Source: a virus. Taken from it: DNA of 64,000 nucleotides. The stretch covers positions 1 to 64,000 of IMG/VR virus record IMGVR_UViG_3300025137_000014, one strand, 5' to 3'. Below, one piece after another: positions 1 to 64,000 of this stretch. The position numbers and the translations under genes were made by a program. Numbering within the stretch: the stretch's first letter is position 1; every line of letters starts with the position of its first letter. The notes under the pieces were generated by a model, which was not told the origin of the DNA, ran no database searches, and saw only the letters and a program-made list of their open reading frames with translations.

Positions 1-117
1 AAAGGTGATATCTTAAAAGCCGCTGGATGGCAGGCTCCTGCTCTCAATGCCGCAAGAGGTAATATCTTTGACGATGATTACACTATACAATGGACAGGTC
101 CTCTTTACTTGAACTAA
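1..117 (+). CDS. C-terminal fragment of a conserved phage hypothetical protein (partial)
   Basis: Open frame from base 1, KGDILKAAGWQAPALNAARGNIFDDDYTIQWTGPLYLN*. The GDILK..W.APA..ARGNI pattern is familiar from T4-like marine phages. Confidence 0.65.
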   Translation, partial: KGDILKAAGWQAPALNAARGNIFDDDYTIQWTGPLYLN

Positions 118-146
118 GGTTTGAGTATACGACTGTGACGAGTTTT

Positions 147-303
147 GAGGGTTGCCCTTGGTTTTTACGTCATTAAATGAATAAAACCCACAGTTCGGGT
201 AGCTTAAACCTAGGCTGGGATACGTAGGGTATCAGGCAATTAAGCAACACTGTAGAGAACGGTGACGGGAGGCCTTTGGCCTCCCTGATCCACTACGGTT
301 CCA
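147..303 (+). ncRNA. Candidate structured non-coding RNA (class unknown)
   Basis: GC-richer intergenic stretch with consecutive stems: GGTTTT160-165/AAAACC183-188; ACAGT190-194/ACTGT249-253 enclosing GCTTAA202-207/TTAAGC240-245 and GATAC219-223/GTATC229-233; GGGAGGCC-TTT-GGCCTCCC 267-285. Strand is assumed from the downstream terminator. Confidence 0.4.
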
Positions 304-336
304 CCTCCATAATAGAACAAAACTAGAACATCCTGT

Positions 337-363
337 GGTAGTTTAGTGTTAAACTACCTTTAT
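337..363 (+). terminator. Intrinsic terminator
   Basis: Perfect 9-bp stem GGTAGTTTA-GTGT-TAAACTACC followed by TTTAT, just before a new promoter. Confidence 0.7.
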
Positions 364-375
364 TATCCTTGTGGA

Positions 376-411
376 AAAACTTGACAATATAGAGAATCAT
401 GCTATTATAAT
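376..411 (+). promoter_or_regulatory. sigma70-type early promoter with GANTC in the spacer
   Basis: AAAAC-TTGACA(381)...GAATC(394-398)-ATGC-TATTAT(403-408). Confidence 0.75.
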
Positions 412-440
412 ACTATATGATAAAGAAAGAGAGAGAAAAT

Positions 441-656
441 ATGACAGTGAAAACACTAGAACAAGCCTTTGCTGATGCGGTAGTTAACCCAGAGAACATT
501 AAGGCTAACGGTAACATCGACTGGAACTATGTTGATGCTGACTGTTATATGGATATGGCAAATGCTAATGATGGTATTACAGTTGATAGTACCAAGTATA
601 TGGAACAATTTAATGCGTTGGCTGACGCTTATTTAAGCCAGAAAGTGAGTATATAA
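441..656 (+). CDS. Hypothetical phage protein
   Basis: ORF from the track. Start moved to ATG 441, downstream of the promoter and a GAGAG SD-like run. Confidence 0.65.
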   Translation: MTVKTLEQAFADAVVNPENIKANGNIDWNYVDADCYMDMANANDGITVDSTKYMEQFNALADAYLSQKVSI

Positions 657-862
657 TGAGTAAAACAGGAGCATGGATCATGGACCTAGAAGAACAATTC
701 TGGGACAAGTGTGTTGACTTTATAAAGAACAATGAAGACGTTTCACTAGCACAAGCAGAAGCGATTGAGTATGCAAAGGATAACCTTTCACACATCGAAG
801 AAGATATCATAGAAGATACTGTTTCCGAAATGTGGAACGACTATTGGGTAAACTATTCATGA
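656..862 (+). CDS. Hypothetical acidic phage protein
   Basis: TAATG-coupled to the upstream ORF. Confidence 0.65.
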   Translation: MSKTGAWIMDLEEQFWDKCVDFIKNNEDVSLAQAEAIEYAKDNLSHIEEDIIEDTVSEMWNDYWVNYS

Positions 863-1032
863 GTACGTTTATGGGTGTTGCAGGTTTAGTCTGCTTAGTA
901 TTAGGTGTTGGGTGTATCGACGGTGGTTATAACGGTGTCCCGATGAATGATAACTGGATTGGTTTCGGGTTGTTTTCCGTTACTGGTATCCTACTTATGT
1001 TTGGTTGTTTAGCTACACAAGAGAGTGATTAA
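859..1032 (+). CDS. Small membrane protein
   Basis: ATGA overlap at 859-862; two hydrophobic segments. Confidence 0.55.
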   Translation: MSTFMGVAGLVCLVLGVGCIDGGYNGVPMNDNWIGFGLFSVTGILLMFGCLATQESD

Positions 1033-1250
1033 TGGGACCGTTCGACTTTAATAAACAATGGGAACGTGCTGATGCACTTAAGCAGTTCATACACCGTCTC
1101 CCTAAAGATATAGACCCGAACTATAGGGCTATGTGGGAACAGAAGCTACAGAACATAGCATGGGACCCAAAGACTTATTACGATAGATACAAATTGATAT
1201 ATTATATTAACGACCACAAAGCAACAATACAATGGAGAGAGAATGCATAA
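1032..1250 (+). CDS. Hypothetical phage protein
   Basis: TAATG-coupled ORF, 72 aa. Confidence 0.6.
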   Translation: MGPFDFNKQWERADALKQFIHRLPKDIDPNYRAMWEQKLQNIAWDPKTYYDRYKLIYYINDHKATIQWRENA

Positions 1251-1593
1251 AGATATAGGTAAGCAGAAGTTCAGAGTAAAGACCCATTACGTCACATGGG
1301 TAGAGTACGATGTCGTAGCTAACTCTAAAGAGGAAGCAGAAGAAGCCGTACTAGAGAACGGTGGCATAGAGAAGGTCCACTATAGAGAAGGGTATCATAA
1401 GGATGAACCTGTTGAGGTCTATGCACAAGACTGGAACTCAGACTATAGCGGTAGCTTATATACAACTAACAAGATAGCAGAGTGTATACCCTATGAAGAC
1501 TCAGACGGTGTAGACTATGACGATTACAATTGGAGTACAGATGAATGGGAATGGAAGAAAGAACACAACGGGACGACTAAAGAAGAAGTCTAA
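1243..1593 (+). CDS. Hypothetical acidic phage protein
   Basis: 116-aa ORF with GGAGAG SD, overlapping the upstream stop. Confidence 0.65.
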   Translation: MHKDIGKQKFRVKTHYVTWVEYDVVANSKEEAEEAVLENGGIEKVHYREGYHKDEPVEVYAQDWNSDYSGSLYTTNKIAECIPYEDSDGVDYDDYNWSTDEWEWKKEHNGTTKEEV

Positions 1594-1741
1594 GTTAACA
1601 GACGTATGGGAAGCACCTGATGGTACACACGTGTCTATAGCAGACATGGACTATCTACTAGAGTGTAACAAGACTAAGGCTAGTGAATGGTTAGAAGGGT
1701 ATCGTAAGTGGAAGCGGACACAGGTACAGGACAAACCCTAA
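1541..1741 (+). CDS. Hypothetical phage protein
   Basis: In-frame ATG at 1541 with GGAG SD; start uncertain. Confidence 0.45.
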   Translation: MNGNGRKNTTGRLKKKSKLTDVWEAPDGTHVSIADMDYLLECNKTKASEWLEGYRKWKRTQVQDKP

Positions 1742-1965
1742 TTGATAGTGCCACGGGTTTTTCCTGGCAACGGTGGCAAATAAAATAAAAACACAATTCC
1801 GGAACTTTTGTATATATAGCGGAAGGTGGCTTGGCCTTAAGGTGGCGTTTGGTCGCAGACCATTTTTTGCTTCTGTTTCTGTATAGGGAACCACTTTTCC
1901 ACACTGGATACTATCCCAAAAAAATTACAGAATATTTTTATTAAACCCTTTCCCTATAGGGCTCC

Positions 1966-1999
1966 AAAACTTGACAAGTGAGTGAGAATCATGTATACT
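1966..1999 (+). promoter_or_regulatory. sigma70-type early promoter with GANTC
   Basis: TTGACA 1971, 17-nt spacer, TATACT 1994; GAATC at 1986-1990. Confidence 0.75.
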
Positions 2000-2019
2000 A
2001 TGTATATCTTAATTAAGGA

Positions 2020-2358
2020 ATGTCCCCTATGATTGTCTCTAATATCTCTAGCTATATCTCTACTAAGTCAACCGCTTTTGCTACTACTATGTATGATAAC
2101 TTCTTATCTAAGCATGATTTAGAACCCGACACTGAATTTGTAAACTTCAAGCATGACTATCTAGTGATTGAACCAGGATTAACTCATTTAGACTTTGCAG
2201 ATTGCTTAACTGAACATGAGTATCGTGAACACGTTAAGACGTATGAAGATGATGCGTTTATGTGTGTACCCTTTCACCCACATAGTCAGTTAGCTATTCT
2301 ACATCACAATAATATGATTGCTGATGAGATATATAATAATCCAAAATACTATCAATAA
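2020..2358 (+). CDS. Hypothetical phage protein
   Basis: 112-aa ORF with AAGGA SD, directly after a promoter. Confidence 0.6.
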   Translation: MSPMIVSNISSYISTKSTAFATTMYDNFLSKHDLEPDTEFVNFKHDYLVIEPGLTHLDFADCLTEHEYREHVKTYEDDAFMCVPFHPHSQLAILHHNNMIADEIYNNPKYYQ

Positions 2359-2390
2359 AAACTTGACAAATACCGAATCAATGTTATATT
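2358..2390 (+). promoter_or_regulatory. sigma70-type early promoter with GANTC
   Basis: TTGACA 2363, CGAATCA 2374-2380, TGT-TATATT 2385. Confidence 0.7.
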
Positions 2391-2420
2391 AATTAAGTAA
2401 TGAGAGAAAGGTTTAACTCA

Positions 2421-2510
2421 ATGAGAATATATGGTATGGCTATAGCATTATATAACTTTCGTATAGCAAGAGAAAAGCGAATTATCGAACTACTAAGGAG
2501 TGTAGAATAA
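2421..2510 (+). CDS. Small hypothetical protein (29 aa, below the ORF-track cutoff)
   Basis: MRIYGMAIALYNFRIAREKRIIELLRSVE*; GAGAGAAAGG SD; TAATG-coupled to the next gene. Confidence 0.45.
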   Translation: MRIYGMAIALYNFRIAREKRIIELLRSVE

Positions 2511-2890
2511 TGTGGGTATGTGAGAATTTAAGTTCAGTAGTTGATAAGCTAGATGAAAGTATTCCGCTAGAGGGTCAAGTTCATTCAGTTAATAAGAATA
2601 AACGACTAGAGCGACTACGTAAAGCAGGGAATGTAGTGCATGATATATTCAATAACGGATTATGTAATAGGGGTCGGGAACTACGTGTTCTAGGCTTACG
2701 TAAGGATGATTTACCATTACCTGAATATCGTTATGGGTATTATCATGAAGGTCGATGGGATCGAATTCGTGAGATAGTATCACCGATTATGGAACAGATT
2801 ATCCTTGATGCGGCTGTAGAACAGAATATCTCACTAGAGTTGATACCAGATAGTTCAACAGGTCGTTTCGAATTGTCGGTGGTTCAATAA
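2510..2890 (+). CDS. Hypothetical phage protein
   Basis: 126-aa ORF with AAGGAG SD. Confidence 0.7.
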   Translation: MWVCENLSSVVDKLDESIPLEGQVHSVNKNKRLERLRKAGNVVHDIFNNGLCNRGRELRVLGLRKDDLPLPEYRYGYYHEGRWDRIREIVSPIMEQIILDAAVEQNISLELIPDSSTGRFELSVVQ

Positions 2891-2973
2891 TGTGGTTCTG
2901 GAGTTTGATAGGGTACACAGTGTTATTCGCCGGTGTATGGATGTTAGGAGAGTGGTTAGCACATGTATTCTAA
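2890..2973 (+). CDS. Small single-pass membrane peptide (27 aa)
   Basis: MWFWSLIGYTVLFAGVWMLGEWLAHVF*; TAATG-coupled. Confidence 0.45.
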   Translation: MWFWSLIGYTVLFAGVWMLGEWLAHVF

Positions 2974-3195
2974 GGTGATTGCCAAATTTATACGTGGGTA
3001 TGGGTATCTACAATATTGTTGTGGTAGATATAAGATGATGAAATTAGTTAAACGTGAACTACGGAGGACAAGACAACAATAAATTATATATGCAGTTATT
3101 ACAAGATTTAAAAATTTTCCGAAAGAAAAAGAGTTTCCGCGACGCCTTTTTCGGAGAAGACAAGCGACTTAAACAAACTAACAGAGAGGTAGTAA

Positions 3196-3507
3196 ATGAG
3201 TAACTTAAAAATGCAAGACAGGTACGAAAGAAACGAAGAGGACGATTACGGTCCATCATATAAACAAATGAAGATGTTCCTACAGTTTTCTAAGATAGAA
3301 GACTCACAAGGGAACCCTAAGCCACTTACGTCAGTTCTAACTGATGATAACAAACGTGTACGTGTAACACTTGAACAAGCACGTAAGATGAAAGCACTAG
3401 AGCAAACTATTGAAAAGCCGTTCGACAAGCAACACTTTGCCGATACCATTCAATACGAGAAAGGGCTACGTGCTTGGTTGAAATCTCCTGTACTGGAAAT
3501 GTTGTAA
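3196..3507 (+). CDS. Hypothetical phage protein
   Basis: 103-aa ORF with GAGAGG SD. Confidence 0.7.
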   Translation: MSNLKMQDRYERNEEDDYGPSYKQMKMFLQFSKIEDSQGNPKPLTSVLTDDNKRVRVTLEQARKMKALEQTIEKPFDKQHFADTIQYEKGLRAWLKSPVLEML

Positions 3508-3538
3508 AACTTGACAGAATAGAGAATCATGTTATACT
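3506..3538 (+). promoter_or_regulatory. sigma70-type early promoter with GANTC
   Basis: TTGACA 3511, GAATC 3524-3528, TGT-TATACT 3533. Confidence 0.75.
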
Positions 3539-3571
3539 GTAAGTATAGTTAATTAAAGAGAGGTTAATAAA

Positions 3572-3865
3572 ATGAATAAAGAATTAGAAAATGCAATTAT
3601 CGCCCTAGGGCGTATTAAGTCTTCTGGTGACTTATCAGTACTAGCAGACCATTTTCGTAGACACCAAACATATCTAGGCAAGCAAAATAGTGCAGGTCTT
3701 AAGATTGGTGATACAATCGAATGGGAGTATCGTGGGGTACTCAAGCAAGGCGTTATTACTAAGAACAATCGTTCAACAGTAGATGTATCTAACGCAGGTA
3801 ATAACCCAATCTTTCGAGGTAATACTCGACTACATAAATCAATGATAACACGAAAGGTAGCTTAG
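3572..3865 (+). CDS. Hypothetical phage protein (possible SH3-like small beta barrel)
   Basis: GAGAGG SD; LKIGDTIEW...GVITK...TVDV pattern. Confidence 0.65.
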   Translation: MNKELENAIIALGRIKSSGDLSVLADHFRRHQTYLGKQNSAGLKIGDTIEWEYRGVLKQGVITKNNRSTVDVSNAGNNPIFRGNTRLHKSMITRKVA

Positions 3866-3866
3866 A

Positions 3867-4169
3867 ATGACTAATCTATATATGTTAGACCACGTAGATG
3901 GTAACTTTAACGGAGACAATATGTCTGATAACATCATTGTTGACCATCAATTTGGTGACACTGATGGAATGAGTATCAGTACTGTTGACTTCTCAACTGT
4001 CAAAGTAATGAATGTAGAAGGCATCGATTGGACTGATGCTCCTAAATTCTGTGATGCTTATATTAGTGAGGCTGAAATCGATGGCGTAGAAGCCACTGAT
4101 GAACAGTTGGAAGAGATTAATAATAACGGTGAGTTCCTGCTTGATGCAGTGTACGACTATATCTATTAA
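3867..4169 (+). CDS. Hypothetical acidic phage protein
   Basis: 100-aa ORF; its C-terminal VEGIDWTDAPKFCDAYISEAE...EQLEEIN pattern is common in marine phages. Confidence 0.65.
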   Translation: MTNLYMLDHVDGNFNGDNMSDNIIVDHQFGDTDGMSISTVDFSTVKVMNVEGIDWTDAPKFCDAYISEAEIDGVEATDEQLEEINNNGEFLLDAVYDYIY

Positions 4170-4330
4170 TGGAATCGCTTCAAGTATTTTGGGAAACACT
4201 TCAACCCTTAATCATTACCGGGATAACTGTTGGTGTTGTACTAGCAGTTATAGTCGGCTCTATTAAATTCGGTTGGCGATATGCGCCCTGGATTGTTCTA
4301 TTAGGACTAATAATTTTATTCCTAAACTAA
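4169..4330 (+). CDS. Small two-TM membrane protein (53 aa, missed by the track)
   Basis: MESLQVFWETLQPLIITGITVGVVLAVIVGSIKFGWRYAPWIVLLGLIILFLN*; TAATG-coupled. Confidence 0.65.
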   Translation: MESLQVFWETLQPLIITGITVGVVLAVIVGSIKFGWRYAPWIVLLGLIILFLN

Positions 4331-4340
4331 ATAGCGAGGT

Positions 4341-4820
4341 ATGAAAATGATAATTCGAAATATATTCGTAGGGATCCTGCTACTTACTGTGTGGGGTTTA
4401 ATTATATCTGGTACGGTCTCAATGGCTAACGCACAGATGGTAGACAATGCACCTATGGATTTAAACCCAACAGAAAAACCAGATGTAGAGTTAACTCCTG
4501 ATGGTCCAGACACAGTTGAAGTTAAACTACTTTGTCGTTTTGTGGGTACATTAGAATTTGCAACGGCTATGTACATACTTCCAAAACTTGGACGTGCAAG
4601 TATCAAGCCATTAACAGACAAATATTCGGCACTACCTTGGGTACCAGTACATCTACAACCAAGCAATGACGGTACTGAATATCGTTTATGGTTACAGTTA
4701 GATGGTGGCTTTATGGTATTTGCAGTTAATAGGCAAACTCTAGCCTATTCAGTTTTACAATCAATCGATATGGGCGGCAGACAACTGTATACAGGCGGTG
4801 AATGTCAGATTGTAAAATAA
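4341..4820 (+). CDS. Hypothetical membrane-anchored or exported protein
   Basis: GAGG SD; hydrophobic N-terminus. Confidence 0.65.
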   Translation: MKMIIRNIFVGILLLTVWGLIISGTVSMANAQMVDNAPMDLNPTEKPDVELTPDGPDTVEVKLLCRFVGTLEFATAMYILPKLGRASIKPLTDKYSALPWVPVHLQPSNDGTEYRLWLQLDGGFMVFAVNRQTLAYSVLQSIDMGGRQLYTGGECQIVK

Positions 4821-4829
4821 ATATAGTAT

Positions 4830-5048
4830 ATGAAGATAATATACAATAATCAACTAATAGACGTAGACGAGTTAAGTGGAATAATGACCGAAGATGAACT
4901 TATACACTTAATAGAAGTATTTGGATTTCCTGGTTGGGCATCACCGGGTTTCTATCGTTGTGTAGAATTAGGTTTTATTGAAGAAGGTCTTGATGAATGG
5001 GATTACATTCATGCTTATATAGAACGTGACCCGGCTACTCTACATTAA
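4830..5048 (+). CDS. Hypothetical acidic phage protein
   Basis: 72-aa ORF. Confidence 0.6.
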   Translation: MKIIYNNQLIDVDELSGIMTEDELIHLIEVFGFPGWASPGFYRCVELGFIEEGLDEWDYIHAYIERDPATLH

Positions 5049-6049
5049 AAGTTACGTTGTAAAGTTTTAGCAAACCCACGATTAATCTCAGAACCCCAAT
5101 GCGGAGCCCAGAACTTTGGGTCTCTTTTTTTATAATTGCTGATATCTCTAGCACAACACTTGTTAATGTAAAACCATTTTGCTTTTTCAGTTAGACTATC
5201 AAAGTCTCCTGTAGTAAACCACTTATCGAATTGTGATTTAAAGTCTCCGGGTATTGTAACATTAGCTTTGTCAAATATAGAACCAGTACTTGGATTATAC
5301 ATATCACTCATAGATATCTCAGCAAGAGGTATTTTACGTTCTCTGCATATCAATTTGATTGCAACACGGTATTGATTAATTAAGTAGATGCTATGTGGGT
5401 TATCTAAGCATAGACTTTTACTTAACTTAGGATGAACTTCATTTAGTTTACGTGTAAACCATTCGCCCTCATAGTTAAAACTAATCTTATCTTCACTAAG
5501 TCTTAAATCATGTCTTAGCCATTTTTCCGCTTCATATGGCTCTCTAGTATCTCCGTAACGCCAGACAGATGTATGTCTAACAGTATTAGGCCACATAATT
5601 GCTATACCCTTACAAGTGTCATATGTATTTAAAAAATTTAAGATATTATTATATGTGGTAGTAATAGAACCACCTTCTGCACCATAATTTAAACATGGGA
5701 AACCTGTGTATGTCTTTAGAAAATAAGGCACAGTTTCTTCAACATGATTGCCTGCACCGAAAACGTGAGAACAACCAAACACTGCAACTGAACGTGCTAC
5801 ATTTTGTTGGTCAGTATCAATTTCTCTAAACCCTATATCATTATAGTAATACTCTATTGGCTTTTTGGATACATGATAAGTCCAACTTTCACCTATTGCA
5901 TCAGAACTTTCTAAGTGATTTGACTTTTCATAGTCATTCATATATTGTTTTGTAACTTTAAAATCACCATTTGCCATCCAATCTATTCCTAGATTTTGTA
6001 TTGTGATAGGATCATCAAAGTTTAAACCTATTTTAATTTCTCTGGGCAT
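5045..6049 (-). CDS. SGNH/GDSL-hydrolase-like protein
   Basis: YYYNDIGFRE, block I VFGCSHVFG, block II NYGAEGGS, C-terminal PHWG. Confidence 0.65.
   Translation of the reverse strand: MPREIKIGLNFDDPITIQNLGIDWMANGDFKVTKQYMNDYEKSNHLESSDAIGESWTYHVSKKPIEYYYNDIGFREIDTDQQNVARSVAVFGCSHVFGAGNHVEETVPYFLKTYTGFPCLNYGAEGGSITTTYNNILNFLNTYDTCKGIAIMWPNTVRHTSVWRYGDTREPYEAEKWLRHDLRLSEDKISFNYEGEWFTRKLNEVHPKLSKSLCLDNPHSIYLINQYRVAIKLICRERKIPLAEISMSDMYNPSTGSIFDKANVTIPGDFKSQFDKWFTTGDFDSLTEKAKWFYINKCCARDISNYKKRDPKFWAPHWGSEINRGFAKTLQRNF
5104..5131 (+). terminator. Possible intrinsic terminator inside the 3' end of the convergent gene
   Basis: GAGCCCAG-AACT-TTGGGTCTC followed by T7. Confidence 0.4.
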
Positions 6050-7301
6050 ATAATTCTAACCATTTTTTTATATAGATTTTATTAGTAACTTCACCCCAAT
6101 GTCCACCTTGAGGCCCGTTCTTATCTGTATAAGATACTACGTCCCTACATTTGACACGATTTATAATATACAACTGTTCTTTACTAAGAGTACCATCTGG
6201 ATTATTATAGTCTGACCACTTCTTATCATTACTTTCCATACAACCTAGTACTATATCCTTATATACTTCTGGTACACATTCACTTAAAACAAATGGGTTC
6301 TCAGGGTTAACATCCTCAGTCCACATCCAGGCTGGCCAGTCTGCACGTAACTCGTAAACTCTTTCATCGCCCATGATAGCATGAATGGTTTCTTGTGCAA
6401 GTGTTCGTCTATAATACATTTCAGGGTTTGGAAGAAAGTCGTGTTGGTGTACTAGTAAATGTTCCCACATTTTATTTGGACCAATATGGTCTCGGTAGTT
6501 TTTAGGTGTGCATTGTCCCGGCAACAAATCGGCTCTGTGCCAAACAGAATCAGAATACGAACCCTCTGCATCATATCCTTCTCGTTGATAACCTACGTTC
6601 TTTGTAAACCTATAAGGGTAAGTCCATAGAACAAATATACCTTTTGGTTTACCATATTTTCTACATAGATGAACAAAATTATGCATGATAGTATCATTGC
6701 CAGTTCCACCTACGGATAAATTAATTACTGGTGCATTTAATTTTACTGATAGATTTTCTCCCATCGTTTCATTCATATACTGACCTATGCCAAATGTATG
6801 TGAGCAACCTGTAATGACATAACTATTCTTCCAATCTACATCATCAAAGTCAGTATCACATCTAAATCCTTGTTTGTTAAGACGATATTCAATAGGTACA
6901 TTATAATATTTCCACTGTTCTCCGATATGCTTTTTCATGTTTTCAGTTTTATCATCTGAATCATGTCCCATGAATCCAGTAGTCCAATAAGGTTTGCCTT
7001 TAGAGAAATGTTGCGACCATTTTAAAGGAGTAGCAGGTACTCCTGAATGGGCATCAAATCCTGGATTGCTATTAGTCATGCCCATTGGATCATTCGACTT
7101 ATTAGGAAATATATATTCAGATGGATGTGTAGTATTAACAGAACTTCTCCACCCTAAATCAAACTGATCCATTGGGGTATCGTTAACACCGTCCCAATTA
7201 TTAATTCTCATATATTCCCATGGTAGTTTACCCTTCTTTTCGGTCCACTTATCTTTTTCTTTTTCTACTAACTGTTTTCTTTTTTTATAGAATTCTGACA
7301 T
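6033..7301 (-). CDS. SGNH/GDSL-hydrolase-like protein (paralog)
   Basis: YRLNKQGFRC, ITGCSHTFG, NLSVGGTGN, GGHWG. Confidence 0.65.
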   Translation of the reverse strand: MSEFYKKRKQLVEKEKDKWTEKKGKLPWEYMRINNWDGVNDTPMDQFDLGWRSSVNTTHPSEYIFPNKSNDPMGMTNSNPGFDAHSGVPATPLKWSQHFSKGKPYWTTGFMGHDSDDKTENMKKHIGEQWKYYNVPIEYRLNKQGFRCDTDFDDVDWKNSYVITGCSHTFGIGQYMNETMGENLSVKLNAPVINLSVGGTGNDTIMHNFVHLCRKYGKPKGIFVLWTYPYRFTKNVGYQREGYDAEGSYSDSVWHRADLLPGQCTPKNYRDHIGPNKMWEHLLVHQHDFLPNPEMYYRRTLAQETIHAIMGDERVYELRADWPAWMWTEDVNPENPFVLSECVPEVYKDIVLGCMESNDKKWSDYNNPDGTLSKEQLYIINRVKCRDVVSYTDKNGPQGGHWGEVTNKIYIKKWLELYAQRN

Positions 7302-7306
7302 TACTA

Positions 7307-7340
7307 AATCCTTGACAAATTATACGAATCATACTATAAT
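7307..7340 (+). promoter_or_regulatory. sigma70-type early promoter with GANTC
   Basis: TTGACA 7312, 17-nt spacer, TATAAT 7335; CGAATCA 7325-7331. Confidence 0.8.
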
Positions 7341-7348
7341 GTATTTAT
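7341..7348 (-). promoter_or_regulatory. Putative gp55-type late promoter (ATAAATAC)
   Basis: Lies 39 nt upstream of the 7301 start; resembles T4 TATAAATA. Confidence 0.4.
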
Positions 7349-7372
7349 GTTCGTAGTTAAAAAGGAATCTAA

Positions 7373-7765
7373 ATGACACCGGTACTTTATATACTAATGC
7401 GTAATGACTTAGATAGTCTTAACCCTGGAAAAGCAATGGCGCAAGCCTCACATGCTAGTAACCAGTTTGTACATAACTTTGCCCAAGGAACAGATACAGA
7501 ATTATATAACATGTGGTCTAATGAGACTACACAGGGTTTTGGGACAGTTCTTGTTCTAAGTGTTAATGAAACACAATTACAATCTTCTATTATGATGGCA
7601 GAGAAACATCTATCACATTGTGGAATAGTACATGACCCAACTTATCCTATTCAAGACGGAGAAGTAGTACATCACATACCACTTGATACCTGTGGTTATG
7701 TATTTGGTGACAAGGAAGATCCAGTTATTAATGCAATCTTAGGTTTGTTTCCATTACATGCATAA
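7373..7765 (+). CDS. Peptidyl-tRNA hydrolase type 2 (PTH2-like)
   Basis: LYILMRNDL...NPGKAMAQASHA matches the PTH2 signature GK..AQ..HA; 130-aa size fits. Confidence 0.75.
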   Translation: MTPVLYILMRNDLDSLNPGKAMAQASHASNQFVHNFAQGTDTELYNMWSNETTQGFGTVLVLSVNETQLQSSIMMAEKHLSHCGIVHDPTYPIQDGEVVHHIPLDTCGYVFGDKEDPVINAILGLFPLHA

Positions 7766-7798
7766 ACTTGACAACTATGAAAAAGGTGTTATTATAAT
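7764..7798 (+). promoter_or_regulatory. sigma70-type promoter without GANTC
   Basis: AAAC-TTGACA 7768, TGT-TATTAT 7790. Confidence 0.65.
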
Positions 7799-7801
7799 AT
7801 T

Positions 7802-8629
7802 ATGATTAATTCAGCAGAGGTATACGATATGGAACATATAGGTGGTAAGCACACGCATTTTGAACGGAACGTACTTTATCACCACAAGTATAATTTCCAG
7901 TTAGATAACTCAGGTGTTGACTATAAAGAAATCAAAGAACGTGAAGACATTGGATTTACACGTGAGCAAATTGTTGCGGCGTCTATTGTTGCAGATAGTT
8001 TTAATGAAGGTACATATGTAAAAGCACAAGGTGGTGTTTTTGATTTTGCTGAAACAAAAGAAGGTAGTCGATATCTTCAAATGAAAATTCCTAACAAAGA
8101 TATTCTTATAGGTATTCTACATTTGTATCCACATTTAATTGAAGACAAGCACATTGAAAGTGCTAAAGCAATTATTAAAGAACTAGAAATGGATTTCATG
8201 TTTAAGATTATGTCAGAGAACATGAGCGAATTTGAAAGTGGCATTGCAAGTATACTTGCAACTACAGACAAACTACCAAAGCAATATTGGGGTGTAGCCG
8301 CTTATCTACCAACTTATGCAGTTAAGAAAGTATGGGAACGGGAAGTTACTGACCGTAGTGAAAACTCAGTACACATAACATCAACACGCAATGATGGTAA
8401 AGTGTTTATGGATATTACAGTATTGAAATCGAATGCAAGCCAATCATTCCCTGGTTTCAATGTGTCTGCAATCTCTAGTGAAGGTAATCGTGTTAGTTTC
8501 TTTAGTACCAAAGAATATTGGGAAGTAGATAAAGAATTTACTATTACTGCTAAAGTAAAAAGTCACGGTAATGTTTGGAATCAAGAACACATACCAGAGA
8601 CAAGGTTGAATTACGTAAAGGCTTTATGA
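7802..8629 (+). CDS. Conserved phage hypothetical protein (possible C-terminal OB-like fold)
   Basis: 275-aa ORF; C-terminal FTITAKVKSH...ETRLNYVK pattern. Confidence 0.7.
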   Translation: MINSAEVYDMEHIGGKHTHFERNVLYHHKYNFQLDNSGVDYKEIKEREDIGFTREQIVAASIVADSFNEGTYVKAQGGVFDFAETKEGSRYLQMKIPNKDILIGILHLYPHLIEDKHIESAKAIIKELEMDFMFKIMSENMSEFESGIASILATTDKLPKQYWGVAAYLPTYAVKKVWEREVTDRSENSVHITSTRNDGKVFMDITVLKSNASQSFPGFNVSAISSEGNRVSFFSTKEYWEVDKEFTITAKVKSHGNVWNQEHIPETRLNYVKAL

Positions 8630-8721
8630 TTCCATTACTACTTACTCTTTGTTATATAGGAGCCATATATGGGTTCGTATGTTTACTATTATTGATTTGG
8701 AATAATGAAGATGTCAAATGA
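8626..8721 (+). CDS. Small membrane peptide (31 aa)
   Basis: MIPLLLTLCYIGAIYGFVCLLLLIWNNEDVK*; ATGA overlaps at both ends. Confidence 0.45.
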   Translation: MIPLLLTLCYIGAIYGFVCLLLLIWNNEDVK

Positions 8722-8843
8722 GAATAATCTGTTATAAAGGACCAACCAATTACATCACACACGATTTTCCAAAAGAAGAACTTAATAATATACTAGACAT
8801 ATGCAAAGAACTTGATATCAAGTGGTATGTCTTAGTTTACTAA
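8718..8843 (+). CDS. Small hypothetical protein (41 aa)
   Basis: MRIICYKGPTNYITHDFPKEELNNILDICKELDIKWYVLVY*. Confidence 0.45.
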   Translation: MRIICYKGPTNYITHDFPKEELNNILDICKELDIKWYVLVY

Positions 8844-8862
8844 CGAAAGACTAAATACGACT

Positions 8863-9246
8863 ATGGACAAGTTACTAGTACACAAGCACCTGTTAATTCG
8901 TGCCGAGGTTAATAAGCCTCTACAAAACAAAAACAAAGCAATTAAGTATTTGCGAAAGATGATTAAAGCCATTGGTATGAAACCAATGTATGGACCCACT
9001 GCATCTTATTGTAAGATGGAAGGCAATAGAGGTCTAACTGCTTTTGCAATTATAGAAACATCACATATCGCTATGCATATATGGGACGAAGTAAGTCCTG
9101 CATTGTGTCAGTTAGATGTATATACTTGTTCTGAAATGGATCCTAATCAGGTTCTGCCTTTCTTAGAACTTATGGAACCTACTAAAGTAGAATATAAATT
9201 CTTAGATAGAGAAAGCAAGTTTGAAGAAATATACTCAAGTAAATAA
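8863..9246 (+). CDS. speD: Pyruvoyl-dependent S-adenosylmethionine decarboxylase homolog
   Basis: HLLIRAE...GLTAFAIIETSHIAMHIWDE...QLDVYTC matches the bacterial AdoMetDC fold and self-cleavage region. Confidence 0.8.
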   Translation: MDKLLVHKHLLIRAEVNKPLQNKNKAIKYLRKMIKAIGMKPMYGPTASYCKMEGNRGLTAFAIIETSHIAMHIWDEVSPALCQLDVYTCSEMDPNQVLPFLELMEPTKVEYKFLDRESKFEEIYSSK

Positions 9247-9292
9247 TTCAAACGTATATAAGTTACTCAATCCCAAAAAGATAAGTATTAAT

Positions 9293-10084
9293 ATGAAAGA
9301 AGTAGTTTTAGTAACAGGTGGATTCGATCCATTACATTCAGGTCATATAGAATACTTCAAGTCTGCTAAAGCATTAGGCAATGAACTAGTGGTAGGCATA
9401 AACTCAGATGAATGGTTAACTCGTAAAAAAGGTAGAGCATTTATGAACTTTGCTGAACGCAAAGTAATTATTGAGGCACTAGAAGTAGTTGACAAGGTTA
9501 TTGACTTTGATGATAGTGACGATACAGCCAGTTACGCATTATACAAGATACAATCTATGTATCCAATTGGTACTAAGTTTATATTCGCAAATGGCGGAGA
9601 TAGAGGTAATACTACAACACCCGAATACAAACAATATGCAGAAATGCCATGGGTTAGATTTGAATTTGGTGTAGGTGGTACAAACAAAAGAAACTCTAGT
9701 AGTTGGATACTTGATGATTGGAAAACACAGAGAACTCATAGAACATGGGGATACTGGCGAGTACTTGATGATAAACAACCTAAGGTTGGGCAGAAGATAA
9801 AAGAACTAGTTATCAACCCACGCAAGAGTTTATCAAATCAGAAACATAGATATAGAAACGAATATTGGTATGTCTTAGAAGGAGATATCATGATTGAACT
9901 AGAATTTAACAATAAAAAAGAAGCAATCTATCTGCGTCCACATGATACATTCTTAATACCTAAGGAATGTTGGCATAAAACAACGAATATTGGTGATGAT
10001 CCAGCACATATTATTGAAGTACAATATGGTGAAAGTTGTGAAGAATCAGACATTTTAAGAAAAGAAAACACTCTAAAAACTTGA
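9293..10084 (+). CDS. Cytidylyltransferase-like (RfaE-II/TagD type) domain fused to a cupin (ManC/PMI C-terminal type)
   Basis: TGGFDPLHSGH (HxGH), FANGGDR, then WGYWRVL...LSNQKHRYRNEYW...IIEVQYG. Start set at MKEVVLV. Confidence 0.8.
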   Translation: MKEVVLVTGGFDPLHSGHIEYFKSAKALGNELVVGINSDEWLTRKKGRAFMNFAERKVIIEALEVVDKVIDFDDSDDTASYALYKIQSMYPIGTKFIFANGGDRGNTTTPEYKQYAEMPWVRFEFGVGGTNKRNSSSWILDDWKTQRTHRTWGYWRVLDDKQPKVGQKIKELVINPRKSLSNQKHRYRNEYWYVLEGDIMIELEFNNKKEAIYLRPHDTFLIPKECWHKTTNIGDDPAHIIEVQYGESCEESDILRKENTLKT

Positions 10085-10108
10085 CAATATAGCGAATCGT
10101 GTTATAGT
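10076..10108 (+). promoter_or_regulatory. sigma70-type early promoter with GANTC
   Basis: TTGACA 10081 (contains the upstream TGA stop), CGAATCG 10093-10099, TGT-TATAGT 10103. Confidence 0.8.
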
Positions 10109-10139
10109 ATATACATAATCAACAACAGAGAGGTTAATT

Positions 10140-11720
10140 ATGAATACGAAAACACTAATAGCTACAGTATCAATGATTGTAGCACTGGCTACTTCATCGA
10201 ATGCGATGGATGAAAGTCAATTTAATCAAATGAAAAAGGACGGTATGATTACCACGTTTGGTAATTATATTTCTCCCGATAACAAAGTTGATACTGTGTG
10301 GGGTTCACATTATTATTTACCAAGTGATATGTTCGCAAAGAAAATAAAAGGTTCAATGGACGCAATATTTTGGTCAAATAGTCTTGCTTGGGGTAATTTC
10401 AATGGTGATGATACACCAGACTTAGTTATGGGTCATGAAATGAAAACTAGGTGTGAAGGTCTTGGTACAAAAGATACTCATACAGGTACTTGGTATTGTG
10501 AAGGTGAAACTCCTGATGATGTTTTGTCAATGCTACCATTTAGTATGTTTGAAGTATCTGACTCCATGAGAGAAAACCTAACTGACAATCTTATTGTCAC
10601 TGAAACAATGACAACTAGAAACTGTATTAGACCTCTAGTAGTAGATTTCAATAGTGATGGTATAGATGATTTGTTTTGTCCTAGTTCTACAGGTGGTAGA
10701 GATAAGAATGGTAAAGCATTCTTTGGTGGTGCCGACATGGTATTCATTTCAAATGGCAACGGTCAATGGGTTCAGACTAAAGAAAAAGGTGACATGGTAG
10801 GTAAGAACGGTTTCTACATGGGCTTTTCTCACGGTGCAACTGCGGCTGACATTGATAATGATGGTGACATAGATGTTATTACTCCTCATATACAATGGGA
10901 AAGCACTAAAGGTGGCGCAAAAATTTACTGTCATATAAATGATGGTAAAGGTAACTTCACTGTTAAGTGGTGTGCTGACCAATTTGCATTCTCAGTTACA
11001 ACTGGTGATTACAATGGTGACGGTAATGTTGACTTGATGGCGTCAGGTGGTTGGCATCAAAGCCCTGCTTACGCACATAACAATTCTAAAAAGCATCAGC
11101 AATCACCTATATTGTTTGGTGACGGTACAGGTAAATTTGGTAAGAATAAGAAATTAAAGTGGAAGTACTTAGAGCCTTCGTATGATATTTATGGTTCTAA
11201 TTTCTTGTTTACTTCTCTTATAGGTCCAGTATCATGGGACTTTGATAACGACGGTGATGTTGATATTGCCGGTACTTCAATAGGTCCTCTATACGTTGGT
11301 GGTACTCATACAGTATGGGCAAACGATGGTAAAGGTAACTTCACTGTTGCAGACCAAGTTCCATTAGAACAATCTCCAAAAGAGTTTTCTTCAAGAAAAG
11401 AATTCAAGAAGAAGATAGAAATGGAGACTAACCAATATAACTCGTACTGTGGTAGAAGTGTATTAATAGACTTGAATGAAGATGGACTTATGGATATCTT
11501 CTGTGATGGTCCTACACAAGACAAACATAACGGTTGGTTCTTTGTAAACCAAGGTAACTTAGAGTTTAAAAAAGTATCTCCTTACAAAGCATGGCAAGAA
11601 GGTTGGACCGATTACTACACTGGTGAATATGGTGGAGTAAACAAAAAGTTCGAAGGTTTCTTTGATGAAGACATGATGGGAGCAGGTGCTGGCTGGTGGA
11701 AGTATAAGTCAGACTTTTAA
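10140..11720 (+). CDS. Secreted FG-GAP/VCBS-repeat beta-propeller protein
   Basis: Signal peptide; six D-x-[ND]-x-D-G Ca-binding repeats (NFNGDDTPDL, DFNSDGIDDL, DIDNDGDIDV, DYNGDGNVDL, DFDNDGDVDI, DLNEDGLMDI); NDGKGNFTV occurs twice. Confidence 0.85.
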   Translation: MNTKTLIATVSMIVALATSSNAMDESQFNQMKKDGMITTFGNYISPDNKVDTVWGSHYYLPSDMFAKKIKGSMDAIFWSNSLAWGNFNGDDTPDLVMGHEMKTRCEGLGTKDTHTGTWYCEGETPDDVLSMLPFSMFEVSDSMRENLTDNLIVTETMTTRNCIRPLVVDFNSDGIDDLFCPSSTGGRDKNGKAFFGGADMVFISNGNGQWVQTKEKGDMVGKNGFYMGFSHGATAADIDNDGDIDVITPHIQWESTKGGAKIYCHINDGKGNFTVKWCADQFAFSVTTGDYNGDGNVDLMASGGWHQSPAYAHNNSKKHQQSPILFGDGTGKFGKNKKLKWKYLEPSYDIYGSNFLFTSLIGPVSWDFDNDGDVDIAGTSIGPLYVGGTHTVWANDGKGNFTVADQVPLEQSPKEFSSRKEFKKKIEMETNQYNSYCGRSVLIDLNEDGLMDIFCDGPTQDKHNGWFFVNQGNLEFKKVSPYKAWQEGWTDYYTGEYGGVNKKFEGFFDEDMMGAGAGWWKYKSDF

Positions 11721-11748
11721 TAACTAATTACTCTATATAAACTAAATT

Positions 11749-11775
11749 AGCCCGGCTCAGTGTCGGGCTTTTTTT
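11749..11775 (+). terminator. Intrinsic terminator
   Basis: AGCCCGG-CTCAGTG-TCGGGCT followed by a T run. Confidence 0.8.
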
Positions 11776-11778
11776 ATA

Positions 11779-11786
11779 GATAAATA
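11779..11786 (+). promoter_or_regulatory. Putative late promoter GATAAATA
   Basis: Immediately after a terminator, 26 nt before the sugar operon. Confidence 0.55.
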
Positions 11787-11812
11787 AGTATGTAGTTAAT
11801 AGAGAATTATAT

Positions 11813-12199
11813 ATGAAAAGAATTATTAAACTAGACCCAGATATTAATCCAATAACAGTTAAAGACGGTAGAGGTATAATCAGTACTTACTATCCTCAAA
11901 CAACTGATATTAAAGAATGGAGTTATATAGTAACTCTCAAGGGTTCTGTACGTGGACATCACTTACATAAAGAGTTTGACGAATATATTATGTTCGTAGA
12001 GGGCAGTGGTGTATATACTGAACTAACTGATGGTAAAGAACTAGTTACTCCTGTAGCAACTGGTGATTGTATCTTCATCCCTAGGTTAACACCTCATACT
12101 TTTTATCCAACTTCTGATTCAAAAGCAATCGCTCTTATAACAAAGAAATGGGACGATTGTATTGAACCGCTGACAAGAGTTGACAATGAAGAAAAATAA
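11813..12199 (+). CDS. Cupin, NDP-sugar isomerase/epimerase-like (RmlC/FdtA superfamily)
   Basis: GSVRGHHLHKEFDEYIMFVEG and IPRLTPHTF cupin motifs; NDP-sugar gene context. Confidence 0.7.
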   Translation: MKRIIKLDPDINPITVKDGRGIISTYYPQTTDIKEWSYIVTLKGSVRGHHLHKEFDEYIMFVEGSGVYTELTDGKELVTPVATGDCIFIPRLTPHTFYPTSDSKAIALITKKWDDCIEPLTRVDNEEK

Positions 12200-13388
12200 A
12201 AAGATAATTAGAATGATTGACAATGAACGTACTGATTGTAGAGTATGTGGAAGCCCTGTAAAAAAAATAATTGACTTTGGTAGAATACATATCAATGATT
12301 TTCCTACAACACCTGATGATACACCTGGCGAAGCACCTATGGTACTAGACCAGTGTGAGAAATGTGAGTTAGTTCAGCTTAGACACACAGTTAATCCAAA
12401 AATATTATATGGTGAACACTATTGGTATGAGAGTGGATTAAATTCTAAACTTAAAGATAACTTATTTGATATTGCAAGTTATGTAAATGAACACACTGAT
12501 AAAGGTGATGTAGTATTAGACATTGGTGCTAATGATGGTACGTTGTTAAGTGCAGTTAACTCAGATAGATATAGAGTCGGGTGTGAACCAGCACCTAATC
12601 TAATTAAGAAGTTAGTGAAAAACTGTGAAGCAACTATAAACGATATGTGGCATTATAAACTAATGCAAGGTAAGAAAGCTAAAGTTATTACTGCTATTGG
12701 TATGTTTTATGATATGGATAATCCAAATGACTTTATCTACAGTGTCAATGAAGCATTAACAGATGATGGTATTTTTATTGCACAGTTAATGACACTTGCT
12801 CCAATGCTTAAAATGAAAGACTTGGGTAATGTATGTCATGAACATTTAGAATATTATAGCTATAAAAGTCTTGTAGAGTTATACGAAAGCAATGGTCTTG
12901 AAATTTATAAAGTAGTAGAGAACGATATACAAGGTGGTAGTTATCAACTATGGGCTAGAAAAAAGAATGAAGGCAGTATAGAATATCATGAAGATTTATC
13001 TTCTTTAGAAACTTTCTTTAAAGATGTAGAACGAAATGGTGCATTGCTAAGAAGTGTATTACAAGATTCAAAAGTAGCTGGCAAAAAGAATTATGTCTAT
13101 GGTGCTAGTACAAAAGGAAATACAATGTTACAGTTTTGGAAACTGCATGATTTATTTGAAGGTGCCGCAGAAATTCATCCAGATAAAGTAGGCAGATATA
13201 CAGTTGGCACAGGAATACCTATTGTACATGAAGATGATGCAAAGAAAGATGCAGACTTGTTCTTTGTTCCTAATTTTGGATTTAAAGATATGTTTGTTGA
13301 AAAAGAAAGTGAATGGATTGAACAAGGAGGTAGAATGCTCTTTGCAATGCCAGATGTAAACGTAGTAGAAAAGAAATGGACGAAGTAA
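12180..13388 (+). CDS. NDP-sugar C-methyltransferase (TcaB9/EryBIII-like, Zn-binding class I MTase)
   Basis: CRVCGS...CEKCELVQL zinc site, LDIGANDG, HEHLEYYS, YGASTKGNT. Exact start uncertain. Confidence 0.85.
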   Translation: MTMKKNKKIIRMIDNERTDCRVCGSPVKKIIDFGRIHINDFPTTPDDTPGEAPMVLDQCEKCELVQLRHTVNPKILYGEHYWYESGLNSKLKDNLFDIASYVNEHTDKGDVVLDIGANDGTLLSAVNSDRYRVGCEPAPNLIKKLVKNCEATINDMWHYKLMQGKKAKVITAIGMFYDMDNPNDFIYSVNEALTDDGIFIAQLMTLAPMLKMKDLGNVCHEHLEYYSYKSLVELYESNGLEIYKVVENDIQGGSYQLWARKKNEGSIEYHEDLSSLETFFKDVERNGALLRSVLQDSKVAGKKNYVYGASTKGNTMLQFWKLHDLFEGAAEIHPDKVGRYTVGTGIPIVHEDDAKKDADLFFVPNFGFKDMFVEKESEWIEQGGRMLFAMPDVNVVEKKWTK

Positions 13389-13552
13389 TAATTTATGTTG
13401 ATGGCGAAGAAGCCATTTGCATGGGCGAGGATCTAAGCCATCCTAAAGTTTATTACTCTGTTCCTAAAGAAGGATTTGTAGTATGTGGATACTGCGGTAT
13501 TAAATTTACAAGAAAGAAAGAAGATGGAAGCGAGAGCAGTAAAACAAATTAA
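13376..13552 (+). CDS. zf-CHCC zinc-finger protein (NDUFS6/NUMM-like family), 58 aa, missed by the track
   Basis: Hand translation MDEVIIYVDGEEAICMGEDLSHPKVYYSVPKEGFVVCGYCGIKFTRKKEDGSESSKTN*, with C15-H22(PKVY)-C37-x2-C40. Confidence 0.75.
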   Translation: MDEVIIYVDGEEAICMGEDLSHPKVYYSVPKEGFVVCGYCGIKFTRKKEDGSESSKTN

Positions 13553-14120
13553 TCCAGTCGAGTCTCTAAATATACCTGGACTGTGGGACAACACTGTTTG
13601 GGTAAACCACGAACATCGTAGATACTTTATACCTATTTGGAGAAATGGTAACACATGTTTTATGTATAATATTGCTGAACAATATAATTATAAACTTGAA
13701 AAATTAGATAAAGATGCAGGATACATAGGCTATGTTTATTTAAGAAACCCTGACTTGCGTATAGAAGGACAACTTGAAATGGCTATTGCAAATAGTGAAC
13801 GAACAAACACAGTAGAAGATTGTTTAATACAAATACAAAAAGATACTGGATATCCTTTTGATATTCACTATAGACCTCAAGTTAGTTTTTTAGAAGGTTA
13901 TGATATAAAATATTATTTAGATTTAGATAATTTAAAACATGTAGGCGATAATCATATAGACAGTGTAACAGATTCAATGAAGGCGGCGACTCTTGCTCCG
14001 GCAGGAATTAACTATAGAAATCCTAAGATAGGAAATCTAACAATAAAGCCTCATCAAAAACAAATTATAAAACAAGTATATGAAAAAGATTATATCTTAT
14101 TCAAGGAGAAAATAAAATGA
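13524..14120 (+). CDS. Sulfotransferase family 2-like protein (divergent)
   Basis: FIPIWRNGNT (5'-PSB-like), LRNPDLR (RDP..R-like), HYRPQ, IKQVYEKDYILF. Start moved to MEARAV. Confidence 0.6.
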   Translation: MEARAVKQINPVESLNIPGLWDNTVWVNHEHRRYFIPIWRNGNTCFMYNIAEQYNYKLEKLDKDAGYIGYVYLRNPDLRIEGQLEMAIANSERTNTVEDCLIQIQKDTGYPFDIHYRPQVSFLEGYDIKYYLDLDNLKHVGDNHIDSVTDSMKAATLAPAGINYRNPKIGNLTIKPHQKQIIKQVYEKDYILFKEKIK

Positions 14121-15010
14121 GAATTGCAATAACAGGCGGAGCAGGATATGTTGGTTGTAGGCTAAGTGAACAACTATTAAATAATGGACATGAAGTTATT
14201 TGTATAGATTGGTTAAAGTATGGAGTACAACCTATATTAAATATCTTAGATAGAAAAGGATTTCATCTATACAAAATGGATATATGTGATCCAGCAGTCG
14301 AACCTATTCTAAAAAATTCTGATGCAGTAATTCATCTAGCAGGTATCGTAGGCTATCCTTCATGTGAGCGTGAACCTGATTTAGCATACAGAATTAATGT
14401 AGAAGGAACTAATAGAGTTATTGATGCTTCTATTGATAAGCCGTTCGTATATGCAAGTACGGGAAGTGTATATGGTGAACTGGGAAAAACATGTGACGAA
14501 ACATGTGAGACTAACCCCATTAGTACGTATAGTGTATATAAACTTGATGGTGAAAAGAAATTAAAAGGAACTGATGCAGTTATTCTAAGACCAGCAACTG
14601 CATTTGGTGTGAGTAATAGATTGAGGCAAGACTTACTTGTTAATGACTTTACTTATAAAGCAATAGCTGAAAAGAAATTGGTCTTATTTGAAAAGCACTT
14701 CAAACGTACTTTCTTAAGCATTAACGACTTGGCACGTTCATTTAGATGGGCGTTAGAGAAATACGATATTATGAAAGGCGAAATATGGAATGTCGGTGAT
14801 GAAAAATTAAATCATACCAAGCTAGACATTGCACAAATTATTAAAAAGAAAGTCGATTATGAATTAATCATTAATGATGAATTATCTCACGATAAAGATG
14901 GCAGAGACTATTTTGTTGACTATACAAAAATTAGAAACATCGGATTTACTGCTACCGAAACTCTTGAAGATGGTATTGATAGTTTAGTTAAGTTATATCA
15001 CGCCGCGTGA
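14117..15010 (+). CDS. NAD-dependent NDP-sugar epimerase/dehydratase (extended SDR)
   Basis: ITGGAGYVG, VIHLAGIVG, ASTGSVYG, YSVYK (YxxxK). Confidence 0.9.
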   Translation: MRIAITGGAGYVGCRLSEQLLNNGHEVICIDWLKYGVQPILNILDRKGFHLYKMDICDPAVEPILKNSDAVIHLAGIVGYPSCEREPDLAYRINVEGTNRVIDASIDKPFVYASTGSVYGELGKTCDETCETNPISTYSVYKLDGEKKLKGTDAVILRPATAFGVSNRLRQDLLVNDFTYKAIAEKKLVLFEKHFKRTFLSINDLARSFRWALEKYDIMKGEIWNVGDEKLNHTKLDIAQIIKKKVDYELIINDELSHDKDGRDYFVDYTKIRNIGFTATETLEDGIDSLVKLYHAA

Positions 15011-16071
15011 TTTTTAATGACACTTGCAATTTTCTTTACGTCTTCTTCACGTAAATCAAACTGACCAGGCAAATGTAAGCCTCTAGTTGCTAGTTCGTCT
15101 GCTATTGGTGTAGGTGTTTTCCACTTACGATGAAAAGGTTGATTACAAAGACTATCATATACTGCACGACAACCTATACCTTCTGTACGTAGTTCTTCAA
15201 CAAGTTTATCTCTCTTGCTTACTAGTATCTCTGGATACGTAGGTGTTGCATATTCTAAATCTGTAGGAATAAAATCTACTACTCCCTTTAAGTGTGTACG
15301 ATACCATTTAAATAACTGTTTCTTATGTTGTACTATGAATGGTAACTTCTTCATTTGAGGTACACCGAATGATGCTTGTAAGTCTGTGAACTTAAAATTT
15401 AATCCCATTACATTATAAACTTCGCCTACTTTAACTGTTCTGCCAAAGTTTTTAATAGCATGAATTTGTTTACTAATATTTTCATCGTTAGTAACGATAC
15501 AACCACCTTGTCCTGTAGTAATAATCTTTGGTGCACCAAAACTAAACACACCCATATCACCCATAGTACCACAGTGTATATCGTTGATTGTTTTGCTTCC
15601 CAATGCTTGTGCAGAGTCTTCAATAACGACTCTACCATTTTCTCTTAAAGATTTGATTCGTTCATGAACATCTTTAGGGTATCTACCATTAATTGCTGAT
15701 ACAAATATAACTCTACAATCTGCTGGTATCTTATCAAAGTTTATACAATAATTAAATGGGTCAACATCAACTATTACAGGAACACCGCCCATTAATATTG
15801 CACCATTACATGTAGCCGCTTGAGTATATGCACTTACGGCAAACTTCTCTCCTGGCTTGATTTTAGCTACCATAGAAGCACACAGGAGACCCGTAGTAGC
15901 ACTTGTTACCATGTGTGCATACTTGGCGCCTGTATAGTCACATATAAGTGATTCTAATTCTTTAGTTTTTGTGTGTTCCATAATCCACCCACTAGAATTT
16001 ACGTAGTCATATACGCTATCAATTTCTTCTTTCCCGTATACGGGATTCATGTGACTATTCTTTGTAAGCAT
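14998..16071 (-). CDS. DegT/DnrJ/EryC1/StrS PLP-dependent sugar aminotransferase
   Basis: IEDSAQALG, SFGAPKIITTGQGG (PLP lysine), GLNFKFTDLQA. Confidence 0.92.
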   Translation of the reverse strand: MLTKNSHMNPVYGKEEIDSVYDYVNSSGWIMEHTKTKELESLICDYTGAKYAHMVTSATTGLLCASMVAKIKPGEKFAVSAYTQAATCNGAILMGGVPVIVDVDPFNYCINFDKIPADCRVIFVSAINGRYPKDVHERIKSLRENGRVVIEDSAQALGSKTINDIHCGTMGDMGVFSFGAPKIITTGQGGCIVTNDENISKQIHAIKNFGRTVKVGEVYNVMGLNFKFTDLQASFGVPQMKKLPFIVQHKKQLFKWYRTHLKGVVDFIPTDLEYATPTYPEILVSKRDKLVEELRTEGIGCRAVYDSLCNQPFHRKWKTPTPIADELATRGLHLPGQFDLREEDVKKIASVIKNHAA

Positions 16072-16103
16072 TTGGAACCTTCTCTGTCTTATGTGTTACA
16101 TGT

Positions 16104-16112
16104 GTATTTATC
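16104..16112 (-). promoter_or_regulatory. Putative late promoter GATAAATAC
   Basis: In the short intergenic gap, 32 nt upstream of the DegT start, followed by an AGAGAAGG SD. Confidence 0.55.
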
Positions 16113-16116
16113 TATT

Positions 16117-17007
16117 CTACACCTGTTCATAATACCATTCATACGTTTTAGCGAATGCTTCTTCCATTGAAAATTTAGGAACCCAACCTAACTCTTTTAA
16201 ACGTGTATTGTCAATCGCTCTATTCTTAATTCCTTCAGGTCTATCAGTATTAAACCATAAGTTACCTTTGTATCCACTAACTTTAATTAGTAATTCAGCA
16301 ATCTCTCTAATAGATATCTCATACCCACTTGCTACGTTGACTGTATCGTATTTGTCATTATTTAAAATTATATCCATTCCTGAAACTGCATCTTCAATAT
16401 AAAGTATATCTCTGCTTTGATTTCCAGAACCCCATATCTCAATGCTATCTGTATTATTCTTACATGCATCTACAAACTTCTGCATCAACGCACCGATTAC
16501 ATGAGCATGTTCGCCTGTTCTGTCATGTGGTCCAAACATGTTTGTGTTTATCGCTGTACGCCAATTGGTATCATACTTTTCATTACTTGCTCTACACTGA
16601 TACATTCCCATTAGCTTAGGCAAAGCAGTTGGGAAATATGTAGCATAAGGTTCACCTTGAAGTAGTTGTGTTTCTTTATAAGGTTGATTTCCTATCTCAG
16701 GATAACTACACGTGCTTCCTTGTAATAATACTCTATCTGTTTTTGCAACATGACATGCTTCAAATATATTATTTTGAATTGTTAGGTTCTTAATCATTAA
16801 TTCAAAACTCTTATCTAGGTCTTCTTGCAGTCCACCGACAGTAGCGGCATTTATAACGACATGTGTATGTTTCAATTTGATATCTTGCTTAGTTGAGATA
16901 TTAGATGTGAAGTCTACATTCTGTGTATTGCCTCCTTCTGCATCTGGTATTAATTTCTTATACCATGTGCCTACAAGTCCTCTATCTCCTGCTATATAAT
17001 ATTTCAT
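16117..17007 (-). CDS. fcl: GDP-L-fucose synthase-like epimerase/reductase
   Basis: IAGDRGLVG, INAATVGG, GSTCSYP, NMFGPHD, WGSGNQSRDILYIED. Confidence 0.8.
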   Translation of the reverse strand: MKYYIAGDRGLVGTWYKKLIPDAEGGNTQNVDFTSNISTKQDIKLKHTHVVINAATVGGLQEDLDKSFELMIKNLTIQNNIFEACHVAKTDRVLLQGSTCSYPEIGNQPYKETQLLQGEPYATYFPTALPKLMGMYQCRASNEKYDTNWRTAINTNMFGPHDRTGEHAHVIGALMQKFVDACKNNTDSIEIWGSGNQSRDILYIEDAVSGMDIILNNDKYDTVNVASGYEISIREIAELLIKVSGYKGNLWFNTDRPEGIKNRAIDNTRLKELGWVPKFSMEEAFAKTYEWYYEQV

Positions 17008-20000
17008 TATTCTTTATCCTTATGTATTATAAAGTAATCATTCAATTCTGGAGTGGGACAATGTTTAGTTGACTTTGGTGTTTCGTGTCCTCTATGTGAA
17101 TTTTGCCAATGTGAGATATGTCCTACTTCTCCATCAAATCCTTCGAATGAAGAATACGCATATGGAAATGGTTGTATGACTGCGGAGCCACCTGGTTTTA
17201 ATTGTGTTAATATACAATCTACAAAGTGTTGTATGTCACTGCTTTCGAAAGGAGCAAAGAAAGTATTTCTATCTTTATTCTCATCAGTAATTTGCCAAGC
17301 CTGTGATATATTACCATTTACTAATCTAACAATCTTATCTGTTTTCCAAAATACATTTGACATATTCATAAGTATTATATCATATTTTTCATTAGGATCA
17401 AAGTCTTTTCCGTATGTGTGTTCTATATTATTAAGTAAATCAAAGTCTTTGCGTGGTTGTATATGTACATCTGCTGGTCTTACTATACCTAATGTATTCC
17501 AGACAAATTTAAGTTCATCTAACGAGTCGCCCGCTTCTTTATATGAGTTAGTAGAATATACATTAGTAAATCCTTCCTCTTTTAAAAAGTGTGGCATAAA
17601 ACCAAAATGTGTTCCTATATCTAAAATCTTAATATCTTTAGGTGCATAGTTTAAACCCAAGTTATCAAGTATCATAGAATGATTAACCCAATATGCAGAC
17701 TCTAAAGATGATTGCAAGTACTTAGAATGTTGAACAAGTTTTCTATTTAAAGATTTAAATTTTTTCTTATGTGTATCTTTAAATGTATCAAAGTAATTTT
17801 CAAACCTATAACCAATTCTACCAGTACTATATGGTTTTCTAAAACGCCAAGAACCAAATTCATTATAGTTTATAATATCCCAATGATAGTTATCATTAAC
17901 CCAATCTTTTTCTTCTTGAGTTAATTTACGTGGAGTATCAACTTTTTCTTCCTTTAATATTCTAGCAATATGTCTTGACGAATCTCTATGCCCAAACGTT
18001 CGGTGCCAATCCTTGCCTCGTTCATGATATCCTGTATTATGTATATCATCCATGTCTATCGTCCAAGCTACATTTAATCCATGTTGACTCGCACTTTGTT
18101 GTTGAAGTTCTTTCAAATCTTCTGGTTTATTAAAATCTTCACCCAGTATTTTACCTGTTGTCTCTAAAAATGATGCAAATCTTTTATGTGGATCTCTTGT
18201 AATTGCTATAGCAGGTATATCTTTTATGTTATCAAGATTTTTTTTATTAACTAATCTATAACCTAAATGAGGTGCTACTTTTTTAGCAACAGCTTTATCT
18301 AGTAATCCAACTGTAGGTATTATGATTGTGTTAGTATTCTCACTATACCAAACGTAGTTGTATATAGAATTGTGTGTCACATCGTCAAATTTGGCGTCCT
18401 CAAGCTGTGCTTTGTAGTCACCATTACTTAAAGATTCAAATGCACGTTTATATACTAATGGAGCATAAATATTTTTGTAATGATAGTAATTAAAATCAAG
18501 TACTTCTAGTAATGATTTATCATACTTCCATTCAGTACCATCTCTACGTAATTCAGTATAATCTACAATATTTTTAATTACTTTTGCTATCGCCTCTATA
18601 CGTTCAGCATAAGGCAATTCATCATATGATTCATCCCAATAGCCATCAAATGTTTTGAAGCCTAGATTTCTTAAGTTCTTAAGATAACCTTTATCGCCTA
18701 CAATAACGAATGGCTTTTTAGATAATATTGCTTGTGAAAGTTTTTCACTTATAGAAACATGCTCGTCACTAGATGTAAACTCTGTTATTAGTTCTAGGTA
18801 TGACCTTCTCCTATAAGGTAACATTTCTTCTAATCTATTTAAGGAAGACCCTGCTAACCATTCGTCCCGTGCATGTTGCATACTAAATGGTAATTCTTTT
18901 TTATAATACTCTCTAATAATTTCATCAGCTATGTCTTTGTTATATGAATAGCCGATACGTCCTTCAATAGACTGTATATCACTATCATATAACGGATCGC
19001 CTATACCGTAGTTATCTGTTCCTAAAAAACTATAGTAAGCATTATCTTTTATATTTGTATGATTTTCAATTAGCTTTGCTAATATATCAAGTCTATGGTT
19101 TCTAATTCTTTTATTAAGAAATAAGATATGTTTCTTAGAAATGTTAGCGATATCAAAGTTCCATTTTTCGTCATACTTATTTTCTATCTTGCCCTGTTCA
19201 TAGTCTGCAAAACGTAAGGTACTTGTTGATACAGTTAAGAATTCAACATCGCCTTCTACTTTTGTATCTTCAAACATTGTCCAGTATTTTACATTTTTAA
19301 CATTTTTCTTTTTAGAATAGAACTTGTTTATTTTTTCATAATAAGATATTGGTATAAGTTCTGCACCCATATCAAATATAATACATGCTTTTCCTTCTTC
19401 TAATTCTTTATTAATAGTTTTGTCTTTAATAGTTTTATCAATTAATTTATCAGTCAATGTAAGATAATCATATCCATCAAATTCGTCTTCACCAAAATGT
19501 TCCCATGCAATTAATGGAGATATAAAATAATACTTTTCAAATCTAACATCATCATGTATTTCGTCTATAAAGTTTTGATACATATCATAATGCTGAGGTT
19601 CTGCGTGTATCGTTTGTATTCTAGGCGAACGGTTAATCATCCATTTATTATAAAACATTCGGGGCATTATCTTTTCGGTCTTTCTCATACTTTGCATAGT
19701 AGCATTAAATTCTGTATTAGTTTCTTTTCCACAAAAGATTGAACATGTACGCAATCTTTTATTGTTAACGTTATTGTCTTTCCAATTATCAGGCCAGTGT
19801 TTCTGAAACATTGGGCCATTAATTATGTCTTCTAATTTAGTGTGTTCTAAACTTATTTTATCTCTACCAAAATCATTAATAAATTCTTGTAGCTGAGTTG
19901 TTTCTTCATCAGGGAAAGCGTATAGTTTACTTGCAGTCATACAACACGGAAATACTAATCCTTCACTAGTAACAAAAATACTTTTTGGTTTAATAACTAT

Positions 20001-20894
20001 GCAATCAATTTTAGTTTTACCCATCTTGACTTCGTGCGGAGTAAGTGGTCTATCTTTATCCCATTCATATTTATGGGTATAGGCTTCTTTACCAGAAGTT
20101 TTTGATTTAGTAAAATGTATTTCTTGTAAAATCTTTTCAGGATTGTCAGTATCATCTCCTTCAACTTTTTTAAAAGATGAGTTTGCAATATAAGTATTAA
20201 TCAATTCATTAGTATTACCATCAGACGGTGGATGTATATCGTAATCTTTTAATCCACGTTCATTAAATACTGCTAGTGTCGGTTGTGCTTTTCCTTCGTC
20301 ATTATTAACAAATCCTAATGCTTTTTTAGAATAGAACTCATGTATACCAATTTCTTTCGCTAACTGCTTTGCTTCTTCTACTTGGTGTTGATTATGTTTG
20401 AATACTAAGAACTCCCATCTGGCATGTCCACCACCTTTGATATAATTTTTCATAGCAGACATAATCTTAGACCAGTGTGTTCCTCGTCTATAAATCCAAT
20501 TAGTATTTTCTAGTCCGTCTACACTAAAAGTCATATGACCATTGGTGCCTATTATCTTGCCTAGTTCTTGCCAAAACTTTGGATTACGGCCACTGGCATT
20601 TGAATTCATAGTAATTTTAATATTTGGATTTATAGATTTTAGATATTTTAGAATATCAATAAGTTCTGGGTTAGTCATAGCATCACCATAATTTCCACAC
20701 AGTGACATTCCAAATAATTGTGCTAAAAATTTCTTATCGAAATACTTTTTGAATTGCTCTAACTTTACATAAGTTTCTTTGTATCTTGGATTCTTTCGAC
20801 CGCCCTGTTCTCTGCGATTACATACAGGACATAATGCATTACAAAGACTACTACTTTCGAAATCTAAATGTAATATCTCATCATGAGTGTACAT
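17007..20894 (-). CDS. 1295-aa multidomain fusion: radical SAM+SPASM, glycosyltransferase-like, sulfotransferase-like, class I methyltransferase
   Basis: CNALCPVC, C-terminal VFPCC...CSIFC; SISEKLSQAILSKKPFVIVG...LGFKTFDGYWDESYD; AITRDPHKRFASF; KILDIGTHFG. Confidence 0.75.
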   Translation of the reverse strand: MYTHDEILHLDFESSSLCNALCPVCNRREQGGRKNPRYKETYVKLEQFKKYFDKKFLAQLFGMSLCGNYGDAMTNPELIDILKYLKSINPNIKITMNSNASGRNPKFWQELGKIIGTNGHMTFSVDGLENTNWIYRRGTHWSKIMSAMKNYIKGGGHARWEFLVFKHNQHQVEEAKQLAKEIGIHEFYSKKALGFVNNDEGKAQPTLAVFNERGLKDYDIHPPSDGNTNELINTYIANSSFKKVEGDDTDNPEKILQEIHFTKSKTSGKEAYTHKYEWDKDRPLTPHEVKMGKTKIDCIVIKPKSIFVTSEGLVFPCCMTASKLYAFPDEETTQLQEFINDFGRDKISLEHTKLEDIINGPMFQKHWPDNWKDNNVNNKRLRTCSIFCGKETNTEFNATMQSMRKTEKIMPRMFYNKWMINRSPRIQTIHAEPQHYDMYQNFIDEIHDDVRFEKYYFISPLIAWEHFGEDEFDGYDYLTLTDKLIDKTIKDKTINKELEEGKACIIFDMGAELIPISYYEKINKFYSKKKNVKNVKYWTMFEDTKVEGDVEFLTVSTSTLRFADYEQGKIENKYDEKWNFDIANISKKHILFLNKRIRNHRLDILAKLIENHTNIKDNAYYSFLGTDNYGIGDPLYDSDIQSIEGRIGYSYNKDIADEIIREYYKKELPFSMQHARDEWLAGSSLNRLEEMLPYRRRSYLELITEFTSSDEHVSISEKLSQAILSKKPFVIVGDKGYLKNLRNLGFKTFDGYWDESYDELPYAERIEAIAKVIKNIVDYTELRRDGTEWKYDKSLLEVLDFNYYHYKNIYAPLVYKRAFESLSNGDYKAQLEDAKFDDVTHNSIYNYVWYSENTNTIIIPTVGLLDKAVAKKVAPHLGYRLVNKKNLDNIKDIPAIAITRDPHKRFASFLETTGKILGEDFNKPEDLKELQQQSASQHGLNVAWTIDMDDIHNTGYHERGKDWHRTFGHRDSSRHIARILKEEKVDTPRKLTQEEKDWVNDNYHWDIINYNEFGSWRFRKPYSTGRIGYRFENYFDTFKDTHKKKFKSLNRKLVQHSKYLQSSLESAYWVNHSMILDNLGLNYAPKDIKILDIGTHFGFMPHFLKEEGFTNVYSTNSYKEAGDSLDELKFVWNTLGIVRPADVHIQPRKDFDLLNNIEHTYGKDFDPNEKYDIILMNMSNVFWKTDKIVRLVNGNISQAWQITDENKDRNTFFAPFESSDIQHFVDCILTQLKPGGSAVIQPFPYAYSSFEGFDGEVGHISHWQNSHRGHETPKSTKHCPTPELNDYFIIHKDKE

Positions 20895-22090
20895 TAAAAG
20901 TGTCCTTCGAATTCAGGTAAAAAGTCTAGTATGTTTTGTTTTCTAATCTCATCAAGATTTCTAGTATATTCTTTTGCTTTTTCCCATTTTTCTTTTCGGT
21001 CTGGCCCACCAAACATTTTTTTAAATTCTTGCATCTTCCATTCATCAAATACATTAGAAAACTTATTATGTATTGCATCACGCATTGCTTTAGGTAATAC
21101 TGCCGGAGATAATATATCAGGATCATATACGTAATTGTGGTGTACCCAAACACCATGTTCTCTATGGAAGTAATTATAAAAATCACCTAGTGTACTATAA
21201 TTCATCCAAGACACAGTTTGTGTTACATCAATCTCAAACCCTTCATTCTTTAATCTTAAGAAATTCTTTTCAACATCATTCCACTTTGTAGGATATCGAA
21301 TATAATGATTCCTATCACCTAAGTCATCAATACTACAACTTACTTTGACATGGTCAAACTTTCTCCATAAGTCTATAACTTTATCGTTCATATTAGTCAT
21401 GTTGATATTATACCAGAGTTTTATATCTGTTTTTCCTAAGTCAACAAGTCTCTCTAAGAATTTAAAATGTTCTTTAATTAATGTAGGTTCTCCGCCGTTG
21501 ATGTAAAATGTTTTTACTTTATCACAGTGTTGTAGCAAGTCATCCCAAAATCCCTCACGCTCAGGCCATCTAAAGCCTTCCATGGTATCATATGTTGTAA
21601 GTTTAAATGTAGTTTTCTTCTGTAGTGCATCATAATCATTACGCCATTTACTTGAACTTGCTGGATTGCAAGTACGACATGCAACATTACAAACATTACC
21701 TAATCTTAATTCAACAAACTCTAGTTGAACGTCTTTCATAAAGCCATCGCTATCAGTGGCGTCCCTAGCGACTTCTACAGTGTACTCAGGATAGTTTTTA
21801 ATTTCTTCTGTTCTTTTAGAAGCCATGCCTTTTGCTTCTTCTGAATAGCAACGCATACATGCTATAGGCTTTTTGCCGTCTAATACTTCTAGTCTTGCTT
21901 TTTTATAGCTTTCACTATTCATAGTATCAAACACAGTGTCACGATTAAGATTATAAAATCTATCACCATCACGTGAACTACTCAATGAATTGCGGTGGTC
22001 TGCAACACAACAATGTGTTACACCTCCATGCGGATGCGTGGCAAGATGTTGAAATAATAATGGGCAAAAAGTTTCGCTCACGATAACCAT
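20894..22090 (-). CDS. Radical SAM protein with N-terminal SPASM/Twitch-like Cys cluster
   Basis: FCPLLFQHL...THCC...CMRC; LGNVCNVACRTC; INGGEP. Confidence 0.88.
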   Translation of the reverse strand: MVIVSETFCPLLFQHLATHPHGGVTHCCVADHRNSLSSSRDGDRFYNLNRDTVFDTMNSESYKKARLEVLDGKKPIACMRCYSEEAKGMASKRTEEIKNYPEYTVEVARDATDSDGFMKDVQLEFVELRLGNVCNVACRTCNPASSSKWRNDYDALQKKTTFKLTTYDTMEGFRWPEREGFWDDLLQHCDKVKTFYINGGEPTLIKEHFKFLERLVDLGKTDIKLWYNINMTNMNDKVIDLWRKFDHVKVSCSIDDLGDRNHYIRYPTKWNDVEKNFLRLKNEGFEIDVTQTVSWMNYSTLGDFYNYFHREHGVWVHHNYVYDPDILSPAVLPKAMRDAIHNKFSNVFDEWKMQEFKKMFGGPDRKEKWEKAKEYTRNLDEIRKQNILDFLPEFEGHF

Positions 22091-22944
22091 CCTAGTTCTT
22101 TTAATTTTGTTTTTAGTATTTTGTTTGTGAATGCATAATACCCTGCTTGTGTACTATGACCATCTGGTGCTACGCCGTGTCCGCTGTTAACTGAATAATC
22201 TAGTATGCCTGTATCTATGTAATCAATATTAACTTTACTCAACGCTTGTTTTAATTTTGGTAATACTGATGGGTCAAAATTAAATGCATCTTCCCAACCA
22301 AATAATATTAGTAATTTATTATTAAAAGACTTGATTGCAGATAGTGTAGACAATATTACATGAAGTCTATATGGATCTGGTTCTGCGCCTTTGCCATGAA
22401 GTGAATATATATTTCTTGTTTGTGATAATGTTTTCTTACTTATATCGAACATGCCTGTACACGAAGGGTCAAACCCGTATATTTTCTTTTCAGTGAAGTG
22501 TTCATCTTCGATAACTTGAAAACATCCCCAATCTTTAACCTCATCTTTTTTATATGCACGTGCAAGTTCATTACCATAGAAATGAGAAGATTGTTGATTT
22601 ATAGGTATAGTAACCCTACCAGGGTTTGTTATCTGAAAAATTACTAAATCATCAGCATCAATCTTATCAGTTAGCATCAAGTTAGACCAAATAGCTATTT
22701 GAGAATCAAGCCCTGCTCCACTCATCGCATAGCTTTCCATATGTATATCATCAGAAGACCACTCGCATGGATTAAAATTATTGACTGCATTAATTCCTAT
22801 TTCTTTTGCAAGTCTCCAATCATCTTCTAAATCATTACGAAATGAAGTTTCTTCGCATTGGTCATTTAGCCAAAGCCAATGATGTTGTGCAGTGTGACTA
22901 CAACCAAATGCTCTAATTTTTATTTTGTCTTGTCCACCACTCAT
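22078..22944 (-). CDS. SGNH-hydrolase-like protein
   Basis: AFGCSHTA, YAMSGAG, FQITNPGR, PDGHST (DxH). Confidence 0.6.
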   Translation of the reverse strand: MSGGQDKIKIRAFGCSHTAQHHWLWLNDQCEETSFRNDLEDDWRLAKEIGINAVNNFNPCEWSSDDIHMESYAMSGAGLDSQIAIWSNLMLTDKIDADDLVIFQITNPGRVTIPINQQSSHFYGNELARAYKKDEVKDWGCFQVIEDEHFTEKKIYGFDPSCTGMFDISKKTLSQTRNIYSLHGKGAEPDPYRLHVILSTLSAIKSFNNKLLILFGWEDAFNFDPSVLPKLKQALSKVNIDYIDTGILDYSVNSGHGVAPDGHSTQAGYYAFTNKILKTKLKELGWLS

Positions 22945-24313
22945 ATAATTCTGGATCCCTTTTATAGATATCTTCTAATCTAAATTGTTCTTGTCTGATT
23001 CGGTCTAATTCTTCTTGATAGTTTCTACCATTAAAAAATTGTTCTTCATGTGTCTCAGGCCATTGTTCTTCAAACGTTTGTCTATCCTTCATACCCTTCA
23101 ACGTATTTACTAGAGTTTGTTGCTTATGAGTAGCCTTTGGCTCAATATAAGCTAATAATTCATCTAAGTGTCTAGTTAATATATGCTTGGGCCATGCAAA
23201 CGGACTAAACACAATATCAGCATGAAAGGCAAACATAATCTTTGTTTCTATTCTTACATCTAATTCTAAACTCAAATCAAATAAATCTTTAATACTAAAC
23301 ATACCAGGACCAGTGATAGTCAAGTCAAATAACATTTTGTCTTTACCACCTGGTGCCGCTAGTCCTTTCTTAAAATTAGCTAACCACTCATCCCATACAA
23401 TGCCTTTACGAATAAACTCTACAATGTCACCTGTACCATCGATACTTGCACACATTAACCAGTCTTTAAACTGAGGTAGATAATCAAATAACTCCATGCC
23501 TTTAAACGTTGTACGAGATAAATTAGAGTTGTATCTTAAGTGACAATTCTTTGCAGAACCATTAGCGACCATTTCTTTTAATGCCCACCAATGTATATCG
23601 TACATAAGTGGCTCTCCACCTACCCAATATATTTCTTCTACTATACCATCACTAATTGCTTTCTTGAATTCTGGTTCAACAACTGTACGCTGAAACTTTA
23701 CCATCTTTTGTTTTACAGTTGGTTGCATAAATGGTTGATGTTCAATCGACCACATGTTGTGCTTTTTCTTTTCTGCTTCCCATGAACTTGATAATTGTTC
23801 ACCACACATACGACACTTGAAGTTACATAGATTAGAATAACGATAGTCAAATGATATTGTAGGCATTGATGTATGCCCATCATCATCTGTCTTATCAAAT
23901 GCTTCTTGTATCTTGTCTCTAAATAAAACTCCTGTAAACCATTTACGATATGAACTTAACGAGAGAATGTCATCATTACAAACATCACATTGTGGTATAC
24001 GTTCTCCTGACATTAGTTTCTTTCTAATATCTTTCATGTAAGGAGAGTTCCAATGTTCTGTTAATGATGAAGGGTTAAAGTCATCTGCATCTGTTTTAGA
24101 ATCTGTTACTTCGCCATATCTTTCATCGTTAGATGCATCAATATATTGTTTCTGAAATGAATGTTCTTCACGTGATGCACAACAAAGTCTACGCTCGCCT
24201 TGAGGAGATATATAGGTATGCGACCATGGCGCCATACAGAAAGTTTTGTTTTCACTTTCTTCTGCACAACTTCCGTCGCTTTTCCAAATAGGTATTATCT
24301 TTTTAGTTGTCAT
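22913..24313 (-). CDS. Radical SAM protein with N-terminal SPASM/Twitch-like Cys cluster
   Basis: FCMAPWSH...GERRLCC...CDVC; SNLCNFKCRMC; WVGGEP. Confidence 0.88.
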   Translation of the reverse strand: MTTKKIIPIWKSDGSCAEESENKTFCMAPWSHTYISPQGERRLCCASREEHSFQKQYIDASNDERYGEVTDSKTDADDFNPSSLTEHWNSPYMKDIRKKLMSGERIPQCDVCNDDILSLSSYRKWFTGVLFRDKIQEAFDKTDDDGHTSMPTISFDYRYSNLCNFKCRMCGEQLSSSWEAEKKKHNMWSIEHQPFMQPTVKQKMVKFQRTVVEPEFKKAISDGIVEEIYWVGGEPLMYDIHWWALKEMVANGSAKNCHLRYNSNLSRTTFKGMELFDYLPQFKDWLMCASIDGTGDIVEFIRKGIVWDEWLANFKKGLAAPGGKDKMLFDLTITGPGMFSIKDLFDLSLELDVRIETKIMFAFHADIVFSPFAWPKHILTRHLDELLAYIEPKATHKQQTLVNTLKGMKDRQTFEEQWPETHEEQFFNGRNYQEELDRIRQEQFRLEDIYKRDPELYEWWTRQNKN

Positions 24314-25052
24314 CTAGTACTAAGACTCCGGTTTTACTATCGTACTGACGTTTACACAGTATAGATTCTTTAATTCTATCCTCGACTTCTGAGTAGTTTG
24401 TTATCAGATTTATTTTTTCTTCTTTTGATAATTGTTTTATAAGTCCTCTAGGATCATTATCGATATCAATAAGTTCATGTAATGTTTCATAAGGATAAAA
24501 ATGACAGTCATACTTAGACTTCATTTCTTCAACTGTTCTTGTATATGCTTGATATGATAAATCAAATATTTTAATAAGATGATTTACATGTTCTTTGGTC
24601 GCAGTAAAAGGTTCATATGATGCTTTTTCACGATTAGCAACAACCCAATTACCTGATTTCTGTGCGATAAGGAAGCTACATACTGTATCTAATATATCAT
24701 TTCTAAAACTAAAATGTAAATCAGTTACTTGCAGTCCTTGAAAAAATCTATGCACTTCCATAAAATTAAACTTATATAATCTTTCTGGATTATTTTCTTT
24801 ACTAGTTAATTTCATATTCTGTCGTAATCCACACATGATATGATATTTCATACACCATTCTTGTTCAGGATGTGTTACATTAATGTGTCTTAATTTTTTA
24901 AAATACATCATATATTCATCGTCATGTATTTCTGTCGATGGCAAGTCATGTTCATAAAATTCAAATGGCGGAGTGCATACGTTTGCCGCTATATGATTAC
25001 TGACAATCGTACTTCCGCTTCTTGCATTGTAGACTACTAAATGTCTCCTCAT
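24303..25052 (-). CDS. Stf0-like sulfotransferase
   Basis: NARSGSTIV (5'-PSB); FRNDILDTVCSFLIAQKSGNW (3'-PB pattern of the Stf0 family). Confidence 0.65.
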   Translation of the reverse strand: MRRHLVVYNARSGSTIVSNHIAANVCTPPFEFYEHDLPSTEIHDDEYMMYFKKLRHINVTHPEQEWCMKYHIMCGLRQNMKLTSKENNPERLYKFNFMEVHRFFQGLQVTDLHFSFRNDILDTVCSFLIAQKSGNWVVANREKASYEPFTATKEHVNHLIKIFDLSYQAYTRTVEEMKSKYDCHFYPYETLHELIDIDNDPRGLIKQLSKEEKINLITNYSEVEDRIKESILCKRQYDSKTGVLVLDDN

Positions 25053-26596
25053 TCAACTTTTACTCCTCCTAGTGCATCATTTTCAGTGTCCCAACCACCA
25101 ACTTTTTCGTGAGCATCGTCACCTCCTTCATAGTCTTTTGTAGTGGCTGGGTCACCTGCTCTGTCGCTTATTTTGAATACTAATTCTTTATTCAAGATTT
25201 GTTCTTTGCTTGGTGATTCTGCTTCTAATGTATCGTACCAATCTGCAATAGGTCCCTTGAATACTTCTCTGAAATTGTGTCCTCTTCGAACATCAAACTG
25301 AGAAAAGAATGCTTTAAAATCATTATATAGCTTTGGAGTTTCTGCTGTATTTTTATGAGGTGTTTTGACAATATCAAGATAGTCAATCAATCTTTGTATA
25401 CTTGCTTTTTCGCCTTCAGATAACTTTTCTTGTGGACGTTTTGTTTTGAACCATGTGTCAAGTTTATCTTTATAGAAGTTCTTTACATCTATTGGTAAGA
25501 TTGCCGCACTTTGAAAAGAAGGGAAACGTAAAATGTTTAACGTCATAGTAGGCGCCCGTTGTCCGTATTCTTCACGTAGGTCTAACATTTCATCCATAAA
25601 ATCTGTGATAGTAACAAGACACAATGAATTGATAGTCATCATCATATGTAGTTTTGCTACGTTTGATTCTTTTAATACACGATGTATATTATTCTTCCAT
25701 AAGTCGTAATCTAATCCATCACGTATATATTCTGCTTGGTTTTTAGTTGCTTCCATTGAAGTGTATATTTCAAAGTTCGGAACATGCCAAGACTTTTGAA
25801 TTAGTTTGTCTAATACTTTTGGTTTCTCAGGAGACAAGTTAGAGTTGATAGCAAAACGCATATTACGTCCTCTATCTGGATTCTGTTCAAACCAATCAAA
25901 CAATCTCCATGTACCTCTATGCATAATAGGTTCACCACCAGTGATACGAATTTCTTCTAAACAATCTGCTAAGTCACTTTCCCACCATTTGTGAAATGCT
26001 TGAATATATGGGTTGTCTTCTTCTTTCTTTGTTTTAGGTGCCGCCCAAGGAGCAGTATCAAGGAAGTGTCCTCTACCATCTGATTGTATATTTTGATATC
26101 CACCATATGTATTGATATCTTTAACCCATGCGGTTGAGAATGCAGGATTACAATATGAACACTTAAGATTACATGCCCTATCAAATGAGATTTCAAGTGT
26201 ACGTAAGTTTACGTTATCGTCCCATGGCATTTCCATGCTCTTGTCAATATCTTCATCTTTAAATATTTCAGTTTTGAATACACGGTCAGATATATGATCC
26301 TTGCCCATGTCTTCAACTTTCCAACAGTATTCACATTCGGCTGGTCGTTTGCCTTCTTGCATATGTTTACGCATAAGTTTCTTATGCTTTGTATTATGAA
26401 TTGCTGAAGGATTGTCTTTGATTTCTTCAAGTGGGATCCAATGTCCTGGTGGGTGGTGACAACTAGCCGTCTGGCCATGTCCTAACCAGATAGTAGCATT
26501 ATACCATTTAGACGCACAATAACTAGCACTCTTGCTATCTATCATACGTTCTTTATATTGATGGAGAGTTTCGCCCTCCCAGTGTTTACGACCCAT
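25049..26596 (-). CDS. Radical SAM protein with N-terminal SPASM/Twitch-like Cys cluster
   Basis: YCASKW...TASCHHP...CEYCW; RACNLKCSYC; ITGGEP. Confidence 0.88.
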   Translation of the reverse strand: MGRKHWEGETLHQYKERMIDSKSASYCASKWYNATIWLGHGQTASCHHPPGHWIPLEEIKDNPSAIHNTKHKKLMRKHMQEGKRPAECEYCWKVEDMGKDHISDRVFKTEIFKDEDIDKSMEMPWDDNVNLRTLEISFDRACNLKCSYCNPAFSTAWVKDINTYGGYQNIQSDGRGHFLDTAPWAAPKTKKEEDNPYIQAFHKWWESDLADCLEEIRITGGEPIMHRGTWRLFDWFEQNPDRGRNMRFAINSNLSPEKPKVLDKLIQKSWHVPNFEIYTSMEATKNQAEYIRDGLDYDLWKNNIHRVLKESNVAKLHMMMTINSLCLVTITDFMDEMLDLREEYGQRAPTMTLNILRFPSFQSAAILPIDVKNFYKDKLDTWFKTKRPQEKLSEGEKASIQRLIDYLDIVKTPHKNTAETPKLYNDFKAFFSQFDVRRGHNFREVFKGPIADWYDTLEAESPSKEQILNKELVFKISDRAGDPATTKDYEGGDDAHEKVGGWDTENDALGGVKVE

Positions 26597-28154
26597 ATTT
26601 GCTCTCGTATTCTTCCTTAGCTTCGTTCCAGAAAGCAGTCATTTCAGGAAATGTTTCTAAAAAGTTTAATCCCCTACGTTTATCATATTGTGAAAAATAT
26701 TCATGAAACCGTATTAATTGACTACTTAATTCATCATCACTCATATTTAGCCCTTCTTTGGCCCATGCCAAATCACGCTCAAGTTTTAATACTTCGTAAT
26801 TCTTAAATCCTGTATACTTTCTGCCATATAAATCATTCTCTAATACATTGGCTTTCATAAAATCAATGTTATCTTGTATCATGTCTAGTAATTCTTGGTC
26901 TGCTAGTTGTATTGTCATCCAATCAGGATATCTTAAATACGGAATATCAAACCAAACTCTTTGACGTTTCTTTCTTACAAATGGTGGGTGTTTAAAACCA
27001 TGATGGTCAGGCGGTTGAATTATTTTATCTTCTTGATTTTCATATCCAAATTCTTCACGTAAGTCTAATATCATTTGCAAGAACCCACGTAGATTTGTGA
27101 TACTTAATAACTGAAATGTATTGATAAAAGAAATTTCTGTACCATCAGTTTCACTTAACACTCTACGACAATTCTCATATAGTGTATCAAAGTTTAAACC
27201 GTCACGCATATATTCTGCTTGTTTACCTACACCATCAACACTTACATACAAACTAAAGTGTTTACATGCTGGTGCAACATACCAGTGATTACCGCTATCA
27301 GGATTGAAACGTTTTGGATCTTCCCATACACGAATTTTTTCTAATGCTTGTATCTTTTCAATAAACTTATCCATTAACTTAGGACTTGGAGGTGACATGT
27401 TTGACGTAATACTTAAATCAAGAAAAGGATTAGGGTTCTCGTTAACATAGTCAAATACTTTGAATGTATTATTATCCATAAGAGGCTCACCGCCTGTCAT
27501 ACGAAATACTTTCAAGTCTCTGTATATCTGTGGAAACCATTCCCAAAATGCTTCAATGTAAGGATTGTCTTTACGTGCTACTTCAAGTGGCATAAGACCT
27601 GTCTTACGTAAGTAATCAATGTTGTTATGACCAGTGCCGTTAGAGAACTTAAAGTCACCATGCTTCTTAATATCATCTTCCCACGCTGTACTCAAGTGAG
27701 GTGAGCAATAGCTACACTTTAGATTACATGCTTGATTGAAGTTTACTTCTACATAGCGTGGAGTGATATTATGGTCAAAGTCATTGTTTACAACTTCGTC
27801 CCAAGCATCTTTAACCCACCATTCACTTGAACGATAATGTCTGTCACTAAGTCTGCCGCCTTCGGGGGCATCAGGAGCGTCTTCGACATTCCAGCAATAC
27901 TGGCAACCTTCAGGACGGGTGCCGCATTTCATTTGCTTTCTTTCTTCTAGTTTGAATGTGGTGTTGTGTAATGCATTAACATCTTTCTTAAGTTCTTCTA
28001 AAGGAATAGGATGTGTCGGTGGATGATAACAACTATGAGTACGCCCTTGAGGCAGATGCAAACTTACTTGCAACCATTTAGCCATACACATAGATGGCGA
28101 AAGAGAATTTAACTTTTCTTTAGTTGCTTGTGCATCATCATCATAGTTTGCCAT
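26586..28154 (-). CDS. Radical SAM protein with N-terminal SPASM/Twitch-like Cys cluster (paralog of the adjacent gene)
   Basis: MCMAKW...THSCYHP...CQYCW; QACNLKCSYC; MTGGEP. Confidence 0.88.
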   Translation of the reverse strand: MANYDDDAQATKEKLNSLSPSMCMAKWLQVSLHLPQGRTHSCYHPPTHPIPLEELKKDVNALHNTTFKLEERKQMKCGTRPEGCQYCWNVEDAPDAPEGGRLSDRHYRSSEWWVKDAWDEVVNNDFDHNITPRYVEVNFNQACNLKCSYCSPHLSTAWEDDIKKHGDFKFSNGTGHNNIDYLRKTGLMPLEVARKDNPYIEAFWEWFPQIYRDLKVFRMTGGEPLMDNNTFKVFDYVNENPNPFLDLSITSNMSPPSPKLMDKFIEKIQALEKIRVWEDPKRFNPDSGNHWYVAPACKHFSLYVSVDGVGKQAEYMRDGLNFDTLYENCRRVLSETDGTEISFINTFQLLSITNLRGFLQMILDLREEFGYENQEDKIIQPPDHHGFKHPPFVRKKRQRVWFDIPYLRYPDWMTIQLADQELLDMIQDNIDFMKANVLENDLYGRKYTGFKNYEVLKLERDLAWAKEGLNMSDDELSSQLIRFHEYFSQYDKRRGLNFLETFPEMTAFWNEAKEEYESKYGS

Positions 28155-28160
28155 TAGAGT

Positions 28161-29141
28161 TTATTTGTCCCAACCGGTTTGCTTCTCTGTTGCTAGTGGA
28201 TTATTAACTCTTGGTGGATTAGTATATACTCGTTTGAAAAATGAGGCTACTTCTGGAGTTGGATCACATAGTTCCATATCCATCTTATCTACTAAGATAT
28301 CACCGGTTTCTAAACATGCATCAAATAGTTTTTCATAATTCCATTCTAGTTTTGTTTTTTCACACTTCATATCTCCGCCTTGAAATTTAGGAAATACTGT
28401 ATTATCAAAGTACTCTTTAAACCAGTCAAAGCTAGAAATGTTTGCTAAGACAAAATCAGGGTTAAGATTTGTATCATAACAACCTAATCTTGCACCATAA
28501 CATGCCCATATACCATTCTCTACGTTTGCCCCAATATTCATCCAAGTAATCAGACGTTCATAATTTTTAGGCCATATACGTTTTTTAAATTCATCTACTG
28601 GTACTTTCTTGCCTTCATCAAGTGACATTTTAGAACCTTCACGATAACCTGCACGAAAGGCTTGAAATGGGGATCCGGCATTATGTACTGTAGAATAAAT
28701 ATTATTCATCTGAATATAATTTAAGTCCCAACAAAAATCTACTTTCTTTGTTTCGTCTACTGCGTTTTCATGTGTCTTCATATCTAATACAAGTTGTACT
28801 GGCCAGCATTTAATGCCTCCATTACCATATACTAGACCGTTAACTACGTTCTTTGCAGACCAACTAATAACTGAATTAACTAAATCAGTTCCATCTGGGA
28901 ATGTTAATTCGATATCAAAAAACTTTTCATCTACGATATTATCACCATCAATAGTAATAAATCTGTCTGTATCACTCTGTCTTGCACACTCTTTGTGTGC
29001 ATTATCAAATCCTTTTACACCATCTACTCTTTTTGCAAATGGAAATTTGCTTATAATATCTGCCCAATGTTCTTCTTTGTTAGGCTCATCGTAACTTAGA
29101 TAAAATACATCTAACTCACCGATTTCTAGTTTGCTCATCAT
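28161..29141 (-). CDS. GT-A-fold glycosyltransferase-like protein
   Basis: DVFYLSYDEP, RVDGVKGFDNAH, FITIDGDN (DxD). Confidence 0.55.
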   Translation of the reverse strand: MMSKLEIGELDVFYLSYDEPNKEEHWADIISKFPFAKRVDGVKGFDNAHKECARQSDTDRFITIDGDNIVDEKFFDIELTFPDGTDLVNSVISWSAKNVVNGLVYGNGGIKCWPVQLVLDMKTHENAVDETKKVDFCWDLNYIQMNNIYSTVHNAGSPFQAFRAGYREGSKMSLDEGKKVPVDEFKKRIWPKNYERLITWMNIGANVENGIWACYGARLGCYDTNLNPDFVLANISSFDWFKEYFDNTVFPKFQGGDMKCEKTKLEWNYEKLFDACLETGDILVDKMDMELCDPTPEVASFFKRVYTNPPRVNNPLATEKQTGWDK

Positions 29142-29731
29142 GTCCTCCTGAATGAATATGTTTCTAAATACTTCTGTGTATATAAACTTATACTGTATTT
29201 ATTATATTCGAATTTAACCTTAGTCTCAGTACTCAATAGTTGTCCGAACGGAATAGATACTGTTTGTATGATAAAATCTGGTCTATTTTCATATGTTATA
29301 AAAAAAGGGTGATGAGTTTTGCCTGCAACTGTAACATTTTGATGTTTGTCTACATTTGCATTCTTTCTAACCTTTTTACTAGGAGAGAAGCATAGTTCTG
29401 AACCATCCCATGTTACTTCTATATCACAATATTTTGTATCTGATAGTTTATATAACTGAGAATCTTTACTTCTTTGTTTGATATCTACTTTAGACTTTAT
29501 GATTTCATAAACAAAGATATCATCTGTGCTTACTACCTTATAGTCTGAAAATTTATAATCGCCTGTTAAAAAAGGCAGAATAGCCTCTATTGTGAACCAA
29601 GTACTCTTAAGTAGTGGGTTTGAGTCTTCTGAATGCCTAGATGCAATACTATGTATATCGCCTGCATCATTGAAGAATACTACTCTTGAATTCTTAGTTT
29701 CATGTGTGAACCCGGTGCTTAATATTTTCAT
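29138..29731 (-). CDS. Hypothetical phage protein
   Basis: 197-aa ORF, ATGA-coupled on both sides. Confidence 0.7.
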   Translation of the reverse strand: MKILSTGFTHETKNSRVVFFNDAGDIHSIASRHSEDSNPLLKSTWFTIEAILPFLTGDYKFSDYKVVSTDDIFVYEIIKSKVDIKQRSKDSQLYKLSDTKYCDIEVTWDGSELCFSPSKKVRKNANVDKHQNVTVAGKTHHPFFITYENRPDFIIQTVSIPFGQLLSTETKVKFEYNKYSISLYTQKYLETYSFRRT

Positions 29732-30585
29732 ATATCTAGTGCCTTTTCATACATATTAATTTTTTCTTGTGTTAGCCAGTTCTTTTCAACGTAATGAAAA
29801 GGAAGTGACTGTTCGTAGTTTGCTACACGAATTTTTAAATCATCTGACATGCTACTTGGTATACTATCTGTCCAAATGCCAGATATTTTATTATTAGGAA
29901 TATTTTGAATGTAACTTTTCATGTGTACAAATGTTGGTACATCTTTAATATCATTATCAATAACTTCTTCTTCTAAATCTAATAAACGTATAGCTAATGC
30001 ATATGCCAAGTCTGCACTCATCCAGGTCTGTCCTGTTCCTTTAAGAAATTTATCATAATACACATTCCAATGAACCATAATCAATTCAATCATTTTAAAC
30101 AATTCAAAACTTGTATCAGATTCTTTAAAATAAGTCATGTTACTATATACATTAGGTAATTCTAATTGTGTAAATTTTTTACGATAGTAATCGTCTTCTA
30201 CTAATTCGTTTCTAAATGTCTTAACATGTGTACAAGCCCATACATCTTTTTTAGATAAATGATCCCACCAATGGTCAACAGGATGTGTAAATAAAACATC
30301 AGTATCAAGAATGATAGTTTCTTTAAATGGTGTCATGTGTGGATACTTCCACTTATTATGAATTTTCCATTCATCTGCACCTGCATCATCATTCCATGGG
30401 ATATCAACGATATGGTCAAACACTTCTTTGTGTTTTCCAGTGAGTTGTGTTTTAGTATATTCGTCAACGCATACACAAATCGCATTTTCTTTCTGTGTAG
30501 CTTTAAGCGACAATGCCAAAGCATAAGCCTGATTAAGATAATCATACTTACTATTCTGGGCTATAGCAATGTATCCCCTACTCAT
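29728..30585 (-). CDS. GT-A (GT8-like) glycosyltransferase-like protein
   Basis: AYALALSLK, TPFKETIILDTDVLF (DxD), FVHMK, PFHY. Confidence 0.65.
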   Translation of the reverse strand: MSRGYIAIAQNSKYDYLNQAYALALSLKATQKENAICVCVDEYTKTQLTGKHKEVFDHIVDIPWNDDAGADEWKIHNKWKYPHMTPFKETIILDTDVLFTHPVDHWWDHLSKKDVWACTHVKTFRNELVEDDYYRKKFTQLELPNVYSNMTYFKESDTSFELFKMIELIMVHWNVYYDKFLKGTGQTWMSADLAYALAIRLLDLEEEVIDNDIKDVPTFVHMKSYIQNIPNNKISGIWTDSIPSSMSDDLKIRVANYEQSLPFHYVEKNWLTQEKINMYEKALDI

Positions 30586-31451
30586 AGAGTATCTCCTTGC
30601 GCCAATAGTGTATCTATATTGCGTTCTATTGCAGATTTATTCATAATGTGTATATCTGTATTTGTAAATCTAGCTAACACATGTTCTATTGTTTTATCAG
30701 GTTTAGCACAATACATTATAATATCATTACTGCTATTAACTCTAAAAATATCATCTAAATCAAAACTATTGTTTAGATAATCAATAGGCAACGATGGTAC
30801 TTCGCATGCCACTTGCCCATTTAAAATATGAACAGCCATTGAAAATGCAAAATCGTTCCTAAATAATGTACCTGAACAATTATACAAATAGTAATAGTAC
30901 TTATAATTTTCTTTTATATGACTAACTAACGTAAATAAATTTTCAGTGTATTCAGATTTTTTAAAATAGAAAACTGTTGCCCAATACATCGGTATGGAGA
31001 AATCATCAATATAGGATATGTTACCGCCATGTCTACCAGCAACATCCCTATATTGACAATTAATCATGAAGTCGTTTTCACTACCCCATACTTGGTCAAG
31101 TGTGTTACTCATTACAAAGTAATCACAATCGATAACCAAACTTTCTTCGTAAGGTGAGAGGTCATATACGTCACTACGAGACATATTGACAAAAGGAGCA
31201 TACTGCGATTGTCCAGCAGTATCCTTGAATAGTCTTATATTACTATCCTGTTTTGATGCGGAAATAATAGTTCTATCGAAATACTTGTTTACTAATTCTT
31301 CGTTATCTAATAAAGATTCGTTATTAGTAACTAAAGCAATTTCATCAAAGCCTGATAGATTCTTTCTGACATAACCTGCACACGTACATGCAATTTTTAT
31401 GTAATCTAGTAACCCATTATTTGTTGCAAAGATTATAATTCCTTTGCTCAT
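30582..31451 (-). CDS. GT-A glycosyltransferase-like protein (paralog)
   Basis: SPYEESLVIDCDY (DxD), YWATVFYFKKS, RNDFAFSMA. Confidence 0.6.
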   Translation of the reverse strand: MSKGIIIFATNNGLLDYIKIACTCAGYVRKNLSGFDEIALVTNNESLLDNEELVNKYFDRTIISASKQDSNIRLFKDTAGQSQYAPFVNMSRSDVYDLSPYEESLVIDCDYFVMSNTLDQVWGSENDFMINCQYRDVAGRHGGNISYIDDFSIPMYWATVFYFKKSEYTENLFTLVSHIKENYKYYYYLYNCSGTLFRNDFAFSMAVHILNGQVACEVPSLPIDYLNNSFDLDDIFRVNSSNDIIMYCAKPDKTIEHVLARFTNTDIHIMNKSAIERNIDTLLAQGDTL

Positions 31452-31831
31452 TAGATTTCCAGAACCTTCTCAATCTTACGTGAACTACGTAACTTTTGAT
31501 AATCATTATAGTATTCATTGATAACTTCGAAATACAAACTAGAAATATCTTCTAAGAATTTCGTAGTATCTTCAAGTTTAATTGGAATGTCGTTCTTATC
31601 AAGCAGGATGACTTCTGTTTTGCCTGCATCAACAATAGTACTCATAAATCCAATTAATTCTTGTGACACTTTAAATGTACCACCATTACTACTATAGTTC
31701 AGTAAATTTTGTGTTTTAACTTTTAAGTTGTTTTTATTAAGATTGAAAGTCTGCATAGTGTTTGAAAACTCTAATGCTCTTTCTAGCCGTTCAAGTTCGG
31801 TACTTGAAGGCGTAATATTTTCTTTTGACAT
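31451..31831 (-). CDS. Conserved phage hypothetical protein
   Basis: Start at MSKENIT with AGGAG SD; helical C-terminus. Confidence 0.7.
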   Translation of the reverse strand: MSKENITPSSTELERLERALEFSNTMQTFNLNKNNLKVKTQNLLNYSSNGGTFKVSQELIGFMSTIVDAGKTEVILLDKNDIPIKLEDTTKFLEDISSLYFEVINEYYNDYQKLRSSRKIEKVLEI

Positions 31832-31855
31832 GGTTATACTCCTTGTATTCTTTAT

Positions 31856-31884
31856 ATAATACAAGAAAATAGGCTGTTTGTCAA
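31856..31884 (-). promoter_or_regulatory. sigma70-type promoter for the minus-strand modification operon
   Basis: Minus strand TTGACA (31884-31879), 17-nt spacer, TATTAT (31861-31856); no GANTC. Confidence 0.65.
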
Positions 31885-31887
31885 GCC

Positions 31888-32841
31888 TTAAAGTTCAGAA
31901 ATGTGTGAAAATGTTGGAGATCCTACTACAACGCCTAAACCAGATACATCTTGGTCATCTGCACGTAGTATATCTACCTGAATTGCTAGAGTTCCTGCTA
32001 CATAATCTGTAATATTGAACTCACTTGTAGTATATGCATCGTAGAATTCTAGTTTAATATCTATAGCATTGCTACCATTTAATCTAGCATGTACTTCAAA
32101 TTTGTTATTTGTATAGTAACCGGAACTGCCATCACCGCCTGTCTTTTCATATATCTTTGCATATGATGAAGTTAGTGATGTAAATCCTCCAGCTGGAGTG
32201 CCTACACCACCTGTAGATTCTATTACATTATGACTGAGTTTCAATATACCAACGTTTGTGAACATTGTTGCCCAATCTGTGCTTTGTTTATGCGAAACGT
32301 CAACGCCAGTTAGTGAGGTATCTAGTCTTATATCTCCGCCAGAGTTAAAGAAATGTCTTCGGTCATCTGAGTTTGCAAATATAGTTGAAAATTCATAGAA
32401 TACATTTCCTGACCAAGTATGAACTGCGCCAGCACCCGGAACGTCATATGTCTTAGATGATGAAATCTTATTTGATTCCGCAGTCATTTGAGCGATATCG
32501 AAATTTAGTTTGTTAGAACGTACAGTCGAAATATCTACTTCTAAGTCTGGAATGATTTCTATTAGTTGACCTGCAGTTGGGAAATCAGGGTCACTGCTAT
32601 CTAACGGTGAGTTAATAGTAGTGCCCTGATGTCTGCCTGCGTATTTAAGAGCAGTTAGGAGTAACTGCATGTGAGAAGCATTAACTATAGTCCCACTTGT
32701 TACGTGAGGGATTACGAGTTGGTCTTGGCCATAACCAGAGTCGCCCGCTCCAATTCCAACAATTTCGTTTATATCATCTGCGAAACCGTTATAATCGGAT
32801 GCTCGTATCTTTCCTCCTAAGTAGTAACTTTGTGGTGCCAT
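31888..32841 (-). CDS. Virion structural protein (baseplate/tail-associated)
   Basis: Paralog of the adjacent gene (GDSGYGQ; HFFNSGGDIR); G/S/T-rich; structural module context. Confidence 0.6.
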   Translation of the reverse strand: MAPQSYYLGGKIRASDYNGFADDINEIVGIGAGDSGYGQDQLVIPHVTSGTIVNASHMQLLLTALKYAGRHQGTTINSPLDSSDPDFPTAGQLIEIIPDLEVDISTVRSNKLNFDIAQMTAESNKISSSKTYDVPGAGAVHTWSGNVFYEFSTIFANSDDRRHFFNSGGDIRLDTSLTGVDVSHKQSTDWATMFTNVGILKLSHNVIESTGGVGTPAGGFTSLTSSYAKIYEKTGGDGSSGYYTNNKFEVHARLNGSNAIDIKLEFYDAYTTSEFNITDYVAGTLAIQVDILRADDQDVSGLGVVVGSPTFSHISEL

Positions 32842-32874
32842 CTTATTAACCTATCTCTTTTCATGTTAGAAAAC

Positions 32875-33783
32875 CTATGATAGGTTATCTGTAACTGTAA
32901 ATGTTGGATTTGTTATACTAACAGAACCTGATGTATTACTGTTTTTTAATGAGTTTATTGTTACTGTAGACGTACCAACTGCCTGGTCAGCTCCACTCCA
33001 AGACCATGCTCCACCATAACCTGAACCTGAGCCAGAACGTGCCGCGTGTGCATCTGCTAAAATAGTTTTAACATATATATCGGCGCCACTTTTGTAAGCC
33101 TCGATAGCGATATAGTTTGAACTATAATCACCATCATCTGCGTATTCTTTCTTAACTTCTACATAAGAAGTAGTTAGGTCAGAATACTTTTTACGTGTCG
33201 AGGAATCAACGTTAGTTGAGTCTGTCGGACGTACTGAAAATCTGTAAGTTCCCATTTCTGCTGTTAATTGTTCCCATGATGTTCCTTGTTGATTAGAACT
33301 TGTATCATTGTGTGATGCTGAAACTCTAATTTCACCACCTGCTGAGAACCATGCATTCATTGTATCCACATCAGAAAATGAAACTCTTACGATTTGTTCT
33401 TTCGTACCGTTCCAATTGCTAACTGTTTGTGATGTTTCTTGTACAACTGACATGTCCCAACCACTTGAATAAGTCCAAGGGTTATCAAAATGGTCACTGA
33501 TGGTTGTTGTGAAAGAAGATGCATCATTATAAAATTGCTCATCTTGGATCACATCGCCAGCATCAACTGCCGTAAATGGGTTAGTTATATTATAAAAATT
33601 TGCAACTTTCGCCGCCGCTGAGTAGATAGAATCTTGATATACATCATCGATTGTATCACCTGCCGCAGGGTTGGCCGCTACCGTGTGACTTTGGTTATAG
33701 CCACCGTGAACACCTGTTCCGTTTAGTATCGAATTCAAGGTGTCTCTTAGTGTACTTAAGTCACTATTTGATATCACCGCCAT
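32875..33783 (-). CDS. Virion structural protein (paralog)
   Basis: GGYNQ; AWFSAGGEIR; AGGAG SD. Confidence 0.6.
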   Translation of the reverse strand: MAVISNSDLSTLRDTLNSILNGTGVHGGYNQSHTVAANPAAGDTIDDVYQDSIYSAAAKVANFYNITNPFTAVDAGDVIQDEQFYNDASSFTTTISDHFDNPWTYSSGWDMSVVQETSQTVSNWNGTKEQIVRVSFSDVDTMNAWFSAGGEIRVSASHNDTSSNQQGTSWEQLTAEMGTYRFSVRPTDSTNVDSSTRKKYSDLTTSYVEVKKEYADDGDYSSNYIAIEAYKSGADIYVKTILADAHAARSGSGSGYGGAWSWSGADQAVGTSTVTINSLKNSNTSGSVSITNPTFTVTDNLS

Positions 33784-33847
33784 GTTTTTACTCCTAAATT
33801 TGACTAGTCATTAAATTCTTAATCAAGAGATATTTCCGGATTTCTCT

Positions 33848-34519
33848 TTAACTAAGTTGAATAGTTACCGTATAGTCTATAACGATAGTTCTATTCGCTG
33901 ATAATAACACAGGATGAAAAGTTACATGTGTTAGCATCAGGGTCTTCGTTTCATCTAATATGCCAGCGTTGGTAACGCCAGATAGTAGACCAATTTCATC
34001 AAAAGTAAATGCCGGCACACCAATCGGGTCTGTAGAACTATCTGTCTCCGGAAGATTTGCATTCGGATCTGATAGCTGTACGAAACTTTCATAGTCATTG
34101 TGTGACAATTCTACTTTGAAGTTAATCTTTGATGTATTTTCTGGAATAAGTGTTCCATTAACATCTTCACCAGGAAAGTAAACCGTATTAACTGTTCCCT
34201 GCTGATAAGTTTTAGTGTATAACTTTGAATTACTCGCTGTCATACTTAATTCATCATATGTTGTGAAAACTCTTGGAGAACGGTAAGATAGCGTAGAAGT
34301 AGAATTACTTCCGCCATTACCGAATGCCATCCAATTGATATATGGTGCAGACCCAGTCCCATTGATACTTGTTGGCTTACCAGCAAGTCCAGAGGCTAGA
34401 ACATATGCCATATTTCCTGGATGAATAGCATTTTTCTTATTAACGAGTATTTGGCCTGTCTCTTTATCTGAGATTTTTAACATTCCAACTACTTGTGCTT
34501 GTATATTATCTTTAAACAT
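33848..34519 (-). CDS. Baseplate/tail-collar structural protein
   Basis: ILVNKKNAIH, AFGNGG, FTFDEIGL, LTHVTFHPV...NRTIVIDYT pattern of jumbo-myovirus structural genes. Confidence 0.6.
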   Translation of the reverse strand: MFKDNIQAQVVGMLKISDKETGQILVNKKNAIHPGNMAYVLASGLAGKPTSINGTGSAPYINWMAFGNGGSNSTSTLSYRSPRVFTTYDELSMTASNSKLYTKTYQQGTVNTVYFPGEDVNGTLIPENTSKINFKVELSHNDYESFVQLSDPNANLPETDSSTDPIGVPAFTFDEIGLLSGVTNAGILDETKTLMLTHVTFHPVLLSANRTIVIDYTVTIQLS

Positions 34520-34544
34520 TTTTATCTCTCTTAGTAATCTTAAC

Positions 34545-34552
34545 TATTTATC
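34545..34552 (-). promoter_or_regulatory. Putative late promoter GATAAATA
   Basis: 25 nt upstream of a structural gene start. Confidence 0.55.
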
Positions 34553-34572
34553 AAAATACTGTCTGTATGGTT

Positions 34573-37500
34573 TTAAACCCAATCCTCTTTCACTTTCCCA
34601 TGTAGAACTATCTCTAACGGTGTATCCAATGCGTACACTTTGCTAGTATTCCCAAGTTCTGTGAGTAGACCTGTATACAGACCTCTTTCTTCAATAGTAA
34701 GGTTTTGTGATGCTTTCTTGTTATAAGTCATAAACTCTATGATACCTGTTGTTTCATTTTCGAAAGCAATCAATTTCTTATTCTTTTTAGATGCTGTTTT
34801 GAAAGATGCCGGAGTATCTACTACAACTGTCGTACCATCAAATGATGCCGCAGTCGATTCAGCTTTAACTCCTATCTTCCATCCACGACCAAATATGTCA
34901 TACACAAACATGAACGTCTTATCATGTGTTGTTCTTGTCGCATCTGTATATTGTTTTATCATTACTGTGGAAGCATCAAGTATTGTAGGAAGTATCAGAC
35001 CAGTGTCAAAGCCACCTGGTAAATCTGTGTACTGTTGTCTTGTTCGTAATAGTCTTCCTTGTTCCCAAGTTCCATCTGCAATGGTAGTGTAATTGTCTGC
35101 ATCAATGATTTTCTCATCGCCGCCGTCTAATACATCTGCATCAATATAACGTGAATGGTTACCAAAGTCAAGTGTAATATTCATTTTTTCTTCAATGTTT
35201 ACATTTGAATTAATAATTTCTTCTTTGCCGTAAATTCTTTCTTTTGTTCTTATCTTCGTATGATAAGGTTTTGCCTCAGTGATATACTCAATAATATCTT
35301 CTTCACTATCACGTTGATAGATAGCGTACTGTCTCAAGTCTCTATGAAACATTTTGATATCAATATAACTTGATTTAAATATCCAGTCTGGATAACTTTT
35401 CTCTGTATACAAATAGTTAATCATACCAAATAAAATATTATTAAGAACATTTCGTTTAGGATACCCCATTAATAATGAAGATAGTTCATGTATCTGAACT
35501 CCTAATGCATTTTCGTAATACTGTTTAGATGCTTCATCGTTTTCTGGTTTAACCATATCTACATAAGACAATGATAATGCATTCTTTGAACTATTAACTA
35601 AACGTAATGCACCTTCATGTTCAACATAATATTCATCATGTGTAGGCAATTCTAGTTTAAATGAAGTTATACCTTCTCTATATAATTTTAACATATCAAA
35701 GTTTCTTGTCTTAGATAGATATCCGTATCTTTTGACTTCTTTATATTCGTCAGTTAGATACCAATCGTTTAGAGACATTGCTAACTCATCTGGGAAAATA
35801 AATTCTTTGTAGAATGGGAAGTTACCAGTTAGATGTTTGTTAGATAATTCTTTATTAACAAGTGATGCAAAGTTTTCTCTAGCACCTTGTAAATCTGTGA
35901 ACCAAGTATTAGTGAAATCTTCCTTCATTCTAAATACTCTGACTACATCACCTACTACAATATCAACTGATTTTGCAATTAATAATTTTGCCTGTGAAAA
36001 ATTAGTAGGATCAATGTCAAATCCTATATCTTTGGCATCCACTATTTTAGAGTTTAATGTAACAACAGTATCATTGATAGTCGCATCGGTTTGTCCTATT
36101 ATCAGTCCAGAAAGAATTTGGAATTGTATAATAGTATGATTAGGATCACCCAACATTGACTGTTCAACTTTTGTTTGGTCAGCCGAATAATATTCTATAT
36201 TAGAAATATTATTAATAAGTTCTTTCCATAATTTGCTATCAACTACACTGTTATCAAATTTTCCACCCTCTTTAATAAATTTGAAATCAGTATGCTTTGA
36301 TGAAACATCAGGAGTCATTCTATATTCTAATGTCACATCTACTGTTTCATTTTCGAATACAAATGCATTGTTGCTTATAGCTATTTTATTATTAGATATT
36401 GGTATAAATTTATTATTAATATCACCACTCTGTAATAGCATTTTAATTTCTTCAATGCTTAACGTCTTTCCAGAAACTGGTTCACTTCCTATCTCACTCC
36501 AATAATAATATTCAGTAATAGATTTATTCTTAATTGTATCAAAATAAACTTTGGTAGTAAATGTTGTTATGCCTTCTGGTAGTGCTTCGCTTTTAGACCA
36601 CTGCTTAATATTAATTTCTGAACCAGGAACTAACTTGCCCCAATATTTTGATGCAAATGATTCTACTAAAATTCTGTTTGCATCGCCATAGTCATTGTAT
36701 CTATAGTAACGTGCAAGAGTAGTGTCCCACCAAATCTTTCCTAAGTTTTCATCAAGCCATAATTCTTTGCTGGTAGCATTATCATATCCGGCTGGATCTT
36801 CCCATGTAATATAATCAATATCTCTTGTTGCTGAACCTGGGAATTTTAAGTTAAGTGGGTCATATAATTGATAGTTAAAGAAGTTATCACCATCTTGTAT
36901 GATAACACGTTTCATGTAATCTACTTCAAGTGTAGTTGCTTCTCTGTTTCTTATTATTAATGAACCTGTGCTATTTCTATTTAGAACTGCCCAGCCCTCA
37001 CTTGCATATGAATCTGCCCAAATTAATGCTTCTGCATTTAATCCTAAGTCTGCATAAAACTCATCAAACGTTTCAAATAAGAAGAACGGAGTAAATCGCA
37101 TAGACTTCCAACGCATTGCTTTGAAGTTTGCATTACTAGTAACACTCGTATAGTCTCTATATAGCCCTACTTTATTTAATATTCCATCTGATGTTCCACT
37201 GAATGACAAACTAACATTAGCACTTGTGAAGACCATTCTGCCATCACTTGTAATGTTAACCGAAATTGTACTTGATTGTGTATTAATAAAATCTTTAAAT
37301 TCTGATGCACTACTACTTACTGATGTACTATTAGAGTAAGTTCCTGCATTAATACCCAAATCATTTAATGGATTACCAGTAGTATTCGACAATGCAATAC
37401 TAGACTGCGAACTTGTAATTAGTAACTGTCTACCTGATGTACTCTTAGATAATGTAACACCAGTTGTACCTGATAGTGCCTGATTTTGTATGTCTTCAAT

Positions 37501-40500
37501 AATATTCGTTAATGCATCTACTGTAACTGTTGTAGTTGCAAATCCTAATCTAGTCATTGCACCAGCTGTAACTTCTGTAATAGTTAACTGTGCATTTGAA
37601 CTTGTAATAGTTACTGCATTCCCTGATGCTGATGCTGACACACCTGTAATTGATAATGCATTAATCTGATTAACTACTGATTGTGCATTTGGATCACTTG
37701 TTGCATTGTATGTACCAGAGGTCATACCTAATGCTGATAATGATGTACCGCCTAATACCATTGTATTATTCGAACTTGCGATAGTCAAAAGACCACCGAC
37801 TGATACTGTCGCTGTTATACCAGCGATTGTAGATAATTCTGTAGCAATGTTTTCGAATTTACTTGCTTTGTAAGATGATGTAGTCGATATACCTAAGTCA
37901 GTTAATGCTGAACCAGATACTTCTAATACACCTGCACTTGTTGTTAATACAATTTCATCATTTGCTGTTTTACTTGCAACAACATCAAGACTGTTTGTAT
38001 TAATGTTTGATATAACAGCGTCAACATCATCTCCTGAAGTTAAAGATAATAATGTACCATTAACCTGAAGAGGTTTATTCTGTGGTATAGTCGGTGCCTG
38101 TACTGTTCCTGTAACTGTTAAGTCTGCAAAAGATTTTGATACACTGTCAACTTCAATAGTTTGTCCAGATGCAATAGCTGTAGTTTCTGTTGCTGTGGAT
38201 GTTTCACTAATACTAGAAACACCACTATAGTCTACAGTTAATGTTGTACCATCGATTGTAACCTCATCATCTTTAGAAGAAGTTAAACTAGAAGAGGCTA
38301 TTGCAGTTGTGCCTCTAAATGTAACAACAGTGTTTGCATTTATGATTGTTCCAGTAGACCCATATATAACCATCTGCATTTTTTCACCCACAGAAACTAC
38401 AGGATCAACTGTTGCTCCTTGGATAGTAATACCAGTTGATACTGAACCACTGCCTGGAGTGTATGTAAAACTTTCACCATCAACTACGATTGCATCACCA
38501 GATGAAAACACTGGATTACTTACTGAACCAATTGCTTCAACACCTTGCTGTGATGAAGTTGGAACAAATAAACTATTTGTAGTCGAACTATCAATCTCTA
38601 CAATAAGAGGTTCATAGTTTAATTCAAATACTAAGTATTCATAAATTGCGATACCACTAACTTGTCTTGTTCCATTGCTTACCAGATAATAATAATCTGC
38701 TACTTCTGGATCAATCGTTTCATTTTTAATTTTTAGATATACACTATCGATTGTTTCAATTTCATTTGTCAATCCAATATACAATTGGTTGTCATCTGTT
38801 TCACCTATGTATGAAATTTCTGCAACTTCGCTTAGACGTTTTACATCCCATTCTCTTTGTGGATCAAACTGTACCCAAGCTGTGTCGCCTTCATATAGTG
38901 TTTCATTGTTTAAATTCGTTAAATCATATTCTGTTTTTACTTTATAATTTACATCATCACCATCTACATATCCTGTTGTTTTAACTGGATATTGTTTTGC
39001 AATATCTCTATAAACAAATGGTTGCTGTAAAGTATCATATGTAATTGTGTGTGGATCACTTAATATATCAATAGTGTTAATAGTTTTAGTTACACTAAAT
39101 CCATTGTTAACTTTTCCGTAATCGTCTACTTTAATTGCCCAAACATCTTGGTGTGTGATATCTTTAAAGTTACTATTGTTATTAATAATTCTATTAATAG
39201 AAGATTCTGTACCTTTGTGAGATAGAAAACCTTTGTAAAATTCTAGTGAACTTTCTCTTTCTAATCCGTGATTAGATAAGTATGCTCTTTTATTATAACC
39301 AATCTGCGAACCCTTAAGTCCGTTGATTGACTCTAAACTTTGGTCAACTAATGTATCTCTGTAGTATTTTGATTCTTCTGCAATAGTCTCAAAGTTTGGT
39401 ATTAATTTGTCGCCATATGTTAAGTAACCGTCTACTGTTAGCGTTCCGTCCCAATCAGTATTTCTATTACAATCAATTTGCATACGTAGATTTCTATTGT
39501 GATTAAGTGGATCATAAATTATGTCACCATAACTATCTACTCTATCTACAACAAATGCATGTTCAACATCTTGAATATCAATCTTCATTCCATAAATAGG
39601 AACATCACTTCTAAAGTTCAGTGTCTTGCCATCTGTAGTAAAGTTAATTGAAGTATTTGGTATTAATCTTCCTGATGCATCAACTACACGATAAAAGTTT
39701 TTATGTGTTTCTTTTCTAACTGAGGCTACTCCATATGGTGCTGTGAAATTTCCTGACAACAACATAGGAGATAATGTAATAAAATCTCCAGGCTCATGTG
39801 TCTCTGAACTCCATTCTAAGAATTTTAACAAAAGCTGTTTAAAGTCAATGGCGTTACCGTCTTCATCTATATCTGTAAGTCCCCAACCTATCAGTCCTAA
39901 ATATTCCTGATACCCCAACATTAAATGTGCAACATCATCTATTGAAGTTAATATATCTCCGTAGTTAAAAGTTTTTATTGCATCGTTTTGAAATTCTTTC
40001 CAACCGTAAGCAGTAATAACATTTGTTGTTGGCCATTCTATTAATTGTTTCCAATCTTCAATATTATCATCAAGTAATGTAGTTGAAGTATGTGTTCTTA
40101 AACAAACATAAGGTTGACCATTATATTTCATGTAGCTATCTTGTCTGTAGAATGCACCTTCTTGCCATTCATTAAGATTCATTCTATCGCCTTTAGTACT
40201 GAACGCTTTTTCTCCAGACGTTCTGTCCCAATCCATAGCAAAGAACGTAGGATTTATTTCATCATATCCTTGAACTCTGTAACCAAAACTTCTTATCTTG
40301 GGTTGTGATATCATGACCCAAGCCGCATAATCAAATTGTATTGTGTTTGATTGTTCTATTGTTGTCTGCCCAGAAACTTTTCTTCTATAATATTTGTTAT
40401 CTGATGGGTTAAGAACTACGTCACCAATTTCATATGTAGGAGTACTTCCTAATTGATATACCGGATGTGATGAATCCATTGAAACTTTTTCAATAACAAT

Positions 40501-43407
40501 AGCACTAAAGAATTCACTTCTGTTTGGTTCTCCAGAATGTATTATTAAGTCATAATTATCTTTAGGTATCTCTGTATACTTGCTATTAGACATAGAAGTG
40601 TTTTCTGCTAATAGTTTAAAGTTGTTTACAAACCCACCTAATTTATTACCTAATTTAAATTCGTATTGTTGCTTCTCTGCAAGAACTTGTGAAGTGTTTA
40701 TGCCTTCTCTGCTATTATGAATTGATATAGTTTGGTCTATTTCATCTTTGTATGTGTGAAGTATTTTAAAAGGTTTAGTAAGCATCATTAAGATAAACTC
40801 AATAAATGGATACTCACTTGAACGTCTCCATGCCATTTCTCTTGGAGAGCCGTCACCGAATTCCCAGTCTTCTGTCATTCTTGAAATTTCACTTACGCCC
40901 AACGAACCATTAAAGAATAAACTATTTACATCAAGTAGTGCGCCATTGGCATCTACTGGAATAGGTAAATCTGTAATGTTGTTAGCTGTATATAAGTTAT
41001 TCCAAAAAGCAGGGTCACCAAAGTTTGTGCCATATGTAGTTCTAAAGTTTTCAGGCTCTTGAGAAAGTCCTATTACTTTCCAAGGTTCTTCTTTTGGATT
41101 ATCTGTATTGTACGCAAAGTGGAATATACCACGCCAATGTCCCGGAGTATTTGCATCTATATTTCTATAGTTCCATGTTCTCCAGTCATCGCTTTTGTAA
41201 TCTGTATTTTGTAAGTCATCAATATTATTTCTAATCATCCATTTCTTAAAGAAAGGATACATTGTATATTTCTTCTCAGAATTTTGCCAGTCTGTTGAGG
41301 CTGTTCTATATACGCCGTAGTTAATTGAATCTATATTTGTTCTTGTTATATTGTCATCTAAATTATTCCAAATAAAAGTTTCAAACAACATCATAATGTC
41401 ATCTGTTCTATCATTCCATAATTTCATCATAGACCCATCGTGTCCTCTTAGGAAACTCATACTTGGGTAACCATTTGGATTATTAGAATAGTTCGCATCG
41501 TCTACTATTTCTGGTCTAAATGCAGGATTAATTTTTAAGTAAGTTGCACTTGGTGGAATAAATGTTTCTTTAATGCTATCATATCTTCTAAGATATACTG
41601 TGCTAGTACTTTGTACTGGTACAACAAATGTTAGTTCGTCACCTGTTTGAGAAACAGTATAATCTACATTAAGTCTTTGCAGTATACCATCTTTAAATAC
41701 TGACACTGTTTTATCAAAAGCTATGGTTCCTATTTCTGCTGGTATAATTTGTTCTTGTGAACCATCAGTAATTTCTATCTCTGCTTGTTGATAATTAGAA
41801 TATAATTCGCCGTGATTAATCATATCAAGTTTATCAAATATACTAATACTATCCCTTTTTGACAATGCAATCGTATTCAATGCTTCCTCAAGTAATAAAA
41901 TATCATCTTTAGATTCACTTCCTGGATCATTTAATATTTCTCTTATTGTAGTTACTAGTTTATTTTTATAACCTTGATACGTTGTTGATAGAAATTCAAC
42001 AGCTTTAATTGGATCATAGTCATCTCTAGTTAAGGCAAAAAACGCATCTCTAACGTCAACTGAATTTGTAACTAATACACTTCCTCTATTGTTAAATGTA
42101 GTTGTAGTGCCTGTTGATGTTAGATTTCTAAAATTATTAAATCCATTCGCTTCACCTGTAAGTCCAGGTGCAGTTTCTAATATTCGTAAGAAATGTTCAT
42201 ATACTAACGAATAAGATAACTCTATATTATTATAACTCTTATTATCAATGTTAAATTCTAGTGAATGATGAAGTCTTTGAAATCCATTATCACCGTCGTT
42301 TACTACGGCATTTAGTGTACAATAATCAACATATACAAATCCTTCTGGTTCATCAGTTAGTGTTACTGTATTGTTAGGAGCGTCAACTGTGTAGTTTGCA
42401 ATTTGCTTTATACCTTCTACGTATACGTCTACCGCATTTACATTTTTAGGTCTTTGCGATAATGTCAGTGTCTTACCTGCTTCTCTTCCAAATTCTTGTC
42501 TAAAGTTTCTATAATCAAATATAGTATCAATGTATATAGATTCTAATGCGCCATTGATATCGAAATGTGCTTCATTTGGAATATCAACTATGAAACAATA
42601 CTCACTTAAGTAGTCACCTGCTTTTAAAACTGGAGTGAAACCTAACTCTAGGTCTGCATTATATAAACTAGAATCACCTTCTACGTATGTAAAAATTCTT
42701 GCATCATCTAAGTTTGATCCATCTTTAGCATAAATTTTGAAAAGAGGAAACTCCCAATCAGTAGTTGTATCTTTTAATAAACTACTATTGTTAAGTTCTA
42801 GTCTGCTATCAAATTCTATAATAGGACGTTTAGCTTGTTCTATCTTGTCCATATTAGAAGTTGTTATGAAATTTTTAATATCATCATAATGATACCATTT
42901 GTTTTCATTTGACCACCAGTTATCTACTGCAAATAAATTTAATTCGTCTCTACCAATAGTAACGTAATGCTTCTTATCACTACCAGGTGTTAGATTAGAA
43001 TCAAACCCTGGTCTTACCCAATAGTACATTTCATAGTTTATAAACTTATCTAAGTTTATTGGGATATTAATTGTTTTCTTTGATGTATCGAATAATCTTC
43101 TATGGTCATTTGTTAATGCACCTTTATTGAATAATGCATTAAGCATATCTTCATAAAATACTTTATCATATGAACTAGCATAGACTGGTTCTAATCCGTA
43201 ATTTTCACGATTGAATGCATGAGGAGGGTACGAAAGATAGATATCTTCTTCTTTGTTTATTCCCTTTTCTTTTCTTCCTACAAATGCTTTTGTCTTTTCA
43301 ACTGAGCCTTTAGAAAACGCTCTTTCAAGTGTTCCTTCAAAGATAGTCTGTAATTCACTATTCTTTAAATGTCCCGGAAGAAAGTCATAAATTTTATTCT
43401 TAGCCAT
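34573..43407 (-). CDS. Giant virion structural protein (baseplate wedge, gp7-like position), 2944 aa
   Basis: Directly downstream of the gp6-like gene; uninterrupted 8.8-kb ORF with an internal S/T/G-rich repeat block. Confidence 0.7.
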   Translation of the reverse strand: MAKNKIYDFLPGHLKNSELQTIFEGTLERAFSKGSVEKTKAFVGRKEKGINKEEDIYLSYPPHAFNRENYGLEPVYASSYDKVFYEDMLNALFNKGALTNDHRRLFDTSKKTINIPINLDKFINYEMYYWVRPGFDSNLTPGSDKKHYVTIGRDELNLFAVDNWWSNENKWYHYDDIKNFITTSNMDKIEQAKRPIIEFDSRLELNNSSLLKDTTTDWEFPLFKIYAKDGSNLDDARIFTYVEGDSSLYNADLELGFTPVLKAGDYLSEYCFIVDIPNEAHFDINGALESIYIDTIFDYRNFRQEFGREAGKTLTLSQRPKNVNAVDVYVEGIKQIANYTVDAPNNTVTLTDEPEGFVYVDYCTLNAVVNDGDNGFQRLHHSLEFNIDNKSYNNIELSYSLVYEHFLRILETAPGLTGEANGFNNFRNLTSTGTTTTFNNRGSVLVTNSVDVRDAFFALTRDDYDPIKAVEFLSTTYQGYKNKLVTTIREILNDPGSESKDDILLLEEALNTIALSKRDSISIFDKLDMINHGELYSNYQQAEIEITDGSQEQIIPAEIGTIAFDKTVSVFKDGILQRLNVDYTVSQTGDELTFVVPVQSTSTVYLRRYDSIKETFIPPSATYLKINPAFRPEIVDDANYSNNPNGYPSMSFLRGHDGSMMKLWNDRTDDIMMLFETFIWNNLDDNITRTNIDSINYGVYRTASTDWQNSEKKYTMYPFFKKWMIRNNIDDLQNTDYKSDDWRTWNYRNIDANTPGHWRGIFHFAYNTDNPKEEPWKVIGLSQEPENFRTTYGTNFGDPAFWNNLYTANNITDLPIPVDANGALLDVNSLFFNGSLGVSEISRMTEDWEFGDGSPREMAWRRSSEYPFIEFILMMLTKPFKILHTYKDEIDQTISIHNSREGINTSQVLAEKQQYEFKLGNKLGGFVNNFKLLAENTSMSNSKYTEIPKDNYDLIIHSGEPNRSEFFSAIVIEKVSMDSSHPVYQLGSTPTYEIGDVVLNPSDNKYYRRKVSGQTTIEQSNTIQFDYAAWVMISQPKIRSFGYRVQGYDEINPTFFAMDWDRTSGEKAFSTKGDRMNLNEWQEGAFYRQDSYMKYNGQPYVCLRTHTSTTLLDDNIEDWKQLIEWPTTNVITAYGWKEFQNDAIKTFNYGDILTSIDDVAHLMLGYQEYLGLIGWGLTDIDEDGNAIDFKQLLLKFLEWSSETHEPGDFITLSPMLLSGNFTAPYGVASVRKETHKNFYRVVDASGRLIPNTSINFTTDGKTLNFRSDVPIYGMKIDIQDVEHAFVVDRVDSYGDIIYDPLNHNRNLRMQIDCNRNTDWDGTLTVDGYLTYGDKLIPNFETIAEESKYYRDTLVDQSLESINGLKGSQIGYNKRAYLSNHGLERESSLEFYKGFLSHKGTESSINRIINNNSNFKDITHQDVWAIKVDDYGKVNNGFSVTKTINTIDILSDPHTITYDTLQQPFVYRDIAKQYPVKTTGYVDGDDVNYKVKTEYDLTNLNNETLYEGDTAWVQFDPQREWDVKRLSEVAEISYIGETDDNQLYIGLTNEIETIDSVYLKIKNETIDPEVADYYYLVSNGTRQVSGIAIYEYLVFELNYEPLIVEIDSSTTNSLFVPTSSQQGVEAIGSVSNPVFSSGDAIVVDGESFTYTPGSGSVSTGITIQGATVDPVVSVGEKMQMVIYGSTGTIINANTVVTFRGTTAIASSSLTSSKDDEVTIDGTTLTVDYSGVSSISETSTATETTAIASGQTIEVDSVSKSFADLTVTGTVQAPTIPQNKPLQVNGTLLSLTSGDDVDAVISNINTNSLDVVASKTANDEIVLTTSAGVLEVSGSALTDLGISTTSSYKASKFENIATELSTIAGITATVSVGGLLTIASSNNTMVLGGTSLSALGMTSGTYNATSDPNAQSVVNQINALSITGVSASASGNAVTITSSNAQLTITEVTAGAMTRLGFATTTVTVDALTNIIEDIQNQALSGTTGVTLSKSTSGRQLLITSSQSSIALSNTTGNPLNDLGINAGTYSNSTSVSSSASEFKDFINTQSSTISVNITSDGRMVFTSANVSLSFSGTSDGILNKVGLYRDYTSVTSNANFKAMRWKSMRFTPFFLFETFDEFYADLGLNAEALIWADSYASEGWAVLNRNSTGSLIIRNREATTLEVDYMKRVIIQDGDNFFNYQLYDPLNLKFPGSATRDIDYITWEDPAGYDNATSKELWLDENLGKIWWDTTLARYYRYNDYGDANRILVESFASKYWGKLVPGSEINIKQWSKSEALPEGITTFTTKVYFDTIKNKSITEYYYWSEIGSEPVSGKTLSIEEIKMLLQSGDINNKFIPISNNKIAISNNAFVFENETVDVTLEYRMTPDVSSKHTDFKFIKEGGKFDNSVVDSKLWKELINNISNIEYYSADQTKVEQSMLGDPNHTIIQFQILSGLIIGQTDATINDTVVTLNSKIVDAKDIGFDIDPTNFSQAKLLIAKSVDIVVGDVVRVFRMKEDFTNTWFTDLQGARENFASLVNKELSNKHLTGNFPFYKEFIFPDELAMSLNDWYLTDEYKEVKRYGYLSKTRNFDMLKLYREGITSFKLELPTHDEYYVEHEGALRLVNSSKNALSLSYVDMVKPENDEASKQYYENALGVQIHELSSLLMGYPKRNVLNNILFGMINYLYTEKSYPDWIFKSSYIDIKMFHRDLRQYAIYQRDSEEDIIEYITEAKPYHTKIRTKERIYGKEEIINSNVNIEEKMNITLDFGNHSRYIDADVLDGGDEKIIDADNYTTIADGTWEQGRLLRTRQQYTDLPGGFDTGLILPTILDASTVMIKQYTDATRTTHDKTFMFVYDIFGRGWKIGVKAESTAASFDGTTVVVDTPASFKTASKKNKKLIAFENETTGIIEFMTYNKKASQNLTIEERGLYTGLLTELGNTSKVYALDTPLEIVLHGKVKEDWV

Positions 43408-46400
43408 TGCTTACTACATCCTCGCCTTGAAGTTCTGATGATGAAATTGCTGAAATGATTTTCACATTTTCTGATGTTGTTACACTTAAGAAAATTTCAT
43501 TTGGTTCACTAGTGATACTTAGCAAGTCTGTAAACCCGCTAGTAGAATATTTAGGTGTTATAATAACACTTGCAATATAATCTCCAAGTTGCTGATGTAA
43601 GTATGATGCTAATTCTGAGAAATAGAATGTGTCGCCAAACTCCCAATTATCTAGTGCAAAGTATTCATTAACTTTTGCTGACACTTCTGTTTTAATTTCA
43701 CTGTCAGTATATACAGTTCCTGATTTCTTAACAACTTTAAATGTTGCTTGATTTTCAGGAGTTGCAAAAGCACCAAATAAGTATTTAAACTTAACTGGTA
43801 TGTATGAGATATGGTCTGCTATTGCTGACTTAGGTTCTATACCACTCATTAGAGATTTTAGTTCGAAATTATTTGGAGAAGTTGGTATCTCTGTTTTGAA
43901 ACCACCTGCTATCCATTGGTTGACTCGTCTTACGTAATCACTTGTAAGAACATACATGTCAACGATGTTACTTGTGCTAGGATCAATTCTTTTATCTACG
44001 TCTGCATAATGATCCCATCTGTAACTCATAAATTTATCTTCAACAAAACTTTTACCATCGACTACATCATATTGTGTATCACCAAAGTATATTCGGCTAT
44101 TTGCACCTGGAGTAACTTCATTGAATACAAATGACGTTGACCAAACACCTGCTTGATATAGAAACCATTCGTTAGTGTCTGTGTTAAACCATAATCTAAA
44201 TTCAGGCTGATTGCCTGTAGGTATAGGATTAGATACTGTGCCGGCATTGCTTGCCGCAGTTGCAGTCTTAGATGCTCTATGTAAAACAATGTTGTTATTA
44301 GTTGTATCTGTATATGACTCTAATATAAATTTTTGAACGTCTGTATTGCCTTGGTCATCTTTAAGATTGAAAACATTTATTACACCGTATGGGTTTCCAG
44401 AAGTATCAAGTGATAATAATTTAACTCTTGTTGGATCAACATACCCTGTATTTGTTCTATAATCATCATATACATAAGCACTTGTAGTGACATATGAAGA
44501 TGTTTGTACTTCAACTTGTTTTGCAACAACTACGTCTGCTACAACTTTAACCCCAAAATTATCTAGTGTAGTAGTCGCACTACCGTCACCGATATACACA
44601 TCAAGTGTACTTCCTTGACCTGGATCTATAGTCCAAAAGTAAATTGTATAATTATTACCTGAACCAGAAACTAGTTCACAATGTACAGAAGGAATAATTG
44701 TTCCTCCATTATCTTTAATAATCATATTGCTTTCTGTGATTGACTCTGATGTTGCAAAGTTTATTTCACCATAAGCAGTTTGTTTAAATCTAACATCGTT
44801 TTCTATATTGTCTGCACTTGTAATAGCACCCCACGTTTTAGAAGGATATGTAAATTTGTATATGTTTGTATTTGTATCATACTGTGTGATAAAATCTTTC
44901 TGAACACCTGTCATACCAAAAGTTGCTGTTGCAGATGTTTCGCCAGCTGGTAATTCGCTTATATCAAGCCATAAAAAGTTTTCTGTTACTGGTGCAGAAC
45001 CAAAGTAATTAGATGATGCTTCACCTTTAAATCCGTATAAATTTTCTAAGTTAGTTGATGACACTGAACTAAATGATGCCGCGGCATTGGCTATGTTTGC
45101 TGAATCTGTATCCGATGTAATTGGAATAGCATCTGTTGAAACATAAATCTCACTTGACGGTGATACTGTTTCCCCAAGTGCAACATCCGTTAAGTCAGAA
45201 ACATACTGTGATATATCTGCGACTTCAAGGCTAAGTGTGTATTGTGGAGTTGACCCTATAATATCGTTGGGTGTAGCTGGTGCAGTTATAGTACTAGATG
45301 GCAAATCATAAGTTATACCTGCTGGTGACACTAGTTGATGTTTGTATGTAACTGATGAAACAGTTGCATTGTTTTCAACATAGTCGTATGTTACATCTGC
45401 GCCTGTATGCTGATAGTCTGCTTCAAATGTTGCACCGCCTGTGCCGTTAGATGCATAATTGCTAACTGGTGTATAACCTACAGTAATTTCGTCTGTTATA
45501 TTTGCATCACTAGATGATACAGTTTTTGCACCATCGTAATAGTTAATTAATAATTTATCTCTTTCTGCAAGACTTGTCTCATTGTCAACAACAACATCTT
45601 CATTGCCATAATAAAATTTTATTTGGTCATAGCTTTCAAATACAATCTTCTTACCAGCAATCTTGGCAACATAACTTGCTTCGTTTGTTCTTATTCCTGG
45701 CTTGTACTCATATTCGATACTGACTTTGCCACTTAAATCGACAACGCCATCCCATATTTTCCATTCCCATTTATCAGTTTGATTTGCTTCAATGTCCCAA
45801 TATAAAGTAAATGATGTAACATTTAAGTCATCAATCTTTTGTGTCTTGATTGCAGAAATTTCTGCTTCTGTAAATTTAGTTCTAAATGCTCTAGTTACAG
45901 ATTTAAGAGTTCCATTTTTTTCTGTAATAACTTTATTTAAAACAATTTGACCTGGGTCAGTAGATACTACTTTGACAACTTTTGCATAATATTCTGTACT
46001 TGACTCTCCGACTATTCTTACACAGTCACCTTGTTCTACGTTCCAAGGAGCAGTACCATCTATTTGTAAATTGTTTAGAGGGTTTTTTGTGTATGCCTCA
46101 TCAACTGTAATATTTGCACCTGCATTATCTTTATAATTATAATAAAACTTATTATATAATGAAGGGTGTCCTAACGCTCTTGACAAATCATTTCTAATGA
46201 AATCGTCTGCATCTCCGTTACTTCTGTCGAAATACAAATTCATGTTTATAAAATCATCTTCAACGAAAACAGAACCATCTGTTCCTGTAATACTTAAGTT
46301 TGAATGATGACCAGTAACATCATCCATTTCAAAGTAACGAGAGTTACCTGCAAAAGTTGTGTTAACTGATTTTAATTTTTTTACAATGTTGTTACCTAAT

Positions 46401-47725
46401 GTAAGTGGATATACATTATAGTCTTGTGCGTTTACCATTCTATCTTGTGAATAGTAAGCCTTTTGTGCAATTCTTCTTACACTTGTAAATGTTTCGCCTG
46501 CAAAGTTTTCACCAAAGTCTTTAGTACTTGCCATAGTAACAGACAATCTATATGTCTTATCATCTGCACCTGTATATGGAATAGAGATAGTAACATTTGA
46601 TATATCGCCTGACTGTACTGAGAAGTTTTCGTTAGCACAAGTTCTAAACCATGTTCTATAATCACCGAATGCCGCATTGCCAAATATTCCATCTGGATAT
46701 CTTAATTCTATTGAGTTGCTAGAGTTTGTAGAAATATTTACAAGGTCGCCGTTGCCTGTTCTTAATGAATTATATATTGCAGTTTCACGTGTATCGTTAT
46801 CTACTTTAGTAACTGATGATTTGTATGACAAATCTGAATTTAGTTTATGAACCCAAACATCTGTGTTCGACACATTTTCATTTGTGATTGTCTCTACTCT
46901 GTTAGACATTTTCACACTATAAGAAAAGTTTTCAAACTGCAATGTTCCTGCTTTTGCTAAAACAAAGAAACCTGTTCTGTCTGATGCTGGTCCTAAGTTA
47001 TCATTTCTATTAATGATTGTAAAGTTCTTATCATTTAGCGGAGCACCTTCAATAATTTTATCATTTTCGAAACTTGCTCTGACCGCCTCAAATCTTCTGT
47101 TGGCGCCTGATACATTTGATGTAAATGCATATGCAATAGATTTAGAATCTTGTTTCTCATTTATTTCGTACAAGTAATTTTCAACATTACCTACGTTTAA
47201 ACTTGCACTTGGATCTTGAATTTTTGTATTTTTATTGAAAGAAGAATTTAATACTGTAATGAATTTTTCATACCAGTCAACATCATTAGAGTCGTTCCAG
47301 TTGATAACGCTACCGGCAAGAGAGGAGCCTTCGTTATCTGCAACATCTTCTGTAGTTGATATACTTGTGATTTTCATCATACCACTGGCATTGATTGGTC
47401 GTGTCTTTGTATAACCAAGTGTTCTTGCCATACGTAAAATACTTTCACGGCGCTCTGCGGTATCCATGAAGTTTTCACGTGTGTTCATGTCATTTCTAAA
47501 TGCTAGTGAATGACCTAAGTATGCTACAAGGTCTAAAATCGCAATGAATTCAGAACTTGCTATAAAATCATTAAATTTTTCTGGGTATGTCTTATTGATG
47601 TACGCAAGTAAACTTTCACGTATTGTATCGAAATCATAAGACTTCAAACTTACGTTACTAAACGCAGTGTATACACTGGTCCAACTTTCACTTGCAAATA
47701 AGCTATCTATTCTTTCTTGACTCAT
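43400..47725 (-). CDS. Baseplate wedge subunit (gp6-like)
   Basis: YDFDTIRESL...SEFIAILDLVAYLGHSLAFRND..TRENFMDTAERRESILRMARTLGY; QDRMVNAQDY. Confidence 0.85.
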   Translation of the reverse strand: MSQERIDSLFASESWTSVYTAFSNVSLKSYDFDTIRESLLAYINKTYPEKFNDFIASSEFIAILDLVAYLGHSLAFRNDMNTRENFMDTAERRESILRMARTLGYTKTRPINASGMMKITSISTTEDVADNEGSSLAGSVINWNDSNDVDWYEKFITVLNSSFNKNTKIQDPSASLNVGNVENYLYEINEKQDSKSIAYAFTSNVSGANRRFEAVRASFENDKIIEGAPLNDKNFTIINRNDNLGPASDRTGFFVLAKAGTLQFENFSYSVKMSNRVETITNENVSNTDVWVHKLNSDLSYKSSVTKVDNDTRETAIYNSLRTGNGDLVNISTNSSNSIELRYPDGIFGNAAFGDYRTWFRTCANENFSVQSGDISNVTISIPYTGADDKTYRLSVTMASTKDFGENFAGETFTSVRRIAQKAYYSQDRMVNAQDYNVYPLTLGNNIVKKLKSVNTTFAGNSRYFEMDDVTGHHSNLSITGTDGSVFVEDDFINMNLYFDRSNGDADDFIRNDLSRALGHPSLYNKFYYNYKDNAGANITVDEAYTKNPLNNLQIDGTAPWNVEQGDCVRIVGESSTEYYAKVVKVVSTDPGQIVLNKVITEKNGTLKSVTRAFRTKFTEAEISAIKTQKIDDLNVTSFTLYWDIEANQTDKWEWKIWDGVVDLSGKVSIEYEYKPGIRTNEASYVAKIAGKKIVFESYDQIKFYYGNEDVVVDNETSLAERDKLLINYYDGAKTVSSSDANITDEITVGYTPVSNYASNGTGGATFEADYQHTGADVTYDYVENNATVSSVTYKHQLVSPAGITYDLPSSTITAPATPNDIIGSTPQYTLSLEVADISQYVSDLTDVALGETVSPSSEIYVSTDAIPITSDTDSANIANAAASFSSVSSTNLENLYGFKGEASSNYFGSAPVTENFLWLDISELPAGETSATATFGMTGVQKDFITQYDTNTNIYKFTYPSKTWGAITSADNIENDVRFKQTAYGEINFATSESITESNMIIKDNGGTIIPSVHCELVSGSGNNYTIYFWTIDPGQGSTLDVYIGDGSATTTLDNFGVKVVADVVVAKQVEVQTSSYVTTSAYVYDDYRTNTGYVDPTRVKLLSLDTSGNPYGVINVFNLKDDQGNTDVQKFILESYTDTTNNNIVLHRASKTATAASNAGTVSNPIPTGNQPEFRLWFNTDTNEWFLYQAGVWSTSFVFNEVTPGANSRIYFGDTQYDVVDGKSFVEDKFMSYRWDHYADVDKRIDPSTSNIVDMYVLTSDYVRRVNQWIAGGFKTEIPTSPNNFELKSLMSGIEPKSAIADHISYIPVKFKYLFGAFATPENQATFKVVKKSGTVYTDSEIKTEVSAKVNEYFALDNWEFGDTFYFSELASYLHQQLGDYIASVIITPKYSTSGFTDLLSITSEPNEIFLSVTTSENVKIISAISSSELQGEDVVSNG

Positions 47726-47729
47726 TGTT

Positions 47730-48086
47730 CTATTCTCTCTTTAAATCTATCGTAAGTGTGATAGGCTCTTTTTCTGGTAAAATCGCTACACGGATAGATG
47801 CTGTGACTGTATGTTCACCTTCAGTTAAGTTGATGGACTCTAAAGTTACTCTAGGTTCATCGCTGATGATGTTTGTTAAATCTTCTTCAATAAGTGTTCT
47901 TGTGTTAGGAGTCAATGGTTCGAATATCATATCATGTACAATAGACCCATAAGTAGGCATCATCACTCTTTCCCCTTTTCGGGTCATGATATTATTCATC
48001 AAATCTTCCACAACTAGTTCTTTGCCAGTCAATGTGTGATTGATTGCACTTTTGTTCTTTGTACTGAAACCTATAAATCTTGCCAT
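47730..48086 (-). CDS. Baseplate wedge subunit (gp25-like)
   Basis: NNIMTRKGERVMMPTYGSIVHDMIFEP...EPRV, the GPW/gp25 signature. Confidence 0.9.
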   Translation of the reverse strand: MARFIGFSTKNKSAINHTLTGKELVVEDLMNNIMTRKGERVMMPTYGSIVHDMIFEPLTPNTRTLIEEDLTNIISDEPRVTLESINLTEGEHTVTASIRVAILPEKEPITLTIDLKRE

Positions 48087-48111
48087 TATGTACTCTCTTT
48101 ACTTATTAAGA

Positions 48112-48120
48112 GTATTTATC
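48112..48120 (-). promoter_or_regulatory. Putative late promoter GATAAATAC
   Basis: 25 nt upstream of the gp25-like start. Confidence 0.6.
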
Positions 48121-48146
48121 ATCGTATAAACTTCGAACTTTTTGTA

Positions 48147-48175
48147 TTGACTTTTTATTTAATTTAATGTACAAT
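48147..48175 (+). promoter_or_regulatory. sigma70-type promoter for clpP
   Basis: TTGACT, 17-nt spacer, TACAAT. Confidence 0.6.
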
Positions 48176-48213
48176 CGTTATTAATCATATAAAAATGGAG
48201 AATAAATAAAAGT

Positions 48214-48819
48214 ATGCCAAATTTAGTACCAATGGTCATAGACCAAACTGCAAATGGAGAACGTAGCTTTGATATATTCTCTCGTTTGCTCAAAGAAAGA
48301 GTTATATTCTTAACAGGTGAAGTAAATGACTATCAATCTGACTTAATCTGTGCCCAATTTCTGTTCTTAGAAGCAGAAAACCCAAAAAAAGATATACATT
48401 TTTATATCAATTCACCAGGCGGAGCAGTAACAGCCGGAATGGCAATCTATGATACTATGCAATTCATTCAACCAGATGTTTCAACAATGGTTTTAGGACA
48501 AGCATGTAGTATGGGTTCATTGTTGGCAACTGCGGGAGCTCCCGGCAAAAGATTTATGTTACCTCATGCAAGACACATGATACATCAACCAAGTGGCGGC
48601 GCCGGTGGACAGGCAACAGATATGGAAATTCAAGTAAAAGAAATTCTAAAAGTTAAAGAAAGTCTTACGAATATCTATGTTAAACATAACTCAAAAGGCA
48701 AAACATTTAATGATTTACATGCTGATATGGAGCGAGATAAATTTATGGGTCCGGAAGAGTCATTAGAATATGGCTTAATCGACAAGGTTATTAACGAGAG
48801 ACTCGACACTCCACAGTAG
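48214..48819 (+). CDS. clpP: ATP-dependent Clp protease proteolytic subunit
   Basis: [43 protein letters not shown] (Ser), MIHQP (His), MERD (Asp). Confidence 0.95.
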
Positions 48820-48822
48820 TCC

Positions 48823-48855
48823 AAAACTTGACAAACTAGCGATTCGTGTTATAGT
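48823..48855 (+). promoter_or_regulatory. sigma70-type early promoter with GANTC (GATTC variant)
   Basis: TTGACA 48828, CGATTCG 48840-48846, TGT-TATAGT 48850. Confidence 0.8.
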
Positions 48856-48878
48856 AATATCTTAATAAGGATATTACC

Positions 48879-49856
48879 ATGATAAAAAAGTTAGTAATCG
48901 CTAGTTTGTTCTTATCTTCGTCTGCATTCGCAGATAGCTATGGGTATAGTTACAAAAATCTTACAAATATAATGGATAATAAAACTGCAAATATGATGCA
49001 GTTTTCAGATAACTCCAAGCATATGCCACGTGAACGATTAAAGTTTGGAAACTTTTATGGACGTGATGCATTAGAAATTACATTAAAACAATCTGATACC
49101 GGTAGTATCGGTGATGCTGGTCGTGATATGGGTTGGGGCAATGCCCAACGTATTCAAATACGTGAGAAAGAATATAATCGTGAAATGCGAGACGGAAAAG
49201 AATATTGGTATAAGTTATCAGTATTCATGCCTAAGAATTTAGGAAGTAACAAACACACACTTAGCTTGTTTGATTTAAAATTAAGAAAAAACAAACAAGA
49301 AGGTACTCAAGTATTCTCATGGAATATCACTAATGGTGAATTAAATTTTCAACTTGAAACTGGTGATTGGTTATGTTGGACACGTAAAATAAAAGGTGGG
49401 GCAAATCGTAAACAATGCTCTTTTAACGATAATTTTATCTCAATGCCAAAAAGTCAAAATGCATATCGAAACAAATGGGTTGATGTTGTCATGCAAATCA
49501 ACATGATTAAAGGAAAAGAAATGTTTCGTGTATGGGCAAACAATGAATTAATATTGTCATTTGCTGATGATATCAATCCTTTTGGTCGTGAATTGGGATT
49601 TAAGTTTGGATTATATAGGCATCACATGACTACTAAACTAAAAGACGATGTTGCATATTATTCTGATATCAAACGAGGTAATTCTTGTTTTGATTTGGGT
49701 GTAAACTGTGGTAAATTTATGGATGATTATACTGGTTTTGGTGCATTTAATATGAAGAAAGTGCTACATGTAGAGAAATATGTAGAGAATAATGGACCTA
49801 AACTAAGATTTAATGATATTTGTTACAAAAAAGGGTGTGAAAACTTGACAAAATAG
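48879..49856 (+). CDS. Secreted polysaccharide-lyase-like (beta-jelly-roll) protein
   Basis: Signal peptide (SSAFA); QRIQIRE...EYWYKLSVFMP, WVDVVMQI, FKFGLYR pattern of the Polysacc_lyase/heparin-lyase-like family. Confidence 0.65.
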   Translation: MIKKLVIASLFLSSSAFADSYGYSYKNLTNIMDNKTANMMQFSDNSKHMPRERLKFGNFYGRDALEITLKQSDTGSIGDAGRDMGWGNAQRIQIREKEYNREMRDGKEYWYKLSVFMPKNLGSNKHTLSLFDLKLRKNKQEGTQVFSWNITNGELNFQLETGDWLCWTRKIKGGANRKQCSFNDNFISMPKSQNAYRNKWVDVVMQINMIKGKEMFRVWANNELILSFADDINPFGRELGFKFGLYRHHMTTKLKDDVAYYSDIKRGNSCFDLGVNCGKFMDDYTGFGAFNMKKVLHVEKYVENNGPKLRFNDICYKKGCENLTK

Positions 49857-49872
49857 CGAATCGTAGTATAAT
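49841..49872 (+). promoter_or_regulatory. sigma70-type early promoter with GANTC
   Basis: TTGACA 49845 (inside the last codons of the upstream gene), CGAATCG 49857-49863, TATAAT 49867. Confidence 0.8.
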
Positions 49873-49905
49873 ATACTTATGTTGAATGAAAGAGAGGACT
49901 TAACT

Positions 49906-50253
49906 ATGACTACATACCAAGAAATTGCTAACGAGGCAAAAACACAGGCTGTACAAGCCGTTGACACATTTTTCAATAACGTTCTAAAAGGTGAAGACCA
50001 ATACTCATGTGGTTTTGCATGGGTTACAGTTTATCCTGAAAATAAGGGTAATACTAAACTCGGTAAACAAGAACGTAGAAGTTTAGAATCTATTGGATTT
50101 AAAAAAGACTGGACAGGCAAAGCATGGCAGTTGTGGAATCCAGGTGATTACGCAGGTCAAAATATTGATTGTAAAGAAGAAGGTGCTCAGGCTTATGCTA
50201 AAGTAATGAAATCACATGGCTTCAAAGCATATGCAGGTTCGAGGTTAGACTAA
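49906..50253 (+). CDS. Conserved phage hypothetical protein
   Basis: GAGAGG SD; CGFAWV...KEEGAQAYAKVM...AYAGSRLD pattern. Confidence 0.75.
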   Translation: MTTYQEIANEAKTQAVQAVDTFFNNVLKGEDQYSCGFAWVTVYPENKGNTKLGKQERRSLESIGFKKDWTGKAWQLWNPGDYAGQNIDCKEEGAQAYAKVMKSHGFKAYAGSRLD

Positions 50254-50257
50254 CTAA

Positions 50258-50290
50258 AAAACTTGACAAACTAGCGAATCGTGTTATTAT
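50258..50290 (+). promoter_or_regulatory. sigma70-type early promoter with GANTC
   Basis: TTGACA 50263, CGAATCG 50275-50281, TGT-TATTAT 50285. Confidence 0.8.
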
Positions 50291-50316
50291 AATTACATAA
50301 TCAGAGAGAGGGAACT

Positions 50317-50664
50317 ATGAAATTTAAACTATATCAAATTCATCTTACAGACGCAGAGATTGACCTTATTAACGAAAAAGGTCATGATGCAGTTCACAAA
50401 CAATCACTAAAATTAGACATGGGTCTTGGCAAAAACGATACAGGTCGAGTTGCCGGTGATGCGTTCAATCGAGGTTATTATACTCATGTGAGTAATATAA
50501 CTGCCGAAGGTCTTGAAGATGTATTTCAAATAGGTAACATTGGTCCAGAAGAAAACATTGAGCGATTGGCTCCTATGTATTCTGTTAGTGTTGGTGACAT
50601 AGTAGAAGATGTAGATGGCAACAAATCTGTTGTTGCAAATATGGGTTATAAGGAGGTTGTATAA
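50317..50664 (+). CDS. Hypothetical protein, YodL-like
   Basis: LYQI...LEDVFQIGN...MYSVSVGDIV. Confidence 0.55.
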   Translation: MKFKLYQIHLTDAEIDLINEKGHDAVHKQSLKLDMGLGKNDTGRVAGDAFNRGYYTHVSNITAEGLEDVFQIGNIGPEENIERLAPMYSVSVGDIVEDVDGNKSVVANMGYKEVV

Positions 50665-50912
50665 TGGCAGTAGTTAAAAAAAGTGAAGTGCGTGAGTACG
50701 TAATTGATTTGGATAGTTCGGCTGGTAATGCTTTCTATCTACTTGCAACGTCAAATAAATTAGCAAAGCAATGTGGATTAAATCCATTTAAGCTAATGAA
50801 TGAAATGAAGTCTGGTGATTATATCGAATTGCTAAAAGTAATGGATAAACACTTTGGTCACTTCATTAAGTTCGAAACAAGTAATGAAGAATACTTAAAG
50901 GCTTTTAACTAA
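50664..50912 (+). CDS. Conserved phage hypothetical protein
   Basis: IDLDSSAGNAFYLL...EMKSGDY pattern. Confidence 0.7.
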   Translation: MAVVKKSEVREYVIDLDSSAGNAFYLLATSNKLAKQCGLNPFKLMNEMKSGDYIELLKVMDKHFGHFIKFETSNEEYLKAFN

Positions 50913-51543
50913 AGCCAGGAACAAAACTCCACATCTTAGAAGTTTTTATTTTCATAGCGGCTAGCTTTTCATCGAACTGGCCGTTATTCTTTTTTATATT
51001 AGTTTGAATTTCATCTGTGATATCATACCATTTTTCATTATTAGTTAATGCAATGATAGGATGACGTTCAATTTTATCAACGCCTTCATTAAAGAAATAA
51101 TATAACAATGCATCAAATTGTGGTTGTGATAATTCTTTCTTAACAAACTTTTCTAAAACATTTCCTATATTACGTAATTGCTTTTCCAATATAAAGTTTG
51201 CCATTGGTTTTGTAATCTTGCCTGTGCTAATATTAATTCTTTGTGATGCAACTGTAATATATCCATAACGTAATTCTGTATTTGTTACTTGATATCCATA
51301 ACCTAATATATTGTCTTTCATTTCTAATGATGGTGTATGTGTATCTATGATTGCATTCTTACTCATTTCACTGAACACTAAATCAACAATAGGAAACACA
51401 GTTAATCTAATATGCGATAAAATATAATTAGGTTCGCCGGTTTCTTTATATCCTGTACCCAAATAAGTGCCATTAGGAGTTACAACATTCAACGGAAGTT
51501 GAATGTAATTTAATAATGAACCTTTTTTCTTATCAAATAACAT
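50905..51543 (-). CDS. GH24 lysozyme-like baseplate protein, apparently degenerate
   Basis: ILGYGY and LSQPQFDALLYYFFNEG match phage lysozyme; no clear N-terminal catalytic EG motif. Confidence 0.6.
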   Translation of the reverse strand: MLFDKKKGSLLNYIQLPLNVVTPNGTYLGTGYKETGEPNYILSHIRLTVFPIVDLVFSEMSKNAIIDTHTPSLEMKDNILGYGYQVTNTELRYGYITVASQRINISTGKITKPMANFILEKQLRNIGNVLEKFVKKELSQPQFDALLYYFFNEGVDKIERHPIIALTNNEKWYDITDEIQTNIKKNNGQFDEKLAAMKIKTSKMWSFVPGFS

Positions 51544-51746
51544 TAATTACTATCCTGTTTTACACAATCAAATTGAATTTTATAGTATTCATTTTCTTCC
51601 CAACTTTTCCAATTGGCTTTGTCAATTAACATTTCACATTGACCTAATGATAATGGATTTTTGTTTACATATTGATTGCCCACATAAACCCATTCGGTAC
51701 CGTTAAAGCCCCATATTGTTATTATAAATAGAAATTCTTTCATCAT
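51543..51746 (-). CDS. Small hypothetical protein
   Basis: 67 aa, coupled on both sides. Confidence 0.55.
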   Translation of the reverse strand: MMKEFLFIITIWGFNGTEWVYVGNQYVNKNPLSLGQCEMLIDKANWKSWEENEYYKIQFDCVKQDSN

Positions 51747-53590
51747 GCTAACCTCACATTGGTTGTTCCTGTTACGGAAGAGTTATCTGCGACTTTGTAT
51801 CCACGTGTTAATATATATGCACCACGTTCTGCACTTGCGGCTGAGAAGTGCATTGGATCCCATGGAGCACTCCAGTTACCACCCCAACCTAAACCATGTC
51901 TAGCGGCTATCTCACCAATATTGAGTGGGAAGTCACAACCTTTGTCTGCACCTCTAGTTACACCTGGATTCCAACCTGATGGTCTAGTTTTTGCATATCC
52001 ATTTGGTGCATATGCATTAATATCTATAGCGGCTCCCATTGCATGGAAGCTAGGTCTTGAACCACCTCTTTGATTTCTATTACAGTATCCACCTAATGTT
52101 CTTACCACATATCCTGTTGCTTCTAAATCATCAATCAGTCCTTGGAAGTTAGATTGGAATATTTCGGCAACTTCGCATCCAACACCATTACTTGCACGTA
52201 TTGATGCAAGACCTTCTCCTGGTGGTAGCCCAGGAACATCTTCGGTTTCTTGGTCTCCCTGATTAGCGGCGTCAAATTGTCCGTCTGCACTTGTTGGGTC
52301 TTTTGATATTTCGTTACCTGCTTTTTGTGAATCAGTAGTTGCTTCTGGTGTAGACCCATCGGCCGCCTTTTGTACTGTTTCTGTTCCACGTAAAAACGGT
52401 TCGTGTGTTGGTATCTTAGGTATGATACTTTCGTCTATTTGTGTATTTTCTAAATTCTGTATATCTGGTTGTGCGGCTAATGGTATATCAAAAGCGATAG
52501 AAGCCATAGGACCATTAAGATGCATTTTGCCGTTTACTGTACTAACGTACATATTTGTTTCTACTTTTTGATGCAGTGCTCCACCACTTTCTAAAAACAC
52601 AGAGCCTTTAGTTTTTGTGTGATATTGATTACCTACATTTAAGTTATAATTGTCACCAGTACGTACATTAATCTTTTCACCTGCTTCAAAGTTTATATTT
52701 TTATCTGCACGTAGATTAAAATCTTTTTCAGTACGAATAGACATATTACCTTCAGCATAAACCATAACTTCACCATCTGCACCTATTTCTACCCAACCAG
52801 AACCCGAACTATTAATTGCATATACAAAATCATTTGTACCGTCAACAATAACTTGTGCTCCTGAACCAGTAGAAATTCTTATCTGATTAGGATGAATAGT
52901 GCCATCGTCTCCGACAGACCCATCGTCCATTGTAATACCATTGCCGCCCGGTGTTGTCCAGCCATATACTTTTGATGATTGTGTTGTATTATAATTTGCA
53001 TCACGCAATGGACTTGAAGTAGATTGACCTCGTTTGCTATCTGAGAATATACCTTGACTTGCAGTATTAACATTTCTGTTTGAATTTGCTTGGTCTTTTT
53101 CGTCTGTATTTTGTAAGTCTTCTAATTTAGTTGGTGTTACTTTAGCAACTTTGACATCTTTTGCAATGCCTTCTCCCATACCTGAACCATCTGGATTGGC
53201 TACACCTGCTGAACCTCCTGATACTGTTCCTGGAATTTCTTGTGCTACTGCAAACCAATAACCTTCATTTAATACCCCATTGTCTGCAAAGAAAACTAAT
53301 ATAGTAACCCCACCATCAGGCGGAACAGAGAACATTCCATATGACCCTTGCTTATTAGAACCACCAAAAGGACTTGCATACATAAAGTACATTGGTTCTT
53401 CTGGATCTCCACCAAGTTTAGGTACATAGGCCGCAATACGTCCTCTACCTTCAGGGTCAGGCTTATCTGCTATAGTGATAGCTTTATATATACCACTTTT
53501 GATATTCTGTAAAATAGGGTTTTCTTGTGACTTTCGATTACTCAAAATCGACTTAGCAAGACTGTTTCCTATCATAGATTCATTAGCCAT
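51743..53590 (-). CDS. Baseplate central spike (gp5-like) with C-terminal M15 peptidase
   Basis: gp5 OB-fold DPEGRGRIAAYVP...VPPDGGVTILVFF; beta-helix-type repeats; GGYCNR...SFHAMGAAIDIN...WGGNW...DPMHFS. Confidence 0.8.
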   Translation of the reverse strand: MANESMIGNSLAKSILSNRKSQENPILQNIKSGIYKAITIADKPDPEGRGRIAAYVPKLGGDPEEPMYFMYASPFGGSNKQGSYGMFSVPPDGGVTILVFFADNGVLNEGYWFAVAQEIPGTVSGGSAGVANPDGSGMGEGIAKDVKVAKVTPTKLEDLQNTDEKDQANSNRNVNTASQGIFSDSKRGQSTSSPLRDANYNTTQSSKVYGWTTPGGNGITMDDGSVGDDGTIHPNQIRISTGSGAQVIVDGTNDFVYAINSSGSGWVEIGADGEVMVYAEGNMSIRTEKDFNLRADKNINFEAGEKINVRTGDNYNLNVGNQYHTKTKGSVFLESGGALHQKVETNMYVSTVNGKMHLNGPMASIAFDIPLAAQPDIQNLENTQIDESIIPKIPTHEPFLRGTETVQKAADGSTPEATTDSQKAGNEISKDPTSADGQFDAANQGDQETEDVPGLPPGEGLASIRASNGVGCEVAEIFQSNFQGLIDDLEATGYVVRTLGGYCNRNQRGGSRPSFHAMGAAIDINAYAPNGYAKTRPSGWNPGVTRGADKGCDFPLNIGEIAARHGLGWGGNWSAPWDPMHFSAASAERGAYILTRGYKVADNSSVTGTTNVRLA

Positions 53591-54557
53591 TGTTTATCCT
53601 CTTGTATGCGTCCCAAATTAGATTAGATACTTTTTTCATTGATTTGTCTGACCAATGACCACAATCTAGTGTATCTAGTAAAAAGGTTGCTGGTACTATT
53701 TCTATTTTTCTATTTGCCCTATTCATATCTTTTAGATATTTATGTACAATTTCCCAATCACCTGGTTGGTTATTTGATTGTTCCCAAAACTGTATGTCTA
53801 TGAATATAATATTCCATTTCTTTGCTAGTGTCAACCAATTTAATCTTCTTATAATTACTTCTACGTTTTTTATAAATGAATTTGCAGGTCCACTAAGATG
53901 TAAGTTTGACATTACCCATGCCTCTGTCATTGCATTTGTTGCCTTCTTAGAATACTTGCCAAAGTTTGAGTGCAAATCTTGTAACTCAGGATATTCTGCG
54001 ATACCATCGGAATCATTAAGTGGAGAGATTCCCATCTTCGGTTGAAGTCCTATATGAAAATCCCAACCAACTAAACACTCATTATATAATTCTCTTGATG
54101 GTTTACTTAATCCAGGTGATAATACATTCATATAAAAACTTTGTCGTAACATAGAAGAAAGTCCAACTACAATAGTTTTTGTTTGGTCTGACTTTTCTTC
54201 ATTTGTCCACTGCTCCATTCTTCTCATTATTGCTTCATTTGATGAACCTGGTTTTGCAAGATTTAGAAAAAAGGCGTTGCCGTTGTTATCACTCTTTCTA
54301 TTAAGGAATTGAGATAAGCAATATTTTTTTGGTAATCCATCACCGAATAAAAAACTATCACCGAATATAGCAATAATGTCTTCTTTGTGTTCGTCAAATT
54401 TAGATAAATTAGTTCTTGTTGGCCATTCATTCTCCCAAGTTTCTCTTTCTTCGCCATATCTTTTATCTACTGCATAAGGAGAAAGACGATTGGGTTTCCA
54501 GGCTTTATCATTTTTTAGCTTACTAAAGCATGACCATTCTGTATTAAATTCTTTCAT
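53583..54557 (-). CDS. SGNH-hydrolase-like protein within the baseplate operon
   Basis: IFGDSFLFG, NLAKPGSSN, DCGHWS. Confidence 0.65.
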   Translation of the reverse strand: MKEFNTEWSCFSKLKNDKAWKPNRLSPYAVDKRYGEERETWENEWPTRTNLSKFDEHKEDIIAIFGDSFLFGDGLPKKYCLSQFLNRKSDNNGNAFFLNLAKPGSSNEAIMRRMEQWTNEEKSDQTKTIVVGLSSMLRQSFYMNVLSPGLSKPSRELYNECLVGWDFHIGLQPKMGISPLNDSDGIAEYPELQDLHSNFGKYSKKATNAMTEAWVMSNLHLSGPANSFIKNVEVIIRRLNWLTLAKKWNIIFIDIQFWEQSNNQPGDWEIVHKYLKDMNRANRKIEIVPATFLLDTLDCGHWSDKSMKKVSNLIWDAYKRINNG

Positions 54558-54565
54558 TTCGTATC

Positions 54566-57500
54566 CTATGGCGTTGGCGGGTTAACGATTACAAAATCGC
54601 CTGCGTTAAAATTAATATCAAGTTGTAATGGTCCATTACCATCAGTGTCTACGTCGGTTGCAACTCCGCCAGTACTTGATACTGCTAGGTCTGGATATTC
54701 ATTTGATATTGTATTTTTTACAGTTGAAGTGTTTATTCCTGGTTTATAATATTCAAATGAACCAGGTGTTGCTGTACTGTTTACTAAACCAAAATGTGTT
54801 GCAGGGTCTTGTATTGTTACCTGTTGTCCACTTGCATCGTTGTAAGTTATAGGACCGATAGCACTAAAGTCCAATACTTCCTCAGTCATAGTTACTCCTC
54901 CAACTGTTTCAGTTATTGTTGCTCTCGGTGCCGCCTCAGCTTTATCTAATAATTCATTGTATACAGAAGTAGCATTTTTATATTGATTAACTTGTGATTG
55001 TGATACTTGTCCATTTGTTATTGCATCATCAACATTGGTAATAGAAGTTCCACTAGTATCATTTAGAGTTTCTACTATTGGTATAGCCGCAGTCCCATTT
55101 GGTTCTTTAATAGGTTTTGTGATTTTTTCATATGATATATCACCATTACTATCTTGTACTGCAATTATGCCTGTTGTTACACCATCTTTTGTGTCAAGAC
55201 TTCCTCTTAAATTATTTACTTCTACTTGTAATTCTTCTGCTTTTGCTCTATCTTTATTTCTTCCATAGTTTCCTGTAAAGTAGAAACCATCAATATCATC
55301 TTCAAGTTCAGCTAACTCTGCCTCTTTAGCAGTTAATGTCTCTAATGTTTGAGCATCTTTGACACCTTTAATTGCATCTGCTCTTACTCCTGTTGTTGCA
55401 CTTGTATTAATATCAGATATTGTACTTTCAATATTTTTAACTTCTTCATATTCTCTATCTGTTAAATCGTGTAGCCCTCGACCATCGATTATATCTTGTG
55501 CTTCTTGGTTCAATGCAGAAACTTTATCAGCCTCATTGGCAGTTAGTGTTCCACTTTCAACATTAACATTATAACTTCTAGGGTATAGACCAGTTGCGTA
55601 TGCTTCATGGCTTGAAGAAAATCCTAAGTTGTTGAGTTGAACATCTCCGTCAATTATTGCATTTGGTCCTTCAACACTTTCTGCTTTTACTTGGTCTGAT
55701 ACTTCAAAATCATAAGGATCAACAACATCTAAATTATCCATAATTGATAATGGTTCTTTTTTAATATCATCGTTGCCTTTGATATATCTTTCTGCTTCAA
55801 TTCTGTTTGCTTCATTAATATCATTTAGTTCAGTTTGGTCAATGCCAGTAACGTTTGTTCCTACTGTTGCGTTTCCTGATGCCTCAAGAGCATGGTCTAT
55901 TTCTGCCATAGTCTGTGGAGTAACAATATACCCATTGTCTATAGCTTCATTATATGCATTACGAGTTGACTCTGATACTGAATTGTTTCCTGTTTGATAA
56001 TCTTCTTCTAGTCTTCTTGCAATATCATTTGCAGATTGTTGTACTGCAATACAAGATTGTTGGTGACCCAATGCACATAGTCCCTCAGCCTGTTGTCTAG
56101 CAAGTGCTAATTGTTTTGCAACTGATTCGTTTGGAACTGCATAGTCATTTTGAAAAGATGGATCAAGAAAGTTTCTTGTTGCATTTTGTAATTGTAATAC
56201 TGCATGTGGTCCTGTAGCATCTACATCAACTACATATCTATCACCGTTTTCTGTAACTCCTGTGCCTGCTCCTACTGGTGCAACTATATCTTCTGCCCTT
56301 GCTTTTGCAGAAGTGTCTTCTGCCGCATTTGGGTTTTCTAATCCTGAACTTGTGTCATTAACACCTAATAGTGGATCAACAGTATATTGATATACACTGT
56401 CATTCATTAATTCTGGGTCTGGAGCATCTAATAATGCATTTGCTTTTTGAAATTCTTCTGCGGCTGGTAATTTAACTAAGCCTAATGTTTGTGTAAATAA
56501 TCCACCACTAAATGAACTAATAACAGATTGTACAGAATATACACTTGTCATTAATCTTGTCTTTTTAATACCATCATAATTATTTGAGTCTTGTCCAACA
56601 CGCTCTGGGTCATCTAAAAATACATCCTCTGCTTTATCAGATACTAATATAAGATAGTTGGCGCCATTAATTTTAGAAAGATGCATCTTGTAATCTTCAA
56701 GTGAATTCTTATTACCAAACTTTGCCTTCTCCATAGAGGGAGATAAAATACTATCAACCCAATATGGGTCACCTTTGATTGTCATTTGAATGTTCAACAT
56801 ACTTAAATTATTATTTCTACCTTCGTAATATTTTGCCATTGCGACTTCAATATTTTCTTGGTCTGCTGATTTAATAACATTTAAGTTAGTAGGATTTGAT
56901 AATAATGATTTTGTAATACGTGAAAAGTTAACTGGATTTTCTACTAATGCTTTTAGTAAACTAGAAAATTGGTCTTTACTTAACTTATTAATCATTTCCT
57001 TATCTAGGTCTTCGGTTAGTATAAGTTCTTGTCCTTCACTGCCCGGATACAATCCAAGGTCATTCCAGTTATTGGCTATCATACTTGTACTTTCAACAAT
57101 TTTAGTTGAGTACAAATGTCCTAATGCTTCACGCATAACTTCATTTTGTGTTAGTTCATTTTCTTTTTGACCTGTTAATGTTGTATTGAGGCTTCCCTTT
57201 ATTTCTTGAATTTTATTGTGTAATTTATTATAATTTTCACGTGTTTCGCCTTTTAAAATCTCTTGCAAGATTTCGTATTCTTCTGTGTCAGTATCAAACA
57301 TAGATGCCATTTGATTAGCATCTGCCCCATTAACTGAATTCATTATATCTAAGACATCTGTTGCATTATCGGGTCCAGTTATTCTTCTGCTAACTCTTTC
57401 TTTAAATTCGTTTCTTATAGCATCGTTCATTGCCTCAAATTTTTTCTCATATTGGCCTCTTGCTGTTTCCAACATTCCTATGCCGTCTTTTAATCCAGTT

Positions 57501-59428
57501 GCTTGACTTTCTAATTCTGTTAGTTTTTGTTTTGCTCTTTCATCAATCTCATTTCGCCAATCACCCACTGTTTCTAAAAAGCTATTTGCCATATAAGCAT
57601 CACTTGGTAATACATATGCTTTTTGTAATTGATTTGCTAGACTGATAGATAAATCTAAGATATGTTCATTTCTTCCAGTATACTGATAGTAATATCTTTT
57701 ATTACAATGTCCCTCTAATAATACTGAACTTAGTACTTTTGCTGTTTCTTCTGTTAGTTTTGCATTATGTAATTGGTTTTGTACTATTAATGCTTTCTGT
57801 ACTGTAAGAAAATATGTTACTTCATATGTTTGCTTACTTGTTAAAACATTATATCCTCTTAGTTTTGGTCTTGCATGTGGCAAGATTCTAAATAGATTAG
57901 ACATCCTAGGCGTATCATCTGTTAGTGCTTCTCTTATTTCTTTAGAGTTTAAACATATACTTTCTATTGCATTGTATATAGAGGAACCAGGAGTTATAAC
58001 ACCTGTCTGTTGTCCAATTTTTACAGAACTCTTTTTTGATGTTTCGTTATTACCAGAAGATTTATTTGATTCATCTGGTGAAGTCATTTGACCTTGTGCA
58101 AACATTTGTTTGAAGGTATCATCCATTTCAAACTTAAAATCATTTATAAATTCTGAGTCTCCTACCACTGCCCTTTCTACTAGTTTTTCATTTAACTTTT
58201 TAAAGAAGTTTTCTAATGTTTCTTGTAGTGTATCAGCAACATCAAACTCAAAGTTATAATCCATTTGTGATAATTCTGTATCTGCAACGACTTTATCATT
58301 TACGATTGTGCCATCAATAACAAGATTAGTACCTTTAGATTCTGTTGCCGACTGTAATTCATTATATTTTGTAATTACGAATGGGAATATTTTTGTTGCT
58401 GGTAAGTTTTTAACTAAATTACCCTCAGTATCATATCCTCTAAACCGAACTTTCATAAAGAATGTTGCATTTTGTAAATCAGGATATCCGCATACTAATA
58501 TACTATTGTTTAACATATCAGGAAGTGATGTACCACCAACTTGTGAAATTGTAAATGATAGATTAGTTGCTGTGCCTGCCATCTTTGATGCAGAAGATGT
58601 ACCTTGACCAACACTAGTTACTGTTAAGTCTGTGATGTTTAATTCTGTTGTTATTCCTGTTCTTGCGATTGTAACAACGTTCATGTCATTTGTAGGCCAT
58701 GCGTCATTAACAATGTCATCCATCATTTGTGGTGTTTGTTCAAATGCAAGAAATTTGTTTGCTTCTTGTTGATTGACAATAAACAAATCTAAGTTATAAG
58801 TATAATTCTCAAAAGCATCTAATTCGTTTTCCCAGAACAATCGTTGTTGTTCCATATTTTGAAGTAATTCAGCTAGACTATTAGATGAGCGTATTGCAGT
58901 TCGTTTTTTGTCTTCAATATCTTGTATACCTTGTTGTTCTGGTTCTTGAATTACTTCACCATTTGATATTAAATCTCTTTGAGCATCATCATCAATAACT
59001 GGAACACCATCGGGTTGTGTACCATATGCCATACCCAATCCGCCTTCAATGCTATCTCCAAAATAACTTAATGCTTCTTGTCCACCTTCTTTTTGAATCA
59101 TCGCAGACACCATTTTTTCTGCTAGTTCTGGATTGGCAGATAAATCAATAGGAGCATTTTTATCTATTCCCATTTTGTTTGCAACGAAGTCTACATACCC
59201 AGGAGTATTGTTTTCGTTAGGTGGAGCCCAACGTTGAATCATTCCTTCAACTGTGTTTAGTCCGTGTTTGTCTTGGTAAGTTTCTAAGGTTCTACCTAAT
59301 GCTCTAACACCATGTTCAGGTGTGGCAAAAGAAACAAATGCTCCATCGTCACCTGTTTTGCCTTTCCAAGCAGTAGAGTTTGTTCTAATATTGCCTGGGT
59401 TATTGTTTCTTACGCTTCTTACTGCCAT
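54566..59428 (-). CDS. Baseplate hub-type virion protein with N-terminal lysozyme-like domain, 1620 aa
   Basis: RNNNPGNIR...FATPEHGVRAL...TVEGMIQRWAPPNENNT; hub-like middle with IKGDPYW; acidic low-complexity tail. Confidence 0.65.
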   Translation of the reverse strand: MAVRSVRNNNPGNIRTNSTAWKGKTGDDGAFVSFATPEHGVRALGRTLETYQDKHGLNTVEGMIQRWAPPNENNTPGYVDFVANKMGIDKNAPIDLSANPELAEKMVSAMIQKEGGQEALSYFGDSIEGGLGMAYGTQPDGVPVIDDDAQRDLISNGEVIQEPEQQGIQDIEDKKRTAIRSSNSLAELLQNMEQQRLFWENELDAFENYTYNLDLFIVNQQEANKFLAFEQTPQMMDDIVNDAWPTNDMNVVTIARTGITTELNITDLTVTSVGQGTSSASKMAGTATNLSFTISQVGGTSLPDMLNNSILVCGYPDLQNATFFMKVRFRGYDTEGNLVKNLPATKIFPFVITKYNELQSATESKGTNLVIDGTIVNDKVVADTELSQMDYNFEFDVADTLQETLENFFKKLNEKLVERAVVGDSEFINDFKFEMDDTFKQMFAQGQMTSPDESNKSSGNNETSKKSSVKIGQQTGVITPGSSIYNAIESICLNSKEIREALTDDTPRMSNLFRILPHARPKLRGYNVLTSKQTYEVTYFLTVQKALIVQNQLHNAKLTEETAKVLSSVLLEGHCNKRYYYQYTGRNEHILDLSISLANQLQKAYVLPSDAYMANSFLETVGDWRNEIDERAKQKLTELESQATGLKDGIGMLETARGQYEKKFEAMNDAIRNEFKERVSRRITGPDNATDVLDIMNSVNGADANQMASMFDTDTEEYEILQEILKGETRENYNKLHNKIQEIKGSLNTTLTGQKENELTQNEVMREALGHLYSTKIVESTSMIANNWNDLGLYPGSEGQELILTEDLDKEMINKLSKDQFSSLLKALVENPVNFSRITKSLLSNPTNLNVIKSADQENIEVAMAKYYEGRNNNLSMLNIQMTIKGDPYWVDSILSPSMEKAKFGNKNSLEDYKMHLSKINGANYLILVSDKAEDVFLDDPERVGQDSNNYDGIKKTRLMTSVYSVQSVISSFSGGLFTQTLGLVKLPAAEEFQKANALLDAPDPELMNDSVYQYTVDPLLGVNDTSSGLENPNAAEDTSAKARAEDIVAPVGAGTGVTENGDRYVVDVDATGPHAVLQLQNATRNFLDPSFQNDYAVPNESVAKQLALARQQAEGLCALGHQQSCIAVQQSANDIARRLEEDYQTGNNSVSESTRNAYNEAIDNGYIVTPQTMAEIDHALEASGNATVGTNVTGIDQTELNDINEANRIEAERYIKGNDDIKKEPLSIMDNLDVVDPYDFEVSDQVKAESVEGPNAIIDGDVQLNNLGFSSSHEAYATGLYPRSYNVNVESGTLTANEADKVSALNQEAQDIIDGRGLHDLTDREYEEVKNIESTISDINTSATTGVRADAIKGVKDAQTLETLTAKEAELAELEDDIDGFYFTGNYGRNKDRAKAEELQVEVNNLRGSLDTKDGVTTGIIAVQDSNGDISYEKITKPIKEPNGTAAIPIVETLNDTSGTSITNVDDAITNGQVSQSQVNQYKNATSVYNELLDKAEAAPRATITETVGGVTMTEEVLDFSAIGPITYNDASGQQVTIQDPATHFGLVNSTATPGSFEYYKPGINTSTVKNTISNEYPDLAVSSTGGVATDVDTDGNGPLQLDINFNAGDFVIVNPPTP

Positions 59429-59434
59429 TATACA

Positions 59435-59728
59435 CTACTTCATATTATCTAATTGGATCTTGCTAGGTATTTTTATTTTAGTACCTGCCGTAAAATCATT
59501 TATCGGGTCCTGTATAATATCAGGATTTCTTTTAGCAAAAATCCACCAGTATTTTGAAGTACCATATAATTCATAACTGCACAAGTCAGGTCTAATATTA
59601 TAATTCTGTGGTATTGTGTAAGTTTCATCTAATGGACTTTTTTGTAAAAATACAGGATTTTGTATATCCAATACTTTATCTTTTAGTACAGTAGTTTTCT
59701 TCCACGGAGATGTAGGATCATATGCCAT
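59435..59728 (-). CDS. Baseplate wedge subunit (gp53-like, LysM-type)
   Basis: YTIPQNYNIRPDLCSYELYGTSKYWWIFA..N..DP. Confidence 0.85.
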   Translation of the reverse strand: MAYDPTSPWKKTTVLKDKVLDIQNPVFLQKSPLDETYTIPQNYNIRPDLCSYELYGTSKYWWIFAKRNPDIIQDPINDFTAGTKIKIPSKIQLDNMK

Positions 59729-60297
59729 TATACGTACCCCTTATTGGCTAAATTTCCACTCAAATAGTCATTCATACTAAAGTTTTTTCTAACATTCTTT
59801 GGAGAATATGTAGTTGTCAATGACATAACAAACATATTCTGTACCGGAACTCTTGCACCTGACGATGTTTCAACATAGTCAATGTCTGAGTCTAAGTTCC
59901 ATGTAAAATCTCTTATTAAAACAGGAACATTAGTATAGATACCATGTGCATCTAATCTCAATATTGGTGGGGGAAGACCGGCATTATCTGATTGCATACC
60001 AAAGTCCATCTTTAATGCACCTCTCATAAAGTTAGCCATTTGTAATACAGTTTGTGCTTCTGCTTCATCACGCACAATAACAGGAGCTGTCATGTTAAAT
60101 TCAGTATTTGAAGACATATCAAATGCTCTTTGTTGAAAATTAGTATGAGATAAATCATAGGAACTATACCCGGTACTCGTTAACACTGTGATTGTTGGTG
60201 TATACGGGAACTGAATACTGTTCAATCCAGAAGCACTTAGACGCCCACTAGGGTCTCTCAGTGTCACTGGTTGGTCTTGTACATACATATTGTTCAT
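59728..60297 (-). CDS. Tail tube initiator / baseplate-tube junction protein (gp48/gp54-like)
   Basis: IQFPYTPTI, GLPPPILRL; first gene of the baseplate operon. Confidence 0.65.
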   Translation of the reverse strand: MNNMYVQDQPVTLRDPSGRLSASGLNSIQFPYTPTITVLTSTGYSSYDLSHTNFQQRAFDMSSNTEFNMTAPVIVRDEAEAQTVLQMANFMRGALKMDFGMQSDNAGLPPPILRLDAHGIYTNVPVLIRDFTWNLDSDIDYVETSSGARVPVQNMFVMSLTTTYSPKNVRKNFSMNDYLSGNLANKGYV

Positions 60298-60316
60298 GTT
60301 TAACTCCTTCTTTCTT

Positions 60317-60325
60317 GTATTTATC
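60317..60325 (-). promoter_or_regulatory. Putative late promoter GATAAATAC
   Basis: 19 nt upstream of the baseplate operon start, before an AAGGAG SD. Confidence 0.6.
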
Positions 60326-60366
60326 GTTACTTAAACTACGAAGTTTAAAAATAAGCATTTTAGCAC

Positions 60367-60395
60367 TTGACATTGGGTATCAGATGTATTATAAT
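60367..60395 (+). promoter_or_regulatory. sigma70-type promoter for the late sigma gene
   Basis: TTGACA 60367, 17-nt spacer, TATAAT 60390. Confidence 0.75.
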
Positions 60396-60420
60396 TAATA
60401 ATATTAATAGGAGCAATACC

Positions 60421-61293
60421 ATGGCACGTAGAGGTCAAAATTATTTAAATAATAAAGATATGCTAAAAGAAATTCATATCTCCAAATCAAACTTTTGTTG
60501 GTTTGATAATAGAGATTTGCATCATCAATTTGATATTATATTAGACGATATAAGTGAAATTCATAAAGCAGAAGAACAGGCAAGAACCAATCGGTCAAAT
60601 AGATTACAAAAAGCCGCTTGGGACTTAAACGAAGATAAAAAGAAAAAACAAATAGACTTTGCAGTAGATCCAGCATCTTTTGAAAAAGAATCGTTGGTTT
60701 TCAGAGTTATGACTTTCGACCACATCCCAGATGAACCAGGTCGTAAAGCGAACCCAAAGACTATTGCAGACCATAAAGTCAAACTTCACTTCCCACCATT
60801 CAAACATTATGTGATTGAAGGCAAAGGTGCAAGAGAAGTAGCATGGTCACATCATAACAAAGACAAAGAATTTGATTTACGAGGCGGTAAAATTACGGCA
60901 ACGTTAGCCAACATGTACATCAAATTAGTTGAGCGTTATTCTCAGAGAAGTAACTGGAGAGGCTATACGTATATTGATGAAATGCGTGGACAGGCATTAT
61001 TACAACTTGCACAGATTGGATTACAATTCAATGAAGCAAAAAGTGATAACCCATTCGCATATTATACGGCGGCTGTAAACAATTCATTTACACGTGTTCT
61101 AAACACTGAAAAGAAAAATCAAGGTATTCGTGACGACCTACTAGAGAAATCAGGTCAGATGCCAAGTTGGACTAGACAATTAGAACATGAAATGAAGTCT
61201 CAGGAAAGATGGCAAAAAGTAATTAAAACAAGAATTACTGATGAACAGATTCCAACAGAAACTATCAAAGAGATTTACGCAGACAATGACTAA
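60421..61293 (+). CDS. Late-transcription sigma factor (T4 gp55-like)
   Basis: YLNNKDMLKEI; KLVERYSQRSNWRGYTYIDEMRGQALLQL...FNEAKSDNPFAYYT. AGGAG SD at the true start 60421. Confidence 0.85.
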   Translation: MARRGQNYLNNKDMLKEIHISKSNFCWFDNRDLHHQFDIILDDISEIHKAEEQARTNRSNRLQKAAWDLNEDKKKKQIDFAVDPASFEKESLVFRVMTFDHIPDEPGRKANPKTIADHKVKLHFPPFKHYVIEGKGAREVAWSHHNKDKEFDLRGGKITATLANMYIKLVERYSQRSNWRGYTYIDEMRGQALLQLAQIGLQFNEAKSDNPFAYYTAAVNNSFTRVLNTEKKNQGIRDDLLEKSGQMPSWTRQLEHEMKSQERWQKVIKTRITDEQIPTETIKEIYADND

Positions 61294-62302
61294 TCTATTC
61301 AAAAAAGCGGCTTGGTTTACTGATATTCATTATGGTATGCGTAACAACGCACGCCAACACAATGTTGATTGTGATGAATTCATAGACTGGTTTATTCAAG
61401 AAGCCAAAGCTAAAGGTTGCGAAACTTGTATCTTTGGTGGTGACTGGCATCATAATCGTGCTAGTTTAAATATTTCAACTATGAAGTATAGCCTTGCTGG
61501 TTTACGTAAACTTAATAATTCATTCGAAAAGGTTTACTTTATTTTAGGTAATCATGATTTGTTTTATCGTGAAACCCGTGATACAAACTCAGTAGAGTTT
61601 GCAAAAGAGTTACCTAATGTAGTGCTTATCGATGATAAACTAGTTGAAGGCGATGTAGCATTGACTAGTTGGTTAGTTGGCGATGAATGGAAAGAAGTAC
61701 CAAAAATAAACACAAAATATATGTTCGGACACTTTGAACTTCCGACATTTAAATTAAATGCAATGGTAGAAATGCCTGACCATGGTGGTCTAAAAAGTGA
61801 AATGTTTAAACATCAAGATTTTGTTTTCTCAGGACACTTTCATCATCGTCAAGTGAAAGGCAACGTGATATACACCGGCAATGCATTCCCACACAACTTC
61901 TCCGATGCAGGAGATGATGACCGTGGTTGGATGTTCTTAGAATGGGACAAGGAACCGGAATTCTTTGCATGGCCAAATGCTCCTAAATATAAAAATATCA
62001 TGTTGTCTGCATTGCTTGAAGACCCATCAAAGTACTTGTTACCTAAAACAAGTGCAAGAATAACACTTGATATAGACATTACGTATGAAGAAGCAACATT
62101 TATAAAAGATACGTTTGTTGAAGCATATGATTTACGAGACATTGCATTACAGCCAATGAAAAACAGTGAACATGAAAGTGACACTGGCGCTGAAATACAT
62201 TTTGAAACAATCGATGAAATTGTGATTTCACAATTAAACTCTATTGATGATAATGGTAGCTTTAATAAAAAAGTTCTTGTTGAACTATATCAAAATCTAT
62301 AA
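61286..62302 (+). CDS. Recombination endonuclease (gp47, Mre11/SbcD-like)
   Basis: FTDIHYG, GGDWHHNR, LGNHDLF, FGHFE, FSGHFH metallophosphoesterase motifs. Confidence 0.92.
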   Translation: MTNLFKKAAWFTDIHYGMRNNARQHNVDCDEFIDWFIQEAKAKGCETCIFGGDWHHNRASLNISTMKYSLAGLRKLNNSFEKVYFILGNHDLFYRETRDTNSVEFAKELPNVVLIDDKLVEGDVALTSWLVGDEWKEVPKINTKYMFGHFELPTFKLNAMVEMPDHGGLKSEMFKHQDFVFSGHFHHRQVKGNVIYTGNAFPHNFSDAGDDDRGWMFLEWDKEPEFFAWPNAPKYKNIMLSALLEDPSKYLLPKTSARITLDIDITYEEATFIKDTFVEAYDLRDIALQPMKNSEHESDTGAEIHFETIDEIVISQLNSIDDNGSFNKKVLVELYQNL

Positions 62303-62305
62303 TAC

Positions 62306-62911
62306 ATGAAAAAGGTTTTAATTACAGGAAATAGAAACTATGGGCTTTGCAAAAGTATTTGCAATCTGTTTGATACTGTGGATGATATTAGCTATACTAC
62401 TATCAGTCGGAGCAATGGTTGGAATCTGGATGTAGGTCCAGAACAAAAGCGACTAGCCGATTATTTTGTAGATGAAAAGTTTGATATTTTTATCAACAAT
62501 TCTGCTATATGGAAGTTTCATCAAATTATGATTGCCGAACAAGTTTATGCAAAATGTGTTGAAGAAAAACATTCTGCACATTTTATACATATGGGTTCTA
62601 CTGCTGATACAGGTGTAAAAGGAAGAACGTGGAGATACCCAACTGAAAAGAAAGCATTAAGAGATTACAATCGTGACTTAACGTACATGACAATGGGTGG
62701 GTCTAATGTAAAGACCACATGCTTGTCACCTGGTAGTTTAACTACACCAAGTGTGATGAAAAAACACCCTGATAGAAAGTTTTTAGATACAGAGTACGTA
62801 GCTGATTTGATTTTATGGTTGATTAATCAACCAGATTATGTTAATATTAATGAAATTTCTGTAGATCCAATACAAGCAGGAATATACGCAAGAGAGGTAG
62901 ACGTTTGCTAA
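62306..62911 (+). CDS. Short-chain dehydrogenase/reductase
   Basis: KVLITGNRNYGL, IFINNSA, MGS, YPTEK (YxxxK). Confidence 0.8.
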   Translation: MKKVLITGNRNYGLCKSICNLFDTVDDISYTTISRSNGWNLDVGPEQKRLADYFVDEKFDIFINNSAIWKFHQIMIAEQVYAKCVEEKHSAHFIHMGSTADTGVKGRTWRYPTEKKALRDYNRDLTYMTMGGSNVKTTCLSPGSLTTPSVMKKHPDRKFLDTEYVADLILWLINQPDYVNINEISVDPIQAGIYAREVDVC

Positions 62912-64000
62912 AGATTAAGAATATAACGGTCCGTAACTTTATGAGTGTTGGTAACGTAACACAGGCAGTAGACCTGGAACGTGACGCATTAACACTTGTA
63001 TTAGGTAACAACCTAGACTTGGGCGGTGATGGTTCTCGTAATGGTACGGGCAAGACCACACTTATCAATGCGTTATCATATGGTATATATGGAAATGCAC
63101 TTACCAATATTAGAAAAGATAATCTAATCAATAAGACAAATGGTAAGAACATGATTGTTACTATTGACTTTGAATTTAACGGAAGTCAATACAGGATTGA
63201 ACGTGGACGTAGACCTAATGTATTTCGTTTTGTCAGAGACGGCATCGATTTAAATGACGGTGGTGATGAAGCACAAGGTGAAATGAGACAAACTCAAGTA
63301 GAAGTTGATTCTATTATTGGTATTTCTCATGCAATGTTTAAACACATAGTTGCACTTAATACATACACAGAACCGTTCTTAAGTTTAAGAGCGAATGACC
63401 AGCGTGAACTAATTGAAGAATTACTAGGTATTACTGAATTGTCTCGCAAAGCAGAGGCACTTAAAGAAGTAGTCAAAGAAACAAAAGACCAGATGAAAGA
63501 CGAAGAATACAGTCTTAAAGCAAAAGAAGATGCTAATACTCGTATTCTAAAAAGCATTTCAGACATTGAACGTAGACAACGTATCTGGAAAGACAAGCAC
63601 GAAAAAGAATTAAAAGAATTAGAGTCAGCCTTAGACGCATTATCTCACGTAGATATCAAACAAGAGATTGCTAATCATCAACTATTAAATGATTATATAG
63701 AAAAGAAATCTAAGTTAGATGAAGCGAATAGATGGGTTGACAGTATCACTGTTGATAATCAAAAATTTTCCGATTTAGAAACAAGAGTAATCAGTGATAT
63801 AGAAAAGATTAAAGACCATAAATGTTTTGCATGTGGACAAGAAGTGCATGATGATAAACAAGAAGAAATATTAAAAGACAAAGAAGAATTATTAGGTGAA
63901 ACTAAATCACACTTAATGGAAAATTCAAGTAAGTTAGATACACATACAAAAGTAATCAATGATGTAGGTGAACTTGGTGTTAGACCTAGTGTGTTTTACG
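62905..64000 (+). CDS. Recombination ATPase (gp46, Rad50/SbcC-like), partial; missed by the track
   Basis: TTG start after a GAGAGG SD: MLKIKNITVRNFMSVGN; Walker A GSRNGTGKTT; coiled coil; zinc hook CFAC; runs off the window end. Confidence 0.92.
   Translation, partial: MLKIKNITVRNFMSVGNVTQAVDLERDALTLVLGNNLDLGGDGSRNGTGKTTLINALSYGIYGNALTNIRKDNLINKTNGKNMIVTIDFEFNGSQYRIERGRRPNVFRFVRDGIDLNDGGDEAQGEMRQTQVEVDSIIGISHAMFKHIVALNTYTEPFLSLRANDQRELIEELLGITELSRKAEALKEVVKETKDQMKDEEYSLKAKEDANTRILKSISDIERRQRIWKDKHEKELKELESALDALSHVDIKQEIANHQLLNDYIEKKSKLDEANRWVDSITVDNQKFSDLETRVISDIEKIKDHKCFACGQEVHDDKQEEILKDKEELLGETKSHLMENSSKLDTHTKVINDVGELGVRPSVFY

Follow-up and report, generated by a model that had tools for sequence, protein, structure and literature searches.

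The 187-kb record IMGVR_UViG_3300025137_000014 belongs to an uncultured jumbo phage that is T4-like, with a Gp23 capsid protein and a T4-type portal, and the window analyzed here consists of its first 64,000 nucleotides. Within this window, nine GANTC sites, all on the + strand, lie inside promoters of the form TTGACA-N16/17-TAnnnT, and this box is shared with relatives of the phage. A T4-type late promoter sequence, TATAAATA, is also present in 10 copies in the record, a count that is uninformative. The box promoters of the window, along with one comparator, are as follows:

381 to 408, + strand: box promoter; -35 TTGACA at 381-386, AGAATCA (GANTC 394-398), TGC, -10 TATTAT at 403-408; drives a series of small ORFs, the first at 417
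1971 to 1999, + strand: box promoter; GANTC 1986-1990 (AGAATCA), 3-nt gap, -10 TATACT
2363 to 2390, + strand: box promoter; GANTC 2375-2379 (CGAATCA; other strand TGATTCG), 5-nt gap, -10 TATATT
3511 to 3538, + strand: box promoter; GANTC 3524-3528 (AGAATCA), 4-nt gap, -10 TATACT; drives ORFs 3572-5048
7312 to 7340, + strand: box promoter; GANTC 7326-7330 (CGAATCA), 4-nt gap, -10 TATAAT, 17-nt spacer, lacking the TG; drives a 130-aa ORF at 7373-7765 (phrog_1866, without assigned function)
7768 to 7795, + strand: comparator of the non-box class; same AAACTTGACA start and same TGTTATTAT end, spacer without GANTC
10081 to 10108, + strand: box promoter; GANTC 10094-10098 (CGAATCG), 4-nt gap, -10 TATAGT; drives a 526-aa FG-GAP repeat protein
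48828 to 48855, + strand: box promoter; GANTC 48841-48845 (CGATTCG), 4-nt gap, -10 TATAGT; drives a 325-aa ORF
49845 to 49872, + strand: box promoter; GANTC 49858-49862 (CGAATCG), 4-nt gap, -10 TATAAT; drives a 124-aa ORF (phrog_22149, without assigned function)
50263 to 50290, + strand: box promoter; GANTC 50276-50280 (CGAATCG), 4-nt gap, -10 TATTAT

This inventory reproduces the original prediction in its particulars. All nine GANTC coordinates that it had given (394, 1986, 2375, 3524, 7326, 10094, 48841, 49858 and 50276) were found again, as were the gaps separating box and -10 hexamer (4 nt in seven of nine promoters, 3 nt at 1986 and 5 nt at 2375), the single GATTC variant (at 48841) and, on recounting, the six boxes of the form CGAATCR or CGATTCG. 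Three additional box promoters are located beyond the window in the same record (114914, 116424 and 162496, the last with a 7-nt gap between GANTC and the -10), giving a total of 12. When numbered from start sites predicted from the -10, GANTC occupies positions -21 to -17 in 9 of these 12 promoters, and is displaced by at most 1 nt in 2 more.

The suggested enrichment was likewise borne out by a search with the pattern TTGACA-N6-9-GANTC-N3-5-TANNNT, which returned nine matches in the window as compared to a mean of 0.15 (maximum 3) in 100 dinucleotide-preserving shuffles of the same DNA, none of which reached nine. A promoter catalogue assembled blind to GANTC (TTGAC[AT], a 16-18 nt spacer and TAnnnT) gave a similar picture. 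Specifically, the pentamer exactly at -21 to -17 was GANTC in 9/36 plus-strand candidates from this record, 18/81 from the relative G001 and 8/66 from the relative G002, while minus-strand candidates with GANTC anywhere in the spacer numbered 0, 1 and 1, respectively. Pooling the three genomes produced a sharp peak, with the G at -21 in 35 of 183 candidates, versus none for the control word TCNGA. The box class as a whole is characterized by an A-tract, CTTGACA, a spacer of 16-17 nt, usually a TGn, and TATAnT, with the consensus AAAACTTGACA-N16-TATAnT. Judged by sequence comparison, the GANTC box is a real, selected element of a distinct class of sigma-70-type promoters, and these promoters are predicted to be strong and, probably, to fire early.

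With respect to selection, we compared 31 orthologous sequences covering 11 of the promoters, in which surrounding bases differ by 10-25% between phages. The G, A, T and C of the box differed at a rate of 7%, as opposed to 23% for the N, 31% for the two flanks and 36% for the 7 nt of spacer immediately upstream (far flanks, 16-20%), and the adjoining TG of the extended -10 showed 0% change at both positions. This pattern indicates that selection targets GA.TC itself rather than a copied cassette. It also bears on a finding that the original prediction had named as evidence against itself, namely that related phages would vary G, A, T and C as freely as N; the rates of 7% versus 23% favor the idea. 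The conserved footprint is thus G, A, -, T, C, with flanks almost as free as neutral DNA. The N is itself not free: of the 154 boxes in the relatives, 150 have A or T there. Individual promoters illustrate the same behavior. The G001 orthologue of the promoter at 2363 to 2390 retains GAATC, with a 4-nt gap, despite an altered spacer, and that of the promoter at 10081 to 10108 reads CGATTCG, such that the N has changed and the box remains. GATTC at 48828 to 48855 is retained by four orthologues, and orthologues of the promoter at 50263 to 50290 show as many as 6 differences in the 7 nt 5′ of the box but none from the box onward. The box at 1971 to 1999 has been lost in G001 and L087, since the orthologues there read TAATC.

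The sequence and position of the box were then considered in light of GcrA, an alphaproteobacterial RNA-polymerase cofactor whose regulon sites in Caulobacter crescentus are "narrowly centered around -20" and follow the word YGAKTCK, with the consensus TGATTCG (Haakonsen et al. 2015, PMC4647560). Upstream peaks for the GcrA site have been placed at -20 and -30 (Wu et al. 2018, PMC5887438). The proposed resemblance to a GcrA-type word holds for all 12 boxes, each of which matches YGAKTCK on one strand. Across relatives, the corresponding figure is 127/154, whereas GANTC sites in general fit at a rate of 24-31% in these genomes. The commonest boxes are CGAATCG and CGAATCA, the other strands of which read CGATTCG and TGATTCG, and the box center near -19 agrees with the published GcrA peak near -20. 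A second GANTC directly follows the -35 in 17 of the 154 box promoters of the relatives. Genome-wide, GANTC occurs at 0.54-0.56 of the composition expectation, corresponding to an approximately two-fold depletion outside promoters, and GAATC at 0.60-0.66 of the Markov expectation (z -6.5 to -11.4). This depletion shows that the word matters beyond promoters as well.

Genes for a reader or writer of the mark were sought in the phage itself. The original prediction had recommended a check for gcrA and ccrM homologues, and searches of the 187-kb record and of a complete 342.6-kb relative turned up neither a PF07750 nor a PF01555 gene; the GcrA profile (PF07750) was also without a match in five relatives. 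A weak PF01555 match in relatives proved to be a radical SAM/SPASM protein and not a methylase. A scan for the motif [DNS]PP[YFW] retrieved one exoribonuclease, one PrkA kinase and one small methyltransferase-like protein (phrog_799), the last being present in both large relatives, absent from the 187-kb fragment and without an assigned specificity. Since the phage and its relatives yielded neither, a GcrA reader and a CcrM-type writer would need to be supplied by the host, with the exception that the small methyltransferase-like protein of the two relatives might act as a writer.

As for the host, the sole pointer to an alphaproteobacterium is the phage tmRNA, which is of the alpha-type two-piece form (RF01849, 122 bits, E 2e-34) and is retained in both large relatives. 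This marker has one known exception, the OM43 phage Melnitz, in which the two-piece tmRNA can mislead (PMC9004378). A BLAST search of the tmRNA against 401 alphaproteobacterial genomes gave nothing beyond matches of 30-58 nt, mostly in the tRNA-like part. The phage TctA transporter gave no host signal (no genome exceeded 34% identity), and ClpX was similarly rejected as a guide, its identity ranging from 52 to 57% with alphaproteobacterial genomes and from 46 to 56% with gammaproteobacterial ones. In a ClpX tree, which had a long phage branch and no outgroup, the phage fell outside the gammaproteobacterial clade, the only placement excluded. The box-promoter geometry was weakly enriched in 201 alphaproteobacterial chromosomes (27 matches versus 15 for the control), too weakly for use. 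Of 101 alphaproteobacterial genomes sampled, 65 contained GcrA, some of them only 0.9-1.4 Mb in size; it was also present in four of four named alphaproteobacterial genomes and was not found in one named gammaproteobacterium. Unpublished genomes entered these tallies as single members: G050, one of the 65 GcrA-positive genomes, in the ClpX, GcrA and geometry samples, and G250 and G449 in the ClpX comparison. No claim depends on any of the three.

Taken together, a read-out of the GcrA/CcrM type is the best explanation of the box that we can offer, and one to which we would give an even chance. Every sequence-level prediction of this proposal that could be tested, whether of position, word, conservation or depletion, came out in its favor, whereas gcrA- and ccrM-type genes were not found. 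Mechanistically, a GcrA-like cofactor on the host RNA polymerase would read GA(A/T)TC at -21 to -17, probably when its adenines have been N6-methylated by a CcrM-type enzyme, and this reading would help the polymerase to bind and open promoters on injected phage DNA. From this scheme we infer an alphaproteobacterial host with GcrA and CcrM, methylated sites, GcrA as the reader and early firing. The phage may therefore borrow the host factor GcrA, as GANTC is kept at the very spot where GcrA reads it. Several points weigh against a role for GcrA. One orthologous promoter has lost the G, the near-consensus promoters may need no activator, and the R to the right of the box might simply be part of an extended -10 (RTGn). 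The different spacer box of Phosso and the lack of the GANTC box in HTVC008M and three roseophages (see below) count on the same side, as do the prevalence of A at the N and the weak enrichment of the geometry in alphaproteobacterial chromosomes.

The strongest competing explanation, although a rather unlikely one in our estimation, is that the box is bound by a different sequence-specific protein, such as a phage-encoded or virion-delivered transcription cofactor, an early-gene shut-off factor or another host factor, with methylation playing no role and the identity with the CcrM word being a coincidence. An asymmetric word CGAATCR read by another protein would fit as well, because 126 of the 154 boxes have A as the N. 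The failure to find reader or writer genes in the phage is also in line with this alternative, and the early ORFs, most of which have no assigned function, could include such a factor. Moreover, Phosso, a cultured relative that infects the alphaproteobacterium Sinorhizobium, is essentially without GANTC (2/53) and has, in roughly the same location, a conserved spacer box of its own, of the TTCCTGTGTTAG type; another viral promoter family retains CAGCGAATGCTG without GANTC. Against these points stand a G, A, -, T, C footprint much shorter than a typical operator would have, the agreement of position and flank preferences with the GcrA data (PMC4647560, PMC5887438) and the genome-wide depletion of GANTC. 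A dimeric-repressor operator, with an inverted repeat of ~12 bp or more, was considered and rejected: G, A, T and C alone are conserved, and adjoining bases change at a rate of 31-36%.

Returning to GcrA, a more elaborate version, which we consider unlikely, would have the adenine mark serve as a clock. Here host GcrA-RNA polymerase would fire injected, fully methylated DNA, and under-methylated new copies would lose early transcription, tying infection to the CcrM/GcrA cell-cycle window of the host without a phage-encoded regulator.

Very unlikely, in our view, is an element intrinsic to RNA polymerase recognition that tunes promoter strength with no extra factor, for example through an extension of the extended -10 (the -16 region), a beta-prime-zipper contact or a sigma contact. 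The box does adjoin the invariant TG of the extended -10, and its right flank R resembles RTGn motifs, in which R precedes the TGn. A one-sided polymerase contact, however, does not predict a symmetric G-A-x-T-C footprint. In addition, GANTC was missing from the box position in all of ninety other viral promoters that match the class in -35, A-tract and TGnTATnnT and were chosen blind to the spacer, and the box is absent from relatives infecting Gammaproteobacteria. Finally, the notion that the box is unselected, GANTC having been carried along in recent copies of one cassette, is extremely improbable: the promoters at 10081, 114914 and 116424 are indeed nearly identical across ~45 nt, but the substitution pattern in orthologues already contradicts it, as do the eight different upstream spacers in G002 (capsid protein 87% identical) that precede one identical CGAATCATGC.

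Beyond the close relatives, the box was absent from cultured relatives, PA5oct, GAP32 and Phosso among them, and from Pelagibacter phage HTVC008M and three roseophages. The promoter DNA had no match among cultured phages, and a megablast search with a 9.6-kb stretch (17007-26596 of the window) returned none. We found no published report of a GANTC box in phage promoters, and a literature search with the sequence strings gave unrelated primers alone.

In terms of known systems, the closest parallel is the GcrA/CcrM promoters of Caulobacter crescentus. There, too, a GANTC flanked in the YGAKTCK manner lies near -20 within a promoter for the housekeeping sigma factor, and a second site near -30 has its counterpart in relatives of this phage. 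The present case differs in that the promoters are on phage DNA, are AT-rich and near consensus, and have an extended -10; relative to the Caulobacter sites, the phage box is also fixed within 1 nt and strongly biased in orientation, with GAATC on the coding strand. Phages that engage cell-cycle regulators offer a second comparison. CtrA boxes occur in phiCbK-like and other alphaproteobacterial phages, and a scan of cultured phage genomes for GcrA sites in the same study gave no positional signal (Mascolo et al. 2022, PMC9437464). These phages, along with the GcrA homologue of phiCbK and the CcrM analogues of Sinorhizobium phages, embody the same idea of transcription wired to a host regulator. 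In contrast, neither type of gene turned up in the phages examined here, whose signal consists of a box at a fixed position in predicted early promoters. If a host methylation reader does fire these promoters, jumbo phages of a widespread oceanic group would begin infection through an epigenetic mark, a new route for a phage to sense the state of DNA or the host cell cycle, and the box would also help to mark the host range of phages not yet in culture. Should the reader be something else, the box would still be a sharply defined, selected promoter element awaiting its partner. The promoters also resemble early promoters of T4-like phages, which likewise recur ahead of small ORFs (in this phage mostly without assigned function), are strong and of the sigma-70 type, have an A-rich element upstream and are conserved beyond the hexamers. 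What sets the present promoters apart is that their extra element is a methylation word, short and palindromic.

All nine promoters in which the original prediction had recognized GANTC are present in the window, each with the form AAAACTTGACA, a 16–17 nt spacer and TATAnT, and with TGn preceding the −10 hexamer in most of them. The near-fixed placement of this pentamer (the box) was likewise borne out: seven promoters have 4 nt between its end and the −10 hexamer, and the remaining two have 3 and 5 nt. When the window was searched for the pattern, there were 9 matches, all on the plus strand, versus 0.15 expected from shuffles, and three further box promoters lie outside the window at record positions 114914, 116424 and 162496. 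With the −10 hexamer set at −12 to −7 (start sites are predicted), the box occupies −21 to −17.

The window (GC 34%) covers the first 64 kb of a 187,122-bp IMG/VR virus record with a CheckV completeness estimate of 51%. The phage encodes a T4-type portal and major capsid protein, the latter sharing 65–69% identity with its counterparts in the jumbo phages PA5oct, GAP32, SCTP-2 and Vibrio 2.275.O and in Sinorhizobium phage Phosso. Two large relatives were retrieved entire for comparison: G001 (342,607 bp, with terminal repeats and rated 100% complete), whose capsid protein and ClpX are 99.7% and 92% identical to those of the record, and G002 (342,181 bp; 87% and 67%).

In these three genomes we listed every TTGAC[AT]-N16–18-TAnnnT candidate, whatever its spacer content. 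GANTC was found exactly at −21 to −17 in 9 of 36 plus-strand candidates in the record, 18 of 81 in G001 and 8 of 66 in G002, and any other pentamer occurred there at most three times. The histogram of these 183 candidates contains a single sharp GANTC peak (35 at −21, 5 within 1 nt) and a minor cluster at −28/−27, while the control word TCNGA was absent from −21. Since the list was blind to the box, the peak is independent of selecting promoters by it. Two promoter classes, box and non-box, were observed, and no near-miss box variants stood out among the candidates. The box is genuine, a promoter element under selection.

With respect to a possible reader, the sigma-70 cofactor GcrA prefers the word YGAKTCK, with TGATTCG the best, and the sites of its direct regulon occupy two zones, of which one is "narrowly centered around -20" (Haakonsen et al., PMC4647560); YGAKTCG, with upstream peaks at −20 and −30, has also been reported (Wu et al., PMC5887438). 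YGAKTCK is fitted on one strand by 12/12 boxes of the record and by 127 of 154 distinct box promoters pooled from the three genomes and other viral contigs, versus 24–31% when every GANTC site of these genomes is counted. The commonest forms among the 154 are CGAATCG (n = 43) and CGAATCA (n = 42), which read CGATTCG and TGATTCG on the other strand; the right-hand R may be part of the extended −10. A second GANTC directly follows the −35, near −27, in 17 of the 154. The middle base is not free, being A or T in 150 and A in 126. Read-out by a host system of the GcrA/CcrM type is the best explanation for the box, and one that we hold at about even confidence. In two IMG/VR contigs (L068, L080), GANTC is the centre of a 14-bp near-palindrome within a promoter, ACCAG(A/G)AT(T/C)CTGGT, which resembles an operator and belongs to a separate family.

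A rather unlikely alternative is that another factor binds the box, each phage lineage having its own box and partner. Its main support is Phosso (PV764938), which has an alphaproteobacterial host, like that suspected here, but a different conserved spacer box. About 40 TTGACA promoters of Phosso share the spacer TTCCT(G/A)TGTTAG, about where GANTC sits in the present phage. That the box is an element intrinsic to the polymerase seems improbable. IMG/VR contigs contain the exact architecture in no fewer than 118 stretches, and a single contig often has several of them. Cultured phages lack it, with 2 of 53 candidates in Phosso, 0–2 each in PA5oct, GAP32, Vibrio 2.275.O and SCTP-2, none in HTVC008M, 1 in Melnitz and 0–2 in each of three roseophages. 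A literature search turned up no earlier publication describing GANTC boxes in phage promoters, and a GcrA-site scan of cultured phage genomes gave no positional signal (Mascolo et al. 2022, PMC9437464). Another viral promoter family (contigs L147, L158, L170, L183 and L223) keeps CAGCGAATGCTG in its spacer, similar to the box region here but without GANTC.

Regions around the promoters in G001 and other viral contigs are 70–94% identical to the record, and 31 orthologous sequences of 11 promoters were aligned.

Table. Bases differing from the record, used as reference
-35 element: 2%
Spacer, 6 nt upstream of box: 36%
Two box-flanking bases: 31%
Box G, A, T, C: 7%
Box middle base N: 23%
TG of extended -10: 0%
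-10 hexamer: 9%
Surrounding DNA: 16–20%

The original prediction called for G, A, T and C to be less variable than N in related phages, as they are here. Promoter 114914 has seven versions (GCGATTCG, GTGATTCG, TCGAATCG, ACGAATCA, AAGAATCG and, twice, TAGAATCA), and orthologues of promoter 50263 carry up to six changes in the 7 nt 5′ of the box, with the box and everything downstream unchanged. An exception is TAATC in place of the box in promoter 1971 orthologues. In G002, eight distinct upstream spacers each precede an identical CGAATCATGC. The box is selected as GA.TC, and neutral copying of a promoter cassette is contradicted by this substitution pattern together with the varied G002 spacers. 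The predicted first transcribed bases after each box promoter (e.g. window 10109–10125) are also conserved, as either ATATACATAATCAA or TTAATTAAGTAATCAGA, both containing TAATCA; the cassette is therefore longer than the promoter proper.

Across the three genomes, GANTC sites number 331, 615 and 657 versus 595, 1093 and 1207 expected from composition, and GAATC stands at 0.60–0.66 of Markov expectation (z −6.5 to −11.4). GAGCT, CGATC, TCGCG and CCCCG are also among the words most depleted against a Markov expectation in the record and G001; these look like restriction sites, a pattern typical of restriction-site avoidance. GANTC depletion may thus stem from restriction directed at GANTC in host populations, or from avoidance of stray sites for methylation or for a reader, and either way something in the host sees the word.

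A search for gcrA and ccrM homologues, suggested with the original prediction, returned no GcrA (PF07750) or CcrM-type (PF01555) gene in the record or in any of five relatives, which include one complete genome; the single weak hit to PF01555 belongs to a radical SAM protein. G001 and G002 do encode a protein of 181–190 aa that has an NPPY motif and a match to phrog_799 ("DNA methyltransferase", E 2e-30):

G001:63455-64000 (L387:3455-4000), small NPPY protein, phrog_799 match
L404:14664-15236, minus strand, G002 orthologue

The gene adjoins that for DNA polymerase, its locus falls outside the genome part covered by the record, and homologues are found in phages whose hosts span many phyla. This predicted methyltransferase could be the writer of a methylation mark on the phage.

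In terms of host, a circularly permuted tmRNA at record 159593-159952, outside the window, has alpha_tmRNA as its best Rfam match (122 bits) and is kept in both relatives, with tag ANANYQPEMAMAA in the record and ANDNYQPEMAMAA and ANTNAAPAMAKLAA in the relatives. Its promoter is sigma-70-type and non-box. Phage tmRNA type follows host lineage, with one exception, the OM43 phage Melnitz (Buchholz et al., PMC9004378); among cultured phages, the closest tmRNA matches come from Melnitz, three roseophages and Phosso. ClpX and TctA comparisons gave no host signal; the ClpX tree excludes only placement inside Gammaproteobacteria and the TctA-like protein has at most 34% identity to any bacterial genome match. 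Of 101 alphaproteobacterial genomes sampled, 65 had GcrA, among them genomes 0.9–1.4 Mb in size. An alphaproteobacterial host is likely.

The TctA-like protein is encoded with a TctC-like one at record 174463-177037, outside the window. Within the window, several radical SAM/SPASM proteins, one of them a 1295-aa fusion, are clustered at 17007-28154 (minus strand), beside a C-methyltransferase at 12180-13388 (plus strand).

Follow-up and report, generated by a model that had tools for sequence, protein, structure and literature searches.

A conserved island of predicted sugar synthesis, transfer and tailoring enzymes in an uncultured marine giant phage

Introduction

The genome of an uncultured marine giant phage contains a ~22 kb island, adjoining its tail genes, that is rich in predicted sugar enzymes, raising the question of what is made there and where the product is placed. 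We analyzed this island within a window of 64,000 nucleotides (IMG/VR record IMGVR_UViG_3300025137_000014), following a first-pass annotation that read it as a pathway to a methyl-branched, aminated, possibly sulfated and acetylated glycan tailored by radical chemistry. We conclude that this is a genuine conserved phage island to make, transfer and tailor unusual sugars.

Results

Organization and promoters

The island abuts baseplate and tail genes as the first-pass annotation described (Table 1), and the tight minus-strand operon that it reported is also borne out. Thirteen genes are packed between 31864 and 16117 (15.7 kb), with overlaps of 1–32 nt and gaps of no more than 6 nt; the likely start of the first is the ATG at 31831, and the Fcl-like gene closes the operon. 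The sigma70-type promoter in front is overlapped by a short hairpin, and 30 of 32 distinct relatives preserve its hexamers and the 17-nt distance between them while the spacer sequence diverges (shuffled frequency 0.0045). The nucleotidyltransferase-cupin gene (likely start, the ATG at 9293) sits in another sigma70-type unit starting near 7802, and the FG-GAP gene is preceded by a sigma70-type promoter of its own and followed by a strong terminator (11750–11775).

The late-type motif GATAAATA is not over-represented (five matches, 6.9 expected); all five are in the sense orientation, 20–33 nt before a start codon, and two serve the cluster. Late-type promoters had been attributed to the sugar genes generally, and this holds for the cupin/C-methyltransferase/SDR unit and for DegT, but not for the nucleotidyltransferase-cupin gene or the glycosyltransferase/radical SAM operon, which are of the sigma70 type. 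A single late unit for the whole cluster is ruled out by the several promoter types. In T4-like regulation a sigma70-type promoter means early expression; because late-type motifs precede sugar units, finished sugars would appear late, at virion assembly.

Table 1. Features of the island and its promoters.
Feature	Coordinates	Strand	Evidence or remarks
Nucleotidyltransferase (cytidylyltransferase/RfaE-domain-II-like) fused to mannose-6-P-isomerase-type cupin	9221..10084	+	Pfam, NCBIfam
FG-GAP/VCBS beta-propeller protein, Sec-type signal peptide	10140..11720	+	Pfam FG-GAP_3 2e-22
GATAAATA late-type promoter motif	11779..11786	+	26 nt before cupin start
Small cupin	11813..12199	+	Pfam Cupin_2 2e-8; weak FdtA match 1e-3
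NDP-sugar 3-C-methyltransferase (TylC3/TcaB9/MtfC type)	12180..13388	+	Pfam Methyltransf_13, Methyltransf_14
ORF, 211 aa	13485..14120	+	RNP..R motif only; insertion relative to L145
SDR epimerase/dehydratase	14117..15010	+	Pfam Epimerase 3e-35
DegT/PseC/LegC-type PLP sugar aminotransferase	14998..16071	-	Pfam DegT E 4e-64
GATAAATA late-type motif before DegT	16105-16112	-	
GDP-fucose-synthase-like (Fcl-like) 3,5-epimerase/4-reductase	16117..17007	-	NCBIfam GDPFucSynFcl 2e-65
Fusion part 4: class I SAM methyltransferase domain	17013..17741	-	Z 11.5; weak Pfam Methyltransf_23
Fusion part 3: middle domain, putative sulfotransferase-like	17748..18395	-	RDP..R..S motif only
Fusion part 2: GT-B fold glycosyltransferase domain	18417..19670	-	AF2 pLDDT 86
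Fusion part 1: radical SAM + C-terminal SPASM	19695..20894	-	Pfam Radical_SAM 9e-8 + SPASM
N_Twi_rSAM paralog, 398 aa	20894..22090	-	NF033640 3e-108, 362 bits
DUF6071/SGNH-like protein, 288 aa	22078..22944	-	Atlas lead; no Pfam match
N_Twi_rSAM paralog, 466 aa	22913..24313	-	NF033640 5e-99; N-terminal SPASM match 2e-7
Protein of this phage clade only, 249 aa	24303..25052	-	RSGST and R.D..DT..S motifs
N_Twi_rSAM paralog, 515 aa	25049..26596	-	NF033640 3e-91
N_Twi_rSAM paralog, 522 aa	26586..28154	-	NF033640 1e-88
GT-A fold glycosyltransferase-like protein, 326 aa	28161..29141	-	AF2 pLDDT 89.6; fold matches
Ser/Thr-rich (20%) protein, 197 aa	29138..29731	-	Fast-evolving
GT8-like (glycogenin-like) GT-A glycosyltransferase, 285 aa	29728..30585	-	Profile; 39% to RsoM2USA ORF352
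GT8-like paralog, 289 aa	30582..31451	-	Same profile; 37% to RsoM2USA ORF353
First operon gene, ~126-137 aa	31451..31864	-	Relatives 34-95%; RsoM2USA ORF354 32%
Sigma70-type promoter TTGACA-17-TATTAT	31856..31884	-	11/12 consensus positions, region's best

Nucleotide-sugar genes

All six of the nucleotide-sugar genes listed previously are supported by Pfam, NCBIfam or PDB matches. The nucleotidyltransferase-cupin protein matches Pfam CTP_transf_like (1e-12) and MannoseP_isomer (1e-18) as well as NCBIfam rfaE_dom_II (1e-18, under the cut-off), and is 96% identical in the nearest relative, L145. The small cupin, which has a 38% homologue in the relative G001, is a candidate NDP-ketosugar isomerase or epimerase. 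The 3-C-methyltransferase has a full-length match to D-mycarose 3-C-methyltransferase (PDB 4rv9, E 4e-31, residues 18–396) and also matches TcaB9, with 51% identity in G001 and G002. For the SDR, a candidate NDP-hexose 4,6-dehydratase, the top NCBIfam match is dTDP-glucose 4,6-dehydratase (82 bits, under the cut-off); DegT matches PseC and LegC (~1e-47, under their cut-offs), and the Fcl-like protein scores 221 bits against a GDPFucSynFcl cut-off of 500. The C-methyl branch and the amino group of the glycan foreseen earlier are well founded; for sulfation, motifs are the sole evidence, and acetylation or deacylation is no more than a lead. The gene after the nucleotidyltransferase-cupin does not encode a sugar enzyme; its product is a signal-peptide-bearing FG-GAP protein embedded in the cluster, variable among relatives and 72% identical in L145 compared with ~96% for its neighbours.

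Glycosyltransferases and radical SAM proteins

Four glycosyltransferase-like domains had been noted, and these correspond to one GT-A fold protein, two proteins that are glycogenin-like by profile, and one GT-B fold domain. Structure prediction, proposed earlier as a follow-up, yielded folds for the 326-aa GT-A protein and the GT-B/methyltransferase fusion. The 326-aa protein has an invariant D65-x-D67 (DxD) and a helical C-terminal half, and a fold search places it near 6p61 (Z 10.1) and also STIV A197, B4GALNT1, WrtF, PBCV-1 A64R and SunS/ThuS; such matches, like those of the GT-B domain below, are generic, with Z scores tied across many families. The profile of the 285- and 289-aa paralogs matches glycogenin (E 2e-5), and D96 of the DxD is invariant in their alignment.

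The GT-B domain is one of four parts of a 1295-aa ORF (17007–20894, minus strand). Its predicted structure gives Z scores of 11–12 (e.g. 7mi0, 12.1; T4 beta-GT, 11.2; H. pylori alpha-1,3-FucT, 11.0) and a Foldseek match to TreT at 8e-5. The methyltransferase domain, also reported earlier, is of class I, and its fold matches include the sugar N-methyltransferases TylM1 and CalS10. Fold matches of the fusion are taken up by these two domains, and for the middle domain a PDB sequence search and a search for short homologues found none. The rSAM-GT-methyltransferase fusion is found in this genome only; in L145, where the ORF is 54–66% identical, the rSAM-SPASM protein is encoded by a separate 415-aa gene adjoining and overlapping the GT-B/methyltransferase gene.

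The count of five radical SAM proteins stands. Four are N_Twi_rSAM paralogs scoring 298–362 bits against NF033640 (cut-off, 170 bits), a family that to our knowledge has never been studied, and the fifth, of the ordinary rSAM-SPASM type, forms the N-terminal part of the 1295-aa ORF. The 522-aa paralog is the copy kept beside the GT-A gene and is 34% identical to ORF349 of the cultured Ralstonia jumbo phage RsoM2USA.

Small and variable proteins

The three domains previously called sulfotransferase-like (two whole ORFs, of 249 and 211 aa, and the middle of the fusion) are without Pfam, NCBIfam or PDB support; the calls stem from short sequence motifs plus a single weak lead in Atlas. The 249-aa motifs are reminiscent of Stf0-type sulfotransferases, with PF09037 as a lead in 12% of one Atlas cluster; PDB and Pfam searches with this protein (62% identical in L145) were empty, and none of its 39 homologues is annotated. 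The 211-aa ORF has no match in Pfam, NCBIfam or PDB searches and is missing from L145, where the methyltransferase-SDR interval is 124 nt. An SGNH assignment for the 288-aa protein (37% identical in L145) is partly sustained: Atlas matches point to DUF6071 clusters (0.96) and GDSL structural neighbours (TM 0.53–0.64), and S16, N107 and H263 are invariant as expected, but there is no HMM match. The 197-aa protein is 27–87% identical among relatives compared with 51–96% for its neighbours and has no match in Pfam or NCBIfam searches; RsoM2USA has a 184-aa ORF at the same position.

Relatives and bacterial counterparts

Synteny across relatives, suggested earlier as a check, is evident: six core genes (137 aa, two GT8-like, 197 aa, GT-A and N_Twi_rSAM) are kept in order in 64 IMG/VR loci and in RsoM2USA (ORF354–349). 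The core always lies directly after virion genes, from marine phages to the soil Ralstonia phage, and the 326-aa gene is its most conserved member (48% identity to RsoM2USA ORF350). In RsoM2USA the core is directly downstream of ORF361, 359 and 356, which were detected in virions by mass spectrometry (PMC8504454). The 223-aa upstream gene is conserved as a structural gene in phages of the Rak2-, PA5oct- and CBB-like groups; a 317-aa fibre-like upstream family is also present in PA5oct-like phages without the island and is therefore not an obligate partner. The island is accessory, and among 50,697 GenBank phage records the glycosyltransferase genes occur in RsoM2USA only. Tailoring and sugar genes vary from relative to relative. 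L145, with most genes 90–97% identical, shows gene insertions and losses in a serotype-like pattern, and the 79% relative G001 keeps the C-methyltransferase, is missing DegT and has additional radical SAM copies.

The radical SAM families also occur in Bdellovibrionota glycan clusters, together with GT2 genes. The radical SAM, SPASM-rSAM and 326-aa GT-A families co-occur in bacterial loci, with ~30% homologues of the rSAM-SPASM in 22 of 77 loci and the 326-aa family in nine. Of 50 bacterial loci carrying these radical SAM families, 34 encode proteins with 4–13 transmembrane segments. A scan of 20 cluster proteins and four structural proteins just upstream revealed no clear transmembrane segment, and thus no flippase, polymerase, ligase or polyprenyl-phosphate transferase; a single borderline window in a 2944-aa protein was the sole case.

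Discussion

Our preferred reading, which we hold tentatively, is that the island's enzymes assemble and edit a glycan in the cytoplasm, and that this glycan most likely decorates proteins of the tail or baseplate. We infer an order in which the nucleotidyltransferase-cupin would activate a sugar phosphate, and the SDR, small cupin, 3-C-methyltransferase, PLP aminotransferase and Fcl-like enzyme would convert it to C-methyl-branched and/or amino deoxysugars. A short glycan would then be assembled on a soluble acceptor by the GT-B domain together with the three GT-A enzymes, of which two are glycogenin-like and the third represents a new family. Editing of the sugars would fall to the class I methyltransferase, the SGNH-like protein, small proteins specific to the clade and the five radical SAM enzymes (one with a SPASM domain, the other four with a twitch cluster of four cysteines at the N-terminus), probably by abstracting hydrogen atoms from unactivated carbons so as to oxidise, epimerise, dehydrate or alkylate the sugars. 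Most likely, the acceptor is at least one virion protein from the baseplate/tail-fibre block immediately upstream, and variation in the tailoring genes would give related phages differing surface glycans. The early-type operon promoter fits modification of DNA or the host envelope no less well than decoration of virions, and the embedded secreted FG-GAP protein counts against a virion role and hints at action at the envelope.

The main rival, which we regard as unlikely, is remodelling of the host envelope, in which unusual NDP-sugars would be made and sugars added or edited on host lipid-linked LPS, capsule or S-layer intermediates, the host supplying carrier lipid, flippase and ligase; superinfection would be blocked, or progeny kept from sticking to debris. 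LPS-type gene clusters described in marine cyanomyoviruses have been read in this way. It is favoured by the conserved early-type promoter, by the signal peptide and early-type promoter of the FG-GAP gene within the cluster, and by the Bdellovibrionota clusters of the same radical SAM and 326-aa families, which resemble surface-glycan assembly (GT2, multi-pass membrane proteins). However, the island is without a membrane-associated component, its place at the end of the tail/baseplate block is kept across very distant phages, and part of the sugar supply is behind late-type promoters, late for protecting a cell soon to lyse. A soluble natural product is improbable; it could be a glycosylated peptide, an aminoglycoside-like compound or an oligosaccharide in free form, for which the 137-aa or the 197-aa protein might serve as scaffold. 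The antibiotic-sugar toolkit (mycarose-type 3-C-methyltransferase, aminotransferase, TylM1/CalS10-like methyltransferase, twitch/SPASM radical SAMs), the likeness of the GT-A protein to the peptide S-glycosyltransferases SunS and ThuS, and the two small fast-evolving core proteins point this way, but these structural resemblances are generic, the counterparts in bacteria resemble surface-glycan clusters, exporter, protease and recognisable precursor peptide are absent from the cluster, and the tight packing leaves hidden small genes no room.

Hypermodification of phage DNA, with tailored sugars on a modified base for restriction evasion, is quite improbable, although it would fit the early-type operon promoter, the wholly soluble enzymes and the T4 beta-glucosyltransferase match, and glycan-hypermodified phage DNA is an established precedent (Pyle et al. 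2024, cited in PMC12619734). Many unrelated GT-B enzymes score as well as the T4 enzyme does; linkage of the island is to tail and not to replication genes; and neither C-methyl amino sugars nor a set of five radical SAM enzymes has a precedent on DNA. Moreover, the complete relatives G006 and G001 each have one thymidylate-synthase-family gene, located far from the island and scoring ~340 bits with the canonical model, and so show no sign of a hydroxymethyl-pyrimidine pathway. A loose collection of morons, unrelated accessory genes gathered after the tail genes with no shared product, would account for the variable region with its insertions (e.g. the 211-aa ORF and the FG-GAP gene) and for several transcription units with differing promoters. 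It is highly improbable given the 13 overlapping or abutting genes of one operon, a core order constant from marine phages to the soil Ralstonia phage, the co-travel of the radical SAM, SPASM-rSAM and 326-aa GT-A families in bacteria, and the rSAM-SPASM and GT-B/methyltransferase genes being neighbours in relatives and fused here.

The earlier statement that this pathway is unmatched among characterised phage pathways is upheld. Its bacterial parallels differ in composition: the phage island is free of membrane proteins, whereas the Bdellovibrionota clusters contain them.

Radical SAM and nucleotide-sugar genes

Four radical SAM paralogs in the minus-strand operon match the N_Twi_rSAM family NF033640, with whole-protein scores (362, 332, 306 and 298 bits) over the curated cut-off of 170, which is reached in none of 14 control genomes. 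In each of the four, a cluster of four cysteines at the N-terminus precedes CxxxCxxC and GGEP. In their alignment C134, C138 and C141 are invariant, as are C9, C28, C78 and C81, and the Pfam SPASM model matches at residues 9-82 and 26-113, ahead of the Radical_SAM match, such that the CxxxCxxC motif is preceded by the cysteine-rich twitch/SPASM-like domain of the family; a profile search of the PDB with the N-terminal twitch region alone gave no match. Pairwise identities of 20-24% suggest that the paralogs diverged anciently. NF033640 is the closest catalogued family; it is abundant, catalogued only and has no characterised member, and we found no paper in the literature on phages and Bdellovibrio describing the function of NF033640 or of radical SAM/glycosyltransferase clusters. 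What sets the present case apart is that the genes belong to a phage, with glycosyltransferase and tailoring genes lying between the four paralogs. The 1295-aa fusion ORF begins with a radical SAM-SPASM domain of the ordinary type (Pfam). Close homologues of the 398-aa radical SAM protein number more than 1000, all from marine metagenome relatives and uninformative as to context.

Further radical SAM genes lie beyond the island in the same record (at 90111-90617, 125047-125523 and 181508-181819), with nine PF04055 matches in total. We also note that the cultured Vibrio phage K566 (OZ196521) has five N_Twi_rSAM-like genes in 18 kb at 161.5-179 kb, of which two exceed the family cut-off, with a PagP-like gene adjoining; KVP40/nt-1-like Vibrio phages have a single N_Twi_rSAM-like copy apiece.

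Predicted genes and promoter elements of the island and its surroundings
Feature	Position	Strand	Evidence or remark
S-adenosylmethionine-decarboxylase-like	8863-9246		Pfam AdoMet_dc, 3e-14
Cytidylyltransferase-like + mannose-6-phosphate-isomerase-type cupin	9221-10084	+	Pfam/NCBIfam
FG-GAP/VCBS beta-propeller protein	10140-11720		Sec signal peptide, cleavage after SNA
Small cupin	11813-12199	+	
Sugar 3-C-methyltransferase (predicted)	12180-13388	+	Full-length homology to D-mycarose and TcaB9 enzymes, E 4e-31
Zinc-finger-like ORF, 58 aa	13376-13552		Overlaps start of 211-aa ORF
211-aa ORF	13485-14120		GTG start
SDR	14117-15010	+	Best match dTDP-glucose 4,6-dehydratase
DegT aminotransferase	14998-16071	-	
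Fcl-like	16117-17007	-	NCBIfam
Fusion ORF, 1295 aa	17007-20894	-	
N_Twi_rSAM paralogs (four)	20894-22090, 22913-24313, 25049-26596, 26586-28154	-	NF033640, 298-362 bits
GT/rSAM operon	31864 to 16117	-	13 genes
gp6-like baseplate wedge protein	43400-47725	-	
Late-type motif GATAAATA	11779, 16105, 34545, 48113, 60318		
Sigma70-type promoter	7312-7372		Precedes 7373
Sigma70-type promoter	7768-7801		Precedes 7802 (AdoMet-decarboxylase-like + nucleotidyltransferase-cupin unit)
Sigma70-type promoter	10081-10139		Precedes FG-GAP gene
Sigma70-type promoter	31856-31884		Precedes GT/rSAM operon
Sigma70-type promoter	48828-48878		

The plus-strand genes agree with the sugar-locus description in the first-pass annotation, apart from the FG-GAP gene, whose product is no sugar enzyme. 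The nucleotidyltransferase-cupin has heptose-1-phosphate adenylyltransferase and glycerol-3-phosphate cytidylyltransferase as its top NCBIfam matches, every one under cut-off. Enzymes of the TylC3/TcaB9/MtfC type have a zinc-binding N-terminal domain, a class I methyltransferase domain and a C-terminal C-methyltransferase domain, and the island's predicted NDP-sugar 3-C-methyltransferase has this three-domain architecture (Methyltransf_13 at residues 20-77, Methyltransf_23, and Methyltransf_14 at residues 271-391) together with full-length homology in the PDB (4rv9, 4e-31; TcaB9, 5e-25 over residues 17-396).

Several other ORFs are embedded among these genes. The FG-GAP gene is preceded by a sigma70-type promoter of its own and followed by a strong intrinsic terminator (stem GCCCGGC...GTCGGGC then T7; region 10140-11775), and its product is far more variable than its neighbours (72% versus 96% identity in the nearest relative); a VCBS-repeat protein is encoded elsewhere in the genome of the Ralstonia jumbo phage RsoM2USA. 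The AdoMet_dc-like gene directly precedes the nucleotidyltransferase-cupin in a common early-type unit and may be an island member, as an aminopropyl donor source or in SAM turnover; the nearest relative has a 127-aa ORF at the matching position, a positional match only. The 211-aa ORF lies between the C-methyltransferase and the SDR, where the nearest relative has 124 nt.

Glycosyltransferase folds and candidate tailoring enzymes

The remaining ORFs were studied by profiles and structure prediction because Pfam, PHROGs and NCBIfam recognise none of them, and relaxing E to 5 yielded no usable match. The 326-aa protein (model from 23 homologues, pLDDT 89.6) has a predicted GT-A fold at residues 4-155, with a Leptospira glycosyltransferase (6p61) aligned over 136 residues at Z 10.1 and rmsd 3.0. 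More than 100 chains match at Z of at least 8, among them STIV A197, B4GALNT1, WrtF, SpsA, Mimivirus R699 and SunS/ThuS (Z 8.5-9.6), and Foldseek also matches PBCV-1 A64R. The D65-x-D67 motif is invariant in all 23 sequences, and the fold and DxD together identify a probable GT-A protein that could not be placed in a CAZy or Pfam family. Profile searches of the PDB with the 326-, 249- and 288-aa families gave no match.

The 285- and 289-aa proteins are distant paralogs, and their joint profile matches glycogenin (19 sequences, E 2e-5 to 3e-4) at profile positions 5-120, which cover the region of nucleotide binding and the DxD motif, whose D96 is invariant. Neither ORF matches a Pfam family at E up to 5, and as the GT8 model matches none of 16 family members we call them GT8-like and do not file them as GT8 members.

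The C-terminal 896 residues of the fusion (model pLDDT 86) comprise a predicted GT-B domain (model residues 10-427, Z 11-12) and a predicted class I methyltransferase (residues 653-895, Z 11.5). The GT-B domain (approximately fusion residues 409-826) aligns with 7mi0 (Z 12.1, 284 residues), 1c3j (Z 11.2) and 2nzx (Z 11.0, 270 residues), and with TreT by Foldseek (8e-5); it has the two Rossmann domains of GT-B enzymes, and particular families such as GT10 tie in score. In a wide fold search the matches listed were taken up by the GT-B and methyltransferase domains, and the search was uninformative on the middle domain. The nearest relative encodes the rSAM-SPASM part and the GT-B/methyltransferase part in two genes that overlap; in the window, a 4-nt indel and several substitutions at the junction have eliminated the stop codon and ribosome-binding site.

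PAPS-dependent sulfotransferases have a 5'-phosphosulfate-binding loop and a 3'-phosphate-binding RxxxxxS motif. Three sulfotransferase-like domains had been proposed in the island, and these come down to short motifs that gained statistical support from no search. The 249-aa ORF, the 211-aa ORF and the fusion middle domain have no Pfam, NCBIfam or PDB match, and BLASTP among the three gave no significant similarity. Invariant R11-x-G13-S14-T15 and R117-x-D119..S126 in the 249-aa family, and RDPHKRFAS in the fusion, where a clear P-loop was not seen, are short and not diagnostic by themselves. Homologue searches with the 249-aa family and the fusion middle domain gave no annotated relatives; the single lead is an Atlas cluster for the 249-aa ORF in which 12% of members carry PF09037.

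SGNH/GDSL hydrolases have a block I Ser, block III Asn and block V His. The 288-aa protein is a candidate of this type, as a lead and not as proof: GCS(16)xT, TN(107)P and H263 are at the positions expected for SGNH and invariant in three sequences, and the structural neighbours of its Atlas model (pLDDT 0.59) include GDSL and DUF6071 proteins at TM 0.53-0.64, with a sequence match in neither Pfam nor PDB.

Transcription of the island

The 13 genes of the GT/rSAM operon are closely packed, with overlaps of 1-32 nt or gaps of no more than 6 nt. Two promoter classes are present in the window, the late-type GATAAATA and a sigma70-type in which 17 nt separate CTTGACAA from a TATAAT-like hexamer, and together they give a simple transcription map. 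The five copies of GATAAATA are not above chance in number, and all five are in the sense orientation 20-33 nt before a start codon: those of three baseplate or structural genes, of the cupin/C-methyltransferase/SDR unit, and of the DegT gene. The sigma70-type promoter of the GT/rSAM operon is kept in 30 of 32 distinct relatives (shuffled expectation 0.0045), with the hexamers and 17-nt spacing fixed and the spacer sequence divergent. Since both sigma70-type and GATAAATA units are present, the island is not one late operon but a mosaic in which early-type units stand beside late-type ones. Here lies the chief change to the first-pass annotation; the idea of a single late operon is rejected, as the promoter analysis contradicts it.

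Conservation among phages

The source phage is an uncultured marine member of the ~340-kb Rak2-like group, because its gp6-like baseplate wedge protein has ~33% identity to Rak2-like jumbo phage counterparts and a 342,607-bp contig with terminal repeats, a complete genome, is among its close relatives. The record itself is 187 kb in IMG/VR (estimated completeness 51%), of which the window is the first 64 kb, and near-identical DNA is absent from 50,697 GenBank phage records.

An IMG/VR scan with the 326-aa protein found 64 loci, in nearly all of which a block of 223-, 302-, 317-, 137-, 289-, 285-, 197- and 326-aa genes and radical SAM paralogs is syntenic. Most genes of the nearest marine relative are 90-97% identical, and the departures are in the 249-aa (62%), SGNH-like (37%), fusion (54-66%) and FG-GAP (72%) genes; this genome has two extra genes and no 211-aa ORF. 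A 342-kb relative with 79% identity keeps the cupin and C-methyltransferase, has no DegT gene, and has at least six N_Twi_rSAM copies. Two contigs binned as bacterial MAGs (NZIN01000062, 'Rickettsiales MED606'; NHCU01000062, 'Betaproteobacteria TMED41') have the fibre-like, GT8-like, GT-A and rSAM core in phage order and are probably mis-binned phage contigs. The 317-aa fibre-like protein was considered as an exclusive partner of the island and rejected, as it is present in PA5oct-like phages lacking the island.

Among GenBank phages the glycosyltransferase genes were found in RsoM2USA alone. Its ORF354-349 correspond to the core in identical order, with 32-48% identity and similar sizes (123/289/282/184/317/473 aa versus 137/289/285/197/326/522 aa in the window), directly after ORF361, 359 and 356, whose products were found in virions by mass spectrometry (PMC8504454). 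The RsoM2USA locus (ORF346-358 in MG752970, all annotated as hypothetical) thus resembles the island in core order, sizes and site after virion genes, but is a minimal version with one radical SAM gene, a second being elsewhere in the genome; a second GT-A paralog and an SDR are among its virion genes, and the C-methyltransferase, DegT and fusion genes are all absent from the locus. XacN1, named as the sister phage of RsoM2USA (PMC8504454), was not recovered in island-gene searches of GenBank phages, and the island is therefore accessory.

Bacterial relatives of the radical SAM genes

Prokaryotic genomes, one per species, were scanned using the four N_Twi_rSAM paralogs as queries. Bdellovibrionota account for 61 of the 77 best bacterial loci, with N_Twi_rSAM arrays that can reach ten or more genes; companions among these 77 include a SPASM-type rSAM (22 loci) and the 326-aa GT-A family (9 loci). 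One example is the isolate Bdellovibrio sp. HCB2-146, which has five or six GT2 glycosyltransferases next to the radical SAM genes; a UDP-glucose dehydrogenase and a DUF6071 protein occur at another locus. Of 50 long bacterial loci, 34 encode proteins with 4-13 predicted membrane helices. No 19-residue Kyte-Doolittle window exceeds 1.6 in any of the 20 cluster proteins of the phage, and the same holds for three of the four structural proteins just upstream, the 2944-aa structural protein having one borderline window (1.65). The membrane components of polysaccharide clusters (initiating polyprenyl-phosphate transferase, flippase or transporter, polymerase or ligase) are absent from the island. 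The bacterial contexts and this lack of membrane helices indicate that glycan pathways in general are the setting of the radical SAM families, and that the phage version is without its own export or lipid-carrier machinery.

Possible acceptors of the glycan

The soluble enzymes of the island form a conserved and partly modular set. As judged from homology and modelled folds, they would be able to produce deoxysugars with C-methyl and amino groups, to transfer sugars by way of three GT-A proteins and one GT-B domain, to methylate them, and to perform radical chemistry. We infer that all of these enzymes act on one product, and consider an unrelated collection of genes the least probable of the readings. 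We tentatively favour, with a little under even confidence, the virion proteins of the adjacent tail/baseplate block as the acceptor, because very distant phages share the position of the island, its enzymes are all soluble and need no outside partners, late promoters stand before part of the sugar supply, and the variation resembles that of surface antigens. This preference is weakened by the conserved early-type promoter, the embedded secreted FG-GAP protein and the bacterial context of the rSAM families, all of which fit remodelling of the host envelope, an unlikely but serious competitor. A soluble product is improbable, and modification of DNA marginally more so; as to a route to the hydroxymethylated pyrimidine that serves as acceptor in T4-type systems, each complete relative has one ThyA-family gene (~340 bits to the thymidylate synthase model), which may encode a synthase or a hydroxymethylase, far from the island, and the window's own record, a 51% fragment, has none. 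The remaining weight falls on something else.

An extension of the virion reading, which we regard as doubtful, is that N_Twi_rSAM represents a new glycan-editing radical class acting, with a new GT-A family, on a tail-fibre or baseplate protein glycan, and that paralog arrays and swappable tailoring genes would generate serotype-like virion glycan diversity, setting host range or shielding the particle. If so, identical chemistry would act on the surface glycans of predatory Bdellovibrionota. If the tail apparatus is the target, glycan diversity would be added to the ways in which large phages tune adsorption; a host-envelope or DNA target would imply a new mechanism of defence or exclusion. 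The shared core in the cultured, lytic RsoM2USA makes the product and target of the island directly testable.

Comparison with known systems

Glycosylation by phage-encoded enzymes is known on DNA, on a few virions, and in lysogenic serotype conversion. A pathway in which a full branch for C-methyl/amino deoxysugars is combined with five radical SAM enzymes and four glycosyltransferase domains is, to our knowledge, undescribed. Giant viruses encode their own NDP-sugar pathways, and we know of no radical SAM enzymes in the virion glycosylation of mycobacteriophages, chloroviruses or giant viruses. These systems share with the island viral soluble glycosyltransferases beside structural genes, and the 326-aa GT-A protein aligns with A64R, STIV A197 and R699, although these fold matches are generic. 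The island differs in the early-type promoter of its operon and in having a putative target. For mycobacteriophages (Freeman et al. 2023, cited in PMC12619734) the likeness is one of gene position only, beside virion genes; the 'moraphage' paper (PMC12619734) is on another lineage and does no more than list glycosyltransferases.

The antibiotic deoxysugar pathways (TylC3/MtfC/TcaB9) resemble the island in the C-methyltransferase, homologous over its full length, and in the DegT aminotransferase. BtrN and BlsE are twitch radical SAM enzymes of antibiotic pathways, and a radical SAM enzyme with an auxiliary cluster in a sugar context is a further likeness, BlsE and SkfB being among the weak PDB matches. 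However, no equivalog cut-off is attained by the island enzymes, the auxiliary cluster is N-terminal and not C-terminal, and the setting is a lytic phage and not an actinomycete gene cluster. Surface-polysaccharide (O-antigen or capsule) clusters, including those of Bdellovibrionota, similarly have NDP-sugar genes, several glycosyltransferases, tailoring enzymes and serotype-like variation of gene content, but the phage island has no initiating transferase, flippase or ABC transporter, polymerase or ligase. The mycobacteriophage, chlorovirus, giant-virus, antibiotic and O-antigen systems thus each share some features with the island and none matches the whole; what is new is the complete deoxysugar branch, the promoter architecture, the fusion, and the link to a cultured phage.
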